From: Pseudomonadota bacterium
GTDB lineage: Bacteria > Desulfobacterota > Desulfobacteria > Desulfobacterales > RPRI01
Direction of reading: 5' to 3'
DNA: 64,000 bases
Assembly (NCBI GenBank): GCA_043825875.1
Contig: JBDRRF010000051.1
Span: forward strand, 96,001-160,000
This document shows, in pieces, positions 1-64,000 of this stretch. A model generated the notes under the pieces. That model worked only from the letters and a program-made list of their open reading frames with translations, did no database searches and was not told the origin of the DNA. Positions within the stretch are counted from its first letter, which is position 1. Each line of letters begins with the position of its first letter. The position numbers and the translations under genes were made by a program.

Positions 1-258
1 CGGAAATACACCGATTCCTTTTACAGAAAGATTTATATGAGAAAAACTCTTAACACAATCACCCACAGCAACCTTAATATGCTCCACATCGGACTTATCT
101 ATATTTCCAAAAAAGTGAAGCGTAAGATGAATATTATCAGGTTTAACCCATCTTACAGGAAAACCAAATTGCTTTAAATCTTTCTGAATATTGTTTATGA
201 AAGATAAAATGTTTTCCGGAAGCTCAAACGCTATAAAAGCTCTTATGGTATCAGGCAT
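1..258 (-). CDS. thpR: RNA 2',3'-cyclic phosphodiesterase (2H family), runs off window start
   Basis: Manual translation MPDTIRAFIAFELPE...RWVKPDNIHLTLHFFG contains the HxT motif; not in ORF track. Confidence 0.85.
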   Translation of the reverse strand, partial: MPDTIRAFIAFELPENILSFINNIQKDLKQFGFPVRWVKPDNIHLTLHFFGNIDKSDVEHIKVAVGDCVKSFSHINLSVKGIGVFP

Positions 259-303
259 GGGATTATAAGGAACAAATCTTATCCGTTTATATCCGTCAGA
301 TTA

Positions 304-1476
304 TCAGCTTTCAGGTAAAGTAAACTGCGGTTCACCCAGAAAGAACTTTCCCTTCAGAATCCATTCTTTTAGTATCTCTGTAATTTCTCTGGCCTTAACA
401 AGGCTTGAAAGCGGAGTTGCAGGAATTTTTTCACTGCCATAATTTATAAACCCGCTTTTTAGCTGTGCATAGCTGACCTGCCCATAGCTTTTTGAAACTC
501 CGTTCGGGTAATCATTTCCATAATCAACAATCTGAGTAAATATCTCTTCATCACAAATTCCGGTATACGATGCAATCTCTTCATTTAATACAGGAATAGG
601 AATACCCAAACCTACCGCAAGAGAACATCCATATCCTTGTATGCTTACACCAACAAGCCATTTAGGAGTCATGTTTTTCAAATCACCCATTACCCAAAGT
701 GTACCGGCGGGAGTAACCGGAACCCCTTTTTCATTTCTACTGGCCGAAGGCTTATGCTGAGTTCCCTGCCAGGTAACATATCCTGTTGCACCACCCAAAA
801 ATATTCTTGTACCAAGACCTATTGTTTTATAATAAGGGTCATTCATAAGAGGGCTAAGTTCCCCGGCACAACAATAAGTTGCATTTGCACCCCGTGGTTT
901 TAATGTGCCCATATAAGTATAAATTGTTTTTTTGGTCAAATTGATTGCACAATTATAATTCTGATAACCGTTTCTCGGATTGCAAAGAGTTGCGCTTGGA
1001 AGAGATGCAAGTGAAATTTCTTTTTCAATCAATCGGCCCGGATAGCATGAAGTGCCATATCCTGTAGCTTTTAGAGACACTTTTTTTCCTGCAACCAGAT
1101 CCTGGATAACATGCCCGCCGCCATAATTAAATTCACCTGGATAAACTTTGTTTAAAGGATCATCCTCGCAGGGCTCTGTAGCTCCTATATAACAATCAAC
1201 TGCTGCAATCCCGGCATATGCCGGAACATTGTTTAACCATACTTTTGAAGCTTTTGTTGTCGGTACCGAATGCCCAAAATTTATGAAAGCACCTGAAGAA
1301 CACATGGGAGCAAAAGTTCCGGTAGTAACAACATCCACATGCTTTGCAGCTTTAACCGGCCCATCGTTTTTTACTATATCGATCATTTCCCCGGCCGTAA
1401 CTACAACAACTTTTCCGGATTTAATTTTCTCATTGATCTCTTTATAGGTTTTATTTACCTTATACTCCTTCATCAT
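304..1476 (-). CDS. DUF39 homocysteine biosynthesis protein (aspartate-semialdehyde sulfurtransferase family)
   Basis: Motifs KTYKEINEKIKSGKVVVVTA, DVVTTGTFAPMCSSGA, YGGGHVIQDLV, NPRNGYQNY. Confidence 0.85.
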   Translation of the reverse strand: MMKEYKVNKTYKEINEKIKSGKVVVVTAGEMIDIVKNDGPVKAAKHVDVVTTGTFAPMCSSGAFINFGHSVPTTKASKVWLNNVPAYAGIAAVDCYIGATEPCEDDPLNKVYPGEFNYGGGHVIQDLVAGKKVSLKATGYGTSCYPGRLIEKEISLASLPSATLCNPRNGYQNYNCAINLTKKTIYTYMGTLKPRGANATYCCAGELSPLMNDPYYKTIGLGTRIFLGGATGYVTWQGTQHKPSASRNEKGVPVTPAGTLWVMGDLKNMTPKWLVGVSIQGYGCSLAVGLGIPIPVLNEEIASYTGICDEEIFTQIVDYGNDYPNGVSKSYGQVSYAQLKSGFINYGSEKIPATPLSSLVKAREITEILKEWILKGKFFLGEPQFTLPES

Positions 1477-1484
1477 TCTTTTTC

Positions 1485-2870
1485 CTAATTGGCGCCTATA
1501 ATTGATTTGGCATCTTTAATTTTGCCGGATATGTTATTTTTTATCCAGGAAGCATCAAGCCACTCTATAGGATTTACAAACACATCATGTACAAGCATGC
1601 TGAAATGCAGGTGGTCTCCGCCGGCAAGACCTGTTTTCCCGGAATGTCCGATTGTATAATTTTTTTCTACAATCTGGCCTTCAGTAACATCGGCACTGCT
1701 CAGATGGCCGTACAAACTATAAAGACCGAAACCATGATCAATAAGAATCATTTTCCCGTAAATTCCGAAATCTCCTACATATTTAATCTTGCCTTTATTT
1801 GCCGCAGGAACCGGCGCACGTGAAAGTGAGGCCAGATCAATTCCAAGATGGGTCTGACTATCTATACGCCTGCCTTTATAAATATAATTTCTTTTGTCGG
1901 CATAAGAAGCTTTGTTTGCAGCATTTGGAAAACTTACAAAAGCACCTTTCCAATATATTTCCTTATCAGGATTTTTTATAAGTTCTTTTAATTTGTTATG
2001 GTTTTCAATTCTTAACTCACGGTTTATTTTGATATACTTATCCAAAAGAGGGTTGTCTGAATCCTGATCAAGGGTTACATCAAATTGAGGCACAACCGCA
2101 TTAAGGAATGAATCAGTAATTTGGATTGAATCTTTATTAAATTTTCGCGCCTTGATATTTACATTAAAACCTCTTTTTGCACTGTTTCCTGCCTCATCAA
2201 CTGCTAAAGCGTATATTTCAGTACCAGGCCCTTTGTCATATTCAAGAGCATAAAAACAGATATAAATATCTTTATCCTTAAAAAATCCACTATAACCTGG
2301 AAAGAAACTGCCTCCGGCATAAACCCCGCTTTTTGAGCATGGTTCGGATAATCTGTAAATTTCAACACCTGACCCACCCTGATTTATATATTGCGTTCCA
2401 CCCAAAACATCTATTTCGGGCCGTTTGGTATCAATATTAATTTCTTTTTCAATAACGGTTATATTTCCGTTCCACCATCTGCGCCAGGAATAGTCCCAGG
2501 CACTTGTTCGCATTAAAGCTTTACCGTCTTTAAGTCCAAGCTTTACAGGCTCGATTGTAATACTTACAGTATCTTTATTTTGACCTGCCCCGAAAAAAGA
2601 TGCCCTGGCATATTCTTTTTCAGTTAAAACAGTTTCTTTACCGTCTTTTACAATCTCCATTTTAATTTTACGCAATCCTCTTTTCTGGTCTGAAAAAGAA
2701 ACGGTAATATCTCTTGAAGCACCTAAGGCGGTTATTTGAGCCGGACTATCAAATTTTATTGCCGGGCTTTCACCTTCCATATTGAAAACTAAAACCCACA
2801 TAGCCGGAATTAAAACCAGGCCAAAACAAACTATTAAAATAATTTTTAAATTGATTTTCTTTTTTTTCAA
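1485..2870 (-). CDS. M23 family metallopeptidase with N-terminal membrane anchor
   Basis: HLGIDLA and HLHF motifs; N-terminal hydrophobic segment. Confidence 0.85.
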   Translation of the reverse strand: MKKKKINLKIILIVCFGLVLIPAMWVLVFNMEGESPAIKFDSPAQITALGASRDITVSFSDQKRGLRKIKMEIVKDGKETVLTEKEYARASFFGAGQNKDTVSITIEPVKLGLKDGKALMRTSAWDYSWRRWWNGNITVIEKEINIDTKRPEIDVLGGTQYINQGGSGVEIYRLSEPCSKSGVYAGGSFFPGYSGFFKDKDIYICFYALEYDKGPGTEIYALAVDEAGNSAKRGFNVNIKARKFNKDSIQITDSFLNAVVPQFDVTLDQDSDNPLLDKYIKINRELRIENHNKLKELIKNPDKEIYWKGAFVSFPNAANKASYADKRNYIYKGRRIDSQTHLGIDLASLSRAPVPAANKGKIKYVGDFGIYGKMILIDHGFGLYSLYGHLSSADVTEGQIVEKNYTIGHSGKTGLAGGDHLHFSMLVHDVFVNPIEWLDASWIKNNISGKIKDAKSIIGAN

Positions 2871-3008
2871 TTTAGCACACTAACCTTTCTTTGCAGTAAT
2901 ATATTGAAAGATTTTCAATCTATATTTTTCCTGCTTAAACAAGGCCATAAATTAACATGGAATAAATCAATATGCCAGTCTTATTTTGATTGGATTTAAA
3001 CGAAGCCA

Positions 3009-4259
3009 TTAGTGTTTAAAACTTCTTTGGCCCGTATAAACCATGGCAACTCCGGCCTCATTGCATGCATCTATGGACTGATAGTCGTTTTCGGAACCAC
3101 CAGGCTGGATAACGCAGGAAATTCCTTCCCTTAATCCAACATCAACTCCGTCTCTGAAAGGAAAAAAAGCATCACTGACCATAGCGGCTCCTGTCAAACC
3201 GCCTTTTTCATTTGCAACTCTTTGATCAATTTCCGTTTTTTTATCCTTATCATTAAAATCATTATAAGAAACCCCGTATTGTTCAAAGCAATATCTGTCA
3301 GCAAGCTTTCTGTATGCCTTATCTCTTGCAATCTCTGCAACCCCTACCCTATCCTGCTCACCTGTACCTATCCCGACAGTAACTTTGTCTTTTACATAAA
3401 TAACGGAATTTGAAGTAACGCCTGATTCAACCAACCAGCCGAACAGCATATCCTCGTATTCTTTATCGGTAGGCTCCCTGTTGATTTTATAGTTCTGCCC
3501 TTTATAATTACATTCTGCAAGGCGAAGATCTTTTTTTGAACGCGCCTCTGGCACAAAAGACCACTGGGCTACAATACCTCCGTCAATAAGACTTTTAAAT
3601 TCAACAAATCTTTCACCAACAAAATTATGAAGTTTTTCTATATTTCCTATCTTTATTACTCTTAGGTTTTTCTTTTTTGCAAATATATCCATAACACCTT
3701 CTTCAAACTCAGGAGCTACAACTACCTCTGCATATTGCATGCTGATTGCTTCTGCCGTAGAAATATCAACCGGGCGGTTTAAGGCAATGCAACCGCCGAA
3801 AGCCGCGATCCTGTCTGCTATATTTGCTTTTACATATGCATCGACCAATTTATCGGATAAAGCAACACCACATGGATTATTGTGCTTAACTATTACGGCA
3901 GCTGGCTGATCAACAAAATATCTTAAAATATTTAATGCATTGTCGGCATCGGTTAAGTTTGTTTTGCCAGGATGTTTGCCGGATTGAAGAAGTTCGGCAT
4001 CTGAGACAAGATATTTTCCGGAAAGTATTGTAGCGGTTTCTCCCAAAACAAGATTGCCGTTTACAAGTTTGTAAAGAGCAGCCTCCTGGCCCGGATTCTC
4101 ACCATACCTTAAGCCTTTTCTTATATTATCTATAGTCCATGAAACCTTTTCATAAAACAAAGTTTGTCTTTTATCGCCGTCAACAAAGCTTATTTCCATT
4201 GCAGGCGGGAAGTGGTCATCCATTATGGTTTTATACATTTTTTTCAGATCGTCAGTCAT
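3009..4259 (-). CDS. purH: PurH C-terminal part (AICAR transformylase domain)
   Basis: LRYGENPGQEAA, VKHNNPCG, SDAFFPFRDG, IQPGGS, FKH C-terminus. Confidence 0.85.
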   Translation of the reverse strand: MTDDLKKMYKTIMDDHFPPAMEISFVDGDKRQTLFYEKVSWTIDNIRKGLRYGENPGQEAALYKLVNGNLVLGETATILSGKYLVSDAELLQSGKHPGKTNLTDADNALNILRYFVDQPAAVIVKHNNPCGVALSDKLVDAYVKANIADRIAAFGGCIALNRPVDISTAEAISMQYAEVVVAPEFEEGVMDIFAKKKNLRVIKIGNIEKLHNFVGERFVEFKSLIDGGIVAQWSFVPEARSKKDLRLAECNYKGQNYKINREPTDKEYEDMLFGWLVESGVTSNSVIYVKDKVTVGIGTGEQDRVGVAEIARDKAYRKLADRYCFEQYGVSYNDFNDKDKKTEIDQRVANEKGGLTGAAMVSDAFFPFRDGVDVGLREGISCVIQPGGSENDYQSIDACNEAGVAMVYTGQRSFKH

Positions 4260-4270
4260 TCATACACCCC

Positions 4271-4945
4271 TTACATTTTGTAGCATATAATCATTTCTTC
4301 AAAAGTTTTTCCTGAAAGAAATCCGGCAATTGTTTTGTCATATTCTGCTGTATGAGCAAATGCTTTTTTTGCAAACTCAAAACGGCTTTTTAAGGATATT
4401 GTATTATTGTTTTCTTTCAGTTCGGTTATTATACTCACATAGTCTTTGGGATCAACTACCGAAGCTACTCTAAGATAGTTCTTGGCAGAAGCCCTTATCA
4501 TACAAGGTCCTCCGATATCTATGTTTCCGCGGGCATCTTCTACCGTAACGCCCTGCTTTGATATTGTTTCTTTAAAAGGGTAAAGATTAACTACAACCAT
4601 ATCTATAGGAACGCCGTTTGTTCTTTTAAGATCTGCCTTATGTGCTTCATTATAAGTTTCTGTAAGAATCCCAAGATATATTTTAAAATCCAAAGTCTTG
4701 ACAAGACCACCCTGTGTTTCGGGCTGGCCGGTATAATCGGAAACCTGTGTAAGACATGTTGCTTTATCTCCGAGAATATCTTTGAGCCTTGCAAATGTAC
4801 CCCCGGTAGAAAAAATATTTATTTCAGGATTTATTTCAACAAGCTTTGGAATAAATGTCTCAAGATTATTTTTATCCGAAACACTTACAAGTACATTATT
4901 TATTTTGACCAGGTCATCTATTTTATCTACTTTATTAATACTCAT
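4271..4945 (-). CDS. purH: PurH N-terminal part (IMP cyclohydrolase, MGS-like domain)
   Basis: SVSDK, STGGT, GLVKTL, VVNLYPF, IDIGGP motifs. Confidence 0.85.
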   Translation of the reverse strand: MSINKVDKIDDLVKINNVLVSVSDKNNLETFIPKLVEINPEINIFSTGGTFARLKDILGDKATCLTQVSDYTGQPETQGGLVKTLDFKIYLGILTETYNEAHKADLKRTNGVPIDMVVVNLYPFKETISKQGVTVEDARGNIDIGGPCMIRASAKNYLRVASVVDPKDYVSIITELKENNNTISLKSRFEFAKKAFAHTAEYDKTIAGFLSGKTFEEMIICYKM

Positions 4946-4950
4946 AAGAT

Positions 4951-5589
4951 CTACCTCTTTCCATCATATTCTTCTGTAAAACGTTTAAAAAACTCTTCCA
5001 TGAAAGCATGGCGTTCATCTGCGATTTTTTTGCCTTCACGGGTTAATATTCTTTCTTTTATCCTGCAAAGCTTTACTTTATATTCCCTGTAGCCGGTATC
5101 TTCTATTGTATATGGCTTTGTATCCTCAATCTTAATATCCGGATTATAAAGTCTGGCTCCAACTTCTCCTGCAAATAAAAAAGCTCTTGCAACTCCCACA
5201 GCTCCTATTGCATCAATTTTATCAGCATCAAATAACACTTTAGCCTCGGCGGTTTCGGGCATAAAATTTCCCCTGAAGCGATGAGACCTTATACAATGGA
5301 TAATATTTTCTTTGCGGCTTTGTGAAATAGAAAGCTCTTTTATAATCGGCAATGCCATTTGGGCGCCCTTTTCGGCATGGCATACTGCTCCAAAACTTGC
5401 ATCCTGTTCGGATCTTCCTATATCATGTAAAAAAGCTGCGGCTATCAATACTTCCATATCAGCATTTTCAGCAGGCCCGATACGCTCGCACAAACTACAT
5501 ACCCTTAAAGTATGTTCCCAGTCATGGCTTGATTTTGCTCCATTGAAAAGTTTTTCCGCTTCTATTTTTATGTAATTCTTTATATCCAT
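4951..5589 (-). CDS. HD-domain phosphohydrolase
   Basis: HDWEH...LHDIGR...DADKIDAIGA. Confidence 0.85.
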   Translation of the reverse strand: MDIKNYIKIEAEKLFNGAKSSHDWEHTLRVCSLCERIGPAENADMEVLIAAAFLHDIGRSEQDASFGAVCHAEKGAQMALPIIKELSISQSRKENIIHCIRSHRFRGNFMPETAEAKVLFDADKIDAIGAVGVARAFLFAGEVGARLYNPDIKIEDTKPYTIEDTGYREYKVKLCRIKERILTREGKKIADERHAFMEEFFKRFTEEYDGKR

Positions 5590-5604
5590 ATTATTTTAGT
5601 TAAA

Positions 5605-5694
5605 AGGGTTCCGGGGTTCAAAGGTTCGAGGGTTCAAGACTTAAATGCAAGTTAATTTTCACTTGAACCCTTGGCCCCTCGAATCCTTGAATCC
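5605..5694. repeat. Inverted pair of degenerate 8-bp tandem arrays (GGGTTCAA-like / TTGAACCC-like)
   Basis: gggttccg-gggttcaa-aggttcga-gggttcaa ... ttgaaccc-ttggcccc-tcgaatcc-ttgaatcc. Confidence 0.8.
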
Positions 5695-5726
5695 TGCTAT
5701 AGGCTTCAGCCGATAGCTATTTTTAT

Positions 5727-6425
5727 CTATTCAAAACTCATAAGAGCTTCCCAACGTTCTTCTTCCGTTGAAACGGAAAAACCTTTTTCTTTTAAAACAG
5801 ATATCAATTGAGGATTATTAAATCTCAAATATGTATTAGCCTTGAATTCATCTTCAAGAGTTGAGGCAACATGAAGAGGGTTATATTTTTTCAAAAAAAC
5901 ATTGATATCATCATTTTCCGGTTCAATAACTCTTGCAAACTCCATGGCATACTCATAGTAATCATGACCTGCATATATTACAGTATTTTTTGGTAAAGCC
6001 ATTAGCTTTTTTATTGAATTCAAAAATAATAAATTATCTCCTGTAAAGCAATTGCCTATAGTTCCGTTAAACAAGGTGTCACCGGTAACAAGGAAATCAC
6101 CGGCATGAAAAGATACCGAATCATTGGTATGTCCCGGAGTATGGATTACATTTAATTTCTCGTCTTCCAGCTTGATATATCCGTTCTTAATAAGAGTATC
6201 ATTATCAATATACAAAGCACCGGAACGATCAAGAAGTGATCTCAAACCTACGGTATGGTCAGGATGCGCATGAGTATTTACAACAAATTTAAGACATAAT
6301 GCGTTTTGCTCTGCAAACGAAAGTATTGCATCAACAGCGCCTCCGTCTATGGCAACAGCAGTTTTGTTGTTATAAACAAGATAAGCAAGATTGTCGGATG
6401 AAAAGCGGAATTGTTTGATATTCAT
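5727..6425 (-). CDS. Hydroxyacylglutathione hydrolase-like metallo-beta-lactamase
   Basis: THAHPDH, HTPGHT, TGDTLF, GHDY motifs. Confidence 0.8.
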   Translation of the reverse strand: MNIKQFRFSSDNLAYLVYNNKTAVAIDGGAVDAILSFAEQNALCLKFVVNTHAHPDHTVGLRSLLDRSGALYIDNDTLIKNGYIKLEDEKLNVIHTPGHTNDSVSFHAGDFLVTGDTLFNGTIGNCFTGDNLLFLNSIKKLMALPKNTVIYAGHDYYEYAMEFARVIEPENDDINVFLKKYNPLHVASTLEDEFKANTYLRFNNPQLISVLKEKGFSVSTEEERWEALMSFE

Positions 6426-7378
6426 TTGTTTGAAGCTATTTTTTCTATTACGCCTGCTGCGATAAGCGGCAGCATGATTTCATGATGACCGGTAAGGCTT
6501 ATGCCTTTTCCTCCCTTAGCAGTTGGCCTGTTTACAACATTTGTCATGGGGCGGTATTGTTTTATAAAATCCATATTTACAGTAGTGAAGTTTTCAAGAT
6601 TATGGCCAAGATTGCGAACCAGAGTTGTAGCTTTAAGAAATACTTCAGGCAAAATAACAGAAGATCCTACATTAAGATATACGCCTTCATTAAGTGTCGA
6701 TACAACAGATGCAAAAGTCATAAAATCCCTGTAGGACGCACTCCCCGCTGCACCAGCATCAAAACCGGGATGCATATGAATTATATCCGTGCCTATTGCA
6801 ACATGAACTGTAACCGGAATACCCGATAAAAAACCTGCTGCAAGCAAACTCTTATCTTTAAAAGGAAGATCGTTTTCAACAATAGCTTTACCAACTGCTT
6901 CACCTAAGCCCAGAGACTCTTTTTGCGCCATCTTTATTGCATTGCTTAAAAATTCTCCGGTTTCCTGTGCCATGCCAAAGGAGCCGTCTCCTATTGAAGC
7001 TTCAACATCTTCAGAAGTTCCTCCGTTTAAGGCGATTTCAAAATCATGAATAATACCTGCTCCGTTCATGGCGATAGCATTTACAATTCCTTTTTGAACA
7101 AGATCAATTATTATCGGATTCAAGCCGACCTTGATAACATGAGCACCCATACCCAAAAAAACGGTTTTTTTATTAAGAAAAGCTTTTGCTATTGAAGATA
7201 TAACGGCCTTCAGATCTTGTACTGCAAGTATATCAGGAAGAGTATCTAAAAAAACCTTTAAAGAATCTCCTGTTTGCCAGGTTGATGAAAAATCATTTAC
7301 AGAAACCTTGCTCTTTCTGCCTGATATCGAATAAGTTTTAAGTTTGTCAGTATTTATAGGTTTAAAAGAATGCGCCAT
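6422..7378 (-). CDS. Conserved protein, deoxyhypusine-synthase-like fold, function unknown
   Basis: MGAHVIKVG, IGTDIIH, GSSVILPEVFLK, GHHEIM; co-oriented with gmhA. Confidence 0.55.
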   Translation of the reverse strand: MAHSFKPINTDKLKTYSISGRKSKVSVNDFSSTWQTGDSLKVFLDTLPDILAVQDLKAVISSIAKAFLNKKTVFLGMGAHVIKVGLNPIIIDLVQKGIVNAIAMNGAGIIHDFEIALNGGTSEDVEASIGDGSFGMAQETGEFLSNAIKMAQKESLGLGEAVGKAIVENDLPFKDKSLLAAGFLSGIPVTVHVAIGTDIIHMHPGFDAGAAGSASYRDFMTFASVVSTLNEGVYLNVGSSVILPEVFLKATTLVRNLGHNLENFTTVNMDFIKQYRPMTNVVNRPTAKGGKGISLTGHHEIMLPLIAAGVIEKIASNK

Positions 7379-7394
7379 TTCTAAATCTCTCTTT

Positions 7395-7982
7395 TTACGA
7401 AGCCGTCATAAATTGTTCAGGATACAGGTTTCTGTCAACAAGCTCGCAAAAAATATGCCCAAGCAGTATATGAACTTCCTGGATTCTGGCTGTTATATCG
7501 GATTCAACAGAAAATACCATATCCGCCAAAGAAGCGAGTTTGCCGCCACGGCCTGTAAACACAATGGTATATAAGCCGATTCTTTTTGCTGCTTCTACCG
7601 CCTTTATAATGTTTTTAGAATTGCCGCTTGTGCTTATTCCTATGGCAATATCAAATTGTTTGCCAAGCGCAAGAATCTGCTTTGAAAAGATATCATCGAA
7701 ACTATAATCATTTCCTATGCTGGTCAGTATGGAAGTATCGGTTGAAAGAGAAATAGCCGCAAGAGGTGGCCGTTCGATTTTAAACCGGTTTACAAATTCA
7801 GCCGCAATGTGCTGTGCATCTGCTGCGCTGCCTCCGTTTCCAAATATTAAAACTTTATGACCTGATACAATGCAATCCGATATTTTCCCGGCCCCATTGA
7901 TTATAAGATCTAAATTAGATTTTATGAATTTTCTTTTAAGTTCTATGCTTTCTTCAACTATATTTTCAATTATATTTTTCAT
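7395..7982 (-). CDS. gmhA: D-sedoheptulose-7-phosphate isomerase
   Basis: FGNGGSAADAQH, ISTSGNS, RIQEVH. Confidence 0.95.
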   Translation of the reverse strand: MKNIIENIVEESIELKRKFIKSNLDLIINGAGKISDCIVSGHKVLIFGNGGSAADAQHIAAEFVNRFKIERPPLAAISLSTDTSILTSIGNDYSFDDIFSKQILALGKQFDIAIGISTSGNSKNIIKAVEAAKRIGLYTIVFTGRGGKLASLADMVFSVESDITARIQEVHILLGHIFCELVDRNLYPEQFMTAS

Positions 7983-8063
7983 GATTTTTGGTCCTGCTCT
8001 ATGATTAGGATAATAAACAACTAGTTAAGGCAAAGACTTTGTTCAAATTGTTTTTAGCCAAAA

Positions 8064-8152
8064 GGGTCCAAGAGGTCAAGGATTCGAGGGATCAAGCTTT
8101 AAATATAAGTGGTAATTAACTTGAACCCTTGACCCCTTGAATCCTTGAATCC
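8064..8152. repeat. Second inverted 8-bp tandem array pair
   Basis: gggtccaa-gaggtcaa-ggattcga-gggatcaa ... ttgaaccc-ttgacccc-ttgaatcc-ttgaatcc. Confidence 0.8.
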
Positions 8153-8166
8153 TCAAATTATAAGCT

Positions 8167-9537
8167 TCAGGAAATAGTTGCTGACTTACTTTTTCTTATA
8201 CTTTTAATATACATCCGTGATTCACAGCCAAGCTGTTCAGCCTTTATAAACTCGGACAATGCTTCTTTAATAAGATTCTTCTTTTGATAAAGCCTTCCCA
8301 GTCTTTGCCTGAACAGGCCGTTATCCGGTTCTATCTCGACACTCTGACTGCAAAAAGCAAAAGAAACATCACTGTTTTTATTTTCCGTTTCATATAACCA
8401 GCCAAGAGAAGACAAAGAAGCCGCATCATCAGGATTAATTTTTATTGCTTTTTTATAAGCATCCTCGGCTTCATCCATCATACCTGTTGCAACAAAACTT
8501 TCTCCAAGATAAAATAGTGCAACGCTTGATTCCGGCTTTAAATTTGAGGCTTTTTCCAAATACTTTTTCCCTTCTTCGGTTTTCCCCAATTCAAGTAAAA
8601 GCTTTCCTGTCTGAAAATCAATTTCGAATAACTCTTCTCCAAGATCGCCAGCCTTAAGAAAATATTTTAAAGCTTTTTCACTTTTGCCTTCCAACTGATA
8701 AACAAGGCCTAAATTATAAAGAGGCATTATCTCTTTCGGTGCAAATCTTACCGCTTCCTTAAATTCCTTAATGGCTTTTACAAAATCTCCAAGGACTCCG
8801 TAACATACTCCAAGGCTGTTATGAACATTAACATTATCAGGATCAAACAAAAGAGCAGTCTTAAACTCTTTTATAGCTCCATCGATATCTCCATCCTGAT
8901 AAAGCTTGTCTCCGCTTATATTCAGGCTAACAGCGTCAAATGCTACTATGCTGCCCGGGCCGAAAAAATCTGAATGTGCAAGAGCCTTTTTGGCATTTAT
9001 GATTATGTCGTTTTTCCTGTATATAAAAGCAGGATAAGCTGCAATTCCGGTTGTCACCGAATTTGTTCCCGGTTTTTCAACATTTGCTTTGAATTTAACA
9101 GCATATTTTAAACATTCTGAAGCTTTTACATCGGGGAAATAGCATGCAAACTCAAATCGTGACAACCGCCCCCAAAACCCGTTTTCAGCTTTACAAATTT
9201 CATTAATTTCTCCGGCTATATCTGAAAGCACCTTATCCGTATCCACCGTTTTTTGATTTTGATCCGGCTCTTTAACATCATCAATACGAATTATCATAGT
9301 ACCAAAAGCAAGATATGGAGCAAGCTGTTTCATGGCATACTCCAAAAAAGTTTCTCCGCTTTGCATCTCTGGGAAAAGATTATTTAAAATATCTTTTTCA
9401 TCATCTTTTTCTTTTGTCTCAGCCGTGCGTGTAGATTTTAGCGAAGGTTTTAAATCAGCTTTTGAAAGTAAAAACTCCTTTGAACTGCTTCGGTGTTGAA
9501 ATAAATCGTCTTTTTTACTGATGTCAGTTTTTTTCAT
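8167..9537 (-). CDS. Degenerate GGDEF-like domain plus TPR repeats
   Basis: IRIDD...GRLSRFEF...TGIAAYP GGDEF-like layout without the GGDEF motif; C-terminal TPRs. Confidence 0.7.
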   Translation of the reverse strand: MKKTDISKKDDLFQHRSSSKEFLLSKADLKPSLKSTRTAETKEKDDEKDILNNLFPEMQSGETFLEYAMKQLAPYLAFGTMIIRIDDVKEPDQNQKTVDTDKVLSDIAGEINEICKAENGFWGRLSRFEFACYFPDVKASECLKYAVKFKANVEKPGTNSVTTGIAAYPAFIYRKNDIIINAKKALAHSDFFGPGSIVAFDAVSLNISGDKLYQDGDIDGAIKEFKTALLFDPDNVNVHNSLGVCYGVLGDFVKAIKEFKEAVRFAPKEIMPLYNLGLVYQLEGKSEKALKYFLKAGDLGEELFEIDFQTGKLLLELGKTEEGKKYLEKASNLKPESSVALFYLGESFVATGMMDEAEDAYKKAIKINPDDAASLSSLGWLYETENKNSDVSFAFCSQSVEIEPDNGLFRQRLGRLYQKKNLIKEALSEFIKAEQLGCESRMYIKSIRKSKSATIS

Positions 9538-9539
9538 TA

Positions 9540-10961
9540 TTAATTCCTGTTTAAAATTGCGGTAACAGCATCTTTAATAATAACCAACTCATCTTCCTTA
9601 ACAGTTCTTAGATCTATAATAAAATTATCATCCTCAATCCTTCCTATTATTGGCGGTGTATTATTACGCATATTTTTCTCAATAGAATTTACCGACATAC
9701 CGGCAATTTTTATGGCAATACATTTTGAGGGAAGATTAACAAGCGGCAAAGATCCTCCACCTGCTTTAGAATCCATATCAACAGGTTTAATTGAAAGGGC
9801 CAAATTGTTTATACCGGAAAAAAGTTTAATAAGTTTTGCAGCACGTTTTTTTATTAGATTAATTGGAGTTGTCAACATAGAAAGCGTTGGAATAAGCTTT
9901 ACGGCTTTTTCAGGATCTCTATATAATCTGAGAGTGCTTTCAAGAGCAGCAAGAGTCAGTTTATCAATGCGAAGCGCTCTTGTTAAAGGATTCTTCTTAA
10001 TAACATCAATGATATCTTTCTTGCCAACTATGATTCCTGCCTGAGGGCCGCCTAACAATTTGTCTCCGCTAAAAGTTACTATGTCTGCTCCCGCCGATAC
10101 CGATTCCTGGACAGTCGGTTCTTTGGTAAGGCCGTACATTGAAAAATCGATAAAAGTACCGCTGCCCAAATCTTCCATAACAGGAATATTATATTTTGAG
10201 CCTAATAAAATAAGCTCCTTTAAATCAGCACTTTCTGTAAAACCTACAACACTGAAATTACTGGTATGAACCTTAAGCAACAGCCCTGTATCGCTTTCAA
10301 TTGCTTTTTCATAATCCTTAACACGGGTTCTGTTCGTAGTTCCGACTTCCTTTAAAATGGCTCCGCTTTTTGCAATAATATCAGGTATCCGAAACGATCC
10401 ACCAATCTCAACAAGCTCACCTCTTGATACTATTACTGTTTTACTTCTGGCCATTGTTTCAAGACATAACAAGACTGCTGCGGCATTATTGTTGACAGCC
10501 ATAGCAGCTTCTGCGCCGCTTAATTCACATAAAATTTCTTCAACACTGGCGTATCTGGTACCGCGCTCACCTTTATTAAGATCAAATTCAAGGTTCGAAT
10601 AATTTCCTGCAATCAAGCCAAGATTTTTTATGATATCGGCTGCAAGGATAGAACGGCCAAGATTTGTATGAATAACCACACCGGTCGCATTAATAACCTG
10701 CGTAAGATTAGGCGCCATTGACTTATTTGCGGCAAATTTTATTTTTTCCATAATAAGCGAATCGCTCAGATCTGTTTCGGCGGGAAGCTTTGTAACATCT
10801 AAAATTTCATTTCTTAATTTTCCAACAACTTTTCTTATAGATAAAAGAAGAACCGATCTCGGTATGTCATTAAAGGCAGGTTCCGTTTTTGAAAGTTCAA
10901 GAATATAGTCTACGCCGGGAAGCATTTTTAAGAGGTTTTGCTGTTTTTCATTTAATTCCAT
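9540..10961 (-). CDS. selA: L-seryl-tRNA(Sec) selenium transferase
   Basis: VINATGVVIHTNLGRS, VNNNAAAV, SGDKLLGGPQAG. Confidence 0.97.
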   Translation of the reverse strand: MELNEKQQNLLKMLPGVDYILELSKTEPAFNDIPRSVLLLSIRKVVGKLRNEILDVTKLPAETDLSDSLIMEKIKFAANKSMAPNLTQVINATGVVIHTNLGRSILAADIIKNLGLIAGNYSNLEFDLNKGERGTRYASVEEILCELSGAEAAMAVNNNAAAVLLCLETMARSKTVIVSRGELVEIGGSFRIPDIIAKSGAILKEVGTTNRTRVKDYEKAIESDTGLLLKVHTSNFSVVGFTESADLKELILLGSKYNIPVMEDLGSGTFIDFSMYGLTKEPTVQESVSAGADIVTFSGDKLLGGPQAGIIVGKKDIIDVIKKNPLTRALRIDKLTLAALESTLRLYRDPEKAVKLIPTLSMLTTPINLIKKRAAKLIKLFSGINNLALSIKPVDMDSKAGGGSLPLVNLPSKCIAIKIAGMSVNSIEKNMRNNTPPIIGRIEDDNFIIDLRTVKEDELVIIKDAVTAILNRN

Positions 10962-11015
10962 ATCGTAATTTCCGATTATAAGCTTTATTTCTCCTTAAAT
11001 TATTATTTGCATGCT

Positions 11016-11516
11016 TCAGCCGCGCGAGGTACGAACGTCAGCTGGAAGCAATTGTTGGAGATTCTTGATTCGATTCATAAGTTCTGAAATCTTTGGGACC
11101 TCTTGATCGATCTCTGATACATGCTTGCCGATTAAAGAACCTCGGTTGATTTGAATTCGGTCGTGAAGAATCTGAAGTGCTCCGATAGGATAGGCTTCTT
11201 TCCTTTCTTCCATATAAGCGACCAATTTTTCAGTCTCGTCAATAGTCAGAGATAAATCCGTCACAAATCCGATCCAATCCTCATCCCTTTCGGAAGTCAG
11301 ATATTTGTCAGCTAATACAAAAATACTGGATTCTGTTTCTTTCTCTTTTAGATAGACTGGTCCTCCGCCGTGCATGCCCGAGTGAGGATAATACTCAACC
11401 CAGATCGTCTCAGATTCCTTTTCATTGTATTCTTTTCGCCAATTTTGCCGATCATCAAAGACTAATTCACAGGATCTCAAGATCCGTTTCTGATCTGACT
11501 GGTTTAGGACATACAT
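11016..11516 (-). CDS. Hypothetical protein, likely horizontally acquired
   Basis: 166-aa ORF, no recognised motif, sequence texture differs from neighbours. Confidence 0.55.
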   Translation of the reverse strand: MYVLNQSDQKRILRSCELVFDDRQNWRKEYNEKESETIWVEYYPHSGMHGGGPVYLKEKETESSIFVLADKYLTSERDEDWIGFVTDLSLTIDETEKLVAYMEERKEAYPIGALQILHDRIQINRGSLIGKHVSEIDQEVPKISELMNRIKNLQQLLPADVRTSRG

Positions 11517-11685
11517 TCTTTAGATCTCCAACAAATGTTATTATAATTCATGCCTTTTTTCAGACTTTTTACATACCATTTTATACTCAATTAATTCAAC
11601 ATTTTTCTTTACTGTTGCATATAAAACATAATTTAGTGTATGTAAGATTTAAGGTTATCTATCGGGGTTGGAATCGGGAGTTTAC

Positions 11686-12741
11686 ATGAAAAATATACTT
11701 GTTACAGGCGGATGCGGATTTATCGGATCAAATTTCATACGATATATTTTATCGGAAACCGGATTTGACGGGCGTATTGTAAACGTAGACAAGCTTACAT
11801 ATGCCGGAAACATGGAAAATCTATCGGGCATCAAAGAAGCTTTTCCTGATCGCTATTACTTTTCCAAAACCGATATTTGCGATCTTTCGGAGCTGACCGG
11901 TCTTTTTAAGACATATGATATTGATACAATATGTCATTTTGCCGCAGAATCACATGTTGACAGATCAATAACAAAACCCGGAGATTTTATCCGCACAAAT
12001 ATAGAAGGTACTTTTTGCCTTTTGGAGCTTGCAAGGCAATTTAAAGACAAGCTTGAACTCTTTCATCATGTGAGTACCGACGAAGTCTTTGGTTCACTCG
12101 GTGAATCAGGATACTTCACTGAAACAACACCATATAATCCCAGCAGCCCCTATTCTGCTTCCAAAGCTTCCTCAGACCACCTTGTAAGAGCTTATTCCAT
12201 AACCTACGGGATTCCTGTTACGATATCCAATTGCTCAAATAATTACGGGCCGTATCAATTTCCCGAAAAGCTTATCCCTCTGATGATTTTAAATGCCATA
12301 GGAAATGAACCGCTTCCGGTATATGGCCAAGGTGTTAATGTCCGCGACTGGCTTTATGTAATAGATCATTGCAAAGCCATATGGACGATAATGAAAAACG
12401 GGCGCAGAGGCGATACATATAATATAGGCGGAGACTGTGAAAAACGAAATATTGATGTAGTAAATATCATCTGCGACCTTGTGGATAAGTTGATTCCTTT
12501 AGAAAATACAACACCAAGAAAGAATTTGATAACTTTTGTAAAAGACAGGCCAGGGCATGATCTAAGATACGCAATAGATTTTACAAAACTTAAAAATGAG
12601 CTTGAATGGATACCATCAGAAACATTTGAATCAGGAATTGAAAAAACCATAAAATGGTATATTGATAATACAAATTGGGTGGCAAGGATCAAAAGCGGCG
12701 AATACAAAAAATGGATAAAACAACAATATGAAGACCGGTAA
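11686..12741 (+). CDS. rfbB: dTDP-glucose 4,6-dehydratase
   Basis: TGGCGFIG, HFAAESHVDRS, HVSTDEV, YSASK; ATG 11686 after GGGAG. Confidence 0.95.
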   Translation: MKNILVTGGCGFIGSNFIRYILSETGFDGRIVNVDKLTYAGNMENLSGIKEAFPDRYYFSKTDICDLSELTGLFKTYDIDTICHFAAESHVDRSITKPGDFIRTNIEGTFCLLELARQFKDKLELFHHVSTDEVFGSLGESGYFTETTPYNPSSPYSASKASSDHLVRAYSITYGIPVTISNCSNNYGPYQFPEKLIPLMILNAIGNEPLPVYGQGVNVRDWLYVIDHCKAIWTIMKNGRRGDTYNIGGDCEKRNIDVVNIICDLVDKLIPLENTTPRKNLITFVKDRPGHDLRYAIDFTKLKNELEWIPSETFESGIEKTIKWYIDNTNWVARIKSGEYKKWIKQQYEDR

Positions 12742-12762
12742 CAAGATTATAGAGGCCTGAAT

Positions 12763-13482
12763 TTGAAAAGCGCAAAAGATTACATTATATTTCCTCTCGA
12801 TGTCCCATCGGTAAAAGATGCAAAACATTATGTAAAACTTCTTTCCAATCATGTTGGAATGTTTAAAATAGGGCTTGAACTTTTCATAAGGTCAGGACCT
12901 GATGTAGTAAAAATGATTAAAGATATAAGTAATGCAGGTATTTTTCTGGATCTTAAGCTGCATGATATACCAGAAACAGTAAAACGCTCTACAGAAAGCA
13001 TTGCCGATCTTGACGTGGATTTAACTACTGTTCATTGTGCCGAATCAAATGCAATGCTAAAAGCCGCTGTAGCGGGCTGCAAAGGTAAAGTGGCTATTCT
13101 TGGGGTAACCTTATTAACTAGTATATCTTCCAAGGACATCCGGGATGCCGGTTTTGAAAATCAATACTATGCCGATATTTCAAAGCTTGTTTTAAAAAAA
13201 GCTAAGATGGCAAAAGATGCAGGATGTAAAGGGGTAGTCTGCTCCGGGCTTGAAGTTATGATGATAAAAAAATCATTCGGCAAAGAATTTATCGCCGTAA
13301 CACCCGGCATAAGACCTGCATGGAGTTTATCGGAAAAAGACGACCAGAAGCGCGTTACAACACCTGCCGATGCAATAAAAAACGGCTCCGATTATCTTGT
13401 AATAGGAAGACCTGTAAGGGATGCAAAAAATCCTCTTGATGCAGCCATAATGACTGCGGAAGAAATTGAATCCGCACTGTAA
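12763..13482 (+). CDS. pyrF: Orotidine-5'-phosphate decarboxylase
   Basis: FLDLKLHDIPETV, VTPGIRP, LVIGRP. Confidence 0.97.
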   Translation: MKSAKDYIIFPLDVPSVKDAKHYVKLLSNHVGMFKIGLELFIRSGPDVVKMIKDISNAGIFLDLKLHDIPETVKRSTESIADLDVDLTTVHCAESNAMLKAAVAGCKGKVAILGVTLLTSISSKDIRDAGFENQYYADISKLVLKKAKMAKDAGCKGVVCSGLEVMMIKKSFGKEFIAVTPGIRPAWSLSEKDDQKRVTTPADAIKNGSDYLVIGRPVRDAKNPLDAAIMTAEEIESAL

Positions 13483-13505
13483 TAAAGCAAATTAATTTGC
13501 CAATA

Positions 13506-13647
13506 GAGCCACTTTCAAAACGTTTCAGTTTGGTCAAGCTCAAGGCGGGAGGAAATTTCAACCACAGGAATACATTTAGTATTTCGAGGATTGAAATTTG
13601 AGCCCAACGCAGAGATCGGCCAAAATGGGGCATTTTGAAACTGGCTC
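13506..13647. repeat. 142-bp MITE-like palindromic element, copy 1
   Basis: Terminal inverted repeats gagccactttcaaaa / ttttgaaactggctc; near-identical copy at 28088-28229. Confidence 0.9.
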
Positions 13648-13661
13648 AATATTAATAATCA

Positions 13662-15515
13662 ATGCATGAGGTAGTAAGAATGAATGACTACATTCAATAT
13701 TACGGCCTTTCAGAAAATCCGTTCGATATCTCGCCGGATTCAAAATTCTTCTTTCCTTCAGAAAGTCATAAGGAAGCTTTAGCCTCTTTGCTCTACGTAG
13801 TCAAGGAACGCAAAGGATTCATGCTGCTTATCGGCGAAGAAGGCTCTGGCAAAACCATTCTGGTAAACCACCTGATCAAGAGTTTGGATAATAATGAAAA
13901 TGTAGTCTATTTTTCGGATGGGAATCTTTCATACGAACAGATATTAAAGGAACTTCTGATCAAACTGAAGCTGTCACCTAAAAGAATCAATAAAGCTGCT
14001 ATGCTTTTTGAATTAAATGATTATTTAATACAAAATCTGGCTCTGGGGAAAAATCTGATTCTTATTATCGATGAAGCTCAAAACATTTCCGGGGATGTAT
14101 TGGAAGAACTGCGATTGACATCCAATCTGGAAACCAGCACATCAAAGCTTTTGCAAATAATTTTTGTGGGCAGGCCAAAACTCGAAGCCAAACTTAATAC
14201 CAGAGGCTTAAGGCAGCTAAAACAAAGGATCGGCACAATAGGTCGTATCACTCGTTTAAGCCCTGCGGAATCGATAGAATATATTAATCATCGATTACTG
14301 CATGCAGGATGTGATAGTACTGATATATTTTCATCAAAAGCACTTGCTTTAATTTGCAGGCATTCAGATGGCATCCCTATAAACATTAATCTTCTCTGCC
14401 ACAATGCCTTATTTAAAGGATTTGAATACTCAGAAAAACCAATCTTAGCTAAAACGATAAGAAAGATCCGCAATAAAGGCTATCTTTTAGAAGATAAACA
14501 AACAAAAGACGCTGTAACCGGGCATAAACAAAAACCCCGCTTCACATTCGCAAAACGGAAAGTATGGCTTAAAAGATCTCTTTATTTATGCCTTACTTTC
14601 GGATGCATAATGCTTGCAGTGTTGCTGGGTGAAAAACATCTGAATAACATCCCTGAAATCTCTAAATCATTAACTTATTTCAAACCAACCACTGTAAGTA
14701 AAAAAGTTCCCAAAAAAGTTAAAATAAAAGCCCCCGTTACAAAAAAAGTAATAACCGACGCTACAGTCATCGAGGAGGTTTTAGTACCTGAACCATTACC
14801 GGTTATACCTTTAATGGATAATCAGCCTGAACAAAATACTTCTGACACTTCTAATACTTCTGATACAGCTGACACTTCTGATATATCTGATACTTCTAAT
14901 ACTTCTGATACTTCTGATATTTCTGATATTTCTGATATTTCTGATATAGCTGACACTTCTAATACAGCTGATACAGCTGGCACTTCTGTTATTTCTGATA
15001 CAGCTGATACTTTTAATACAGCTGATACCGCTGATCTGAAAGATCCGCCCAGTGTACCGGAAACAAACGGGTTACGATATGAAAAAATTGTTACTATTAA
15101 TGAAGGAGATACTCTTTACCTCTTAATTCTAAACAATTATAATCTGGCAAACACAACACTGCTGGATATTATCATAGCATTCAACCCGGAAATCCCCAAT
15201 CCTGATCTGATTTTCTTAAATAGTAAAATTCGTATGCCGGAAATTACAGAATCAAATCTGATTGAAATATCATCTGATGGAAGCATCAATGCTCATCTTG
15301 GAACTTTTTCAACCCGCAAAAAAGCTGTAAATTACAAGAGTTTGATCAATATTACTGATAAGGAAATTGCAATTATACCCAAAACAGTACCACCCGACAA
15401 AACATGGTTCAGAGTTATTGCAGGGCCTTTTACTAATGAAGAAGATTGTTTGAAAATGCTTAAGGAATTAAGGCAAAAAGGGCTTCTGCCAGCTTTCGGA
15501 AAAATCTCAAATTGA
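13662..15515 (+). CDS. ExeA/GspA-like AAA ATPase with TM helix, Ser/Asp/Thr linker, LysM-like and SPOR domains
   Basis: YYGLSENPF, Walker A GEEGSGKT, IIDEAQ, LRQLKQRI; C-terminal WFRVIAGPF. Confidence 0.8.
   Translation: MHEVVRMNDYIQYYGLSENPFDISPDSKFFFPSESHKEALASLLYVVKERKGFMLLIGEEGSGKTILVNHLIKSLDNNENVVYFSDGNLSYEQILKELLIKLKLSPKRINKAAMLFELNDYLIQNLALGKNLILIIDEAQNISGDVLEELRLTSNLETSTSKLLQIIFVGRPKLEAKLNTRGLRQLKQRIGTIGRITRLSPAESIEYINHRLLHAGCDSTDIFSSKALALICRHSDGIPININLLCHNALFKGFEYSEKPILAKTIRKIRNKGYLLEDKQTKDAVTGHKQKPRFTFAKRKVWLKRSLYLCLTFGCIMLAVLLGEKHLNNIPEISKSLTYFKPTTVSKKVPKKVKIKAPVTKKVITDATVIEEVLVPEPLPVIPLMDNQPEQNTSDTSNTSDTADTSDISDTSNTSDTSDISDISDISDIADTSNTADTAGTSVISDTADTFNTADTADLKDPPSVPETNGLRYEKIVTINEGDTLYLLILNNYNLANTTLLDIIIAFNPEIPNPDLIFLNSKIRMPEITESNLIEISSDGSINAHLGTFSTRKKAVNYKSLINITDKEIAIIPKTVPPDKTWFRVIAGPFTNEEDCLKMLKELRQKGLLPAFGKISN
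14836..15035 (+). repeat. Intragenic 9-bp tandem repeat (tctgatact-like) encoding (S/A)(D/N)(T/I) triplets
   Basis: About 20 consecutive degenerate units visible in DNA and protein. Confidence 0.9.
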
Positions 15516-15623
15516 AATAAATTTTCTGTCACAACTTAAAAAGGCCCAATTGAAGAATGGCGAATAGAAAAAAATAACGTTTAATGTGCAAGGACTCTTG
15601 TAACCGAAGTCAGGTTGAAAGGC

Positions 15624-15850
15624 TTAGCCAATTTTATTATACTTTGTCATCCGCCCATTTCTCACTGCTTCTATTTTTTTACTATCAACAAGTTGTTTTA
15701 AATCTCTGCTTTCTGTAACTGTCGATATTCCTTTATTTATCCTCATATATTCTTTTCTATCATTATAACTCCTTATGATTGTATCTATGAATGATAATCT
15801 GCAATTTCCACATTCATTGGCCCATTCCCGGTCCAAATGAAACAAATGCG
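15624..15850 (-). pseudogene. Chimeric relic: copy of higB 3' end/higA start joined to a winged-HTH C-terminal fragment
   Basis: 15758-15850 matches 19737-19829 at 88/93 nt; followed by YMRINKGISTVTESRDLKQLV...GRMTKY. Confidence 0.65.
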
Positions 15851-15979
15851 CTGGGAAGAATCTTAACAAACAAAATTAAGCAAAAAAAGATTTTGCTTGT
15901 AAACAGGATAAATAAAAGTATGATAATATAATCAAGCCTTTTAAAAATTTATCATCAAGTTACTATCGGAGATACCCAT

Positions 15980-18547
15980 ATGAAAAAAGCCCTTATTACC
16001 ATAGGAATCATTCTGGCTCTTATTCTCTGTGTCATTATTATTCTACCGTTTGTGATTGATATTAACTCTATTGTGGCAAAACAAATTCCAACCATCGAAA
16101 AACAGTTAAACCGGAAAGTTGTTATTGGTGATGTTAAATTAACGATACTTACCGGTTTGGGAGCAGAAATCAAAAATGTCAAAATCTCCAACAGCCCGGA
16201 TTTTAAGCAGCAAGACTTTGTCAGTATAGACAGTTTAAAAGCCACGGTACAAGTTCTGCCACTACTTAAAAAAAAGTTTCTGATTTCTTCCGTATCAATT
16301 AATACTCCTTCAATACTGATTGAAAGAGATGCAAAAGGCAGATTTAATTTTTCCGATATGATCCCAACGAAACCGCCTGAAAAAGCTCCTCCTGCAAAAC
16401 CGCAAAAAAAAGACGAAACAGAAAATCCGCTGGCGGCTCTTGAAAATATTTCCGTATCCAAAATTTCTATAACAGATGGAAATTTTAAATTTATTGACGC
16501 TTACAATACTAAAACTGCCAAAGAAATTGCTTTGGACAAATTCAATCTTACAATGAAAGCAGTTTCATTATCTGAAAAAATCAACATTGATTTTGAAACC
16601 GATGTTTATGCAAGTCCCAAGGCAGGACATGTTTTGCTTTCGGGTGATATTGGCCCCATCGGCCAAAAGCCGGTACCTGAAAATATTCCCGTTGATCTGA
16701 CTTTATCTGTTGATGATGTCAATCTACCCCATCTTATGCAATATATTAAAGGAATTAATATCAAATCCGGCGCTGTTGATGTCAAAATGGATTTAAAAGG
16801 ACGTTTGAGCGATAACCTTCAATGCCGCCTCGGCATTGACTGGGACAAGCTGGACTTAGTACTGGCAGACAACACCAAAGAAGAATCAGCTCCACAGCTC
16901 TTAATGGACGGCTCATGGAAAATCGAGGCCAATATTTTGTCAAAAAGCTTGGCTGAAGATTTAAGCTTTAAAACCGACATGGATGCAACAAAAGGAAAAA
17001 TTGCGTTTGGAAATCTGTTTACAAAGGATGCGGGTATACCCCTATCACTTAATATAAACGGTCTTTATAAAAAAGATATTCTAAAAGTTGATAATCTCGA
17101 ATTTATCTTAAATAAAATAGTACTGACCGGCTTAGCCGATATTTCCAATTTTGCCGATCCGTCTATTAATGGAACCTTAAAGATGGCCCCTGCCCCGCTG
17201 GATTCACTGGCTCCGATTCTGCCCTCATTAAAAGCTTATAAACTCGAAGGAGATCTGGCGCTTTCCGATGTCCGTTTCAAGGGAAAAATCAATAAGCTAA
17301 AAAATCTTACCGGTGTTGCCGCCAGTTTAACCCTTAAAAACGGGAGCGCTACATCCGCCGAACTCGGGAAAAAGATTGAAAGCATTCAGGTAGCTGTAAA
17401 TATAGCTGATAATGCCGTTAAGATACAAAATACATCGCTTCGTATCGGACCTTCTGATCTAAGCCTTAATGCAACCATACGAAACATTATGAAACCGGAC
17501 ATTACATTCAACCTTGCTTCTAATTATCTCGATATTGACACACTGATGCCCGCATCCGCGAAAGAAAAACAAAAAGCTATAAAAAAGGAACCTAAAGCAG
17601 GCGAATCAAAAGCGGCCGAATCAAAAACAAAAACATCCGAAAAGCAAAAAGCCCCGGATTTAAAAGCACAGGGGAAGATCTCTATTAAAAAATGCAAATA
17701 CAATAAATCGGATTTTGAAAATGTTTCAGCTGAAATTCAATATGAAAACGCGGTTGCCACATTAAAAAATATAAGTTTTGACAGCTTCGATGGTAACATA
17801 AAAGCAAATGCAAAAGTAAATCTTAGCGATATGCAATCTCCGAAATGGGATATGGATCTTGCTACAAAAAACATTAATGTGAATAAAGTCCTGAATCAAT
17901 TTACCAGTATACAAGATACACTTTTTGGAAACGTCAACAGCAACTTAAGCATTCAGGGGAAAGGATCGGACTGGAATATAATTTCAAAAAGTCTTGCAGG
18001 AAAAGGTTCTGCCGACATTACCAATGGGAAACTCGCCAATGTAAATATATTGGATGCCGTATCCGAAAGTCTTTTAAAATTTAAAGGATTAAACATGGTA
18101 GCGCAAGCCATCGCACCGGAAAAACAAAAAAGCTTAAACGAAACTGCATTTAAAGACCTTGCAGGAAAATTTAGTATCGAGGCAGGAAAAATCGCACTTG
18201 ATACCATGAAAATATCCGCAAAAGATTTTATACTATCCGGTAAAGGCGCCATTGGCCTTGATAAATCCCTTGATTTGAATACGGCAGTACTTCTTACCAA
18301 ATCCGCATCCGAGCGTTTCCAAAAAGACAAGACATTAAAATACCTTTTAAATAATGATCAGCAACTGGAAATTCCCTGCACCATCAAAGGTGATGTAACA
18401 TCTCCGCAAATCGCGGCAGACGGGAACAGCCTTAACCGCCTGCTTGGAAATGCCGCATCAAAGGTTGTGCAAGAACAGGTTCAAAAAAAGCTTGACGGGA
18501 AAGTGGGAAAAGAACTCGATAATGTTTTAAAAAATATATTCAAATGA
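15980..18547 (+). CDS. AsmA family protein
   Basis: N-terminal TM, LNRKVVIG, ILIERDAKGRFNFSD, AsmA-like C-terminus. Confidence 0.85.
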   Translation: MKKALITIGIILALILCVIIILPFVIDINSIVAKQIPTIEKQLNRKVVIGDVKLTILTGLGAEIKNVKISNSPDFKQQDFVSIDSLKATVQVLPLLKKKFLISSVSINTPSILIERDAKGRFNFSDMIPTKPPEKAPPAKPQKKDETENPLAALENISVSKISITDGNFKFIDAYNTKTAKEIALDKFNLTMKAVSLSEKINIDFETDVYASPKAGHVLLSGDIGPIGQKPVPENIPVDLTLSVDDVNLPHLMQYIKGINIKSGAVDVKMDLKGRLSDNLQCRLGIDWDKLDLVLADNTKEESAPQLLMDGSWKIEANILSKSLAEDLSFKTDMDATKGKIAFGNLFTKDAGIPLSLNINGLYKKDILKVDNLEFILNKIVLTGLADISNFADPSINGTLKMAPAPLDSLAPILPSLKAYKLEGDLALSDVRFKGKINKLKNLTGVAASLTLKNGSATSAELGKKIESIQVAVNIADNAVKIQNTSLRIGPSDLSLNATIRNIMKPDITFNLASNYLDIDTLMPASAKEKQKAIKKEPKAGESKAAESKTKTSEKQKAPDLKAQGKISIKKCKYNKSDFENVSAEIQYENAVATLKNISFDSFDGNIKANAKVNLSDMQSPKWDMDLATKNINVNKVLNQFTSIQDTLFGNVNSNLSIQGKGSDWNIISKSLAGKGSADITNGKLANVNILDAVSESLLKFKGLNMVAQAIAPEKQKSLNETAFKDLAGKFSIEAGKIALDTMKISAKDFILSGKGAIGLDKSLDLNTAVLLTKSASERFQKDKTLKYLLNNDQQLEIPCTIKGDVTSPQIAADGNSLNRLLGNAASKVVQEQVQKKLDGKVGKELDNVLKNIFK

Positions 18548-18594
18548 TTTATGGAAATTTGCATTCTATAAATCACAAAAACCGATAGGAAATT

Positions 18595-18626
18595 AAAAGT
18601 CCCCGTTGCAAGCAACGGGGACTTTT
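18595..18626. terminator. Bidirectional intrinsic terminator
   Basis: aaaagtccccgttgc-aa-gcaacggggactttt between convergent genes. Confidence 0.9.
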
Positions 18627-18647
18627 ATATTAATCAGGCAAACCACT

Positions 18648-19181
18648 TTAATTAGCATTGATAGGCAATTTGTCGTGATCGACAAATATCAATTTACTAA
18701 TGTCAAACCCCGATGCAGCTGCTTTTTCTATGAGAGTATGTTTTATATCTTCTTTCATTATCGGGCTTCTTGCCAGAATCCATAAATAAGATTTGTCAGG
18801 GCCGCATACTAGTGAATATTGGTAATTCTCATGGTCAAGTCCAAAAACTATGTAAGAACCATAAAAGGGGCCAAAGAAAGAAACTTTCAGGTAACCCTGG
18901 CTAGATCCTTTTACAAAATAAGCCTTTCCTTCGGCTTCTTTCCATGAATCTTCTTTAGCAGAGTAACCGCGATTCAGCACTCTGATACCACCATCATCAC
19001 GCAAACTATAATCTGCTGTTACGTTGTTCAAACCTTTCTCAAACGAATGATCCAATCTCACAATTTCATACCACTTACCCAGATATTTCTCTATCCTGAA
19101 ATTATCAACGGGTTTTACATTTTCAGGTATTCCAACACACCCCATTAAAAATAAACAAAATACTATTGATAGTTTCTTCAT
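18648..19181 (-). CDS. blc: Bacterial lipocalin lipoprotein
   Basis: Lipobox LMGC, YLGKWYEI, LKVSFFGPFYG, YLWILAR; start moved to MKKLS. Confidence 0.92.
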   Translation of the reverse strand: MKKLSIVFCLFLMGCVGIPENVKPVDNFRIEKYLGKWYEIVRLDHSFEKGLNNVTADYSLRDDGGIRVLNRGYSAKEDSWKEAEGKAYFVKGSSQGYLKVSFFGPFYGSYIVFGLDHENYQYSLVCGPDKSYLWILARSPIMKEDIKHTLIEKAAASGFDISKLIFVDHDKLPINAN

Positions 19182-19394
19182 CTCTTTCCTTTTATATATT
19201 ACGTTCCGCATAAACGGATGGCAATGGAGCGCGTAATGCCTTGATTATGTATTGCTCAGTATGATTGCTTATTGGGAGAGTCGTGAAGGCAGCTATTGTA
19301 ACCCGGGTAATTGACTCAATGCCTGAAGTAGTTTCTTTTCTTATGAACATCTAAATCTCCGGTTTATTTTTACTTTGCTGTTCCTGCAAGCCGA

Positions 19395-19742
19395 TCAGGT
19401 AGCGCTATGCTGGGTGCTGGAATTATTCGTATCAAGATTGCCAAGGGGTAACGGCTTAATGTTATTCAGAGCATCTGACTCAGATTTCTTCGCGAAATAA
19501 AGATCCCATCTCAACTGAACATTCATCCAAAAGTCTGCCGACACTCCAAAAACCTTTGCCAGTCTTAATGCTGTACTAGGAGTGATTCCACGCCTCCCAT
19601 TTACTATTTCATTTATTCGTTGATAGGGAACATTTATGGCATTAGCTAAATCTCGCTGGGTTATGCCCATTGGCTTCAAAAACTCCTCCATCAGCATTTC
19701 CCCAGGATGGGTTGGTGTCCTATTTGTAGGTATCCGTATCAT
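19395..19742 (-). CDS. higA: HigA antitoxin
   Basis: PTHPGEML, RINEIVNGRRGITPSTALRL, FWMNVQ. Confidence 0.92.
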   Translation of the reverse strand: MIRIPTNRTPTHPGEMLMEEFLKPMGITQRDLANAINVPYQRINEIVNGRRGITPSTALRLAKVFGVSADFWMNVQLRWDLYFAKKSESDALNNIKPLPLGNLDTNNSSTQHSAT

Positions 19743-19763
19743 TATAACTCCTTATAATTGTAT

Positions 19764-20060
19764 CTATGAATGGTAATCTGCAATTTCCACATCCATTGGC
19801 CCATTCTCGGCCCAAATGAAACAAATGCGATATTGATCATTTATTCGGATACTGTATTGCCCCTTTCTGTCACCCGACAGCAACTCCAATCTATTTCCGG
19901 GCGGAATTCGCAATTCGTCAAGAGTCAAAACAGAATCCAGTCGATCAAGTTTTCTAAATACAACATTCCAAAGGCTTTGAGGACAAATTTTTCTAGCGGC
20001 TTTTGTCGACTGGCCGTTGAAAATTTCCTCTGTGGCTTTGTTTTTAAAGGATTGTATCCT
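19764..20060 (-). pseudogene. higB: HigB toxin with AGG in place of its start codon
   Basis: Open 99-codon frame (AGG)IQSFKNKATEEIF...PPGNRLELLSGDRKGQYSIRINDQYRICF...EIADYHS*. Confidence 0.8.
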
Positions 20061-20066
20061 GAAAAT

Positions 20067-20095
20067 ACGATAGCCCGGCTATCATGCTATTTCAA
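20067..20095 (-). promoter_or_regulatory. Putative sigma70 promoter of higBA with operator-like palindrome
   Basis: Minus strand TTGAAA-17 nt-TATCGT, 6 nt before the higB frame; tagccgggcta inverted repeat overlaps the spacer. Confidence 0.5.
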
Positions 20096-20137
20096 GTTAA
20101 TTTTATTATCGTGGCAGCCCGAATGAAAAGATCTCAT

Positions 20138-20333
20138 GTATAACGTAGCAGAGACGAGAAAACAAAAAAATCAGTCGGAGCGTAACGACCGGTTGGGGAG
20201 GGTATTGGGATCAAACCTTGAATAGTTATTTTAGATATTTAATCACTATTCAACGGTTTGATCCCTTTCGTTTCCATTCGTTTACCCGCAAGCCGGGAGC
20301 GATGCGAGCAAGGTGTCTATACACTTGATAGAC
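20138..20333 (-). other. Long degenerate attC-like site
   Basis: Minus strand GTCTATC ... GTTATAC with strong internal hairpin at 20207-20265. Confidence 0.45.
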
Positions 20334-20344
20334 CTCTATTCTGT

Positions 20345-20662
20345 CTATTCCACAAGCTCAAATTCATAGTATTTTGAAAATCTAATCAATAATCGATTCG
20401 GATCGGCTGATAATTGGCCAAGATCCTTTCCTGTTAAATTGGAATGATCAAAAATGTCCACACTTCCTTTTAATTCACTACTGCATCCGCTTATAGCAAT
20501 TAATTTACCGAGTTTTTGATGTGCTCCCTGAGCTATAATTTTGGCTTTTTGTAGTGCTTTTTCGAAGGCTTCAGTTGAAAGTTTTTCAAGGTGAATATCC
20601 GAATTTTTCAGGCCAAAGAATATTGCACTGGTGCTTGAGTCATAATCAAAGGAAAACCTCAC
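20345..20662 (-). pseudogene. Probable C-terminal fragment of an SIMPL/DUF541-like protein
   Basis: EAFEKALQKAKIIA...LGKLIAIS...FEL pattern; N-terminus apparently missing. Confidence 0.4.
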
Positions 20663-20730
20663 CGGAACCCTTTGTTTCCATGTGTAGCATCATTATATTT
20701 TTCATAATTACATTAAGTTTTTTTAGCATG

Positions 20731-21282
20731 CTACCAGTTTTTAAGGTATGCTATTATCATATCTTTTTCTTCCTGTTCATCAAGCCATTGTTTGAATTCA
20801 TCAGCTTTTCCAAAAATTTCTTCGCCAATTCTTTTTTGAATGACCTGTTTTAGCGCCTCCTGGTTTTCTTCTTCTCTTATGTTTTTCTGCCAGCTACGTG
20901 TGAATATTTTGTTTATTTCATCATGCAGATTTTTCGATTTCAGTATTTTCCATTCGTTGTTGTCCAGCCAGAAACCGTTACAGCTTCCACAAAAGTCAAG
21001 TTTGAATGGGATTCCATGGCCCACTTTGTATTTGCTCATTATTCTTCCGCATTCAGGGCAGAGTTTTGCTTTCAGAATATCATCCGATCTCAACGTTATA
21101 TCGTACTCATCTTTTTCCTCGATTATTTCACCTTTGACTTCAAGCCATTCATGATAATCTCTTGAGCATATCCAATGCCCGCCACAATCATCGCAATAAT
21201 AGCCGATAAGTTTTTCCTCAAGTCTTTCCGTTTTCAACAGTACTTTCTTCTTTACGTCACATATCGGACACGACATTTTCAT
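20731..21282 (-). CDS. Zinc-ribbon (zf-TFIIB-like) protein, cassette gene
   Basis: CPIC, CDDCGGHW, CPEC, LDFCGSCNGFWLD. Confidence 0.8.
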   Translation of the reverse strand: MKMSCPICDVKKKVLLKTERLEEKLIGYYCDDCGGHWICSRDYHEWLEVKGEIIEEKDEYDITLRSDDILKAKLCPECGRIMSKYKVGHGIPFKLDFCGSCNGFWLDNNEWKILKSKNLHDEINKIFTRSWQKNIREEENQEALKQVIQKRIGEEIFGKADEFKQWLDEQEEKDMIIAYLKNW

Positions 21283-21337
21283 TTTAGTTACTCCTTGCTA
21301 AGTTTTTTCAAAGTTGATTAAAAACACATCTATCAAA

Positions 21338-21463
21338 TCAGAACATAAAGGTAAGAAGGGGCGGTTTAAAACCCGAAAAGCTGAATATTTAATGCAGCTT
21401 GCAAAAGTAATAGAGGTCAGTCACCGCAGTTAATAAGCTCCCTGCTCAAACTTTTGTTTAAGA
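21338..21463 (-). other. attC-like site (126 bp)
   Basis: Minus strand TCTTAAAC-aaaag...cttt-at-GTTCTGA; left core nearly complements the cassette start GTTAAGA. Confidence 0.6.
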
Positions 21464-22070
21464 ACTTATTTGTTTTTTCGAAGAAATCAGAGCACTCTCC
21501 TGGATGGGTTATTGCTAAAAGATGGCCTGCATCCTTTATCACTTCGCAATCACTTTTCGGACACGTAATTATGTGATCCTTTTTCCCATGAAGGCGGAAA
21601 ACATTATCTGCTGCCCCTCGATACCCAGGCCATGAGGAAACATATCTGCTCATAGAACGAATAAAGTCCGGGTCTGACTCCGAAAACATTTGGCTTACGA
21701 CATCATCAATTCTTCCAGACAGTGTCTGAATAAATGAAAGTGGTGTAATCGATGCTAACGGCGACAATAGGGATATCAGTCTTTTTATTTCTTTTTTGTG
21801 CAAAGCACTTCCCATTAACACCACTGCCTTCGCATTCAATATCATTGCGATTTCAAGGGCAATCATCCCGCCAAGAGACGAACCGCCAATAATATCATTC
21901 GAACTAATTTGATTTTCTGAGATTAATCGTTCTGCAACCTCTTTATAGGTGACTTCTTTCTGGTACTTCGGCCAGTTCAAGAAATTAACCTCGAAACTGA
22001 GATTTCTTCTCAGGGAATCGTACATCTCAGAAGATGCTCCCATCCCTGGCAATATATACCATTTAGTCAT
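21417..22070 (-). CDS. Alpha/beta hydrolase, cassette gene
   Basis: LPGMGA, GSSLGG nucleophile elbow, HGKKD, GH. Confidence 0.85.
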   Translation of the reverse strand: MTKWYILPGMGASSEMYDSLRRNLSFEVNFLNWPKYQKEVTYKEVAERLISENQISSNDIIGGSSLGGMIALEIAMILNAKAVVLMGSALHKKEIKRLISLLSPLASITPLSFIQTLSGRIDDVVSQMFSESDPDFIRSMSRYVSSWPGYRGAADNVFRLHGKKDHIITCPKSDCEVIKDAGHLLAITHPGECSDFFEKTNKFLNKSLSRELINCGD

Positions 22071-22082
22071 GGTCCGTCCGAC

Positions 22083-22144
22083 TCTTAACCGCTGCTCAGT
22101 GGTGGCGCGGTTTTTGCTTTAACCCTTGCAGTAGAAGGTTATAA
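22083..22144 (-). other. attC site (62 bp)
   Basis: Minus strand TTATAAC...GTTAAGA overlapping the stop of the upstream gene. Confidence 0.75.
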
Positions 22145-22543
22145 AGGTTTTATTACAATTTTACTTCTGATAGTATAATTAAATTGTTTTTCAAGATCAG
22201 ACCAATCCGATGGTTCACCATCAGATTGAATTGTTTCATAAGCTTTGAGCATGTATGTTTTGCTTTTATCAATTTTCAAATTTTCAAATACTGGTTCTAC
22301 AACAAGTGGTTCTTGAAGTATTTTACTGTTTATTTCGAAAATTTTTAAATAATAATCAGAGTGGGAAACGTTTTGTGCATAATATGAATTTGGCTTATCA
22401 ATAAATACGGCTTTTATTGTACAGATCTGACCGAACGGAATTCCGAGAATGCTTTTAATTGAGTCTTCAGCCAAACACATTTGGGATATCGATAAAATCA
22501 GAATGAATGGTATAAGTATTTTATTCATTTTATATTTCACCAA
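22139..22543 (-). CDS. Secreted hypothetical protein, cassette gene
   Basis: Signal-peptide-like N-terminus; fills the interval between two attC sites. Confidence 0.65.
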   Translation of the reverse strand: MVKYKMNKILIPFILILSISQMCLAEDSIKSILGIPFGQICTIKAVFIDKPNSYYAQNVSHSDYYLKIFEINSKILQEPLVVEPVFENLKIDKSKTYMLKAYETIQSDGEPSDWSDLEKQFNYTIRSKIVIKPL

Positions 22544-22551
22544 TTATTAAT

Positions 22552-22613
22552 TTATAACATGGTGTGCCAGGGGCGGTATGCCCCTCGCCGTCCCCTTGAC
22601 ACACTCGTTATGT
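22552..22613 (-). other. attC site (62 bp), best conserved
   Basis: Minus strand ACATAAC-gagtgtgtcaagggg...cccctggcacaccat-GTTATAA; imperfect palindrome with bulged bases. Confidence 0.88.
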
Positions 22614-22619
22614 GAAGAT

Positions 22620-22942
22620 TTATTTCATTAGGTCGTTAATTATATTTCCGATTGATAATAGAATGATTACCCCGAAAAATATAACTAAAATAATCTTAAG
22701 GCTCTTAGCACCTAAAAAACCGAAAAATTTATACTCAGCAAATGGGAATTCATTGCTACAATCCGGGCATATAGTTAACACTGCTTCCGATATCTCGTCT
22801 AAACCATTTCTTTTTTTAAAAATAGGCTCCGAGCTTTTCTTGTCCAAAATATGGAAAAAGGAAGATGGACCATCAATTTTATATTTAAATTTTTTTCAGC
22901 ATTAAATTGAAAAAGGCATTTATGGCATTTTATATACGACAT
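22620..22942 (-). pseudogene. Double-CxxC membrane protein with 1-nt frameshift in an A7 run, cassette gene
   Basis: ATG 22942 gives MSYIKCHKC; adding one A at 22890-22896 joins it to the frame with CPDC and a TM helix. Confidence 0.6.
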
Positions 22943-22964
22943 TGATATTCCATCTTATTAGTTG

Positions 22965-22987
22965 TCACATAACAAGTTATTGTACTG
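22965..22987 (-). other. attI-like simple site heading sub-array 2
   Basis: GTTATGTGA core without a hairpin; shares CATAACAAnnTATTGnACnG with 24607-24626. Confidence 0.5.
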
Positions 22988-23142
22988 ACCAGTATATCAT
23001 GCAAAATTGGATAATAAACTGCTAACAATATAATTCCGGATATTAAGAATATCGGAATACTTAATTTCAAACTTTAACAAATATCTTTCTGAGGAAGATA
23101 TTACTTTAGCCTCTCATAGTTTCTGCGAAAATAAAAAAACAA

Positions 23143-23178
23143 AAGCCCCGTGCTTCAATTGTCTGAAGATCGGGGCTT
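23143..23178 (-). terminator. Intrinsic terminator
   Basis: aagccccg...cggggctt stem followed by a T-run on the minus strand. Confidence 0.7.
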
Positions 23179-23439
23179 GATTGTATCCGGTCACATTAAA
23201 TCCTTTAGAGCGTGTAAAATAATTATATCAGATTATTAATTCCAGAAAATGCTAAAATAATACTATTTGTATAATGAGCAATAATGCATGAGTTTTGTTA
23301 ACACTTTGCATCAATTAATTCAATAAAAAAAGAGAAAGAAGAACACTGTATGGTTTATAGATTGATTTGAGCCAGTAATCTTCTCCCCTATCAGCAAGTA
23401 ATTTATCTTGTTTGCTTGATGCAGAAAATAACTGTGAGG

Positions 23440-23664
23440 TCAGGATTGTTCATCATCAGTAATATACTCCCACATTTTATTTTGATGTAACCAAATTGGA
23501 TCAGCATTCCTGCGGATGAATTCGTCTACATCCATACCATCTGTGGTTATCGGGCGCTTGACCTGCTTCTGCTTTCCATTTATGAATATGGTCATGTACT
23601 CTTTCCGATGGTGCTTTTTTTCAGTCTTTTCAGCAGCAGAGAGTTTTCGTTTTAGCTTTGCCAT
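23440..23664 (-). CDS. Small conserved hypothetical protein
   Basis: EYMTIFINGKQK...DGMDVDEFIRRNADPIWLHQN; protein-like composition, in array orientation. Confidence 0.65.
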   Translation of the reverse strand: MAKLKRKLSAAEKTEKKHHRKEYMTIFINGKQKQVKRPITTDGMDVDEFIRRNADPIWLHQNKMWEYITDDEQS

Positions 23665-23712
23665 GGTAGGAACCGCTTTATCTATCTTTCTATGCCAATT
23701 TGCGAGATGAGT

Positions 23713-23976
23713 TTACTTCTCAATAATCTTCCAGTACCTTATTCCTGGCTCTCCATTTTGACACTCAGGACACTTTCTCTCGTGCATGTCTGACCCGTTT
23801 GTTCCATAAACATTGCCGCAGTAAGTACATTCAGTCTTGTATGCATATTGCCCATGATCGGTTCCAGGAATTCCGCAATGGCCGCAACATTGCTGGCCAT
23901 TAGGATTGAGATAGCCAATTTCGACACTCTCGCCACTACCTTCCTGCCATTCAATATGAATATCGGTTTCGTTCAT
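23713..23976 (-). CDS. Small Cys-rich zinc-ribbon hypothetical protein
   Basis: GTDHGQY, CTYCG, GTNGSD, CPECQ; GGAGG RBS. Confidence 0.7.
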   Translation of the reverse strand: MNETDIHIEWQEGSGESVEIGYLNPNGQQCCGHCGIPGTDHGQYAYKTECTYCGNVYGTNGSDMHERKCPECQNGEPGIRYWKIIEK

Positions 23977-23995
23977 ACTTATTTATCCTCCCAAA

Positions 23996-24103
23996 GAGAC
24001 TATTGAAAAAGTCCCAAAACGGTTAATTCAGTTATTTTGTATTTTATAATATCAGACAATTAGAAATGTCAAAATCCAGATTTCAGACTTTTCCGACAGG
24101 CTC
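23996..24103. mobile_element. 108-bp MITE with imperfect 18-bp TIRs
   Basis: gagactattgaaaaagtc ... gacttttccgacaggctc (14/18 complementary); no ORF. Confidence 0.7.
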
Positions 24104-24157
24104 AACATGAAGTTCACCGGGGGGTGATAGCGAAACTACGCAACGAATTTGTTATGT
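24100..24157 (-). other. attC site (58 bp) of the RelE-antitoxin cassette
   Basis: Minus strand ACATAAC-aaattcgtt...gaacttcat-GTTGAGC overlapping the toxin stop codon. Confidence 0.75.
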
Positions 24158-24403
24158 TTTTTTATAGCTACCTTTACGATGCAGAACTCGACCAATTTCA
24201 ATCATATCTTTACCAACATCAAATAAAATTCTATAATCCCCAACTCTTGCTCTATAGGCAGGTTCAAAATTTGTTAATCTTTTCAGATTGCTGACATTAG
24301 GAAAGTTTTCCAGTTCCAGAATCTTATCGTGAATACGCTTCTTATCAGTTTCACCAATCTTTTTTAAATCTTTTATAGCGCTTTGTCTGATATTAATCTT
24401 CAT
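24152..24403 (-). CDS. RelE/ParE family toxin
   Basis: SAIKDLKKI, LKRLTN, YRARVGDYRILF, VLHRK. Confidence 0.88.
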   Translation of the reverse strand: MKINIRQSAIKDLKKIGETDKKRIHDKILELENFPNVSNLKRLTNFEPAYRARVGDYRILFDVGKDMIEIGRVLHRKGSYKKT

Positions 24404-24587
24404 TTTTTAAATACTCAGAAAACAGGATACTATCTTCCCCTCTTGTTACTGCTAAAAGTTTTAAATCTTCAATATCTTCCTGTGACACTATCTCAACACC
24501 TTCACTTTCTAAGTGTTTCAAGAACCATATTATCTTATCCCTTATCTCTTTATTCTTTATTGATATAGTAACTGTTTGCATTTTCAT
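24393..24587 (-). CDS. Cognate antitoxin, small acidic protein
   Basis: Overlaps toxin start; acidic C-terminus; ATG 24587 after GGAG. Confidence 0.7.
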   Translation of the reverse strand: MKMQTVTISIKNKEIRDKIIWFLKHLESEGVEIVSQEDIEDLKLLAVTRGEDSILFSEYLKNED

Positions 24588-24602
24588 TCTCCAAGTATTT
24601 TT

Positions 24603-24626
24603 AAAACATAACAATATATTGAACAG
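24603..24626 (-). other. attI-like simple site heading sub-array 1
   Basis: GTTATGTTTT core complementary over 10 bp to the attC core at 24151-24160. Confidence 0.55.
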
Positions 24627-25224
24627 TTTCCATTCAATACCGTGAAATTCCAAAAGTGTCGATATCAAAATTTAGTTATAATGATAAATATACTTGATAT
24701 AATTATATTATCAAACTTGCTCAATATTCAATTTGCGTTCTTAGGAGGAAACTGTTCAATACCGATATTTTCTTTTTTTGATTAGATTTGGTAATTTATT
24801 AACATGGTTTGCGTTTAAAATCTATTATTTTTATAGACATGTTCGATATGTCTATTAGGTGAAGCCCCCTGTTCGTCATTCCGATGAAGGATAGAAACCA
24901 GTAATTTCATTTGGTTCTGGATGCCGGAAGTTTTTGTCACTAAGTATTTCCCTAAATACACTTTCGTAAGGCCTCACAATTTTAACGAGGTTTTAGTTGA
25001 TATTCGCTGAGCAGGAAAACCAGCAATAATTGAAGTCAGATAGTAGAAAAACTTGCTTACACTAAAAATAATTGTATAATTATTATATTGCTAAGTGCCC
25101 GTCATGCACCTGATATAGAGAAGATTGTTCATGTGGCTAACAAAAGAGAGCCGGAACTGATATTATTGATGATTTTCATCGGCTTTCTGATAGACTGATA
25201 ATAAAGCAAAATGGGTGTTTCAAT

Positions 25225-27309
25225 ATGTACACATCGTTCTATAATCTATCTGCAAAGCCTTTTCAAATCAACACAGATCCCAGATTTCTTTGGCTTGGGG
25301 AAAAACACAAAGAAGCTTTGGCGGTCTTAAGGATTGGTTTAATAAACCAAAATGGTTTTCTGTTGCTAACAGGAGATGTTGGTACAGGCAAAACCACATT
25401 GGTCAATGCCTTATTAAAAAGTCTTGATAATAATGTTTTGGTTGCGAGTATCACCGACCCAAACCTCGACTTGATGGGCTTTCTCAATCATATCGCACGG
25501 TCTTTTAAAATCCCACAACGATTTGACAGAAAAGAAGACTTTCTCATTGATTTTAAAAATTTTTTAGAAAATACCTGCTTGAATAATGCTAAGCAGGTTT
25601 TACTAATCATTGATGAAGCTCATAAGTTATCAAAAGAGCTTTTAGAACAGGTTCGATTATTGTCGAACATTGAGATGCCGGAAAGAAAGCTTATCAACAT
25701 ATTTCTTGTTGGTCAAAATGAACTAAATCAAACGTTGATATCCAACAATTGTCGCGCCCTCCTGCAGCGAATCACCCAGAATTACAACATCAAGCCGTTA
25801 TCGGAGAATGAAACGCGGGAATACATCAAATACCGTTTAAAAGTAGCTGGAACGGAGTCGCACCTTTTCAGCTTAAAAGCCATCAATGAGATATACCGTT
25901 TTTCCGGCGGTTGTCCGCGTCTAATCAACACAATTTGTGATCGCGCTCTTTTAACAGGGTATGTGATGGGCCAAAAAATGATTACGCCAAACATCATTCT
26001 GGAATGCTCCAAGGAAGTCCTTCTACCTGGCGAAACGAAAATGCGTTCATTTTCCGATCTTTCGCAACCGTTAAGCCCAGAGAACCTGTCCTCATCCGTC
26101 GAGGAAGTCCTATTAACTGATGAAGCGGAATTAAGTCCATTTTCTGATCTTCCGCAACCATTAAGCCCAGAGAACCTGCCCTCATCCGTCGAGGAAGTCC
26201 AACTAACTGATGAAGCGGAATTGGGTTCATTTTCCGATCTTCCGCAACCATTAAGCCCAGAGAACCCGCCCTCACCTGTTGATGAAGTACTTCTACCTGA
26301 CGAAACGGAATATGGAAATATCGGCACTGTTTTTCAGCAAAACGGAAATATGGACCTTCCCTTAAAAGAGCCTGCAACTGTCTGTGAAGGCTTGAACACC
26401 GTAGGAAAAATTGAAGCTGAAGGCAGGTGGAACTCTGCTTTGAGACCTAAGATAAAGGAACTTATAAAAGGGGGTTTGACGGCGATTAACTTTTATGAAC
26501 CCAATAGAAGACGTTTGATATACGGGGTCATGGCTACCTCCTTAATCGTGCTTGCCACAGTCTTTTATTCACTTTTGTTTTCAGGATCAGACCATCAGGC
26601 GCCTATGCCACGCGAGCTTAACGATAGGGCACTGACTAAGGCCCTTCCTTCTGTTGCATCCGTCGGCAAACAGATGGTTGTCACCTCTCCCGAAAAGGAC
26701 ATTACGGCCAAGACCAATGGTGGAGCGAACCCTGGCAAACGATCTTCATTGGATCAGGCAAAGGTGGCGATAAAAGAAAATAAATTCAGTCGCGCAGGGG
26801 AACTTTTGGAAGAGGTCATGGCCCACCAAGAGGGCAATCAGCCAGAAATAAAAGCGCTGTATGTACAAGCATTAATAGGACAGGCGAGACTTCTGCCTGC
26901 CAAAGATACCGACCAAATTGAGAAACTACTTCGTAAAGCCGTTAAAAAAGATCCTCAAAATGCAATAGCATACTATGACCTTGGGAAGCTTTATGCTAAG
27001 AAGAAAGATTACCTCAAGGCCATCGAGGTTTACTCAAAGGCCGCTGAGCTAAATCCCGACTCGGCCAACACTTTATTTAATCTTGGCTTTAGCTATGCTG
27101 CTATCAAAAATTATGTGAATGCCGAAAAAATGTTTCTGCGTGTTAGTGAACTGAAACCCACCTATCTTGACAAAGCGATCTTTAATTTGGCTTTGGTCCA
27201 GTACAAGCAGGGTAAAAAGGAACAATGCCTTAAGAATCTTAAAAAGGCACTAGAAGTGAATCCTGCTAATCAAAGAGCGCGCAAATATTTGGAGCGGTTT
27301 TTAGCTTAA
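25225..27309 (+). CDS. ExeA/GspA-like AAA ATPase with repeat linker, TM helix and TPR domain
   Basis: MYTSFYNLSAKPF, GDVGTGKT, IIDEAH, GCPRLINTICDRALL; C-terminal TPRs. Confidence 0.85.
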   Translation: MYTSFYNLSAKPFQINTDPRFLWLGEKHKEALAVLRIGLINQNGFLLLTGDVGTGKTTLVNALLKSLDNNVLVASITDPNLDLMGFLNHIARSFKIPQRFDRKEDFLIDFKNFLENTCLNNAKQVLLIIDEAHKLSKELLEQVRLLSNIEMPERKLINIFLVGQNELNQTLISNNCRALLQRITQNYNIKPLSENETREYIKYRLKVAGTESHLFSLKAINEIYRFSGGCPRLINTICDRALLTGYVMGQKMITPNIILECSKEVLLPGETKMRSFSDLSQPLSPENLSSSVEEVLLTDEAELSPFSDLPQPLSPENLPSSVEEVQLTDEAELGSFSDLPQPLSPENPPSPVDEVLLPDETEYGNIGTVFQQNGNMDLPLKEPATVCEGLNTVGKIEAEGRWNSALRPKIKELIKGGLTAINFYEPNRRRLIYGVMATSLIVLATVFYSLLFSGSDHQAPMPRELNDRALTKALPSVASVGKQMVVTSPEKDITAKTNGGANPGKRSSLDQAKVAIKENKFSRAGELLEEVMAHQEGNQPEIKALYVQALIGQARLLPAKDTDQIEKLLRKAVKKDPQNAIAYYDLGKLYAKKKDYLKAIEVYSKAAELNPDSANTLFNLGFSYAAIKNYVNAEKMFLRVSELKPTYLDKAIFNLALVQYKQGKKEQCLKNLKKALEVNPANQRARKYLERFLA
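26046..26310 (+). repeat. About three tandem copies of a 90-bp (30-aa) unit
   Basis: FSDLPQPLSPENLPSSVEEVxLTDEAEL repeated. Confidence 0.92.
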
Positions 27310-27323
27310 TCAGGAGCAAAACA

Positions 27324-27947
27324 ATGAGACCGACCGGATTGAAAAGAATTATTAAGAAATTATTCCTCATCATACTCATATGGATGCTTACTGGCTGTGC
27401 TTCCTCGCAAAAGCCATATACACCGCTCCCACCTCCCGCTACGCCAATAGTCGAGCCTGAGTTCCCACCTCCGACGGCGCCAATAGTCGTGCCTGAGCCC
27501 GCATCAGAGATTTCAAAAAAAATTCCCGCATCAAAAAAACCTGAGTCCTATATGCACAAAGTTCGCTGGCCTGGAGAAACAATTTCTGTAATTGCTAAAT
27601 GGTATACCGGCAGCCAAAGAAACTGGAAGCTTATAGTAAAGGCAAATCCCGGTTGTGATCCAAAACGGATGCACATTGGCGATAAAATATTAATACCCGC
27701 GGAGATCATAGAGAATAGAGAACCAATGCCACAAAAATATTTGAGAACCTCAGTACCTAAAAGGGGTGAGTTCTCCTCTTCTCGGGCAAAACCTGCAACA
27801 AAATCCGATAAAACAAAAGCCCTTGACTCTCCCGAAAAAGACCAAGGGATAGAAGAATCAGAGAAAATAGAACTATTTGAGCTTCAAGACACAGAAAAGT
27901 CTGTACCGGAATCAGACGAAATCGAGCTATTTGAGACTATAGAATAG
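27324..27947 (+). CDS. LysM-domain lipoprotein
   Basis: Lipobox LTGC, Pro-rich linker, HKVRWPGETISVIAKWYTG...ANP...IGDKILIP. Confidence 0.8.
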   Translation: MRPTGLKRIIKKLFLIILIWMLTGCASSQKPYTPLPPPATPIVEPEFPPPTAPIVVPEPASEISKKIPASKKPESYMHKVRWPGETISVIAKWYTGSQRNWKLIVKANPGCDPKRMHIGDKILIPAEIIENREPMPQKYLRTSVPKRGEFSSSRAKPATKSDKTKALDSPEKDQGIEESEKIELFELQDTEKSVPESDEIELFETIE

Positions 27948-28087
27948 AAGAAGTAACGTACATCAATTTACTATTTTCAAAGCCGATATTTCTGATATCC
28001 TTTTCGATAATTACACACTTTGGTAATTGCAACATAAGGGAGATATGGGACATATTAAATTTACAAACTTAATTATCGAAAACAAAT

Positions 28088-28229
28088 GAGCCACTTTCAA
28101 AACGTTTCAGTTTGGTCAAGGTCAAGGCGGGTGAAATTTTTAACCGCAGGAATACATGGAGTATTCCGAGGATTAAAATTTTAACCCAACGCAGAGATCG
28201 GCCAAAATGGGACGTTTTGAAACTGGCTC
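28088..28229. repeat. 142-bp MITE-like palindromic element, copy 2
   Basis: Same TIRs and length as 13506-13647. Confidence 0.9.
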
Positions 28230-28400
28230 AAATAGTTGTTCTTTTTTGCATGTTTCCCGCCACGTATTTCAGCTTTGCTAACGGCTGTTAACGATAGATT
28301 CAGTCGGCGGGAAAGCGATTTCATTGTTACTCCTATCTCTCTGATTGCCCAATAGCAAAAAAGGCTGCGCACCTGAACAATTCCCCGGAACCTCCCGGCA
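28230..28400 (-). pseudogene. C-terminal HTH remnant of a RAYT-type (Y1) transposase
   Basis: RSLFCYWAIREIGVTMKSLSRRLNLSLTAVSKAEIRG; no catalytic N-terminus. Confidence 0.6.
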
Positions 28401-28433
28401 GCCTATACTTTCTCCTTTGAATATAGGTAATTC

Positions 28434-29255
28434 ATGGCAAATAACATAAAAAAACATGCCCGATATTTTCTACCTATTTTTATTTTAATTTTCACTTGTG
28501 GATTACTATCCTGTACATATTATTCCCGTCGTTTGATTTTTCAGCCTTACAAGATATATCCTATTCCGAAATTTTCCGATAGTGTAAAGCATTTGGATCG
28601 GTTCTGGATAAAAACGGAACAGGGCAATGTGGAAGGCTGGATTCTAAAAGGTGATGGTGTCAATGAGAAACAGCCCGGCCCTTCGGTAATTATAGCTCAT
28701 GGCAATCGTGAATTGATAGATTATTATTTGGATCGTGTCAAAGCATATCAACAGATGGGTTATACGGTGCTATTGGGTGAGTACCGTGGCTATGGCCGGA
28801 GTGCCGGATCACCGACAAGAGAAAGGATTGCCGCGGATTATAAGAAATTTTATGATTATCTAGCTTCACTTCCGTTTGTAGATAACAAGCGTATTGTTTT
28901 TCATGGGCGTTCACTGGGAGGCAGCGTTTTAAGTGAGCTTTCAAGAGAAAGAACTGCTGCTGCCATAATTGTGGAATCGTCATTTACATCGATAAAAGAT
29001 ATAAGCGGGGCTCCTGATTTTCTTATTTCAGATAACTATGACACAGTATCGGCTCTTTCTGACTATAAAGGCCCGGTTTTAATCATTCATGGAATTAAAG
29101 ACGATGTGATATCCGTAAAATATGCCCGTGAAATGAATAAAAGTATTCCGCAGGCCAAATTGATCCTTTATGAATTCGGACATAGCGATGGGCCACCGAA
29201 TTGGGAAAAGTACTGGCAGGATATCACTGAATTTCTACAAGCTATCTCAAAATAA
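28434..29255 (+). CDS. Alpha/beta hydrolase
   Basis: HGNRE, EYRGYGRSAG, GRSLGG, IHGIKD, GH. Confidence 0.85.
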   Translation: MANNIKKHARYFLPIFILIFTCGLLSCTYYSRRLIFQPYKIYPIPKFSDSVKHLDRFWIKTEQGNVEGWILKGDGVNEKQPGPSVIIAHGNRELIDYYLDRVKAYQQMGYTVLLGEYRGYGRSAGSPTRERIAADYKKFYDYLASLPFVDNKRIVFHGRSLGGSVLSELSRERTAAAIIVESSFTSIKDISGAPDFLISDNYDTVSALSDYKGPVLIIHGIKDDVISVKYAREMNKSIPQAKLILYEFGHSDGPPNWEKYWQDITEFLQAISK

Positions 29256-29376
29256 ATATAACATTCTGTAAACAGCAAGCCCTAAGATAATAATCCCGAT
29301 TATAAGCGATAGTATTAACTGATCAGTGCTGAATCTCATATTTGCCAATTCTTATACCAAATAGCCATCATACCGT

Positions 29377-29452
29377 GTCATTCCGAACGTATGTGAGGAA
29401 TCTTAACATTGATTTTACTGAATCTAAGATTTCTCACTTTGTTCGAAATGAC
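29377..29452. repeat. REP-like palindrome
   Basis: gtcattccgaac-gtatgtgaggaatct ... agatttctcactttgttcgaaatgac. Confidence 0.75.
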
Positions 29453-29469
29453 AAATGAGTTTTTATTCC

Positions 29470-29553
29470 TTGAACCATGAACCGTGAACCGTGAACTTTG
29501 AACCCTTCCCCTTGCACCTTAAACCGTGAACTGTGAACCGTAAACCGTGAACT
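29470..29553. repeat. Degenerate 7-bp tandem array (TGAACCG-like), about 12 units
   Basis: tgaacca-tgaaccg-tgaaccg-tgaactt-tgaaccc... Confidence 0.85.
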
Positions 29554-29560
29554 TTTCCTA

Positions 29561-30778
29561 TCATTCCCTATCCAACCCGAATTCCGCATGAAGAACACGA
29601 ACCGCAAGCTCGGCATATTTTTCTTCTATGAGACATGATATTCTGATTTCGGAAGTACTTATCAGAAGTACATTTATATTTTCTCTTGCAAGAACCGAAA
29701 ACATTCTTGCGGCTACACCGGAATGGTTCTTCATTCCAACACCTATTACAGAAACCTTGGCAACATTTTCATCAACTAATACAGCTTCGGCACCTATTTC
29801 ACTTGCAACTTTATTTTCAATCTCTACTGCCTTTTTAAAATCCGATTTGGGAACTGTAAATGTAAGATCAGTCAATTTTGCAGCACGGGTATTTTGTATT
29901 ATCATATCTACAAGTATCCCGGCATCAGCAATCGGAGAAAATATTTTTGCGGCTATACCCGGCTGATCGGGAACTTTTTTCAAAGTAATACGAGCTTCGT
30001 TTTTGCTGTGTGTAACACCGGATACGACAAGTCTTTCCATATCCGCAGATTCATTTACTACCATAGTTCCCTCCTCAAATGAAAATGATGATCTAAGATG
30101 TATAGGCACATCATATTTTTTGGCAAATTCAACGGATCTGATCTGTAAAACCTTTGCCCCAAGGCTAGACATTTCAAGCATCTCGTCATAGGATATCTTA
30201 TCAAGTTTTCTGGCCTTTTTGCATATATTGGGATCAGCAGTATATATTCCATCAACATCGGTATATATTTCGCACATATCGGCTTTAATCGCTGCAGCTA
30301 TAGCTACGGCTGTTGTATCCGAGCCTCCGCGCCCAAGAGTTGTCAGATTTCCATAAGAATCTATACCCTGAAAACCTGCAACTACTACTATCATTTTCTG
30401 ACCAAGATATTTATTGATATTATCAACATCGATTCCGGCGATTCTGGCGCTTCCAAAATCGCTGCTGGTCTTAATTTTAATTTGATGGCCGAGAAGTGAT
30501 ACGGCAGGGTAGTTCATACCCTTTAACATCATGGCAAGAATAGCAACCGTTGTTTGTTCTCCCGTGTTAAGAAGAACATCAAGCTCACGTTTATCAGGAG
30601 AATAAGAGGCCTGATTCGCCAGATTAATAAGATTGTCGGTAACCCCTGACATCGCTGAAAGGATTACTACTACGTCGTTTTTTCCATCAAAGGTCTTTGA
30701 TACGCGCATCGCCACATTGCGTATACGTTCAATATCACCTACCGATGTTCCACCATATTTTTGTACAATTAAACTCAT
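29561..30778 (-). CDS. lysC: Aspartate kinase
   Basis: VQKYGGTSV, TLGRGGSDTT, TDVDG, two ACT domains. Confidence 0.96.
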   Translation of the reverse strand: MSLIVQKYGGTSVGDIERIRNVAMRVSKTFDGKNDVVVILSAMSGVTDNLINLANQASYSPDKRELDVLLNTGEQTTVAILAMMLKGMNYPAVSLLGHQIKIKTSSDFGSARIAGIDVDNINKYLGQKMIVVVAGFQGIDSYGNLTTLGRGGSDTTAVAIAAAIKADMCEIYTDVDGIYTADPNICKKARKLDKISYDEMLEMSSLGAKVLQIRSVEFAKKYDVPIHLRSSFSFEEGTMVVNESADMERLVVSGVTHSKNEARITLKKVPDQPGIAAKIFSPIADAGILVDMIIQNTRAAKLTDLTFTVPKSDFKKAVEIENKVASEIGAEAVLVDENVAKVSVIGVGMKNHSGVAARMFSVLARENINVLLISTSEIRISCLIEEKYAELAVRVLHAEFGLDRE

Positions 30779-30785
30779 TTTATCC

Positions 30786-31265
30786 TCATAAATCGTTTAT
30801 AAGACCGGCGGCATCACCTCCGTGGGCGGTTATATGAATTTTTCTTATATCATCGCCCGTTATTTCAAAGTGAATTGCCAAATATTTATCCAGAAAATCA
30901 TTTTTTAATAAGTCGGGCCATTCAATAGCAAAAACTCCGAATCTGTCAAGTATTTCATAAAGCCCTGTATCAAAAATATCGTCTTCATCTGCTAAGCGGT
31001 ATAAATCAATATGAAAAAGGGGGATACGCCCCGGATATTCATGAATTATAGAGTAAGTCGGGCTTGTAATATAAAATTTATCCGGAACTTCAAGTCCTTT
31101 GGCAAAACCCTGAACAAAAGATGTTTTTCCGCTACCAAGCTCTCCTGTCAATGCAAGTATGATTTTATCTTTAATTTTTTTGCCTATTGTTTCTCCCAGA
31201 TTTTGAGTTTCCTCACAGGAATTTGTAATAGTATCTGCAATCAGATTATCACCGTTCATGTTCAT
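30786..31265 (-). CDS. tsaE: tRNA t6A biosynthesis ATPase
   Basis: GELGSGKT, ITSPTY, HIDLYRL, IEW. Confidence 0.95.
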   Translation of the reverse strand: MNMNGDNLIADTITNSCEETQNLGETIGKKIKDKIILALTGELGSGKTSFVQGFAKGLEVPDKFYITSPTYSIIHEYPGRIPLFHIDLYRLADEDDIFDTGLYEILDRFGVFAIEWPDLLKNDFLDKYLAIHFEITGDDIRKIHITAHGGDAAGLINDL

Positions 31266-31290
31266 ACTGTAGCCTTTTTCATAAATCTTC

Positions 31291-32844
31291 TTAAATTCCT
31301 TTAGTATGAACTCCTATTTGTTCGGGTAGTATTTTTAACATATCGGATGCGATATAACCAAAAGGCCCCATGCTTTCAAAAAGAGCATCTCCGGTAGCCC
31401 CGTGAAGATAAACACCCAACTTTACAGCATCTTTAGCCGAATAATTCTGGGCTAAAAAGCCTGTAATAATACCGGTTAAAATATCTCCCATTCCACCGGA
31501 TGCCATACCCGAATTTCCGGTTGAATTTATAAAAACTCTGCCATCCGGATGTGCAATTACAGTTCCGGCTCCTTTTAATACCAGATGAACGTTAAACTCT
31601 GTAGCAAATTCGCGGGCACAGGCAACCCTGTTTTTCTGAATCTGTGAAACGGTTTTACCTGTGAGTCTTGACATCTCCCCTGGATGAGGAGTTAAAACAA
31701 CCGGAGTCTTAAGTTTTTTAAGTACAGATGTTTCTTTGGCAAGAAGATTAAGAGCGTCCGCATCAATAACAACCGGAACCTCTATTTCATGAAGTAATCT
31801 GATAACAAGTTTTTTGGTAGAAGGATCGGTTCCAAGACCAGGGCCGATAGCAATACATTTCTTACCGGAAATATTGTGCATAACTGCATCAAAGGATGAT
31901 TCGGAAAGAAATCCCTCGGAATTCTCCGAAAGGGCACAGGACATAACTTCAAGAGTTGTGGATTCAATTGCACTATGAAGGCTTTTGGGTACACCGAGAG
32001 TCACAAGTCCGGCGCCTGATCTCATTGCAGCCATAGCAGTCATAGCTGCCGCTCCGGTTTTTCCTGGAGAGCCGCCAATAATAAAAACATGGCCTGTACT
32101 TCCTTTATGAACATCTTTTATTCTCGGTTTTAAAATAGTATTTATCTTTTCATGTGTAAGCAAATACTGTTTCGGCCCTATTTTATCGGCAATAAAACTA
32201 GGAATACCAATATCTATGATTTCAACTTCACCGCTATGGTGAGCACCGGGATATATATAATGTCCCAATTTGGCATATCCGAAAGTTGCTGTTACAACAG
32301 CATGAATACATTCACCATGTATCTGGCCATTGTCAGAATCGATTCCGGAAGCAATGTCAACAGCAAACACTGGTTTTTTAAGACTGTTTATAAACCCTAT
32401 CACATCTTTAATATATCCTTTAATATCGGATTTCAGACCCGTTCCGAATATCGCATCAACCCATACATCTTTGTGACGCATGGAATTTTGGTTCACAACA
32501 AATGCCTCATTGTCTGTAATCTCAATAAAAGGAATGCCCAGCGGGTATAGTAATTCAAGATTTGCAAGAGCATCCCCTTTTACAAGCGATGCCTTTGACA
32601 AAAGGTATACACTTACGTCAAAGCCTTTTTGCAAAAGCCGTCTTGCTATAACAAAGCCATCACCACCGTTATTTCCGCGCCCGGCTATAATCCCGACTTT
32701 TTCGCTGCCCTTGATGCAGATTTTATCAAGAAGTACTTGCGTTGCACCGCACCCGGCATTTTCCATGAGCACTCTGCCGGGAAGTCCAAAATCTATAGTA
32801 CTTTTATCCATCTGCTGCATTTCACTTGCTGTTGTTAAATACAT
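31291..32844 (-). CDS. nnr: Bifunctional NAD(P)H-hydrate epimerase/dehydratase
   Basis: LMENAG, GNNGGDG, HKGSTG, LTPHPGE, GGMGD. Confidence 0.93.
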   Translation of the reverse strand: MYLTTASEMQQMDKSTIDFGLPGRVLMENAGCGATQVLLDKICIKGSEKVGIIAGRGNNGGDGFVIARRLLQKGFDVSVYLLSKASLVKGDALANLELLYPLGIPFIEITDNEAFVVNQNSMRHKDVWVDAIFGTGLKSDIKGYIKDVIGFINSLKKPVFAVDIASGIDSDNGQIHGECIHAVVTATFGYAKLGHYIYPGAHHSGEVEIIDIGIPSFIADKIGPKQYLLTHEKINTILKPRIKDVHKGSTGHVFIIGGSPGKTGAAAMTAMAAMRSGAGLVTLGVPKSLHSAIESTTLEVMSCALSENSEGFLSESSFDAVMHNISGKKCIAIGPGLGTDPSTKKLVIRLLHEIEVPVVIDADALNLLAKETSVLKKLKTPVVLTPHPGEMSRLTGKTVSQIQKNRVACAREFATEFNVHLVLKGAGTVIAHPDGRVFINSTGNSGMASGGMGDILTGIITGFLAQNYSAKDAVKLGVYLHGATGDALFESMGPFGYIASDMLKILPEQIGVHTKGI

Positions 32845-32866
32845 TTTAGCTCCAAAGATACTGACT

Positions 32867-34021
32867 TTACATTTTTCTCTTGTCGTTGAATATATGATTC
32901 GATATTACTACTTTCTGGATTTCCGATGTTCCCTCGTAGATTGTAAATACTCTTGCATCCCTATAGAATCTTTCAACCGGATATTCTTTAATAAAGCCAT
33001 AGCCTCCGTGCATCTGCAATGCCTTTGCCGTAACGCGGTTTACCATTTCGGAGGCAAATAACTTTGCCATAGAAGCCTGAAGAGTATAGTTTTCACCTTT
33101 GTCTTTTATGGCTGCTGCCGAATACATTAACTGGCGCGCGGCTTCAACTTCGGTTGCCATTTCAGCAACCATCCACCGAAGGCCCTGAAATTTCGATATA
33201 GTCTGCCCGAACTGTTCACGTTGGGTTGCATACTTCACTGCTGCATCAAGCGCTGCCTGTGCTACACCGACTGATTGGGCCGCAATTCCAATTCTGCCAC
33301 CATCTAAAGCCGACATTGCTATTTTAAAGCCATCCCCTTCATTACCAAGAAGATCACTCTTATGTACCCGGCAATTTTCAAATATAAGATCGCAGGTATC
33401 GGAACCGCGAAGTCCCATTTTGTCTTCTACTTTTCCTACCAAAAATCCAGGAGTATTCTTGGCCACAATAAATGCACTTATGCCCTTGTGCTTTTTTGCT
33501 GGATCAGTATTTGCGGTAACTATTGTAAGTCCTGCGTTTTTCCCGGTTGTTATAAAGCGTTTGGTACCGTTTAATAAATAATAATCGCCTTTTTTTTCAG
33601 CCGAAGTCTTCTGGCTTACCGGATCGGAGCCTGCCTGCGGTTCAGTCATGGCAAAAGCACCAATCATTTTTCCTGATGCAAGAGATTTTAAATACCTTAT
33701 CTTCTGGTCATCAGTCCCGTAACGCATTATGCTTTCGCATACTATGGAATTATGAACAGACATCACAACAGCGGTTGAAGCACACGAGTATGCAATTTCG
33801 GAAAGGGCAAGGACATAGCTTATAGTATCAGTGCCCGAACCTCCGTATTCGGGAGGAATCATCATACCCATAAGCCCGAGCTCAGCCATTTTTTCAAAGT
33901 TTTCAGCCGGAAACTCCTTGCTCAGATCACGCTCCATAGCTGTAGCAGCAACAAATTTGCGGGAAAACTCCCTTACCATGTCACGGATCATCAACTGTTC
34001 ATCAGTAAGATAAAACGGCAT
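32867..34021 (-). CDS. Acyl-CoA dehydrogenase (butyryl-CoA dehydrogenase-like)
   Basis: AMTEPQAGSD, KMGLRGS, QMHGGYG, IYEGTSEIQ. Confidence 0.92.
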   Translation of the reverse strand: MPFYLTDEQLMIRDMVREFSRKFVAATAMERDLSKEFPAENFEKMAELGLMGMMIPPEYGGSGTDTISYVLALSEIAYSCASTAVVMSVHNSIVCESIMRYGTDDQKIRYLKSLASGKMIGAFAMTEPQAGSDPVSQKTSAEKKGDYYLLNGTKRFITTGKNAGLTIVTANTDPAKKHKGISAFIVAKNTPGFLVGKVEDKMGLRGSDTCDLIFENCRVHKSDLLGNEGDGFKIAMSALDGGRIGIAAQSVGVAQAALDAAVKYATQREQFGQTISKFQGLRWMVAEMATEVEAARQLMYSAAAIKDKGENYTLQASMAKLFASEMVNRVTAKALQMHGGYGFIKEYPVERFYRDARVFTIYEGTSEIQKVVISNHIFNDKRKM

Positions 34022-34067
34022 TTTATTTCTCTTTAAATATAAGTTTTTCCCAATTGCTTGGGAAAAA

Positions 34068-34392
34068 GGGGTCCAGGATTCGAGGGGTCAAGGGTTCAAG
34101 GGTTGTTTCTCTCACAAACCCATTTTCAATACTACAATATGTAGAGAGACCCGTAACTCTTATTTTGAAAATTGCTTTTGTTGCCATAGTGAACATCTAC
34201 TTTCCCCCTCTCCCTTGTGTGAGAGGGCCAGGGTGAGGGGGAAATAATAAGGTGGATCATTCTTTCTTTCACCCCCACCCTAAACCTCCCCCATCGATGG
34301 GGAGGGAATTTAAAGCCGATATCTGCTACTTTAATTTTTTGCTTTTTTTGCGCTTCACTCGAATCCTTGAATCCTTGACCCCTCGAACCCTT
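34068..34392. repeat. Nested repeat block: octamer arms enclosing a CCCCTCTCCC/GGGTGAGGG REP-like element
   Basis: Octamer arms about 34068-34104 and 34358-34392; inner element about 34204-34307. Confidence 0.7.
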
Positions 34393-34429
34393 ATAGCATC
34401 ATCAATTCTTTTAAAGAAGATCCTAACTC

Positions 34430-34984
34430 TCACGGGCTGTAAATAACTACAATAAGCTCGGCAATTTTCTTACCGATATTTTTCAGCATATGCCTGATCC
34501 CGGAATTAAAATGGAGTGAATCACCCTCTGAAAGTTTGTTTATATGTTCTCCTACAGTCACCTCCACTTTTCCTTTAAGCACATACACAAATTCTTCACC
34601 TTCATGATTATACCCTACGCCTTTATGCTCCTGCAATGGCTCAATAGTTACCTTAAAGGCTTTTAAATGCTTTTTTTCCGCTCCCGGTGTAAGAGTGTTA
34701 TAAGCGTAATTTTCCGTTCGCTTGGTATAGTCTTTACTACGTTTTTTTAAAGCCGATTCCTGCTCTTTAAGAAAAAACCCCGAATCTATTTCAAGAGCTT
34801 TTGCAATCTGGAGAAGTGCTCCGACAGGAGGAAACACGCTACCTGCCTCAATATCTTTAAGATAATCTATTGAAAAACCAGTTTCATTTGCTATCCGGTC
34901 AAGAGCAACCTTTTTTTGGGTTCTGATTTTCTGGATTTTCTTTCCTACCCCAACAATGGAATCGGCTTTTTTTTTCACCATCAC
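34430..34984 (-). CDS. XRE-family HTH plus cupin transcriptional regulator
   Basis: N-terminal HTH; HEGEEFVYVLKG, GDSLHFNS. Confidence 0.88.
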   Translation of the reverse strand: MMVKKKADSIVGVGKKIQKIRTQKKVALDRIANETGFSIDYLKDIEAGSVFPPVGALLQIAKALEIDSGFFLKEQESALKKRSKDYTKRTENYAYNTLTPGAEKKHLKAFKVTIEPLQEHKGVGYNHEGEEFVYVLKGKVEVTVGEHINKLSEGDSLHFNSGIRHMLKNIGKKIAELIVVIYSP

Positions 34985-34996
34985 ATAACCTCTATT

Positions 34997-35139
34997 TAGT
35001 GTCTGAAAGAAAACTAGGAATTTTAGTTGAGACCAAGGCGAGCGAAAATTTTAACCGCAGGAATATGTAGAATATTTCGAGGATTAAAATTTGAGCTTAA
35101 CGCAGATATCGGCTAAAAAGACAGTTTTCTTAGACACTA
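34997..35139. repeat. Diverged third member of the 142-bp element family
   Basis: Shared core aaattttaaccgcaggaata...gaggattaaaattt...aacgcaga; own TIR tagtgtct/agacacta. Confidence 0.8.
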
Positions 35140-35988
35140 TTTGTATTCGTAAAAACCCCGCCCCGTCTTTTTCCCAAGCCATCCTGCTTCTACATATTTT
35201 CGAAGCAGCGGACATGGCCTGTATTTAGAGTCTTTGAATCCGTCATACATTGTTTCCATAATAGCAAGACAGGTATCAAGTCCAATAAGATCGGCAAGGG
35301 CAAGAGGGCCCATTGGATGATTCATCCCAAGTTTCATAACAGTGTCGATATCTTCTTTTTTTCCCACTCCATGATAAAGGCAGAATATAGCTTCATTTAT
35401 CATGGGCATAAGAATCCTGTTCGCAATAAATCCCGGAAAATCTTCTGAAGCAGCCGGAGTTTTGCCGAACTTGATCGAAAGATCCCATGTTGTTTTATAA
35501 GTCTCATCGGATGTTGCGATTCCGCGTATTACCTCAACAAGCTTCATTACAGGCACTGGATTCATAAAATGCATCCCGATTACTTTGTCCGGTCTTTTTG
35601 TCTGGGATGCTATACGTCCTATCGGAATTGAAGAAGTGTTTGTTGAAAGAATTATATTTGCAGGACATATCTTATCAAGGTCTTTAAATATCTGAAATTT
35701 TAAAGTCTCGTTTTCCGTAGCAGCTTCCACAACAAAATCTGCGTCTGCCATATCTTTAAGATCTGTACTCGTTTTAATGCGTTTTAAAACAGCATCTTTT
35801 TCTTCAGCAGTCATCTTTCCCTTGTCAACACTTCGGGAAAGGTTTTTTGTAATTGTAGCAAGCCCGCGCTGCACAAATTCATCTTTTATATCATTCATTA
35901 TAATTTCAACACCGCTCATTGCAGCAACCTGAGCAATACCGTTTCCCATCTGACCTGCTCCGATAACACCAAATTTTTTAATTTCCAT
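35137..35988 (-). CDS. hbd: 3-hydroxybutyryl-CoA dehydrogenase
   Basis: GAGQMGNG, NTSS, GMHFMNP, HPMGPL. Confidence 0.93.
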   Translation of the reverse strand: MEIKKFGVIGAGQMGNGIAQVAAMSGVEIIMNDIKDEFVQRGLATITKNLSRSVDKGKMTAEEKDAVLKRIKTSTDLKDMADADFVVEAATENETLKFQIFKDLDKICPANIILSTNTSSIPIGRIASQTKRPDKVIGMHFMNPVPVMKLVEVIRGIATSDETYKTTWDLSIKFGKTPAASEDFPGFIANRILMPMINEAIFCLYHGVGKKEDIDTVMKLGMNHPMGPLALADLIGLDTCLAIMETMYDGFKDSKYRPCPLLRKYVEAGWLGKKTGRGFYEYK

Positions 35989-36007
35989 TATTTTCTCCTT
36001 TATTCTT

Positions 36008-37180
36008 TTATCTTTTTACAACCAAAGCAACTGCTTCTCCACCGCCGAGGCACAGGGAAACAAGCCCGGTTTTCTTATCCTGTTTTATCATTTCATGCAA
36101 AAGGGTAACAAGCACACGGCATCCACTGGCTCCAATGGGATGTCCAAGAGCCACACCACCGCCGTTTACATTTACTTTAGAAGGATCCAGGTTGAGTTCG
36201 CGAAGAACTGCCACCGTTGATCCGCTGAAAGCTTCGTTTATTTCATAAAGGTCTACATCTTCTTTTGAAATACCTTCTTTTGCAAGGCACTTCGGAATAG
36301 CCCATATGGGAGCAACAAGCACATACTTCATGTCTATGCCATATGAAGCCTGGGCGCCTATCGTTGCCATGATATTGCATCCGAGTTCTTCAGCTTTGTC
36401 TCTTGACATAACTACAACGGCAGCAGCGCCATCGCTTATTATTGAAGCATTTCCGGCAGTACCAAGCCCGTCTTTTTTAAAAGCGGCTTTCATCTTTGAA
36501 AGCATTTCATAGCTCGTCTCCTGGGGGCATTCATCCGTATCGAAAATCTTAACCCCTTTTCTTGTCTTAACTTCAACAGGAACAATTTCATCCTTAAAGC
36601 GGCCTGAAGAAATTGAATGCAATGCACGTCTGTAAGATTCGTCTGCATAACGATCCTGGTCTTCCCGGCTTATGTTGTACTTTTCGGAACATAATTCATT
36701 AGACATTCCCATATGGAAATCATTTACTATATCCCACAGGCCATCGTTAATCATGTGGTCTTTTAATTTTCCTTCCCCCATACGGTACCCAAAGCGTGCC
36801 TTATCAAGATAGTATGGAGCCAAGCTCATACTTTCCATGCCTCCTGCTACAACAACTTCGGCATCTCCTGTTTGAATTGCCTGCGCCGCAAGCATCACTG
36901 TTTTTAAGGCTGAACCGCAAACCTTGTTTATGGTAATGCTTTCCGTTTCCCATGGCATATTAGCCAGCACAGCAGCCTGTTTAGCCGGATTCTGACCGTA
37001 ACCACATGGCAGTACTAATCCCATCATAACTTCATTAACATCTTTTTTGTCTATGCCAGCTCTTTTAACAGCTTCCTCAATTGCAATAGCTCCGAGCGTT
37101 GTGGCTCCTACACTTCCTAAAGACCCATTAAAACTGCCAAGAGGTGTCCTGACAGCGCTAACAATAACAGCTTCTTTCAT
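36008..37180 (-). CDS. Acetyl-CoA C-acetyltransferase (thiolase)
   Basis: NKVCGS, NEAF, GHPIGASG, CLGGG. Confidence 0.93.
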   Translation of the reverse strand: MKEAVIVSAVRTPLGSFNGSLGSVGATTLGAIAIEEAVKRAGIDKKDVNEVMMGLVLPCGYGQNPAKQAAVLANMPWETESITINKVCGSALKTVMLAAQAIQTGDAEVVVAGGMESMSLAPYYLDKARFGYRMGEGKLKDHMINDGLWDIVNDFHMGMSNELCSEKYNISREDQDRYADESYRRALHSISSGRFKDEIVPVEVKTRKGVKIFDTDECPQETSYEMLSKMKAAFKKDGLGTAGNASIISDGAAAVVVMSRDKAEELGCNIMATIGAQASYGIDMKYVLVAPIWAIPKCLAKEGISKEDVDLYEINEAFSGSTVAVLRELNLDPSKVNVNGGGVALGHPIGASGCRVLVTLLHEMIKQDKKTGLVSLCLGGGEAVALVVKR

Positions 37181-37247
37181 GTTTTCTCCCTTATTCAAAG
37201 TTTACGGTTACAAATTTTGATAGTATCGCTTTGCCAGTATATCGACA

Positions 37248-37619
37248 CTATGAAAGCTCCTTTATCATTTTTTTGATTGCATTGGAAAGAGGCTTCAATT
37301 CGTGACAAATTATCCAAAACACTTGTTCAGCATCAATATTAAAATATTGATGTGCAATTATATCTCGAAAACCTTTAATTCCTGTCCAATCTATTGCAGG
37401 ATATTTCGCAAAAAGCTCTCCATTTGTAATTTTATCTACATTTTTAAGACTTTCTCCAATAGCCATGAAAAGCATACATATCCCATCAAGCTTTTCAATT
37501 CCTTCAGGCGAATCAGTAAAATAACTCGCACTATCGATTTTTGCAGATCGGGTTAAAATCTTTTCAATCGCTTCATCTGATTGCAAAAGGATAATACGTG
37601 CTGTTTGCCTATCAAACAT
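37248..37619 (-). CDS. HEPN/DUF86 (HepT-like) RNase toxin
   Basis: RDIIAH RX4H motif; IGESLK. Confidence 0.85.
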   Translation of the reverse strand: MFDRQTARIILLQSDEAIEKILTRSAKIDSASYFTDSPEGIEKLDGICMLFMAIGESLKNVDKITNGELFAKYPAIDWTGIKGFRDIIAHQYFNIDAEQVFWIICHELKPLSNAIKKMIKELS

Positions 37620-37905
37620 AAATACCTTCTTTTTCAATTCTATCTTTCAGGTATGGATTCATCTTTTCCCATACACGCACGATATCCACTTTTTTATGAA
37701 CACGCTTTTCGATATCATCCTTAATATGCACTAAAATAAAAGGATTGGGAGTAGTAGTTTTAATACAAATATCAACATCACTACTCTCTATTATTTCATC
37801 ACGAGCAACAGAACCAAATATCCCGATGGAAAGAATCCCATATTTTTCTGCAAAATGCTTTTTATAATCCCGAAGGATGTTAAGAATATCACCTTTTTGC
37901 ATCAC
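37612..37905 (-). CDS. Minimal nucleotidyltransferase antitoxin (MntA-like)
   Basis: FGSVARD...SDVD, KVDIV. Confidence 0.88.
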   Translation of the reverse strand: MMQKGDILNILRDYKKHFAEKYGILSIGIFGSVARDEIIESSDVDICIKTTTPNPFILVHIKDDIEKRVHKKVDIVRVWEKMNPYLKDRIEKEGIYV

Positions 37906-37960
37906 TTATCCCCTATAATATCCTATTAATATTTTTCATTAGAAGATTAAGAAGAACTCG

Positions 37961-38491
37961 TCATATATTTTTCTTTTCAAATAAAACAAATAAAGCTATT
38001 GCCACAACCCAAAATATTGGGACAATTATCCACTGTGATATTCCTATTGTTTCAGGAAGCCCGATCTTTCCAAAATCTTTCCATGATAGAATCGTTGATT
38101 TAAAAAACGGGTATAGTTCTGCATATATCGCAGCTCCGGCAAGCATTCCGATTACAGCAAAAACAGCATGCCAACGTCCTTCTCCTATAGCTCCGATCGA
38201 AGTTCCAGGACAAAATCCCATTATTGCCCATCCTGTTCCAAATAGTGCACCTCCTAGTACTACAGCACCGACATTCATAGGCTTGCGACTTAATGCTATA
38301 ATACCGGCATCCGAAAGAAGAAGTATGCCTACCATCCCAACCAATATAGCAGACAACATGAATTTAAATATTGTCATATCCTTTAACAACATTGCACCAA
38401 CCTGTTTATCAAAACGAAGGACACGTCCTTTTTGCAGCAAAAATCCGAATACTACTCCGGTAATAAGCCCCAACCACTGTTCTGTGCTCAT
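37961..38491 (-). CDS. YeeE/YedE family sulfur-compound transporter half
   Basis: FGFLLQK, GWAIMGFCPGT. Confidence 0.85.
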   Translation of the reverse strand: MSTEQWLGLITGVVFGFLLQKGRVLRFDKQVGAMLLKDMTIFKFMLSAILVGMVGILLLSDAGIIALSRKPMNVGAVVLGGALFGTGWAIMGFCPGTSIGAIGEGRWHAVFAVIGMLAGAAIYAELYPFFKSTILSWKDFGKIGLPETIGISQWIIVPIFWVVAIALFVLFEKKNI

Positions 38492-39030
38492 TATGCCCTC
38501 CTTTTGTAAAACATCCCGGCCACTAAAACTCCGATAGCAAAAAACATAGCCAGAGCCACCAGTGAACTTGCCGACAACTGCATCATACCGCTAAGGCCAT
38601 GCCCGCTTGGACAGCCGCTTGCCATTCGTGCTCCAACCATGGCAATAATACCACCAAAAATGGCTCCCATAGCTCGTTTGCCTACTGATGGGCCGAAACG
38701 CTCTTTCCATCTTGGAGGAACACTTTCCATTTTAAAACTTTTATCCATTAGAGAAGAGATCAGAGCACCCAGGAAAATACCGATAACCAGCATAAACTGC
38801 CAGTCAACCTTGACTTTTGTTTTTATAAAATATTTGTTTAAAGCTACATGATCTAAAGCAATTGCTTTTTCAACAATACCGGCAGCTCTCACAAATGTAG
38901 TTGACGCCCCTAAGTAATGGGTCTTTCCAAGCAATTTTGTGGTTGCAATAACCGAAACAATAGCTAATATGCCCAACAGAGCTCCGGCCAGATATGGGCT
39001 CCATCCGCCATCATTCGTTTTAAGCTTCAT
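38491..39030 (-). CDS. YeeE/YedE family sulfur-compound transporter half
   Basis: WSPYLAG, GARMASGCPSGH. Confidence 0.85.
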   Translation of the reverse strand: MKLKTNDGGWSPYLAGALLGILAIVSVIATTKLLGKTHYLGASTTFVRAAGIVEKAIALDHVALNKYFIKTKVKVDWQFMLVIGIFLGALISSLMDKSFKMESVPPRWKERFGPSVGKRAMGAIFGGIIAMVGARMASGCPSGHGLSGMMQLSASSLVALAMFFAIGVLVAGMFYKRRA

Positions 39031-39045
39031 AAGAACCTCCTTTCT

Positions 39046-39723
39046 TTAATTACAACAACTACAAGAACAAGTGTTTCCTTTAGACTTTTCTATCGCTTCT
39101 TTACCTTCCTTATACGAATAATATGCCAACCCTATTGCTCCGATTGAATCAATATAACCTATTTTAAAAATCTCAAATAAAAGACTTGATATAAGCAATA
39201 TTACAGAAAGATACAAACATGTTTTTGTGCAATTGGCATCAGCAATAATTGCGTCAGAATTAAGCTTTCTGCCAACACTAAGTTTCGCCTTCATCAAAAA
39301 CAACATTGACAAAATGGATATAACTGAAATTATAATCCCCCATAAAGTCGATACAGGCTTGCTTCCAGCATAAATATTATAAATTGATGTCATGGAAAGT
39401 CCGATAGCCAATATGTAAAATGAAGTGCCGGTTATAATTAAGGCATTTTTCTCAAACGAATCTTTTGTGCTGCCATCATTTTTAATCCGGATAATCATAT
39501 GCAAAATACCGATTCCTGATGCTACCTCCACAAATGAATCAAGCCCGAATCCGAATAATGATATTGTTTCATCTGTAAAGCCAAATATTACAGATACCAA
39601 TCCTTCTATGATATTGTAGCAGATTGTAATTACTGCCAGCAATAATGCGCGATTTAATAATTTATTGCTGCCAGCGGCATTTACGCCAGCAGAAGAAATT
39701 ACAAATGGTTTCAATTCTTTCAT
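39046..39723 (-). CDS. Cation efflux (CDF TM-domain only) protein
   Basis: YNIIEG, FGLDSFVE, ADANCT; Cys-rich tail. Confidence 0.75.
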   Translation of the reverse strand: MKELKPFVISSAGVNAAGSNKLLNRALLLAVITICYNIIEGLVSVIFGFTDETISLFGFGLDSFVEVASGIGILHMIIRIKNDGSTKDSFEKNALIITGTSFYILAIGLSMTSIYNIYAGSKPVSTLWGIIISVISILSMLFLMKAKLSVGRKLNSDAIIADANCTKTCLYLSVILLISSLLFEIFKIGYIDSIGAIGLAYYSYKEGKEAIEKSKGNTCSCSCCN

Positions 39724-40064
39724 ATCCCTTTAGCAAGCGCTTCAAAGCTTGCTTTTGCATCCGCAGAAAGCTTATGAAATTCAGAAAGGTGCCCACAAGG
39801 CTGCTCTTCGCATACGGTACAATTCTCTATCCCTTTTTCACGACAGCATTTTCTTATTTCACACATGCGGCAATGCGCTATAAGCCTTCCGCTTTCGGAA
39901 AGGCATCCGTCACAGTTCATATCCTCAGGCTTAAATTCAAATCCATACTTTTTAAAGAAAAATTCAGCCGTCTCTGCCCTGGCATTATCATCATCATTTA
40001 TAGTAGCTAAAAAAACAGGGCAATTTGAACAAACAAGGCCACAGCAACCAATAATTTGTGTCAT
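39720..40064 (-). CDS. DUF3795 Cys-rich protein
   Basis: CCGLVCSNCP, CDGC, CEIRKCC, CTVC...PC. Confidence 0.8.
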   Translation of the reverse strand: MTQIIGCCGLVCSNCPVFLATINDDDNARAETAEFFFKKYGFEFKPEDMNCDGCLSESGRLIAHCRMCEIRKCCREKGIENCTVCEEQPCGHLSEFHKLSADAKASFEALAKGI

Positions 40065-40451
40065 TATTAATTTGCTCCTTTTTCGTATATTCTGCTTATA
40101 ATTAATATAATTAATAAGCTTTTGTGTAAACCCAATTTTGATCTTAGAGAATTTTTTATATTTTGTAAAGAAATGCGTTTGTTATGTCATAAAATAATAC
40201 TTGGCGACAAAGAGGGTTAAAGTTTATAACAAATATATTTTGTTTGGTAATGATTAGATTTACTGAATTGAATAACAATGAATAGTTGATGATGGTTTTG
40301 GCAGGAACCGCGGGTTAATTCCGCACTGGCGGCAGAGGTAAGATTAAAAAATATTTATAATTCGAAATTCCTTATTCGATATTCGATATTCGTTTTTATA
40401 GATAAACTTTCACTCTTATCCAAAAACGGTTTTGGACGAGAGTGAAATCCA

Positions 40452-41327
40452 TTATTCAGGGTTTGGTACCAAGAAATTTATCTTTTGATTATAAATTGAA
40501 ATATCTAAAGGTAACTCATCAGAAAGTTCACCATCAGATTGGGAACAAATGGCAGGGCCTGAAACCAATAAATTATCAGAGCAAAAATAAATACAATCTT
40601 TGTTATGATGGTTTATGTTTAAAATGACAAAAAGTAAAAATTTAATCAGTGAATAAAATCCTCCTTTTTTTAATAAACATACATCAAACAAGCCTTTATC
40701 CATCTTCGCATCAGGTGTAATTTTTAAAAATCCGGCATAATAAATACTTTGACTTACAAGAATGAAGGTTCCCTGGTATTCTTGATTATTAGCTCTTATT
40801 TTAATTAAAGGATATTTATATAGGAAGATAGCTTTTATAAACATAAGAAAATATGAACCACGGCCAAACAGCTTTTTTAAGTTATGATTGATACATTTTA
40901 CAACGAAACTATCTATGCCCACACTTTGCATTAATATAAATTTCTTACCATTACTATTTCCAATATATAATTGTTTTTTTTCACCATTAAATATTTCATG
41001 TAATGCTTTATTTATGTTTTTAGAAATTTTATACTCTTTTGCAAATATATTTACTGTACCGAAAGGAAGTACTATTAATACTTTACTATATGAAGAAAGA
41101 CCATTAATAACTTCATTGATTGTGCCATCTCCACCACAAATTACATAATAATTATAATCGCTAGAAGAATACTCTTTTGCTATCCTTAAAGCATCATTTG
41201 ACCCTTTTGTATATTCGACTTTGAAAGCATAATTGCGTGAAGAAAAATAGTCAAATATGACACTTTCATATTTTTCAACTCGCCCACCACCAGAGAATCG
41301 ATTTATTATAATTAGATATTTATTCAT
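40452..41327 (-). CDS. Diacylglycerol/lipid kinase family protein
   Basis: INRFSG, GGDGTINE, LPFGTVN, QSDGE; very AT-rich. Confidence 0.85.
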   Translation of the reverse strand: MNKYLIIINRFSGGGRVEKYESVIFDYFSSRNYAFKVEYTKGSNDALRIAKEYSSSDYNYYVICGGDGTINEVINGLSSYSKVLIVLPFGTVNIFAKEYKISKNINKALHEIFNGEKKQLYIGNSNGKKFILMQSVGIDSFVVKCINHNLKKLFGRGSYFLMFIKAIFLYKYPLIKIRANNQEYQGTFILVSQSIYYAGFLKITPDAKMDKGLFDVCLLKKGGFYSLIKFLLFVILNINHHNKDCIYFCSDNLLVSGPAICSQSDGELSDELPLDISIYNQKINFLVPNPE

Positions 41328-41437
41328 GGTAAATACTATAATTGCCTACCTATTGATTTCTTTTTATCACGACGAAACAACCTAGGTAATGAAGTCAGGT
41401 CTACATTTGACCTTTAGTTACTTATTCTTTTAAAGTT

Positions 41438-41635
41438 TTAATCCCTTTTACTAATTTCCGGCTCATACATAAATGCGATAAAATCCTTCAACCGCCCCTG
41501 CTTTTTAGGCGTAATCATTTCAAATATATAATCTTTATACAGCCAATCCCATTTCTTGGCAAATGAAAGATAGCCCTTGTAGCTACTCCAGGGATATTCA
41601 TCAGGATGTTTTACTATACCGGCTTTAACAGGGTT
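41438..41635 (-). pseudogene. RAYT (Y1) transposase fragment
   Basis: Manual translation NPVKAGIVKHPDEYPWSSYKGY...WDWL; in-frame TAA immediately upstream. Confidence 0.8.
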
Positions 41636-42044
41636 TTAAGGAGAATCCATTGCTAAAGCTGGTAAATATTATCTTGAAATTTAGAGCCACTTTTTTAAAT
41701 GGCGTGTCAGTCTGCACTCACTAAGTCGGACACCGTTTTGTCTCCCGCCCCGCATACAACATTTCTTTAAAAAGCATATTATAGCGTTTGTCAGAATAAC
41801 ATTCCTTATTACAGCAAAAATGTTGAAGCTACAGAATGCTTTATGCTTTTCCAATCGGAACAGATTTATGACAAACGCTATAAAATGGAACTTCTTCAAA
41901 AATTACTTAAACAAAAAAGGGTTCAAGGATGATAAATGAAAAATATCACTTAATCCCTTGAACCCTTTAATAATGAACAACCCCATTTAATTCTCCCTAT
42001 GTTAAGGGAAAAGTGAGTTGTTAAAACCTTTCAAAAAATGCGAA

Positions 42045-43427
42045 CTATTTTTTCTGTTCGTATGCTTTTTCTATCATCTGCCCTTTGGCACCAGGACCTG
42101 CTGCTCTTTCCAGTGTATTGGGAGGAATGATAGTGATAGATGTTCTGCATTTTAGTTTAATATGCATTGCATCTTCCAATTCCTTTTTAAGAGCATTTTT
42201 ATCATCTTCCGAACTAATATCCATTCCACATTCCACTTTAATCTTCATTGGAGGTGGTACACCCGGCCCAGGCTGATCTAATACTATTCTCATCTCTCCT
42301 GTTGTTTTCGGCTCTAATGAACTGACAACATTTTTAATAGCCGCAGGATAGACATTTACTCCTTTTATGATAAGCATATCATCGCTTCTGCCGAGAATCT
42401 TGATTCGTGGGAATTTCCATCCGCATTTGCATGTTTCTGTAAACACCTGGAAAATATCTCCCGGAGACCACTTGAAGAAAGGACGTGCCATCCATTGTAG
42501 ATTAGTCATTCGGCTTTCTCCAACCATGCCATCTGTAATATTCCTGATCGGCTCTTTTGTAGACGGATCAACCAAATCTTCCATAATCAAGATGAAATCA
42601 CGAGTCAACAAATGCATTCCCTGATAATCATCCAGATCGCATGAGCCACCTATATAGCCACCAAAAGAATCATAAAGGCGGCAACGATAAGCGTCTTCAA
42701 TCTTTTTCTTTACAGCCGGTATGGCAGCAGCAGGAGCACCGGAACTAATCAGTCTTTTGAGCCCTAATTGACTTACATCTTTTTTTAATATTTTCGGTGT
42801 GGCTTCTATAAGATATTCAATAAGAGGTCCTGTAGCAAGTAATGTCGTAGGCTTAGTTACATCAAGCATTCTAAGAATTTTTTCCGTTCCTGCCTCAGCA
42901 CCTATCGGAATAGGCAAGCATCCATACCATCTTAATGCATGTTCATATATTCTCAGACCTGCCAGGTTCGCAGCGCCTGCAGCATATAATACTCTTTCTC
43001 CGGGACGTAAACCCATTTTCCAGAAATGACGCCCTGCCATATGATGATGTATTTCATAATCTTCTTTTGTAAACAAATAGGGAAAAGTCGGCTCACCGGT
43101 AGTTCCTGTGGTTGAACCCAGATGAATTATTTTGTCTATGGGAGCACAAAGATTTGTTCCAAAAGGATGCCCATATTTTTCAGAAGATGCTGTTTGTGTT
43201 TCTCTATCATCAGTTTTTGCAAAATAAAGATTAAGGTTTCTGAAATCATCCCATGTTTTAATATCTTCGGGTTTTACTCCAATTTCATCGAATTTCTTTT
43301 GGTAAAAATCCGGAGAATTATCATAAATGTATTTTATTTGTTTTTTAAGTTTTGTCATCTGTAGTTGCCGGAGTTCATCTGCAGGCATATCCTCCAATTC
43401 CGCCAACTCTTTATCATAATCAATCAT
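42045..43427 (-). CDS. Phenylacetate-CoA ligase-like aryl-CoA ligase
   Basis: STTGTTGEP P-loop, GRSDDMLIIKGVNVYP. Confidence 0.85.
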   Translation of the reverse strand: MIDYDKELAELEDMPADELRQLQMTKLKKQIKYIYDNSPDFYQKKFDEIGVKPEDIKTWDDFRNLNLYFAKTDDRETQTASSEKYGHPFGTNLCAPIDKIIHLGSTTGTTGEPTFPYLFTKEDYEIHHHMAGRHFWKMGLRPGERVLYAAGAANLAGLRIYEHALRWYGCLPIPIGAEAGTEKILRMLDVTKPTTLLATGPLIEYLIEATPKILKKDVSQLGLKRLISSGAPAAAIPAVKKKIEDAYRCRLYDSFGGYIGGSCDLDDYQGMHLLTRDFILIMEDLVDPSTKEPIRNITDGMVGESRMTNLQWMARPFFKWSPGDIFQVFTETCKCGWKFPRIKILGRSDDMLIIKGVNVYPAAIKNVVSSLEPKTTGEMRIVLDQPGPGVPPPMKIKVECGMDISSEDDKNALKKELEDAMHIKLKCRTSITIIPPNTLERAAGPGAKGQMIEKAYEQKK

Positions 43428-43654
43428 TTCTAAAATCTCCTTGTCTTGTCGATATCAAACCATTTTGACCAAGGCAATTATCATATGTTATTTTTTTACG
43501 CAACCAATTTTTCTTTATTTTACTACAATCTATACAAATAGACTCCCAATCAAGCATATACCCCTGGGATGACCAGAGGTATATGTCTAACATATCGATT
43601 GTATAAATCTAATCCGGACAAACCCGCCGGATTAAAAGATAATTCCATTTTCCA

Positions 43655-44560
43655 CTATTCAAGTTTATAAACTCTCATAGCATTATCCCTTAATACCTTT
43701 TTCTTTATTTCATCTTTTATGGGAAGCTCAAGAAACTCTTTCTTACATCTTGTAAGGCCGAATCCGTTAGTAGCCCACATTACTTTATCCTGCCCTCTTC
43801 CGTTAATAAATTTAATTATATCGGGATGGAGATCGGAAGGATAATATGCCCCAATATTGCCGTAAACATTATTATGCCTCCAGATCATGGATATCCACTC
43901 TGAAATCCATGGGAATCCGGTGTGAGTAAGCACAATAGTAAGATCCGGAAAATCCATGGCGATTTCATCTGCATACATCGGATGTCCGGGCTCACTCGGC
44001 AATGCCTCGGCTGAATGTCCTACCTGAAAAGACACAGGTATTCCCATATCAAGACATTTACTGTACAAAGGATACATTTTTTTATCATCCGGCCTGATTC
44101 CGTAGCTGATAGGATGTGCAAATACAAACTTGCAGCCGTAAGCTTCATAGGCCTGATCTATTTCTTCCAGACTTTCTTTTATTCTGAAAGGGTTCCAGCT
44201 TGCACCACCTATTATCCGGCCTTTTGATTTATCAACAAAATTCTTTATTGTTTCAACAGACCAGTTTACCCAGAATGTATGATCGCGTCTGGACCAGTTC
44301 TTGGCACATTCCATAAAAATGTACTGCACCCCGATCTTGTCCATTTCCTCGACCACACCTTCTACCGAACCGGGGCCCATCATACCGAGCACTTTCCATT
44401 CTTCGCCGGGTTTTAATCCCAATCTTTTAGCCACACCGGCAAAGGTACCCTTTACCATTTGCTTAACTTCACTTATTTCAAACATCGGCTTGGCTATCTC
44501 AGGATCGGCATAAAATGCCCTGCACATGCTGTCTACAGCCATGACGTCTTTTAATTCCAT
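43655..44560 (-). CDS. Amidohydrolase_2 family protein
   Basis: MYPLYSKC, FQVGH, IAMDFPDLTIVLTHTGFPW. Confidence 0.82.
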   Translation of the reverse strand: MELKDVMAVDSMCRAFYADPEIAKPMFEISEVKQMVKGTFAGVAKRLGLKPGEEWKVLGMMGPGSVEGVVEEMDKIGVQYIFMECAKNWSRRDHTFWVNWSVETIKNFVDKSKGRIIGGASWNPFRIKESLEEIDQAYEAYGCKFVFAHPISYGIRPDDKKMYPLYSKCLDMGIPVSFQVGHSAEALPSEPGHPMYADEIAMDFPDLTIVLTHTGFPWISEWISMIWRHNNVYGNIGAYYPSDLHPDIIKFINGRGQDKVMWATNGFGLTRCKKEFLELPIKDEIKKKVLRDNAMRVYKLE

Positions 44561-44610
44561 CTCATCTCCTCCTTAATTTCTGCTTTTTAACATTAACAGA
44601 TTCCAGAATA

Positions 44611-46800
44611 TCAAGCACCAACCTGTACATCCCAAACAGGAGCAGTGCCCGGAGGAAGAGCATCCTGGCATAACAATGTTGTACAGCTTGGGCAATAGAA
44701 CTCATGATAAACAAGAAATCTGTCGGTCTGAAGATAATTTGCTCCGATATCGCAGCCTTTAATCTCGGCTTTTAATGCGTGATCTTTATAATTCTGATCA
44801 TTTCCGCAAAATACATGGCCGCATTTTAGGCACTGGATCTTCTTGTCTTTGGTTATCTGAAGATTTTCATGAATTCTTATGATACCTTCTTCAATCGGAG
44901 CACAGTTCAGCGCAGGAGCTTTACATGTTGATGCAGCACGTTCTCTTCTTTTTGCCTTGAGAAGTTCTCTTTGTTTTTCCGTTGCTTCTATGTTAATGCC
45001 CTCATTTTTGCCTTCAATTACTACACCATATATATCTATTGCATATTCAGGAGTAATTATCAGATTTATAATATCGGCTAAAACTCTTTCAGGTTCACGA
45101 TCCAGAGGATCTCCATACCCGCCTGCTCCTACTCCATACAGATAGTAGATATCACCCTGGAAAGCAGGTGTTGCGGAAACCATGGTAGGCCATTCTTTTT
45201 GATCGCCTCCAGTTGCTTTAATATCTTCAAGGCAGGTAATAGCCTTGCCACTTGCCAGATATGCGTCACTTGTGGTGTTATTGGCAACGTAATTTTTATA
45301 AGGAGCCGGCTGATGGCCTCCCCATAATCCGGGACCACCTGTGGTTTCCTTGTTCCAGCCAAGAATAAGAACCTGAACTCCGGGAGTATTATGAACCTTA
45401 TAAATAACTTCCATACCTGTACCACCGCGGTATTTACCGGCGCCGGCTGAATTTATGGCCTGACGTTTTACAAGATAAATAAAAGGCATGATTGATTCAT
45501 ACATTTCAACATCACCGGCTATAACTTCAGGCGTTACTGGAAAGCAACCCGAATCAACACCGTCAAAACCGGAACCGGCACCCTGACCACCGCTTAAGAT
45601 ATCAAAAAATACTGTCCCCATAACAAGTCCATACTGATTGGGACCGCCCCAGGCTATAACTGCCGAATTAGGCGGTGAACAGGCATTCTGATCGCCATAA
45701 TATTCAGGAACTCCCACCATCATTCTGGAAACCAGAGTATTTAATATAGCGCAAAGCTGTAAAACATGGAAAGCCGACATGCTTACAGGTGCAGGCCAGT
45801 TTGCATTTTCTATACAACCTTCAGGAGCTATAATATCTACAACATCTAAAACTCCTCTGTTCCACTGCTCTACATAAAACAACCGGGTGCATAAAATTGT
45901 GTAAACAACGCCTACTACTGATTCATAAACCATGTTGGTCGGGCCGGGCCTCTGGGGATCTGAACCGGTAAAGTCAACAGTAAGTCTGTCTCCTTTTTTG
46001 GTAAGTGTTGTAACTATTTTGGCCAGATTGTAGTTTTTACCGTCATGATCTATATAGGTTACATCCCGCCAGACACCATCGGGAAGTTCTTTCAGTTTGG
46101 CCTTGGCATATGCTCTTGTATCATTGATCATTTGTACAAATATGGACTGCATGTCTTCTTTGCCATATTTATTAAATAATTTTATTATACGATCCTTGCC
46201 CACATTTAATCCTGCAACACGTGCACGGCAGTCAAGTGTTATTCCTCCCGGATCACGGACGGCTCTTTGAAGAAGCATATATGTGTCTTTGCGCTCAACA
46301 CCTTTATCCATGAGTTTCAAACCCGGAATTCTGATTCCTTCATGAAATATTTCAGTTGCACTCGGACACATTCCGCCGGGCTCTATAGCTCCTACTTCAC
46401 CTGTATGAAACAGTGCTGAAAGCCAGCCTATCATCTCGCCTTGGTAATACACAGGACAAAAACAGGTTTGATCAGGTGCATGAATTCCACCGATGTACGG
46501 GTCGTTAAACATGAAAACATCGCCATCGTTTATGCCGGGATTCTCAGTATACCACTCTATAACTTTTCCAATTTGTTTTTCTACACCGCTTATATGCAGC
46601 AACAAACCGGCTGAACTTACTATGGTTTCTCCGTTTGGTTGATGCAGACTGAAAAGAACCTCTTTGGCCTCAGTTACAACCACCGAGCCGGAAACTTTCT
46701 CCATAGTGGAACGTCCCTCCCACAAGGTCTGCCATATACTGTGCTTGACAACCTCATAGGTAATAGGATCTATTTTAAAATCACAACTATCTGTACTCAT
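44611..46800 (-). CDS. Hydantoinase B / acetone carboxylase alpha-like subunit fused to a gamma-like Zn domain
   Basis: DPITYEV, NDPYIGGIHAPD, HTGEVGAIEPGG, GAGKYRGG, GGYGDPLDR; tail CLKCG...NYK...EFYCPSC. Confidence 0.85.
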   Translation of the reverse strand: MSTDSCDFKIDPITYEVVKHSIWQTLWEGRSTMEKVSGSVVVTEAKEVLFSLHQPNGETIVSSAGLLLHISGVEKQIGKVIEWYTENPGINDGDVFMFNDPYIGGIHAPDQTCFCPVYYQGEMIGWLSALFHTGEVGAIEPGGMCPSATEIFHEGIRIPGLKLMDKGVERKDTYMLLQRAVRDPGGITLDCRARVAGLNVGKDRIIKLFNKYGKEDMQSIFVQMINDTRAYAKAKLKELPDGVWRDVTYIDHDGKNYNLAKIVTTLTKKGDRLTVDFTGSDPQRPGPTNMVYESVVGVVYTILCTRLFYVEQWNRGVLDVVDIIAPEGCIENANWPAPVSMSAFHVLQLCAILNTLVSRMMVGVPEYYGDQNACSPPNSAVIAWGGPNQYGLVMGTVFFDILSGGQGAGSGFDGVDSGCFPVTPEVIAGDVEMYESIMPFIYLVKRQAINSAGAGKYRGGTGMEVIYKVHNTPGVQVLILGWNKETTGGPGLWGGHQPAPYKNYVANNTTSDAYLASGKAITCLEDIKATGGDQKEWPTMVSATPAFQGDIYYLYGVGAGGYGDPLDREPERVLADIINLIITPEYAIDIYGVVIEGKNEGINIEATEKQRELLKAKRRERAASTCKAPALNCAPIEEGIIRIHENLQITKDKKIQCLKCGHVFCGNDQNYKDHALKAEIKGCDIGANYLQTDRFLVYHEFYCPSCTTLLCQDALPPGTAPVWDVQVGA

Positions 46801-46828
46801 ATATATATTCCTCCTCTACGGTCAAAAA

Positions 46829-48934
46829 TTAAAGTTTTACGATAACCACGTTCATGTACGCATCAACCTCCGCCAATTGATCGGGTAGGATAACCATGGT
46901 GGTACTCGGTGTTTCAATAATGGCCGGGCCTTCTATCTTGTTACCATATTTCAGCTTCCTGGAATCAAAGATATTGGTTTCTACATAGTCATTGTATTTT
47001 CTGAAAAAGGCGGGCCTGGTCCCTTTGATAGCCGGTGAAGAATCGGCAATAGGCTCATAATCAGCCTTTTCAAGGGAAGGTTTAAGAAGTTTACTTACAG
47101 CATTCAACCTGAAAGTTACAACCTGCATTCCCGCTTCACGGAACCCGGAACCCTTGCCGTAGATTTGCTCGTATCTGGCTTCCCAATCGTTCATAATCTG
47201 CCGTACATCCTCGGCATTAAGCTTTTTGGTCGGAGCCGGAATATTAACTTCATGTACCTGCCTGTTATATCTTAAATCCAGCTCACGGTGAAGCTCAACA
47301 TCTTCTGCTGCTATGCCTTCAAGAGCCATATCTGCTATCGCATGCTTTTCCATTTCTTCAAAAACAGCATTAAGATGTGTTGGATCTGCAGGCATAATAT
47401 TAACATCGGTCTGGGTGTAAACATGAATTACATCCGAACAGGCAATGCCGAATGCGGAAAATACCGAAGACTGAGGAGGAATTATAACCTTTTTAGCCCC
47501 AAGATCTTTGGAAAAAGATGCACAGTGCATGGGACCGTTACCACCATATGAAAGAAGCACGAAATCTCTCGGATCATGTCCTTTGTCAATTACTGACTGC
47601 CTTAAGTTGTCCGCCATAAATGAATTTATAATATCATATATACCGGCTGCTGCCTGAACCACATCCATGCAAAGAGGATCAGCAATTTTCTCTTTGATCG
47701 CCTTGTACGCTTTATCTTTATTTATGTTAAGCTTGCCGCCGAAGAAATAGCCCGGATTCAGATAACCAAGTACAACATCAACATCGGTTACTGTGGGTTC
47801 TGTGCCTCCACGCTCATAGCAAACAGGGCCTGGGGTTGAACCGGCACTGTCGGGCCCAACTTTAAGGGCACCTGTAACAGGATCGATCCTTGAGATTGTT
47901 CCGCCTGCCGCTCCGATACATGTGATATTGATAATCGGGATGGTTACACGAAAGCGCATCATGATGGGCTCTTTCTTGAAAGACCATTCACCGTCTGCCA
48001 GAACGCTCACGTCAAAACTCGTGCCGCCGACATCTGTTGTGATTATGTTTTTTTCTCCAAGAATGCTACCCAAATACTTGCTTCCTACAACGCCGCCTAC
48101 AGGCCCTGACTCAATGGTGGAAACAGGTCTTGCAGTCTCCCAGCTTGTTACTCCGCCGTAGGCATGCATAATCGAAATATCCTGTTTCAACCCGGAATTC
48201 TTCAGCTCGTGGTTTAAAGAATCAATATATTCACGAGTCAACTTTCCTATACAGGCATCGATAATTACAGTCATCGTACGGGCATATTCTCTGAGTTTGG
48301 GAGATATTTCATGAGATACCGCTAAATAAATATCCGGATAATTCTCCTCTACCAGCTTTTTCAATGCGATTTCATGTTCAGCGTTTGTAAAAGACCATAA
48401 CAGACATATAGCTATAGCCTCACAACCTTCCGCTGCCAGTTCGTCAATGGCCTGTTTTGCCTGCTTCATATCAAGGGGTATGACAGCCTTACCGAAACAG
48501 TCCATACGTTCAACTATACCTTTAATTAATGGACGAGGCACAAGCGGCTCTGGTTTGCGGCATACAGCCTGATGCTTGACTTCTTCTTCACTCAAACCGT
48601 CTGTTTTTGCACCGGCTCTCATAATAATGGAAATATCTTCATGCCCGGCTGTGGTTAAAAGACCTACTTTTCCGAATGTACGGTTTATAACAGCATTGGT
48701 TCCAAGAGTCGTACCATGACCTACATAAACCGTACTAGGCAAGATATCTTCCAGCTTCTTTCCCATCTCAGAAGCCCCGTCCCGCAAAGAACTGATAACA
48801 CCGGCCTTAAGATCCCCATAGTTAGTAAGAGCCTTACCGATAGTTACTTTTCCGTGCTTATCAATGATAACCGTGTCGGTAAAGGTTCCCCCGGTATCTA
48901 TACCAATAATATATTTTTCCTTTTCTTCTGCCAT
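46829..48934 (-). CDS. Hydantoinase A / acetone carboxylase beta-like ATP-binding subunit
   Basis: IDTGGTFTD, HGTT, ESGPVGG, DVGGTSFD, GPDSAGSTPGPVCY. Confidence 0.9.
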   Translation of the reverse strand: MAEEKEKYIIGIDTGGTFTDTVIIDKHGKVTIGKALTNYGDLKAGVISSLRDGASEMGKKLEDILPSTVYVGHGTTLGTNAVINRTFGKVGLLTTAGHEDISIIMRAGAKTDGLSEEEVKHQAVCRKPEPLVPRPLIKGIVERMDCFGKAVIPLDMKQAKQAIDELAAEGCEAIAICLLWSFTNAEHEIALKKLVEENYPDIYLAVSHEISPKLREYARTMTVIIDACIGKLTREYIDSLNHELKNSGLKQDISIMHAYGGVTSWETARPVSTIESGPVGGVVGSKYLGSILGEKNIITTDVGGTSFDVSVLADGEWSFKKEPIMMRFRVTIPIINITCIGAAGGTISRIDPVTGALKVGPDSAGSTPGPVCYERGGTEPTVTDVDVVLGYLNPGYFFGGKLNINKDKAYKAIKEKIADPLCMDVVQAAAGIYDIINSFMADNLRQSVIDKGHDPRDFVLLSYGGNGPMHCASFSKDLGAKKVIIPPQSSVFSAFGIACSDVIHVYTQTDVNIMPADPTHLNAVFEEMEKHAIADMALEGIAAEDVELHRELDLRYNRQVHEVNIPAPTKKLNAEDVRQIMNDWEARYEQIYGKGSGFREAGMQVVTFRLNAVSKLLKPSLEKADYEPIADSSPAIKGTRPAFFRKYNDYVETNIFDSRKLKYGNKIEGPAIIETPSTTMVILPDQLAEVDAYMNVVIVKL

Positions 48935-48948
48935 ATTATTCTCCCCTT

Positions 48949-50217
48949 TTAATTTGATCTTTGTCCTACTCTATCAGATAATATCTCAATAAATTCCTTT
49001 AATTTTACCTGCATCTCTTCTACAGTAACAAAAGTCGGGTCCATTATATCGCAATCTACTACCAGTGTTGGAATTCCCGCTTGTTCGCTTAAAGCGTCTT
49101 TTAAAGATCTTATAATTCCTGACTGACGGCAGGCATTCTGAGCCCAGAACACTGCCCCATCAATCTTATAGTCCTTAACCACCTTAATGGAATCGTTTAT
49201 AAAGTCTTTGGAAGAACCCATTATACATCTGGTCATAGGTGCATTGAAATATCTCTTTGCCAATGCTTCCAATGGGTCCGAAGGATCCAACTCATCTTTT
49301 CCCCATTGAAAAACAATGCTTTCATTAACAAAAAGAGCTCCATAATCCTTTGCCAGCCAGTCCTGAAGCTTAAACGAAAACTGCGGAGGCATAAAAAGGT
49401 CCAGCAGCCTTAGTTTTTCATTGGGAATCGCCCCAATACCTTTTTCGACCCTGGCTTTAACTTCATCTCTTACAATCGTAAACCATTTTACACCTTCCGG
49501 AGTCCCGGCGTTAATCCAATACATCCAGTAAGACTGCCATGCCCTTCGGCTCTCCATCGGAGAAGGGATAGCTTTTCGCAACTCAGCTATCTCTATATAA
49601 AGGCGCGTCATTTCAGCAGTCATTGCCATATTTTCTTTCAGGCGATCCCAGTCCATCTTCCGGCCGGTTACCTTTTCTACAAATTCAATAAGCCGTCCGA
49701 ATTCATTTGCCAGGTATTTAACCCCTCTTTCCGAATTTTCCCATGGGACATCAATGAAAAAGTCAGGAAGACCATACATATCTGCTGAGACCCCTCCGCT
49801 TGAGGCAAAAGCATCGCAACCAGCTCCCATGTGGACGATCAGTTTCGGTTTTGGAAACCAGTTTTCAACAAAATGCCCCAGCTGTATTCTGTGAGCCGAA
49901 CATGTTTCTAAAGGAACTCCATATCCACGGCTTGTGTCCATGGCCTCTTTGTAATTGCGGGTACATACAGTCATTGCACCACTTGACGAAACTATAAGGA
50001 CAGGAACCATGTCCATTGCATGAAAAATTTCAGGCGGAACAAAAGTGCTGTGGGCGGCAATTTCTTTCCCTGACCTCATTGCCTCAGTAACTTTTTGAAA
50101 ATATGAAGTATATAGCTCATAATAAGCTTTTTCCCCGCTTGATTTTACTTTAGGCAAAACATGGTCTGTAATATCTTCTAAATTTTTAACCGCCTTAAAC
50201 CATAAATCGTGGTTCAT
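48949..50217 (-). CDS. Class I aryl-CoA reductase / 2-hydroxyacyl-CoA dehydratase subunit (BcrB/BzdO-like)
   Basis: PPEIFHAMD, ETCS, GCD, ACR, VDCDIMD. Confidence 0.8.
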   Translation of the reverse strand: MNHDLWFKAVKNLEDITDHVLPKVKSSGEKAYYELYTSYFQKVTEAMRSGKEIAAHSTFVPPEIFHAMDMVPVLIVSSSGAMTVCTRNYKEAMDTSRGYGVPLETCSAHRIQLGHFVENWFPKPKLIVHMGAGCDAFASSGGVSADMYGLPDFFIDVPWENSERGVKYLANEFGRLIEFVEKVTGRKMDWDRLKENMAMTAEMTRLYIEIAELRKAIPSPMESRRAWQSYWMYWINAGTPEGVKWFTIVRDEVKARVEKGIGAIPNEKLRLLDLFMPPQFSFKLQDWLAKDYGALFVNESIVFQWGKDELDPSDPLEALAKRYFNAPMTRCIMGSSKDFINDSIKVVKDYKIDGAVFWAQNACRQSGIIRSLKDALSEQAGIPTLVVDCDIMDPTFVTVEEMQVKLKEFIEILSDRVGQRSN

Positions 50218-50221
50218 AGCA

Positions 50222-51379
50222 TTAACCCTTTCTTTTTTTTTCTTCAATCATCTCAATAAAAGCCTGCACCCGAGTCTTGATCTGGCCGGTGGCGGCCATG
50301 CCATATTCCAGATCCAATCTTAGCGAAGGGATGCCTCGGGTTTCGAATCTTTTGCTGAGACGAATCTCATCATAAATATGCGGAGCACAATAACGTACTA
50401 CACCGGTTATCATGCCATCAATATGGAAATCCTCGGCCATTTGTAGTATTCTGTCAAACCTCGGCTCAGATGGGGCCATGCGAGGCGCAGGAAATTTATT
50501 TAAATAATGACGGGTAATGGCCAACAATGGATCAACTTTTTCATCTTCACTAACAAGATCCATAAAACTCATAGATCCGTTTAGAAGAGAATCCGCCACA
50601 ACTATACTTCCAAGATCCTCAATCCCTTTTATATATTCCGAATTATGCAAAGCTGTGCCATTAATCATCAAACGCAGGCCGCCATTTGATGCCCTGTCAG
50701 AAGTACTTGCCTCATCAATAAATTCTTTTAATAAAACATTAAAATCTTTTCTGGGCATCATGGCAGATGCATTATAGATCTCAAAAACTTCCGCTCCCGT
50801 AATGGGAGGATTATCTTTTTTTCTCAAATCAAATAACTGATTAAAAAGCTTTCTGGTTTGATTATAGGTTTTGATGGCTTCCTGCAAAGCCTCAGTCGTT
50901 ATCTTTTTCTGAAAGGCACGCTCAATATTTGCGACAAATTCTTTTATATTTTCATAATAGAACTCTTCAGCCTCCGGAATATTTTTATGAGGAGTATGTA
51001 AAAAAAACATTGCCGGAGAAGGCATATATCTTTCCCAGACATCATACAACCGTCTGGTTCCATCACAATAGGGAGTTGTCATCACTCCGTCCAGAAAATC
51101 GTAGCCTCCTTTAAGAGCTACTTCATATATGCTCCTCATATGAGAACAGGTATAAATATGAAGATATGAATTTGCATCATCAAGAGGAACTTCGCCATAG
51201 GGTCCTCTTAACCATACCGGCAATGCTCCGGCGGCAGATAATATCTCTTCAGGAATATCCCCGCCAAAAAAACCGATCACCTTCCCACCGTTTTTTTTCC
51301 ACTCTTTTATCGGTGAAGCAAAAGGGAATTCTTTGTTAATCTCCTCAAATGGAGATAATGTTTTTAATAGTTGAGACAT
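50222..51379 (-). CDS. Class I aryl-CoA reductase / dehydratase subunit (BcrC/BzdN-like)
   Basis: PEEILSAAG, YTCSH, YDFLDG, CDGTRR, YCAPH, GQIKTRVQAFIE. Confidence 0.8.
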   Translation of the reverse strand: MSQLLKTLSPFEEINKEFPFASPIKEWKKNGGKVIGFFGGDIPEEILSAAGALPVWLRGPYGEVPLDDANSYLHIYTCSHMRSIYEVALKGGYDFLDGVMTTPYCDGTRRLYDVWERYMPSPAMFFLHTPHKNIPEAEEFYYENIKEFVANIERAFQKKITTEALQEAIKTYNQTRKLFNQLFDLRKKDNPPITGAEVFEIYNASAMMPRKDFNVLLKEFIDEASTSDRASNGGLRLMINGTALHNSEYIKGIEDLGSIVVADSLLNGSMSFMDLVSEDEKVDPLLAITRHYLNKFPAPRMAPSEPRFDRILQMAEDFHIDGMITGVVRYCAPHIYDEIRLSKRFETRGIPSLRLDLEYGMAATGQIKTRVQAFIEMIEEKKRKG

Positions 51380-51549
51380 AAACTGTTCCTTTCTCTTATA
51401 CTAAGGGGATAAACAGATTAAATTATTAATCATTACCCCCGACATATGTCAAGATAAACGATTTTTTCAAAATTAATTAAAAGAACATCTGCATAAAGGC
51501 TTTAGATAAATCTTTATGCAAATCTCTCCTATCTATAAATCTCTATAAA

Positions 51550-52338
51550 TCAGGCGGTTTGCCTACGCCTGAGCCTGTCAAAAGCAAAAAGAGCCGCCCC
51601 TATAGCTCCGATCAATTGCGGATCAGGAGCAATGAGAGGTTCAAGCCCTATCTTTTCCTTAATTTTTGCAGCCACACCGGGATTTTTTGCAACTCCTCCG
51701 GTAAGGCTGAAATCTTTCTCTACAGATACCTGGGTCAACATGCTGGCGGCTACTTTGGCAATGGAATCATGTAAACCGGCGACAATATCGCTTTTTGATA
51801 CTCCATCCCGCAGCATGTTTAAGGCTTCAGACTTGGCAAATATAACACAAACTGTGCTAAAAGAAATATTCTGCGTAGAAGTGAGTGAAAGCTCACCCAA
51901 CTTGTCTACAGGAACCTCCAAAATATCGGCTATTACCTCAAGAAAACGGCCTGTTCCCCCAGCGCATTTGCTATTTAATATAAAATTAGTCAGACGTCCG
52001 TCACCGTCACATTTAATGGCCTTTGAATCCTGGCCTCCGATATCCATGATTGTTCTTACCGTAGGGAAATACCAGTGTACACCACGCGCATGGCATGATA
52101 TCTCAGAAACGTGTTTCTCACCTCCGACAAACTGAAACCGGCCATATCCGGTCGGCATAATACTTTCCAGATCGGAAAGTTTCATACCAGCCAGTTTCAG
52201 TGCTTCATTTAATACTTTTATGCCGACATCAGGACCTTTTAAAATTGTTTCGCCTATGTGCGAGGAGATAATTTTATCTCCTTCCATAATAACGGCTTTA
52301 GCGGTCCTTGAACCTATATCAATTCCCGCTACCGGCAT
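51550..52338 (-). CDS. ASKHA ATPase activase subunit (BcrA/BzdQ-like)
   Basis: GIDIGS, EISCHARG, DIGGQDSK, KCAGGTGRFLE, TVCVIFAKSE. Confidence 0.85.
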   Translation of the reverse strand: MPVAGIDIGSRTAKAVIMEGDKIISSHIGETILKGPDVGIKVLNEALKLAGMKLSDLESIMPTGYGRFQFVGGEKHVSEISCHARGVHWYFPTVRTIMDIGGQDSKAIKCDGDGRLTNFILNSKCAGGTGRFLEVIADILEVPVDKLGELSLTSTQNISFSTVCVIFAKSEALNMLRDGVSKSDIVAGLHDSIAKVAASMLTQVSVEKDFSLTGGVAKNPGVAAKIKEKIGLEPLIAPDPQLIGAIGAALFAFDRLRRRQTA

Positions 52339-53144
52339 TGGGCCCCTTCCTTACGACTAAGAATATGGTTTCTCCCTAAAACGGCAGCACCCAGTGCAAC
52401 AACGAACTTGGGTTCTTGTGTTACATATACCTCGGCATTGATATGTTTATTAAAACTTCTTACAAAAGCCTGATTTAAAGATACGCCACCACATAAAAGA
52501 ACAGGGGGAATCACCTTAACCTTTCCGGTCAAACCGACAACACGTGAGGCAAGTGATTCATGCAGCCCCGCCAGAATCTCAGACCTGGGAGGCGGCGGAT
52601 CTTCAAAAGCATATGAAAGAATTTCCTGTTCGGCAAAAATCGTACAGGTACTTGCGATATCTATACCTTTTTCCGCTTTCATAGCTTCTGCGGCCATTTC
52701 CTCCAAAGATAAACCCATAGCTTTTGCTATTGACTCTAAAAATACTCCCCCGCCTGCAGCACATTTGTCGTTTACAGTAAAATCTTTTATCTGGCTTTGT
52801 TTATCCAGAGTAATGATTGTTGTATTTTCCGCTCCAACATCAATAATCGTTTTTACATCAGGAAAAAGCTCAAGGCCGCCCTTAAACAAACACATGTATA
52901 GGCCTTTTTTCATATCGGCAAACGGCAAGTCTCCGCCTGACCGACTGGTGGCTACAACAAGATCTATATCCTCTCTTGATAATGAATTTACTTCAAGTGC
53001 CTTTTTTATAGCTTTGGCAGCAACAACTTCCGATTTATCAGGCAAACTGAGAGAGTCACGATAAATGACACCTTCATCGTTCAACAGAACTAATTTTGTA
53101 GCAATACTTCCTATGTCAATTCCTATGATTTTCAATGTACCCAA
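52329..53144 (-). CDS. ASKHA ATPase activase subunit (BcrD/BzdP-like)
   Basis: GIDIGS, DVGAE, NDKCAAG, STCTIFAE. Confidence 0.82.
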   Translation of the reverse strand: MGTLKIIGIDIGSIATKLVLLNDEGVIYRDSLSLPDKSEVVAAKAIKKALEVNSLSREDIDLVVATSRSGGDLPFADMKKGLYMCLFKGGLELFPDVKTIIDVGAENTTIITLDKQSQIKDFTVNDKCAAGGGVFLESIAKAMGLSLEEMAAEAMKAEKGIDIASTCTIFAEQEILSYAFEDPPPPRSEILAGLHESLASRVVGLTGKVKVIPPVLLCGGVSLNQAFVRSFNKHINAEVYVTQEPKFVVALGAAVLGRNHILSRKEGAQCR

Positions 53145-53148
53145 TTCA

Positions 53149-54231
53149 TTACAGACCTGCCTGAGGAGGTCCCATAATAAGAGTTTGCTTGCTTGCGCAA
53201 AGGCCTACATGTTTCCTGATATCTTCTGACTCATTGTAGTAAATATCGAAGGCAACGCCCTCTCCTTTTATTGATCTTGCTATAGCGCTGCCTGCCCTGT
53301 ATCCGGAATCTATGGCAACACTGATACCTTCACCATTTAGATATGAGAGACCCGCAGCTTCACCGGCAAGTAAGATTCTGCCTCCACCAAAGCAAAAATC
53401 GCCTCTTAAAAACATATCGTTAATAGCTGTGCCTTCACTTCTGACTTTATCAGCAAGCTTCATTTTAAATCTGGTGGCAAGGAAATCTTCAAACTCCTTC
53501 ATAAGACGTTTATAACCACCTTTCATTTTAAAAGCCCCGACAACAAGAGTAAGAACATCGTCTTTCTTATGTATGCTTGCCATACAATCACCGATATGGC
53601 CCAAAAAAACATACCATGGCCCTTCTTTAAATTCGCCAGGATCTAAACATTTGTAATATACCTGATACACAACAAGCTCATTTAGCCTTTCTTTAAAAGA
53701 AGTATCGAATGCATTACGGACCAAAGAATCCCCTCCATCAGCCCCCACAAGATAAGAACATTCTATTCCAGTCTTTACACCCCCCTGCTTAACATCAATC
53801 TTAAGCTTATCCCCTTTTGCGGAAAAACCGGCGAAACTGCATCTTTCTTTTATAATTGCCCCGGATTGCTTCAGAAGCCAGTGATCAAATTTGCTGCGCC
53901 ATACATTTAAATAATCGGAATTAAACGTCTTGCCATCCTTGGCAATTTCCCATTCAAAAATAAAATTTCCGTCTTTTTCCGTCCAGGCTATAATATCTTT
54001 ATAATTTATTTTTTTGGGCTTGCAATATACGCTTTCAGCAGGTAGTCCGCCAAAGTATTTTTCAAGCAGTTCCTGCGTCTGACCCATGAGAACACCGGAA
54101 CAGCATTTATATCTCGGTAGTTTTTTTCTCTCCAAAACAAGAGCTTCAATCCCATGGTCAGATAAAGCTTTAGCGCATGAGGCACCGGCAGGTCCACCTC
54201 CCGCAATTACTACCGGATAATATTTTTCCAT
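53149..54231 (-). CDS. Geranylgeranyl-reductase-family FAD oxidoreductase
   Basis: GGGPAG, PRYKCCSG, VGADG, LAGEAAG, GEGIS. Confidence 0.8.
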   Translation of the reverse strand: MEKYYPVVIAGGGPAGASCAKALSDHGIEALVLERKKLPRYKCCSGVLMGQTQELLEKYFGGLPAESVYCKPKKINYKDIIAWTEKDGNFIFEWEIAKDGKTFNSDYLNVWRSKFDHWLLKQSGAIIKERCSFAGFSAKGDKLKIDVKQGGVKTGIECSYLVGADGGDSLVRNAFDTSFKERLNELVVYQVYYKCLDPGEFKEGPWYVFLGHIGDCMASIHKKDDVLTLVVGAFKMKGGYKRLMKEFEDFLATRFKMKLADKVRSEGTAINDMFLRGDFCFGGGRILLAGEAAGLSYLNGEGISVAIDSGYRAGSAIARSIKGEGVAFDIYYNESEDIRKHVGLCASKQTLIMGPPQAGL

Positions 54232-54285
54232 CGGTTGTATCTCCTAAAATAAAAACTATATTTCAAATATGAAATTTGATTTTTT

Positions 54286-55107
54286 TTAAACAGGCACATC
54301 CGGCTCAATAACTATTCGGTTTATATGGTTATTTTCCAACACATCAGCAGGAGGTATGTTTTCATTTTTAAAAAACATAGTATTGCCTTTGCTTATCAAT
54401 GGCACTGGCATTACCGAATGAACATGCTGAAATGTATATTTCTGGCATTCTTTCTTGCAAGGAAATATTCCGATCTCATCCTCTTTTCCGGCAATATCAC
54501 AGGAATTTGCCAGACAAAGGCGTGTAGTAGTTATAAAGGCATACGGAACATACAAAGATGTATTAATAATACTATCACCAAGATTTAAATCCAATCCCTG
54601 CAAAAGATTATCAAGCTCTATTCTCTTTATGTTATGATCAATCAGAAATTTTTGGTAAAGAGGACTGTCTAAGGAAGAACCCCGGAAATAATTGAGAGTA
54701 CTTTCCGGTAATGAGTTCATAACCTCTTTTAACCTCGGGCCGCGTTTCATCTTGTTCAAAAGCCTTCCCATTACCGGTTCAAGGCTTTTATACTTTTCAT
54801 TAAGTATATTTAATACTCCCCAGTCATTAAAAACAACCTCACTATCCGGTTTAGTTTTTTCAATAACTTTCAAAAGGGGTTTTAATTTCTTTATCCCTTC
54901 ATTTGTTACATAAGGAGTAACAAAAGTAAAATCTAAGTTTTTCTCCGAAACAAAATTAAGAACCTTCTCAAGCTTATTGACCGTGGGAAGCAGCCGCTGG
55001 CAAAACTCACAGCCAAAATAAATTCTCGAAAAACTCCCGTCGTAATGTTTCAGGTTTTTTACTTTTGTAATATATAATGCCCGATCAATCGCTTTGTCGT
55101 CATTCAC
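54286..55107 (-). CDS. U32-associated partner protein (UbiV-like), putative Fe-S
   Basis: IYFGCEFC, FVTP, FNDWG, TTRLC, CKKEC, KGNT; directly follows U32 gene. Confidence 0.6.
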   Translation of the reverse strand: MNDDKAIDRALYITKVKNLKHYDGSFSRIYFGCEFCQRLLPTVNKLEKVLNFVSEKNLDFTFVTPYVTNEGIKKLKPLLKVIEKTKPDSEVVFNDWGVLNILNEKYKSLEPVMGRLLNKMKRGPRLKEVMNSLPESTLNYFRGSSLDSPLYQKFLIDHNIKRIELDNLLQGLDLNLGDSIINTSLYVPYAFITTTRLCLANSCDIAGKEDEIGIFPCKKECQKYTFQHVHSVMPVPLISKGNTMFFKNENIPPADVLENNHINRIVIEPDVPV

Positions 55108-55121
55108 TTAAGAATATTCCT

Positions 55122-56123
55122 CTATGCTTCTCTGACTTCAGGATAGTAACACATAGCAGTCCTGCAAGGTAGTCTATAAACATATTTGTAAAATGCCCGC
55201 GTCTGTTCTATGTACTGCTTCCTTGAAATAGTTTTATCTTGTAAAAGTGTAAGCAACATCCTTATAAACTTAACATCATTTATTTTGCGTTTTAAATCAT
55301 TACCCCGTCCGACTATTTTTACGCAATCAACCCCCATTTCAACAAAATCATAAAGGGCGCACGCTCCACAAGGAACATCATCCATATGAAGCCTGGTCCA
55401 TACCTGCTGTCTTTTAAAAGCAATCTCAGCCTTATTACTATGAGCAATTGCTGATTTTGATTTTCTATTAGCCGGCTTGTCCGAATATAAACTTAAGCTA
55501 TAAGGAAGCATGCAGGAATTTTTGAATGAACTTTCCAATGACTGAACATGATCAAAAGTACAAAGGCCATCCACATTTGGACAACGGGAATTAAATATGA
55601 AAACACACGTTTCTACGCCGGTTACATTTTTTACTATATCTCTGATTTCGTCGATGGTCAGATGTCTTTCAAAAATTACTTTATCAATCCCCAATTTCTG
55701 CAAAAACTTAACAGTCTCAGAGTTAAAAATGGAAATTCCGGTGCTCACATTAATCGATGTTTCAAGACCGGCATCTTTTATAGCAAGGATAAGATTCAGA
55801 TCTGCAACTATAAATGAATCAACACCAGCATCAATAGCTTTTTTAATATAATCAAGCAGCATTGGATATTGATCCTGGGTATAAAAATGTTCATTTATAG
55901 CAAGGTTCACCAATGCATTATATGAATGAGCAATAGAAACGGCTTCTTCTAAAGCATTGAAAGACTGAAGATTGCATATGGTTGCAGGCCGCCTGTTAAT
56001 TGCTGCTATAGTATATCTGCTCAGCCATTTATCCCATATAACACCGCAATAAAGCTCGTTAGCCCCTGCTTTTATGACATCTTCTACATCATCCACTTTA
56101 TCTATAGGCGCCAGGATATTCAT
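55122..56123 (-). CDS. Peptidase U32 family (UbiU/TrhP/RlhA-like Fe-S protein)
   Basis: ILAP...AGANELYCG, ERHLT, CPNVDGLC, CGAC, VKIVGR. Confidence 0.8.
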   Translation of the reverse strand: MNILAPIDKVDDVEDVIKAGANELYCGVIWDKWLSRYTIAAINRRPATICNLQSFNALEEAVSIAHSYNALVNLAINEHFYTQDQYPMLLDYIKKAIDAGVDSFIVADLNLILAIKDAGLETSINVSTGISIFNSETVKFLQKLGIDKVIFERHLTIDEIRDIVKNVTGVETCVFIFNSRCPNVDGLCTFDHVQSLESSFKNSCMLPYSLSLYSDKPANRKSKSAIAHSNKAEIAFKRQQVWTRLHMDDVPCGACALYDFVEMGVDCVKIVGRGNDLKRKINDVKFIRMLLTLLQDKTISRKQYIEQTRAFYKYVYRLPCRTAMCYYPEVREA

Positions 56124-57115
56124 TCAGAACTTTCCCCTTGTTTCAAATAAGACAAAAAGGTTTCCAATAGCACCTCTGCCTGCTGGCTTGGATTTTTATT
56201 ATCTATTGAAACTTCTTTTATTCCTTGCTCAAACTCTTTCGAATCGCTAGTAAATTTATCAAGATGACGCATAATTTTGTCTTCCATAATTTTACAGATC
56301 TCGATCCGTATTCTTTTTTCTCTTCTTTGCTTAAGCTGACCGTTTTCTATCGAATAGTCTCTATACAACTCAAGCTCTTTCCAAAGCTCTTCTATCCCTT
56401 TTTGTTGTACAGCTATTGTTTTAACCAGGACAGGCTCTCGTTCTCCATTCTTAGTGGCCCAATGCAGAGCGGTTTTAAGAGAGGACGCTAACATATCGGC
56501 TCCTGCCTGATCTGCTTTATTGAGTACAACGATATCTCCGATTTCCATTGTTCCGGCTTTCATTGCCTGGATTTCATCTCCCATTCCAGGACTTAGAACT
56601 ACTACAACCGAATCAGCCAGTTTTGTAACTTCTATTTCAGCCTGCCCGGCACCGACAGTCTCAACAAATATATAATCTTTCCCAAATGCATCAAGGACAT
56701 TGGCCACCCGATAGGTGGCCTCCGACAGTCCTCCCATTTCGCCTCTGGAACCAAGGCTTCGTATAAAGACATTTTGCTTTGTGCCTAAATCTTCCATCAT
56801 CCTTATACGATCGCCCAAAAGTGCTCCTCCGGTAAATGGGGAAGAAGGATCAATAGCTATAATAGCTACTTTTTTCCCACTTTGGTCTAATAATCTTGCC
56901 AGTTTTCCCACTACAGTGCTTTTACCTGCTCCGGGTGCTCCGGTAAAACCAATAACGTAGGCCTTTCCGCTATGAGGATAAACTTGCTTCATGATCTCCG
57001 GAACTGAAGAATCATTTGCTTCAACTAATGTTATCAGTCTGGCTGTTGCTCTTACAGAGCCATTCAACATATCTCTTACCAGATCAGCGCTACTTTGTTT
57101 GGTTTTCAACGACAT
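56120..57115 (-). CDS. meaB: MeaB/ArgK GTPase chaperone of B12 mutases
   Basis: GAPGAGKST, DPSSPFTGGALLGDRIRM, ETVGAGQ, NKAD. Confidence 0.93.
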   Translation of the reverse strand: MSLKTKQSSADLVRDMLNGSVRATARLITLVEANDSSVPEIMKQVYPHSGKAYVIGFTGAPGAGKSTVVGKLARLLDQSGKKVAIIAIDPSSPFTGGALLGDRIRMMEDLGTKQNVFIRSLGSRGEMGGLSEATYRVANVLDAFGKDYIFVETVGAGQAEIEVTKLADSVVVVLSPGMGDEIQAMKAGTMEIGDIVVLNKADQAGADMLASSLKTALHWATKNGEREPVLVKTIAVQQKGIEELWKELELYRDYSIENGQLKQRREKRIRIEICKIMEDKIMRHLDKFTSDSKEFEQGIKEVSIDNKNPSQQAEVLLETFLSYLKQGESSE

Positions 57116-57152
57116 CCCCCTTAAAAAGTATAAGCATAAATAATATCAAGAT

Positions 57153-57545
57153 TTAAGCATTTACACATTCAACCACATCCTGCAATGTCCCTACTCCAGG
57201 CATAAAAACCTCATCAACTCCTATTTTAAGAAGTTCTCTCTTTTCCGGTTCGCTGATTGTACCACCTATAACTACCTTTATATCACCTTTTAAGCCCTGT
57301 TCACTCATCAGTTCCATCAAACGAGTAGTGTCATATACAAGACCGGCACTGTAAAAACTCATGGCAATCACATCCACATCTTCTTCAACAGCAGTTTTAA
57401 CAACCTCATCTATTATGCTATATCGGGTAAAAATAACTTCCATACCTTTATCTCTCAACAACTGGGTCAGGTATCTAACACTTACCTCATGAGCATCCTG
57501 ATCGCTTTTGGTTACAAGAATCCTTTTTTTCATTTTAGTTTCCAT
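57153..57545 (-). CDS. Cobalamin-binding small subunit of an acyl-CoA mutase
   Basis: DAHEVS (DxHxxG variant), EEDVDVIAMS, GGTI, EVFMPG. Confidence 0.88.
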   Translation of the reverse strand: METKMKKRILVTKSDQDAHEVSVRYLTQLLRDKGMEVIFTRYSIIDEVVKTAVEEDVDVIAMSFYSAGLVYDTTRLMELMSEQGLKGDIKVVIGGTISEPEKRELLKIGVDEVFMPGVGTLQDVVECVNA

Positions 57546-57557
57546 GACTACCCCTTT

Positions 57558-59276
57558 TCATCCTGAGAAATAACCATATCCCAAATTTTCCTGCATTACC
57601 TTGGACATCTCTCCAGCTGTGGCCCCAGCTCTTGCAGCCTCAACCAAAGCCGGCATAAGTACGCCACCGGAACTTGGCCATTCTTTATCTACTTTAATTG
57701 CCGCTATCTTCACATTTTCCAAAGCAGCTTTTACTTTTTCGTTATCCCTGTTTGCTTTATATTTCTTGATTCGCTCAATGGCTTTCTCTTCGATTTCAAT
57801 GGGGCGTCTATATATATTCGGTTCAGGATTAGCTTCTTCAACACGGTATTTGTTTACACCAACCTTAACCAGTTCTCCTGACTGGATTTTATCAAAACGC
57901 TTGGCAGCCGCTTCTTGTACCTGCCCTCTTATCCAGCCGGACTCCCAGCATTTGAGATATCCGCCCATTTGATCCATCTGATCCATAATTTTAAGAATTT
58001 CCTGCTCCATTTGATTGGTCAGCCATTCAACGTAATATGAGCCTCCTAATGGATCTGTAACATGGGGAAGATCGGTCTCTTCCTGCAGGATCTGATATGT
58101 ACGGACACAAACCTTAACCGCTTCTTCTGTCGGAATACTTATAGCTTCATCATATGAAACTACCCACATTCCCTCAATATCAGCCATCATACCTGCCATA
58201 GTCATTACAGTAACTCGGATAATATTATTATATATTTCCTGGGCTGTAAGCTCGTTTCCAGCGGTCTGGGCTATAATTATTTTATGCCTGAGCGCATCCG
58301 GGTTGGTAACTCCAAATCTTTGAGCAAATATCTTGGCCCACAATCTCCTGGTAGCCCGCAACTTTGCCACTTCTTCAAAAAAGTTTTGACTAACGTGAGG
58401 ATGCCCCAAATACTTGGCAACCACGTCATTAGGATCAAGACCTACTTTTTGGCACTCCTCTACCGCAGCAATAGTGTGAGCCATGGCAAAAGCAACTTCC
58501 ATAGCAGGCGTTGCTCCTGATTCACCTAAATTGTAGCCATCAAAGGCACCAGGACAAGCAAGCGGCATATTATCTGCGTGCCACTTGATCAACTCGGTTG
58601 ACATCTTTAAGGCTGTCTTTGGTGGGTACCCGGCTGCATCCCAGAACTGCTGATGGTGAAACAGGTTGCAGGGCAGATTCCACATATCGGCAAGGTTTTC
58701 TTTTCGCCGGTCAAGAATATAAGCTGCAAACAGAGCGTTTATCGGAAGAGCGTTATCAATAGCAAGTAACGCTGTAAAAAGTTTTGTAATATCCAGACCA
58801 TCAAAATATTCAGCAAAGTCATCAATTGTGCTGAAAGAACATCCACACTCTCCAACCTTGCCTTTGGCTGCCGGATGATCAGGGTCCAATCCTCTCTGAG
58901 TTGGAAGATCTAATGTCATTACAGCTGTAACAAGCCCGCCCTGGGAACGACTTCCAAGACTCTGAAGAAACTCACGGCGCTCCCTGGTCTCCTCTGTGGT
59001 AGCAAACCCATATCCCTGATTCATAAGCATGGGTTCTACCTGATAATGAAAGGGATAATTACCGCGGGTAAAGGGGAAGTTCCCTGGTATTCCAACATCC
59101 TGAAAGTCAAGATCCTTTATATCATCCGGACCATAGCTTGGTTTCAGGGTTATGCCCGATAAGTTGGTAGCAGGAGGCGGAGGGGGTGGAATTGCTTCAG
59201 CAGGCATTGCCTTCATAGCAGCCATCAACTGTTCGTCCAAAAGTTGCTTTTTTTTCAAAGTATCATCAGTAAACAT
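57558..59276 (-). CDS. B12-dependent acyl-CoA mutase large subunit, atypical specificity
   Basis: PGNFPFTRG, DLPTQRGLD, FFEEVAKLRA, DEAISIPTE, DPLGGSYYVEWLT, VGVNKY. Confidence 0.9.
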   Translation of the reverse strand: MFTDDTLKKKQLLDEQLMAAMKAMPAEAIPPPPPPATNLSGITLKPSYGPDDIKDLDFQDVGIPGNFPFTRGNYPFHYQVEPMLMNQGYGFATTEETRERREFLQSLGSRSQGGLVTAVMTLDLPTQRGLDPDHPAAKGKVGECGCSFSTIDDFAEYFDGLDITKLFTALLAIDNALPINALFAAYILDRRKENLADMWNLPCNLFHHQQFWDAAGYPPKTALKMSTELIKWHADNMPLACPGAFDGYNLGESGATPAMEVAFAMAHTIAAVEECQKVGLDPNDVVAKYLGHPHVSQNFFEEVAKLRATRRLWAKIFAQRFGVTNPDALRHKIIIAQTAGNELTAQEIYNNIIRVTVMTMAGMMADIEGMWVVSYDEAISIPTEEAVKVCVRTYQILQEETDLPHVTDPLGGSYYVEWLTNQMEQEILKIMDQMDQMGGYLKCWESGWIRGQVQEAAAKRFDKIQSGELVKVGVNKYRVEEANPEPNIYRRPIEIEEKAIERIKKYKANRDNEKVKAALENVKIAAIKVDKEWPSSGGVLMPALVEAARAGATAGEMSKVMQENLGYGYFSG

Positions 59277-59449
59277 ATCTTAACCTCTCTTTTCACAAGG
59301 CTTAACCCCATGGATTAAATCTTTTCGATAAGAATTATCTCACGGGTATTTCAGTAACCATCTAAATTAATTAAGAGATAGAAGCACTTTTATGTAAAGA
59401 AGGAAGAGAACACTTTTATGGTTCCTCCTTATACATATATAAAAGGAAC

Positions 59450-59498
59450 AAGGGTTCCTGCGAAACGGTACAATCGGCTTCTTGTCACAGGAACCCTT
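59450..59498 (-). terminator. Hairpin, probable intrinsic terminator
   Basis: aagggttcctg...caggaaccctt between the oxidoreductase trio and the mutase. Confidence 0.55.
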
Positions 59499-59591
59499 TT
59501 TAAATCCGGCAACAAAACTTTATCCGGAACTTACGGTTTCAATACTACATTATATGAATTCTATCTCTGAATAATATTCAAACTCAAATAA

Positions 59592-61169
59592 TTATTCAGG
59601 CTCGCAGTATCCATGAGGATCTGAAGCAGTATTCGGATCAAAAACCCTCTTTATCTTTTTCATATACTTATGGAAACCATGAGCATGCGGGCTTGTCATA
59701 GTATGCGCCATTTCACCTGCATTTTCAAAGAACCCCAGCCCTACTCCTTCTGTAATAGCTGCGCCAACACTATCAAAGCCTAATTTAATAGCAGCTTTGG
59801 TTGACTCAATGTCAAAAGGATCATACTGATAAAGCGGTTCATGATGTGATCCGATAGTAGCTTGTTCATACAGGTTGGAACCCCACACATTGTGAACTTC
59901 CTGCAGGAACTGACCACCGTCTACATAAGGCTTCATTAATTTATCACCAAGGTAACTTCCAAAACAGGCATTGTCGATTGTATCATCACCTGTTGCAGCA
60001 CAGAAGAACGAACCTGTTCCGCGGAAAATACCTTTGATAATTTCTCCGCCCCACAGATGCCACCAATAATTGGAGCCAGCAGCATGAGGTACTTTTTCCA
60101 GATCTTCATCTATCCAGCCGCCTGTTTTTTCCAGAATCGCTTTCAAGCATTTTTCCTGGTATGCTATTTCTCCGTCACTGTGACCACCAAGTATTATTCC
60201 AAAAGCAAAGGCATTTTTCTGTAAAATACCTTTCTGCCACAGTTCATAGAATTCCTGGTTGGATTCCGTCATCATAGCGCCATGCCATGCTGCAACAGCC
60301 CTGTCGCCGGAATATGTCATTTCGGCTTCGGTAATCATATACTGGGCTTCATGCATATCATCCCATGATTTCCATGCGCAAATATATGAACTCATTCTCT
60401 CTGGAATGATAGGATCATAGCATGGAGATCTTCCGGTACTCTCGTGTTTGTCAGGACCGGGCCATGGATAAAGTTTAATCGAAATCTTGGTGAATGTTCC
60501 AAGAGCACCGAAGGAACCCATATAGCCTCTCATGATACCTCTGATGCCGGGGCCGGGGCCATCTGCGCTGAACCATTCGCCGCTTTGTCCCAATGATCCT
60601 AATTTTAACAATTCACCGGTAGACAATACCCATTCCACGCCTAAAATATTACGTGAGCTGTGGCTTGTGTTGATAGAACTTGGTCCCATACCGCAGCATG
60701 CTGCATGACTGGCAAGACTTGATGTTGTTGGTCCGGGTCCTATTACATGCGGGCGAAGTCCCTTTTTAATACACTCAACATGGAGCTGCCCAACTGCAAC
60801 GTAAGGCTCAATAACTGCAATCATGTTCTTTTCATCAATATCTATGATACGATTCATTCTTCTCATATCAAGAGCTATTGTGTCAGGACTTCCTGCTAAA
60901 GATCCCGGAAACCAGCCGGTACTAAAAGCATGAGATTTTATCCCATATTTATTGCATACCCTTTGAATAGCCTGGACCTCTTCGGTACATCCGGGAAGCA
61001 ACGCCGCTACCGGCCATTCAGGCATAAAGTATTCTTCAGCCGGAGTTTGCATATATGGCTGCACCATAAACACGTATGCATATCCAGCCAAATTAGCCGG
61101 CTCTTCTGATATGTTTTCCGGGCCTACTATATCTTCGAGTGCCCTGTAAGCTTCTCTTGTTAAAGCCAT
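59592..61169 (-). CDS. FAD-binding oxidoreductase (VAO/PCMH/GlcD family)
   Basis: LPGCTEEVQAI, LDMRRMNRIIDID, EWVLSTGELL, KIKRVFDPN. Confidence 0.82.
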   Translation of the reverse strand: MALTREAYRALEDIVGPENISEEPANLAGYAYVFMVQPYMQTPAEEYFMPEWPVAALLPGCTEEVQAIQRVCNKYGIKSHAFSTGWFPGSLAGSPDTIALDMRRMNRIIDIDEKNMIAVIEPYVAVGQLHVECIKKGLRPHVIGPGPTTSSLASHAACCGMGPSSINTSHSSRNILGVEWVLSTGELLKLGSLGQSGEWFSADGPGPGIRGIMRGYMGSFGALGTFTKISIKLYPWPGPDKHESTGRSPCYDPIIPERMSSYICAWKSWDDMHEAQYMITEAEMTYSGDRAVAAWHGAMMTESNQEFYELWQKGILQKNAFAFGIILGGHSDGEIAYQEKCLKAILEKTGGWIDEDLEKVPHAAGSNYWWHLWGGEIIKGIFRGTGSFFCAATGDDTIDNACFGSYLGDKLMKPYVDGGQFLQEVHNVWGSNLYEQATIGSHHEPLYQYDPFDIESTKAAIKLGFDSVGAAITEGVGLGFFENAGEMAHTMTSPHAHGFHKYMKKIKRVFDPNTASDPHGYCEPE

Positions 61170-61186
61170 CTCAAACCTCCTTATTA

Positions 61187-62470
61187 TTAAATTGCCTGCT
61201 CGACAAGCTCTATAATATCCAATATCTTGAGTGCATCACCCGAATCGTTGACAGCGTCAGAGAAATTACGTTCGCACCAGCCACATGCAGTTACCATTGC
61301 TTCTGCACCTGTTGTTTTTGCCTCGGTAACTCTCTCTTTGGCAACCCAGAGTGAATAGTCAGGATCAGAATCCATACATCCTCCGCCAGCACCGCAACAG
61401 AAACTGTATTCTTCAATTCTTTTCATCTCTGTAAGTTTTACACCCGGAATGCTTCTAAGAATTTCTCTTGGAGCATCATAAATACCATATTTTCCTCTAC
61501 GGAATACTTTCGGGGGATCATGCAAACAAAGCTGGCCCATTACCTTCTTTTCTACACCTTTCCAGGGTATCCAGTCTTCACCCAGTCTGCCAAGGTGGCA
61601 TGGGTCATGGTAGGTAACTCTCAAAGGAACATTCTTGGAGAATTTGAGCTTGCCTTCCTTGATAAGCTGAGCTATATATTCAGTAATATGAAGGACTTCA
61701 ATATCAAGCTTTTTACCTATTTTGTGATAAAGAACTTTAAAAGCATGGTAACAATCGGAACAGGAAACCACTATTTTCTTTACTCCTGCCGTCTTGAACA
61801 TACCCGCATTATTTTCGGAGAAACTCTCTATCTCGCCCTGATATCCCATTTCATAGGAACGGCCTCCGCAACATGCTTCTTCCATACCTAAGATACCTAC
61901 ATCAACACCGGCTTTTTGCAATACGGAAATAGCGGTTCTTGCAACCTTATGCAGACTTTCATCAAACGAAATCCTGCAACCGGCAAAGTAAAGGACCTCT
62001 GCTTTTTCCTTGGTAAGATCTTTTATCTTAAGGCCTTTAGCCCAATTGCCTCTGTCGGCCTTTTTGGCCTGCATCATGTTGTCTTCTGCTTTCAAACCTT
62101 CCATCACGGCCATCAGCTCCGGAACGAGCTGACCATCTTCAACACATTGAGCCCTTAATGCAAGCAACATTTCCTGAGGCTCCATATCACGGTTGGTTTT
62201 GCATGTTATATCACAGGCACCACACATCTGGCAGTGGTATATTATATCCAACCATCCATCTGTATATTCGATTTTATCTGTTACATATGCAAGTGCACTA
62301 TGATACCTTCCGGCGCCGGAATAAGCATGAAAGTTATGTTTTGAAATTGAGGGGCACACCTGAGCAAACTCTTGACCTGGACCTTTCTGCCAGGGAACCC
62401 ACTTACAATTGGAACACCTTTCACAGCGAACCATATCAGCTTTCCAATCTATTAATGCCATTTTTAACAC
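61187..62470 (-). CDS. Fe-S oxidoreductase with CCG domains (GlcF/GlpC/HdrD-like)
   Basis: CERCSNC, CQMCGACDITC, CCGG, YHDPCHLGR, CCGAGGG. Confidence 0.85.
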   Translation of the reverse strand: MLKMALIDWKADMVRCERCSNCKWVPWQKGPGQEFAQVCPSISKHNFHAYSGAGRYHSALAYVTDKIEYTDGWLDIIYHCQMCGACDITCKTNRDMEPQEMLLALRAQCVEDGQLVPELMAVMEGLKAEDNMMQAKKADRGNWAKGLKIKDLTKEKAEVLYFAGCRISFDESLHKVARTAISVLQKAGVDVGILGMEEACCGGRSYEMGYQGEIESFSENNAGMFKTAGVKKIVVSCSDCYHAFKVLYHKIGKKLDIEVLHITEYIAQLIKEGKLKFSKNVPLRVTYHDPCHLGRLGEDWIPWKGVEKKVMGQLCLHDPPKVFRRGKYGIYDAPREILRSIPGVKLTEMKRIEEYSFCCGAGGGCMDSDPDYSLWVAKERVTEAKTTGAEAMVTACGWCERNFSDAVNDSGDALKILDIIELVEQAI

Positions 62471-62485
62471 CTCCTTAAAAGCCTT

Positions 62486-63949
62486 CTAGAAACACAGTTT
62501 ACCAGGGTTCATAATTTTATTGGGGTCAAATATTGTTTTTACTTTTCTCAGGAAAGAGGCAGTTTCGCCATCTCTTCTGTAAACCATGTCTGACCAGGAG
62601 CCATATGGTCTGGAAAAGAATGCTCCCATATTAGCCAAAGCCATGCTATCATTAACAAGCCCCTTAACCTTATCCATCTCCGCCTTATTATTGCTGTCAC
62701 AATTTAAGTTGAATTCCACATGACAGCTGGTACCATTAACTGTCGGTTGTATATAAACACCTATATCATTCGGAGAAAAACCCTTGCTTTCAGCCTGAGC
62801 AGCCATAGCTTTTACAAAGTCAGGTGTATGGTCTAATGTAGTCAGGAAGAATATATCCCGACAGGATCCTTTGGCTTTATTTTTCCAATAAATCTCACCG
62901 GAAGGTTTAGCCAATGCGGCAGCTACATCATCAGCCGACAATCCACATGGAAGTGCTTCCAATGGGGTAAGACCATTTGCCTGTGCGGCATTTTTAATGT
63001 CTGTTACCTGGTAAGCCACTTTATCCTCAGGCATTACACCCCGACCCTCTGCACTGATAAAAAGAACATAGGGCGGTAACGCATCTTTTAGAGCTGCCAC
63101 TTCACTGCTGTCTTTAGCCATTATACAAGCAAGATTGTGGTTGTTTAAAATAAGGATGTCATCGCCAAGAAGTACCTTATGCATTTTATAAACAAGCCCT
63201 ATAAGGTCTTCTACTTTCTGGGCCGGAACAAAAAATGACTTCTTAAGTACAGGTTTTACTCTGCATTTTATTGATAACCAAGTCACAATACCCATAGTTC
63301 CCTGTGAGCCTTGTACAACTCTCTGAAAATCTGTCTGAGCAGGTCCCATAGGTCTTATCTGTGCCCTTTTGTTTTCCCACTGCTGAGCCAGAGTACCCGG
63401 TCCTGCAGCCGAACCTGTCATAAACAGATGGCCATCGCCGAAAATAACTTCCATACAAAGCAGCGGATCTTGCGGATCCCAGTGATGCCTAGGCATTGTA
63501 ATGGGTTCTCTTTCAAGATAACTGCCGACAACAGATTTCGTGCTGCGTGGAACAAGCGGCATATGAGCAGCCAAGCCTTCTTTATCAAGGGCTTCAATAA
63601 GCTCACCAAATGTTACGCCAGGTTCAACCATTGCAACACGGTTTCTTCGGTCAACTCTTATGATCTTTTTCATTCCGCTAAGATCAACAACAACTGCCCC
63701 ACCAGTACTGGGAACTGTATCACCCCTGTAGTGAGGTGCGCCAGAACTCACCGGAACAAGCGGTGTACCTGTTTCATTAGCCCACTTAATCAATTCCTGC
63801 ACCTCAGTATTTGTACTGGGCTTTACTACGCAAGAAGGTCGTACCGGGATAACAAAACTCTCATCCCCGGAATAGGCATCCAGGGTTTTCTGATCATCAA
63901 AAACATTGTTTTTGCCAATGATCTTCGTTAATTCATCTTTTTGAGCCAT
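62486..63949 (-). CDS. FAD-binding oxidoreductase (VAO/PCMH/GlcD family)
   Basis: VVKPS, LVPVSSG, VEPGVT, GSQGTMGIVT, FDPNKIMNPGKL. Confidence 0.85.
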   Translation of the reverse strand: MAQKDELTKIIGKNNVFDDQKTLDAYSGDESFVIPVRPSCVVKPSTNTEVQELIKWANETGTPLVPVSSGAPHYRGDTVPSTGGAVVVDLSGMKKIIRVDRRNRVAMVEPGVTFGELIEALDKEGLAAHMPLVPRSTKSVVGSYLEREPITMPRHHWDPQDPLLCMEVIFGDGHLFMTGSAAGPGTLAQQWENKRAQIRPMGPAQTDFQRVVQGSQGTMGIVTWLSIKCRVKPVLKKSFFVPAQKVEDLIGLVYKMHKVLLGDDILILNNHNLACIMAKDSSEVAALKDALPPYVLFISAEGRGVMPEDKVAYQVTDIKNAAQANGLTPLEALPCGLSADDVAAALAKPSGEIYWKNKAKGSCRDIFFLTTLDHTPDFVKAMAAQAESKGFSPNDIGVYIQPTVNGTSCHVEFNLNCDSNNKAEMDKVKGLVNDSMALANMGAFFSRPYGSWSDMVYRRDGETASFLRKVKTIFDPNKIMNPGKLCF

Positions 63950-64000
63950 AACTTATCTCCTCTTTAATTAAATAATGACTTTAACACAATTACCAACTTA

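Follow-up and report, generated by a model that had tools for sequence, protein, structure and literature searches.

A conserved 19-gene block in a Desulfobacterales genome as a candidate route for anaerobic degradation of alkyl-substituted aromatic or heteroaromatic compounds

A dense run of oxidoreductase, carboxylase-like, CoA ligase, B12 mutase and reductase-type genes at positions 42045..63949 of the window (the whole 64,000-nucleotide stretch of DNA analysed, which lies on contig C51 of the host genome, G000) raises the question of what compound the encoded enzymes act upon, and whether they act upon it together. The original prediction was an undescribed pathway of anaerobic (hetero)aromatic degradation.

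Extent and conservation of the gene block

The locus is as compact as predicted: all 17 open reading frames are intact, have zero internal stops and lie on the minus strand in the expected order, and 13 of the 16 junctions measure 54 bp or less (three of them overlapping), the remaining three being 170, 227 and 315 bp long. The suspected continuation past the window end exists, with etfB (G000:C51:160016-160810, contig coordinates) and, beyond it, etfA (G000:C51:160792-161883) preceding fad1, bringing the whole block to 19 genes. Pfam or NCBIfam backs the gene labels assigned beforehand in 16 of 17 cases; the exception, a 273-aa partner of the U32 protein, has no family match and is U32-like by further comparison. 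Among NCBIfam equivalog cut-offs, only that for MeaB is passed; with no catalytic gene at the cut-off of a characterized pathway, gene order kept in the genus, and no described pathway with the same gene combination matched in the literature searched, the claim of an undescribed combination of modules holds.

The gene order is kept in four of 17 genomes of the genus, recurring in G008, G011 and G016 at 77-99% amino-acid identity, and is found again on one 22,478-nt contig from a groundwater run of another study. This shared order exceeds chance, and the block is likely an accessory island. A close hyuAB orthologue was not found in G016 (best match 34%; genome 87% complete), nor was the U32 pair found, with the query used, in G056 (99% complete) and G036 (84%), which hold close relatives of the mutase and the carboxylase. 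Outside the genus at most a few modules share a locus: neither mutase nor carboxylase accompanies any of 16 FAD-trio loci, 18 U32 loci or 12 loci of the geranylgeranyl-reductase-family (GGR) flavoprotein. In favour of a joint function, two further clusters (L147 and L256) likewise combine hyuAB(gamma) with Had/Bcr-type subunits and a PaaK-type ligase. A fixed module of U32 and GGR genes was rejected: their closest relatives are found in the same genomes, of family f76, but at different loci. Scanning metagenomes with the mutase alignment yielded at least 80 loci of generic mutases at 32-40% identity, of which one (L034) was examined; plasmid searches with the mutase and the beta subunit gave none above 38% identity among the matches listed. 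Three matches of 32-36 bases in RNA run X14 are uninformative on expression either way. Co-conservation of all the modules is confined to one genus, and elsewhere the modules are found apart, which weakens the original prediction on this point.

This distribution bears on whether the block is a mosaic island, that is, independent catabolic modules for more than one substrate gathered in one place. Every module occurs alone elsewhere; G000 has second copies of hyuAB (94-97%), next to a biotin carboxylase, and of the amidohydrolase (84%), in the company of dihydroorotate-dehydrogenase-like genes; and a PhlA-like/thiolase pair is inside or outside the cluster depending on the genome, lying between the amidohydrolase and ligase genes in G016 and having orthologues (84-87%) in G000 (at C109), G008 and G011; the cluster-less G013 has no more than a 32% paralogue. 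The 315-bp intergenic region ahead of the mutase (59277..59591, minus strand) holds an inverted repeat, a hairpin kept in four of four genomes, that belongs to no Rfam family; four sources gave no match to a cobalamin riboswitch or other Rfam RNA within the block. Against a mosaic, adjoining modules abut closely or overlap (meaB/U32, -4 bp; GGR/actB, 4 bp; hadB/hyuA, 14 bp), the order is held in four genomes down to 77% identity, and two pairs of mutase and HyuB homologues (49-58%) agree in the length of their longest contig, 21,472 nt for one pair and 16,624 nt for the other, each pair putatively lying on one contig. We consider a mosaic unlikely.

The flanks of the block admit another reading. 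A ubiD-ubiA-mqn operon runs divergently beyond etfA, a lipid kinase gene lies downstream of the block, a GGR-family gene lies within it, and the characterized U32 enzymes are biosynthetic hydroxylases in the portions of PMC10990095 and PMC11574389 cited here; all of this would fit a cluster that serves biosynthesis or cofactor modification, such as the tailoring of quinones or lipids, and not catabolism. However, 15 of the 16 genus relatives have the ubiD of the menaquinone operon, and in G002 and G009, the two cluster-less genomes with that side visible, different genes stand upstream of it; for these reasons a functional tie to the operon was dropped as mere adjacency. ACP, PKS and prenyltransferase genes were not found in the block, and its ETF, carboxylase, ligase, mutase and thiolase suit CoA-ester catabolism, making a biosynthetic role very improbable. 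Naphthalene or alkane/toluene activation as a theme of the host was rejected as well; the single UbiD of G000 belongs to the menaquinone operon, and inspection by eye showed no fumarate-addition cluster near its two glycyl-radical enzymes.

The dehydrogenase trio and the carboxylase-like pair

Two FAD oxidoreductases of the VAO/PCMH family, fad1 (62486..63949; 487 aa; PF01565 and PF02913) and fad2 (59592..61169; 525 aa; family match and PDB comparison), flank ccg (61187..62470; 427 aa; PF13183 and PF02754), an Fe-S protein with 4Fe-4S dicluster and CCG domains, and the three occur together in all 16 homologous loci examined. The best PDB matches of fad2 are the alkylphenol-oxidizing flavoproteins 7pbg and p-cresol methylhydroxylase 9h40. 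Compared with 7pbg, fad2 keeps the HH motif and has Phe-Glu (in a weak second aligned stretch) in place of a Tyr-Arg pair near the C-terminus, which we take to be phenolate-binding in the 4-alkylphenol oxidases, a VAO/PCMH subgroup. Lacking this pair, fad2 falls outside that subgroup, and a para-phenol substrate is for the same reason not established.

The original prediction left ATP-dependent ring opening and carboxylation side by side for the product of hyuA (46829..48934), a hydantoinase-like alpha subunit by Pfam, NCBIfam and PDB matches, and hyuB (44611..46800; 729 aa; family match and residue comparison), a beta subunit that carries a fused gamma domain of acetone-carboxylase type. The beta-gamma protein has the residues of acetone carboxylase (Acx): a Glu47 gate, a metal site of His107, Asp110 and His132, and a gamma zinc finger of Cys657, 660, 703 and 706. 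The gate residue, Glu in 44 of 57 homologues, is Glu in acetone carboxylase and Asp in lactamases and Apc according to the part of PMC8453981 used here. The gene order alpha, beta, gamma is a criterion for Acx in section 7 of PMC5214803, which also cautions against telling the family branches apart by residues; gamma follows beta by fusion here and as a separate downstream gene in paralogues of G056. The beta part, at ~620-630 aa, is shorter than the ~720 aa of Acx beta. In a tree whose references comprise one long-branch Acx and uncharacterized Hyd proteins, the pair falls on the Acx side (99/98), in a separate clade (100/99) and not inside the Acx branch, and grouping with two alpha-beta-only proteins was rejected (p-AU 7e-5, for a test group picked after viewing the tree). 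Similarity scores are mixed: the beta subunit in PDB favours ApcD (234 bits) over Acx (190) and CapB (157), and the alpha subunit in NCBIfam favours caprolactamase (582 bits) over ApcC (477), with ApcC and Acx ranking first in PDB. Apc itself does not fit, as the block has a single alpha gene, no alpha-prime and no apcABCD(E) order; nor do Hyd-type lactamases (IaaCE, CapAB), given the gamma domain and a gate that is not Asp. The named relatives of the gamma-fused clade come from metagenome assemblies; in three of the four closest G056 loci, relatives at 49-66% identity follow a short-chain dehydrogenase, read as an alcohol dehydrogenase, at a distance of at most three genes, and that of G036 adjoins a CoA ligase and BKACE (beta-keto-acid cleavage enzyme). 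Judged by sequence, the pair resembles ketone carboxylases more closely than lactamases of the Iaa type, Acx-like in its working but not a member of Acx; of the two activities first suggested, carboxylation is favoured over lactam opening by the gamma domain, the Glu gate, the side of the tree and the gene neighbours of its relatives.

Lactam opening would belong to a route for an N- or O-heteroaromatic compound resembling that of indoleacetate, in which the flavoproteins or the U32 pair would form a lactam or lactone that is opened with ATP and passed to the ligase, mutase and reductase. The iaa cluster of Aromatoleum/Azoarcus, with which the block was originally compared, also has a hydantoinase-family enzyme, a PaaK-type ligase and a B12 mutase. 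Consistent with such a route, the alpha subunit scores highest against caprolactamase in NCBIfam, the amidohydrolase gene is adjacent, some G056 paralogues accompany Mo enzymes and UbiD proteins, and the hydantoinase-like IaaCE is proposed in the cited part of PMC8453981 to open 2-oxoindoleacetate in Aromatoleum. However, IaaCE is of the alpha-beta Hyd type, and the enzymes of that type, Iaa lactamases included, are without gamma in the section cited from PMC5214803; IaaE has 564 aa (PMC8453981, same part) versus the 729 aa of the beta-gamma protein. The Glu gate and tree position also disagree, none of the 19 genes encodes a Mo hydroxylase, and the mutase lacks carboxylate ligands (see below). 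The analogy with iaa is weakened by this Acx-type layout, set apart from alpha-beta-only Hyd enzymes, and a route of this kind is doubtful.

Ketone carboxylation likens the block instead to the ethylbenzene/acetophenone (Apc and Bal) and p-ethylphenol routes of Aromatoleum, the latter employing a PCMH-type flavoprotein and Xcc, and to Acx, with ketone formation, ATP-dependent carboxylation, a CoA ligase and thiolysis; Apc and Acx are of the same enzyme family as the pair and likewise have the gamma zinc finger. Unlike Apc and Acx, the block has no alpha-prime or epsilon subunit, gamma is fused to beta, and the similarity is distant (below all equivalog cut-offs); unlike the Aromatoleum ketone routes, it starts with the FAD/CCG/FAD trio and ETF, and further encodes a mutase, a U32 pair and a reductase.

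The mutase, the reductase-type enzyme and the U32 pair

CoA activation and rearrangement are represented by a PaaK-family ligase (42045..43427; 460 aa), the large subunit of a B12 acyl-CoA mutase from an uncharacterized subfamily (57558..59276; 572 aa; family match and alignments), its B12-binding small subunit (57153..57545; 130 aa; DxHxxS motif) and the MeaB GTPase chaperone (56120..57115; 331 aa; TIGR00750 above cut-off). The best PDB match of the ligase is 2-hydroxyisobutyryl-CoA synthetase and the nearest solved relative of the mutase is 2-hydroxyisobutyryl-CoA mutase, both from the 2-hydroxyisobutyrate module (Hcl ligase, HcmAB mutase, MeaH), in which the ligase, split mutase and MeaB-type chaperone presumably share an operon, just as they stand together in the block. 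The TIM-barrel subunit, the equivalents of Tyr243, Glu247, Gln330 and Glu370, the DxH subunit and MeaB place the enzyme in the B12 acyl-CoA mutase superfamily. It is not a methylmalonyl-CoA mutase (MCM), having Gly88 at the Tyr89 site, a gap or Trp212 at Arg207, and Asn249 at the His244 site, where Tyr89 and Arg207 are taken by us to be the carboxylate ligands in MCM numbering; of 40 close homologues, 34 share the Gly in place of Tyr89 and one has Arg at 207. Arylsuccinyl-CoA would need these ligands. In contrast to HcmA, the enzyme has Gly for Ile and no His244 equivalent, which predicts a larger substrate, and its pocket is predicted, on the basis of alignments, to be open and fit for a bulky substrate.

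The reductase-type enzyme consists of the activator ATPases actB (52329..53144; 271 aa; degenerate P/D-type motifs; family match and tree) and actA (51550..52338; 262 aa; BzdQ-like; NCBIfam and tree), a BzdN/HadC-type subunit with three Cys (50222..51379; 385 aa; family match and alignment) and a BzdO/HadB-type catalytic subunit (48949..50247; 432 aa; alignment with BzdO). Two unlike activators together with N- and O-type subunits constitute the class I aryl-CoA reductase architecture of BzdNOPQ and MbdONPQ; the tree groups actA with BzdQ-like rows (93/91, not starred) and does not resolve the placement of actB, which has P-type motifs. As in these reductases and HadBC, the O-type subunit keeps its three Cys ligands (Cys116, 144 and 373), with Val86 and Phe147 replacing Glu65 and His131 of BzdO. 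Because MbdO likewise has Phe at the His site, loss of Glu alone separates this subunit from both reductases; a separate BzdO of G000 has Glu and His intact. The N-type subunit, with three Cys versus the six of the BzdN double cubane, is predicted to bind a single cubane, and no family score reaches its equivalog cut-off. The enzyme therefore departs from BZD-type benzoyl-CoA reductase in both subunits. HAD has a single homodimeric activator and a catalytic Glu; here there are two activator genes and Val86, which sets the enzyme apart from HAD as well. The aryl-CoA ring reduction foreseen for this enzyme agrees with the two-activator architecture, but plain reduction is made less likely by the absence of both acid/base residues of BzdO.

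The U32 pair comprises a UbiU-like protein (55122..56123; 333 aa) with invariant Cys181, 188, 204, 252 and 255, and a UbiV-like Pfam orphan (54286..55107; 273 aa) with Cys36, 198, 217 and 221. Complex prediction scored the pair at 0.93, versus 0.00 for the best of three controls; of 157 solved pairs 116 attained the mark of this measure, as did 2 of 215 mismatched ones. At least 92% of the contacts recur between runs and the partner has a pLDDT of at least 90, so that a heterodimer is predicted. As with the prephenate-dependent hydroxylase UbiU/UbiV, the two are adjacent Cys-rich U32 proteins, but the UbiU score is 71 (cut-off 440), no UbiT-like gene is in the block, and the setting is one of CoA-ester catabolism. 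Of the four-Cys cluster motif typical of U32 oxidases (UbiUV, RlhA and TrhP), CX6CX15CX3C, the part CX6CX15C is present and invariant, and the next Cys are 47 and 50 residues on, not 3. Most U32 subfamilies are uncharacterized according to the cited part of PMC10990095, making this pair and its qhp-linked cousins good targets.

A candidate pathway and its implications

Gene content, order, families and active-site residues, as observed, lead us to infer the steps and their order as follows. We tentatively propose, with slightly less than even confidence, that the block degrades an alkyl-substituted aromatic or heteroaromatic compound anaerobically by ketone formation, carboxylation, CoA activation, rearrangement, cleavage and aroyl-CoA reduction: the FAD/CCG/FAD dehydrogenase with ETF would oxidize a benzylic or secondary carbon to a ketone; the alpha/beta-gamma enzyme would convert the ketone to a beta-keto acid with ATP; the ligase would activate an alpha-branched acid as its CoA ester; the B12 mutase, assisted by MeaB, would shift the thioester on a bulky substrate without a free carboxylate; the thiolase complex, linked to the block by its place within the cluster in G016 and by the orthologues in the other three carriers, would release aroyl-CoA; and the four-subunit class I reductase-type enzyme would reduce aroyl-CoA or reductively remove a substituent. 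The U32 heterodimer may add an O2-independent hydroxylation, probably of low flux. A beta-ketoacyl-CoA is directly thiolysable, which leaves the requirement for a mutase unexplained, and these steps leave out the GGR flavoprotein (53149..54231; 360 aa) and the Amidohydrolase_2 protein (43655..44560; 301 aa; no close characterized relative).

A bolder version, which we regard as distinctly improbable, has the U32 heterodimer hydroxylate the growth substrate, coupled to the new carboxylase branch, the aryl-pocket mutase and a Glu-less, substituent-removing reductase; if true, this would be the first U32 hydroxylase in anaerobic catabolism and a new O2-free activation of aromatic rings.

With several active sites unlike those of studied relatives, the block points to new chemistry. 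At least four of its enzymes lie outside characterized subfamilies: the gamma-fused carboxylase clade; the B12 mutase, whose predicted open pocket is relevant to carbon-skeleton biocatalysis; a Birch-type reductase that lacks its customary proton donors; and a U32 heterodimer beyond quinone and RNA biosynthesis. Many alkylated and heterocyclic aromatics of aquifers and sediments still lack a described anaerobic route, and the block offers a compact, testable gene set.

Extent and distribution of the gene block

The 17 open reading frames originally predicted at 42045-63949 were all found uninterrupted on the minus strand, and the families assigned to them agree, for 16 of the 17, with family profile matches (NCBIfam among them); the NCBIfam equivalog cut-off is passed by MeaB only and by none of the catalytic genes. 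The suspected continuation past the window end was borne out by etfB and etfA, located on the genome contig 66 bp upstream of the first FAD gene, which extend the block to 19 genes; beyond etfA, an 830-bp gap precedes a divergent ubiD-ubiA-mqn operon. The source genome (G000; 4.77 Mb, 39% GC, 99.8% complete) is likely that of a Desulfobacterales-type anaerobe. An integrase gene, integron-like by eye, lies just beyond the menaquinone operon and close to the contig end (G000:C51:167788-168771; L001:12788-13771). Window positions 37248-41327 separate the cluster from a thiolase operon and hold a lipid kinase gene of low GC content; also present there, by eye, are two YeeE/YedE-like genes, one resembling a cation transporter and a nucleotidyltransferase/HepT-like pair. 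The 315-bp gap before the mutase gene (59277-59591) has no Rfam match; its inverted repeat and downstream sequence, kept in all four genomes, possibly represent a terminator, a processing site or a regulatory leader.

Its distribution marks the block as an accessory island of a single clade. A 19.9-kb DNA query matches four of 16 other genomes of the genus, over many kilobases in G008, G011 and G016 and over 254 bases only in the cluster-less G013; G008, G011 and G016 have the mutase at 87-99% identity, and none of the 14 genomes of other families in the order gave a match at E 1e-100. Gene order is kept for 15 genes in G008 (C34), 16 in G011 (C73) and 13 in G016 (C29), with the 3' block genes on other contigs. 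One 22,478-nt contig from a groundwater run of another study spans 48,895-63,971, and fragments from a further groundwater run and from one seawater run reach all 30 bins.

Predicted carboxylation and carbon-skeleton rearrangement

PMC5214803 tells apart alpha-beta enzymes (Hyd), alpha-beta-gamma enzymes (Acx) and those with an alpha-prime subunit (Apc), assigns the Iaa lactamases to Hyd, and urges caution for distant family assignments; the gate residue of lactamases and Apc is Asp, that of Acx is Glu (PMC8453981, in part). The beta subunit of the block's hydantoinase-like enzyme (HyuAB) has a fused gamma domain and Glu47 as its gate, Glu being found also in 44 of 57 aligned homologues. A 22-row tree gives the enzyme a clade of its own (100/99), on the same side as an Acx-type protein, presumably from Cupriavidus, whose motif agrees with that of the PDB enzyme. 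A split with 99/98 support sets this clade apart from two plasmid proteins that are alpha-beta only and of uncharacterised function, and forced grouping with them was rejected (p-AU 7e-5, for a group picked after the tree was seen and a tree with long branches). Counting against a carboxylase, the beta length is intermediate, and caprolactamase is the top NCBIfam score of the alpha subunit, but not its top match in PDB. On balance, the enzyme is predicted to be about twice as likely a carboxylase as a lactamase. Its context outside the genus favours ketones, since three of the four closest paralogues in G056 lie within three genes downstream of a short-chain dehydrogenase and the relative in G036 comes after genes for a CoA ligase and a beta-keto-acid cleavage enzyme. 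A second hyuAB copy (94-97% identity) is encoded behind a lone biotin carboxylase gene (L014, G000:C75:16386-22165), with counterparts in G008 and G011 and a short remnant in G013.

The named relatives of the block's mutase subfamily derive from metagenome assemblies; the predicted fold has a pTM of 0.85. Compared with the canonical mutase of G000 (methylmalonyl-CoA mutase numbering), Tyr243, Glu247, Gln330 and Glu370 are kept, whereas Asn replaces both Arg87 and His244, Gly replaces Tyr89, and the Arg207 site falls in a gap (Trp by HMMER). Among 40 close homologues (6 of 119 other matches, of at most 500 aa, left out of the alignment), Gly occurs at 89 in 34, Asn at 244 in 36, and Arg at 207 in one. 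The closest solved relatives of mutase and ligase both belong to 2-hydroxyisobutyrate metabolism, which together with the substitutions points to a bulky acyl-CoA, branched at the alpha carbon and lacking a free carboxylate, as the putative mutase substrate.

No thiolase is encoded in the window block. In G016, the amidohydrolase and ligase genes flank those of a PhlA/HMGS-like protein and a thiolase; G000 has copies of this pair at C109 (87% and 92%). The PhlA-like protein is present in G008 (86%) and G011 (84%), G013 has only a 32% paralogue, and G056 and G036 have none at E 1e-30. This distribution fits a beta-ketoacyl-CoA intermediate. Two closely similar divergent mutases of G000 (C109:45264-51303 and C23:22551-24814) carry Leu in place of Tyr89 and His in place of Tyr243, and one adjoins the PhlA-like/thiolase pair.

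Reductase, dehydrogenase and U32 pair

The acid/base residues of BzdO are Glu65 and His131, and the double cubane of BzdN involves six Cys (PMC11971306, in part). The O subunit of the block keeps three Cys and has Val86 and Phe147 at the Glu65/His131 sites (Glu in 22 and Val in 11 of the best 40 of 82 homologues); its N subunit has three Cys. MbdO likewise has Phe at the His site, and both Glu and His are retained in a separate Bzd-type enzyme of G000 (C111). With two unlike activators, which point to reductase architecture, these residues suggest that the four-subunit enzyme would work like a class I reductase, but with another substrate or another outcome. Passages of PMC13365417 on the phenanthrene route mention neither a hydantoinase nor a mutase. 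Two G000 loci, C110:55671-66460 and C92:566-4689, hold a further four-subunit reductase-type cluster, which seems to lack the catalytic Glu in alignment and by eye has two Tat-signal proteins and a dihydroorotate-dehydrogenase-like gene as neighbours, and two more dihydroorotate-dehydrogenase-like genes behind a second amidohydrolase.

The best PDB matches of the second FAD protein (fad2) include 7pbg, which we take to be an alkylphenol-oxidising flavoprotein, and the alkylphenol-oxidising 9h40 (E about 1e-17), but the Tyr-Arg pair is not present at the aligned site. What can safely be predicted is the oxidation of a benzylic position or a secondary alcohol, with ETF carrying the electrons, phenol being only one option as substrate.

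The larger, UbiU-like U32 protein (333 aa) has CX6CX15C and later invariant Cys residues, the typical motif being CX6CX15CX3C (PMC11574389, in part), and no matching PDB sequence. The smaller, UbiV-like partner (273 aa) has no Pfam match, 973 representatives at E 1e-10, four conserved Cys and weak profile similarity to the larger (probability 55%). Their predicted complex scores 0.93 (best control 0.00), a mark that 116 of 157 solved pairs and 2 of 215 mismatched ones attain, with at least 92% of contacts agreeing between runs and partner pLDDT of at least 90. Prephenate is the oxygen donor of UbiUV (PMC10990095, in part); since using up one prephenate per substrate molecule would burden an anaerobe, the pair more probably serves a low-flux step than the bulk activation of rings.

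In families f76 and f58, the U32 pairs closest to this one (40-50%) lie immediately behind lipB-lipA (L183, L186, L187, L189, L191, L193), in genomes that often carry a second, orphan UbiV-like gene, near a DAHP-synthase-like gene in two cases by eye. Distant pairs (28-32% identity) lie inside quinohemoprotein amine dehydrogenase (qhp) operons (L195:5942-17375 of G235:C3, Pfam-checked; L194 and L197, by eye), between alpha/radical SAM/beta genes and ABC/subtilase genes; no flavoprotein was seen in the L195 stretch, and the literature searched on these operons does not mention U32. As QhpG is O2-dependent (PMC7876137, in part), such a pair could replace it in anaerobes.

Modules outside the genus and standing of the pathway

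The proposed co-occurrence of modules holds as conserved order in three genus relatives but not outside the genus, where block parts were found separately. The mutase was detected in 10 of 400 other genomes of the phylum at E 1e-115, with at least 50% identity only in G056 and G036, and none of eight neighbourhoods inspected resembles the block. Short contigs limit the neighbour counts for three modules: the FAD trio (25 of 250 genomes; complete in all 16 fetched loci, ETF adjoining in eight, mutase, carboxylase, U32 or reductase in none), the UbiV-like partner (28 of 300 genomes; of 18 fetched loci, nine adjoin a UbiU-like gene, six follow lipB-lipA and three lie in qhp-like operons) and GGR (18 of 300 genomes; U32 or mutase in none of 12 fetched loci). 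As a stand-alone module, frequently accompanied by ETF and a GGR-family gene, the FAD-CCG-FAD trio (L277-L292) is widespread in the phylum; no characterised member was found.

Partial combinations exist: hyuAB with gamma occurs together with Had/Bcr-type subunits and a PaaK-type ligase at both G056:C59 and G016:C165; relatives of the mutase, carboxylase, reductase and GGR are spread over different contigs in G036 and in G056; and two mutase/HyuB homologue pairs share the size of the longest contig within each pair, a candidate linkage. G056 (2.8 Mb; 11 beta-subunit matches, two mutases of the block's subfamily; many UbiD, Mo-enzyme and phytoene-dehydrogenase-like neighbours on C7, C15, C18, C24, C40, C55, C59 and C98) looks like an aromatic-ketone specialist.

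The combination of modules is not described in the full-text literature searched, mostly open papers without supplements, where genome or proteome tables could mention the genes. The block is very probably an undescribed catabolic island, and the chance of the specific ketone-carboxylation route falls just short of even. The proposed pathway follows the logic of anaerobic side-chain routes already known; what is new is the combination of modules and four of the enzymes.
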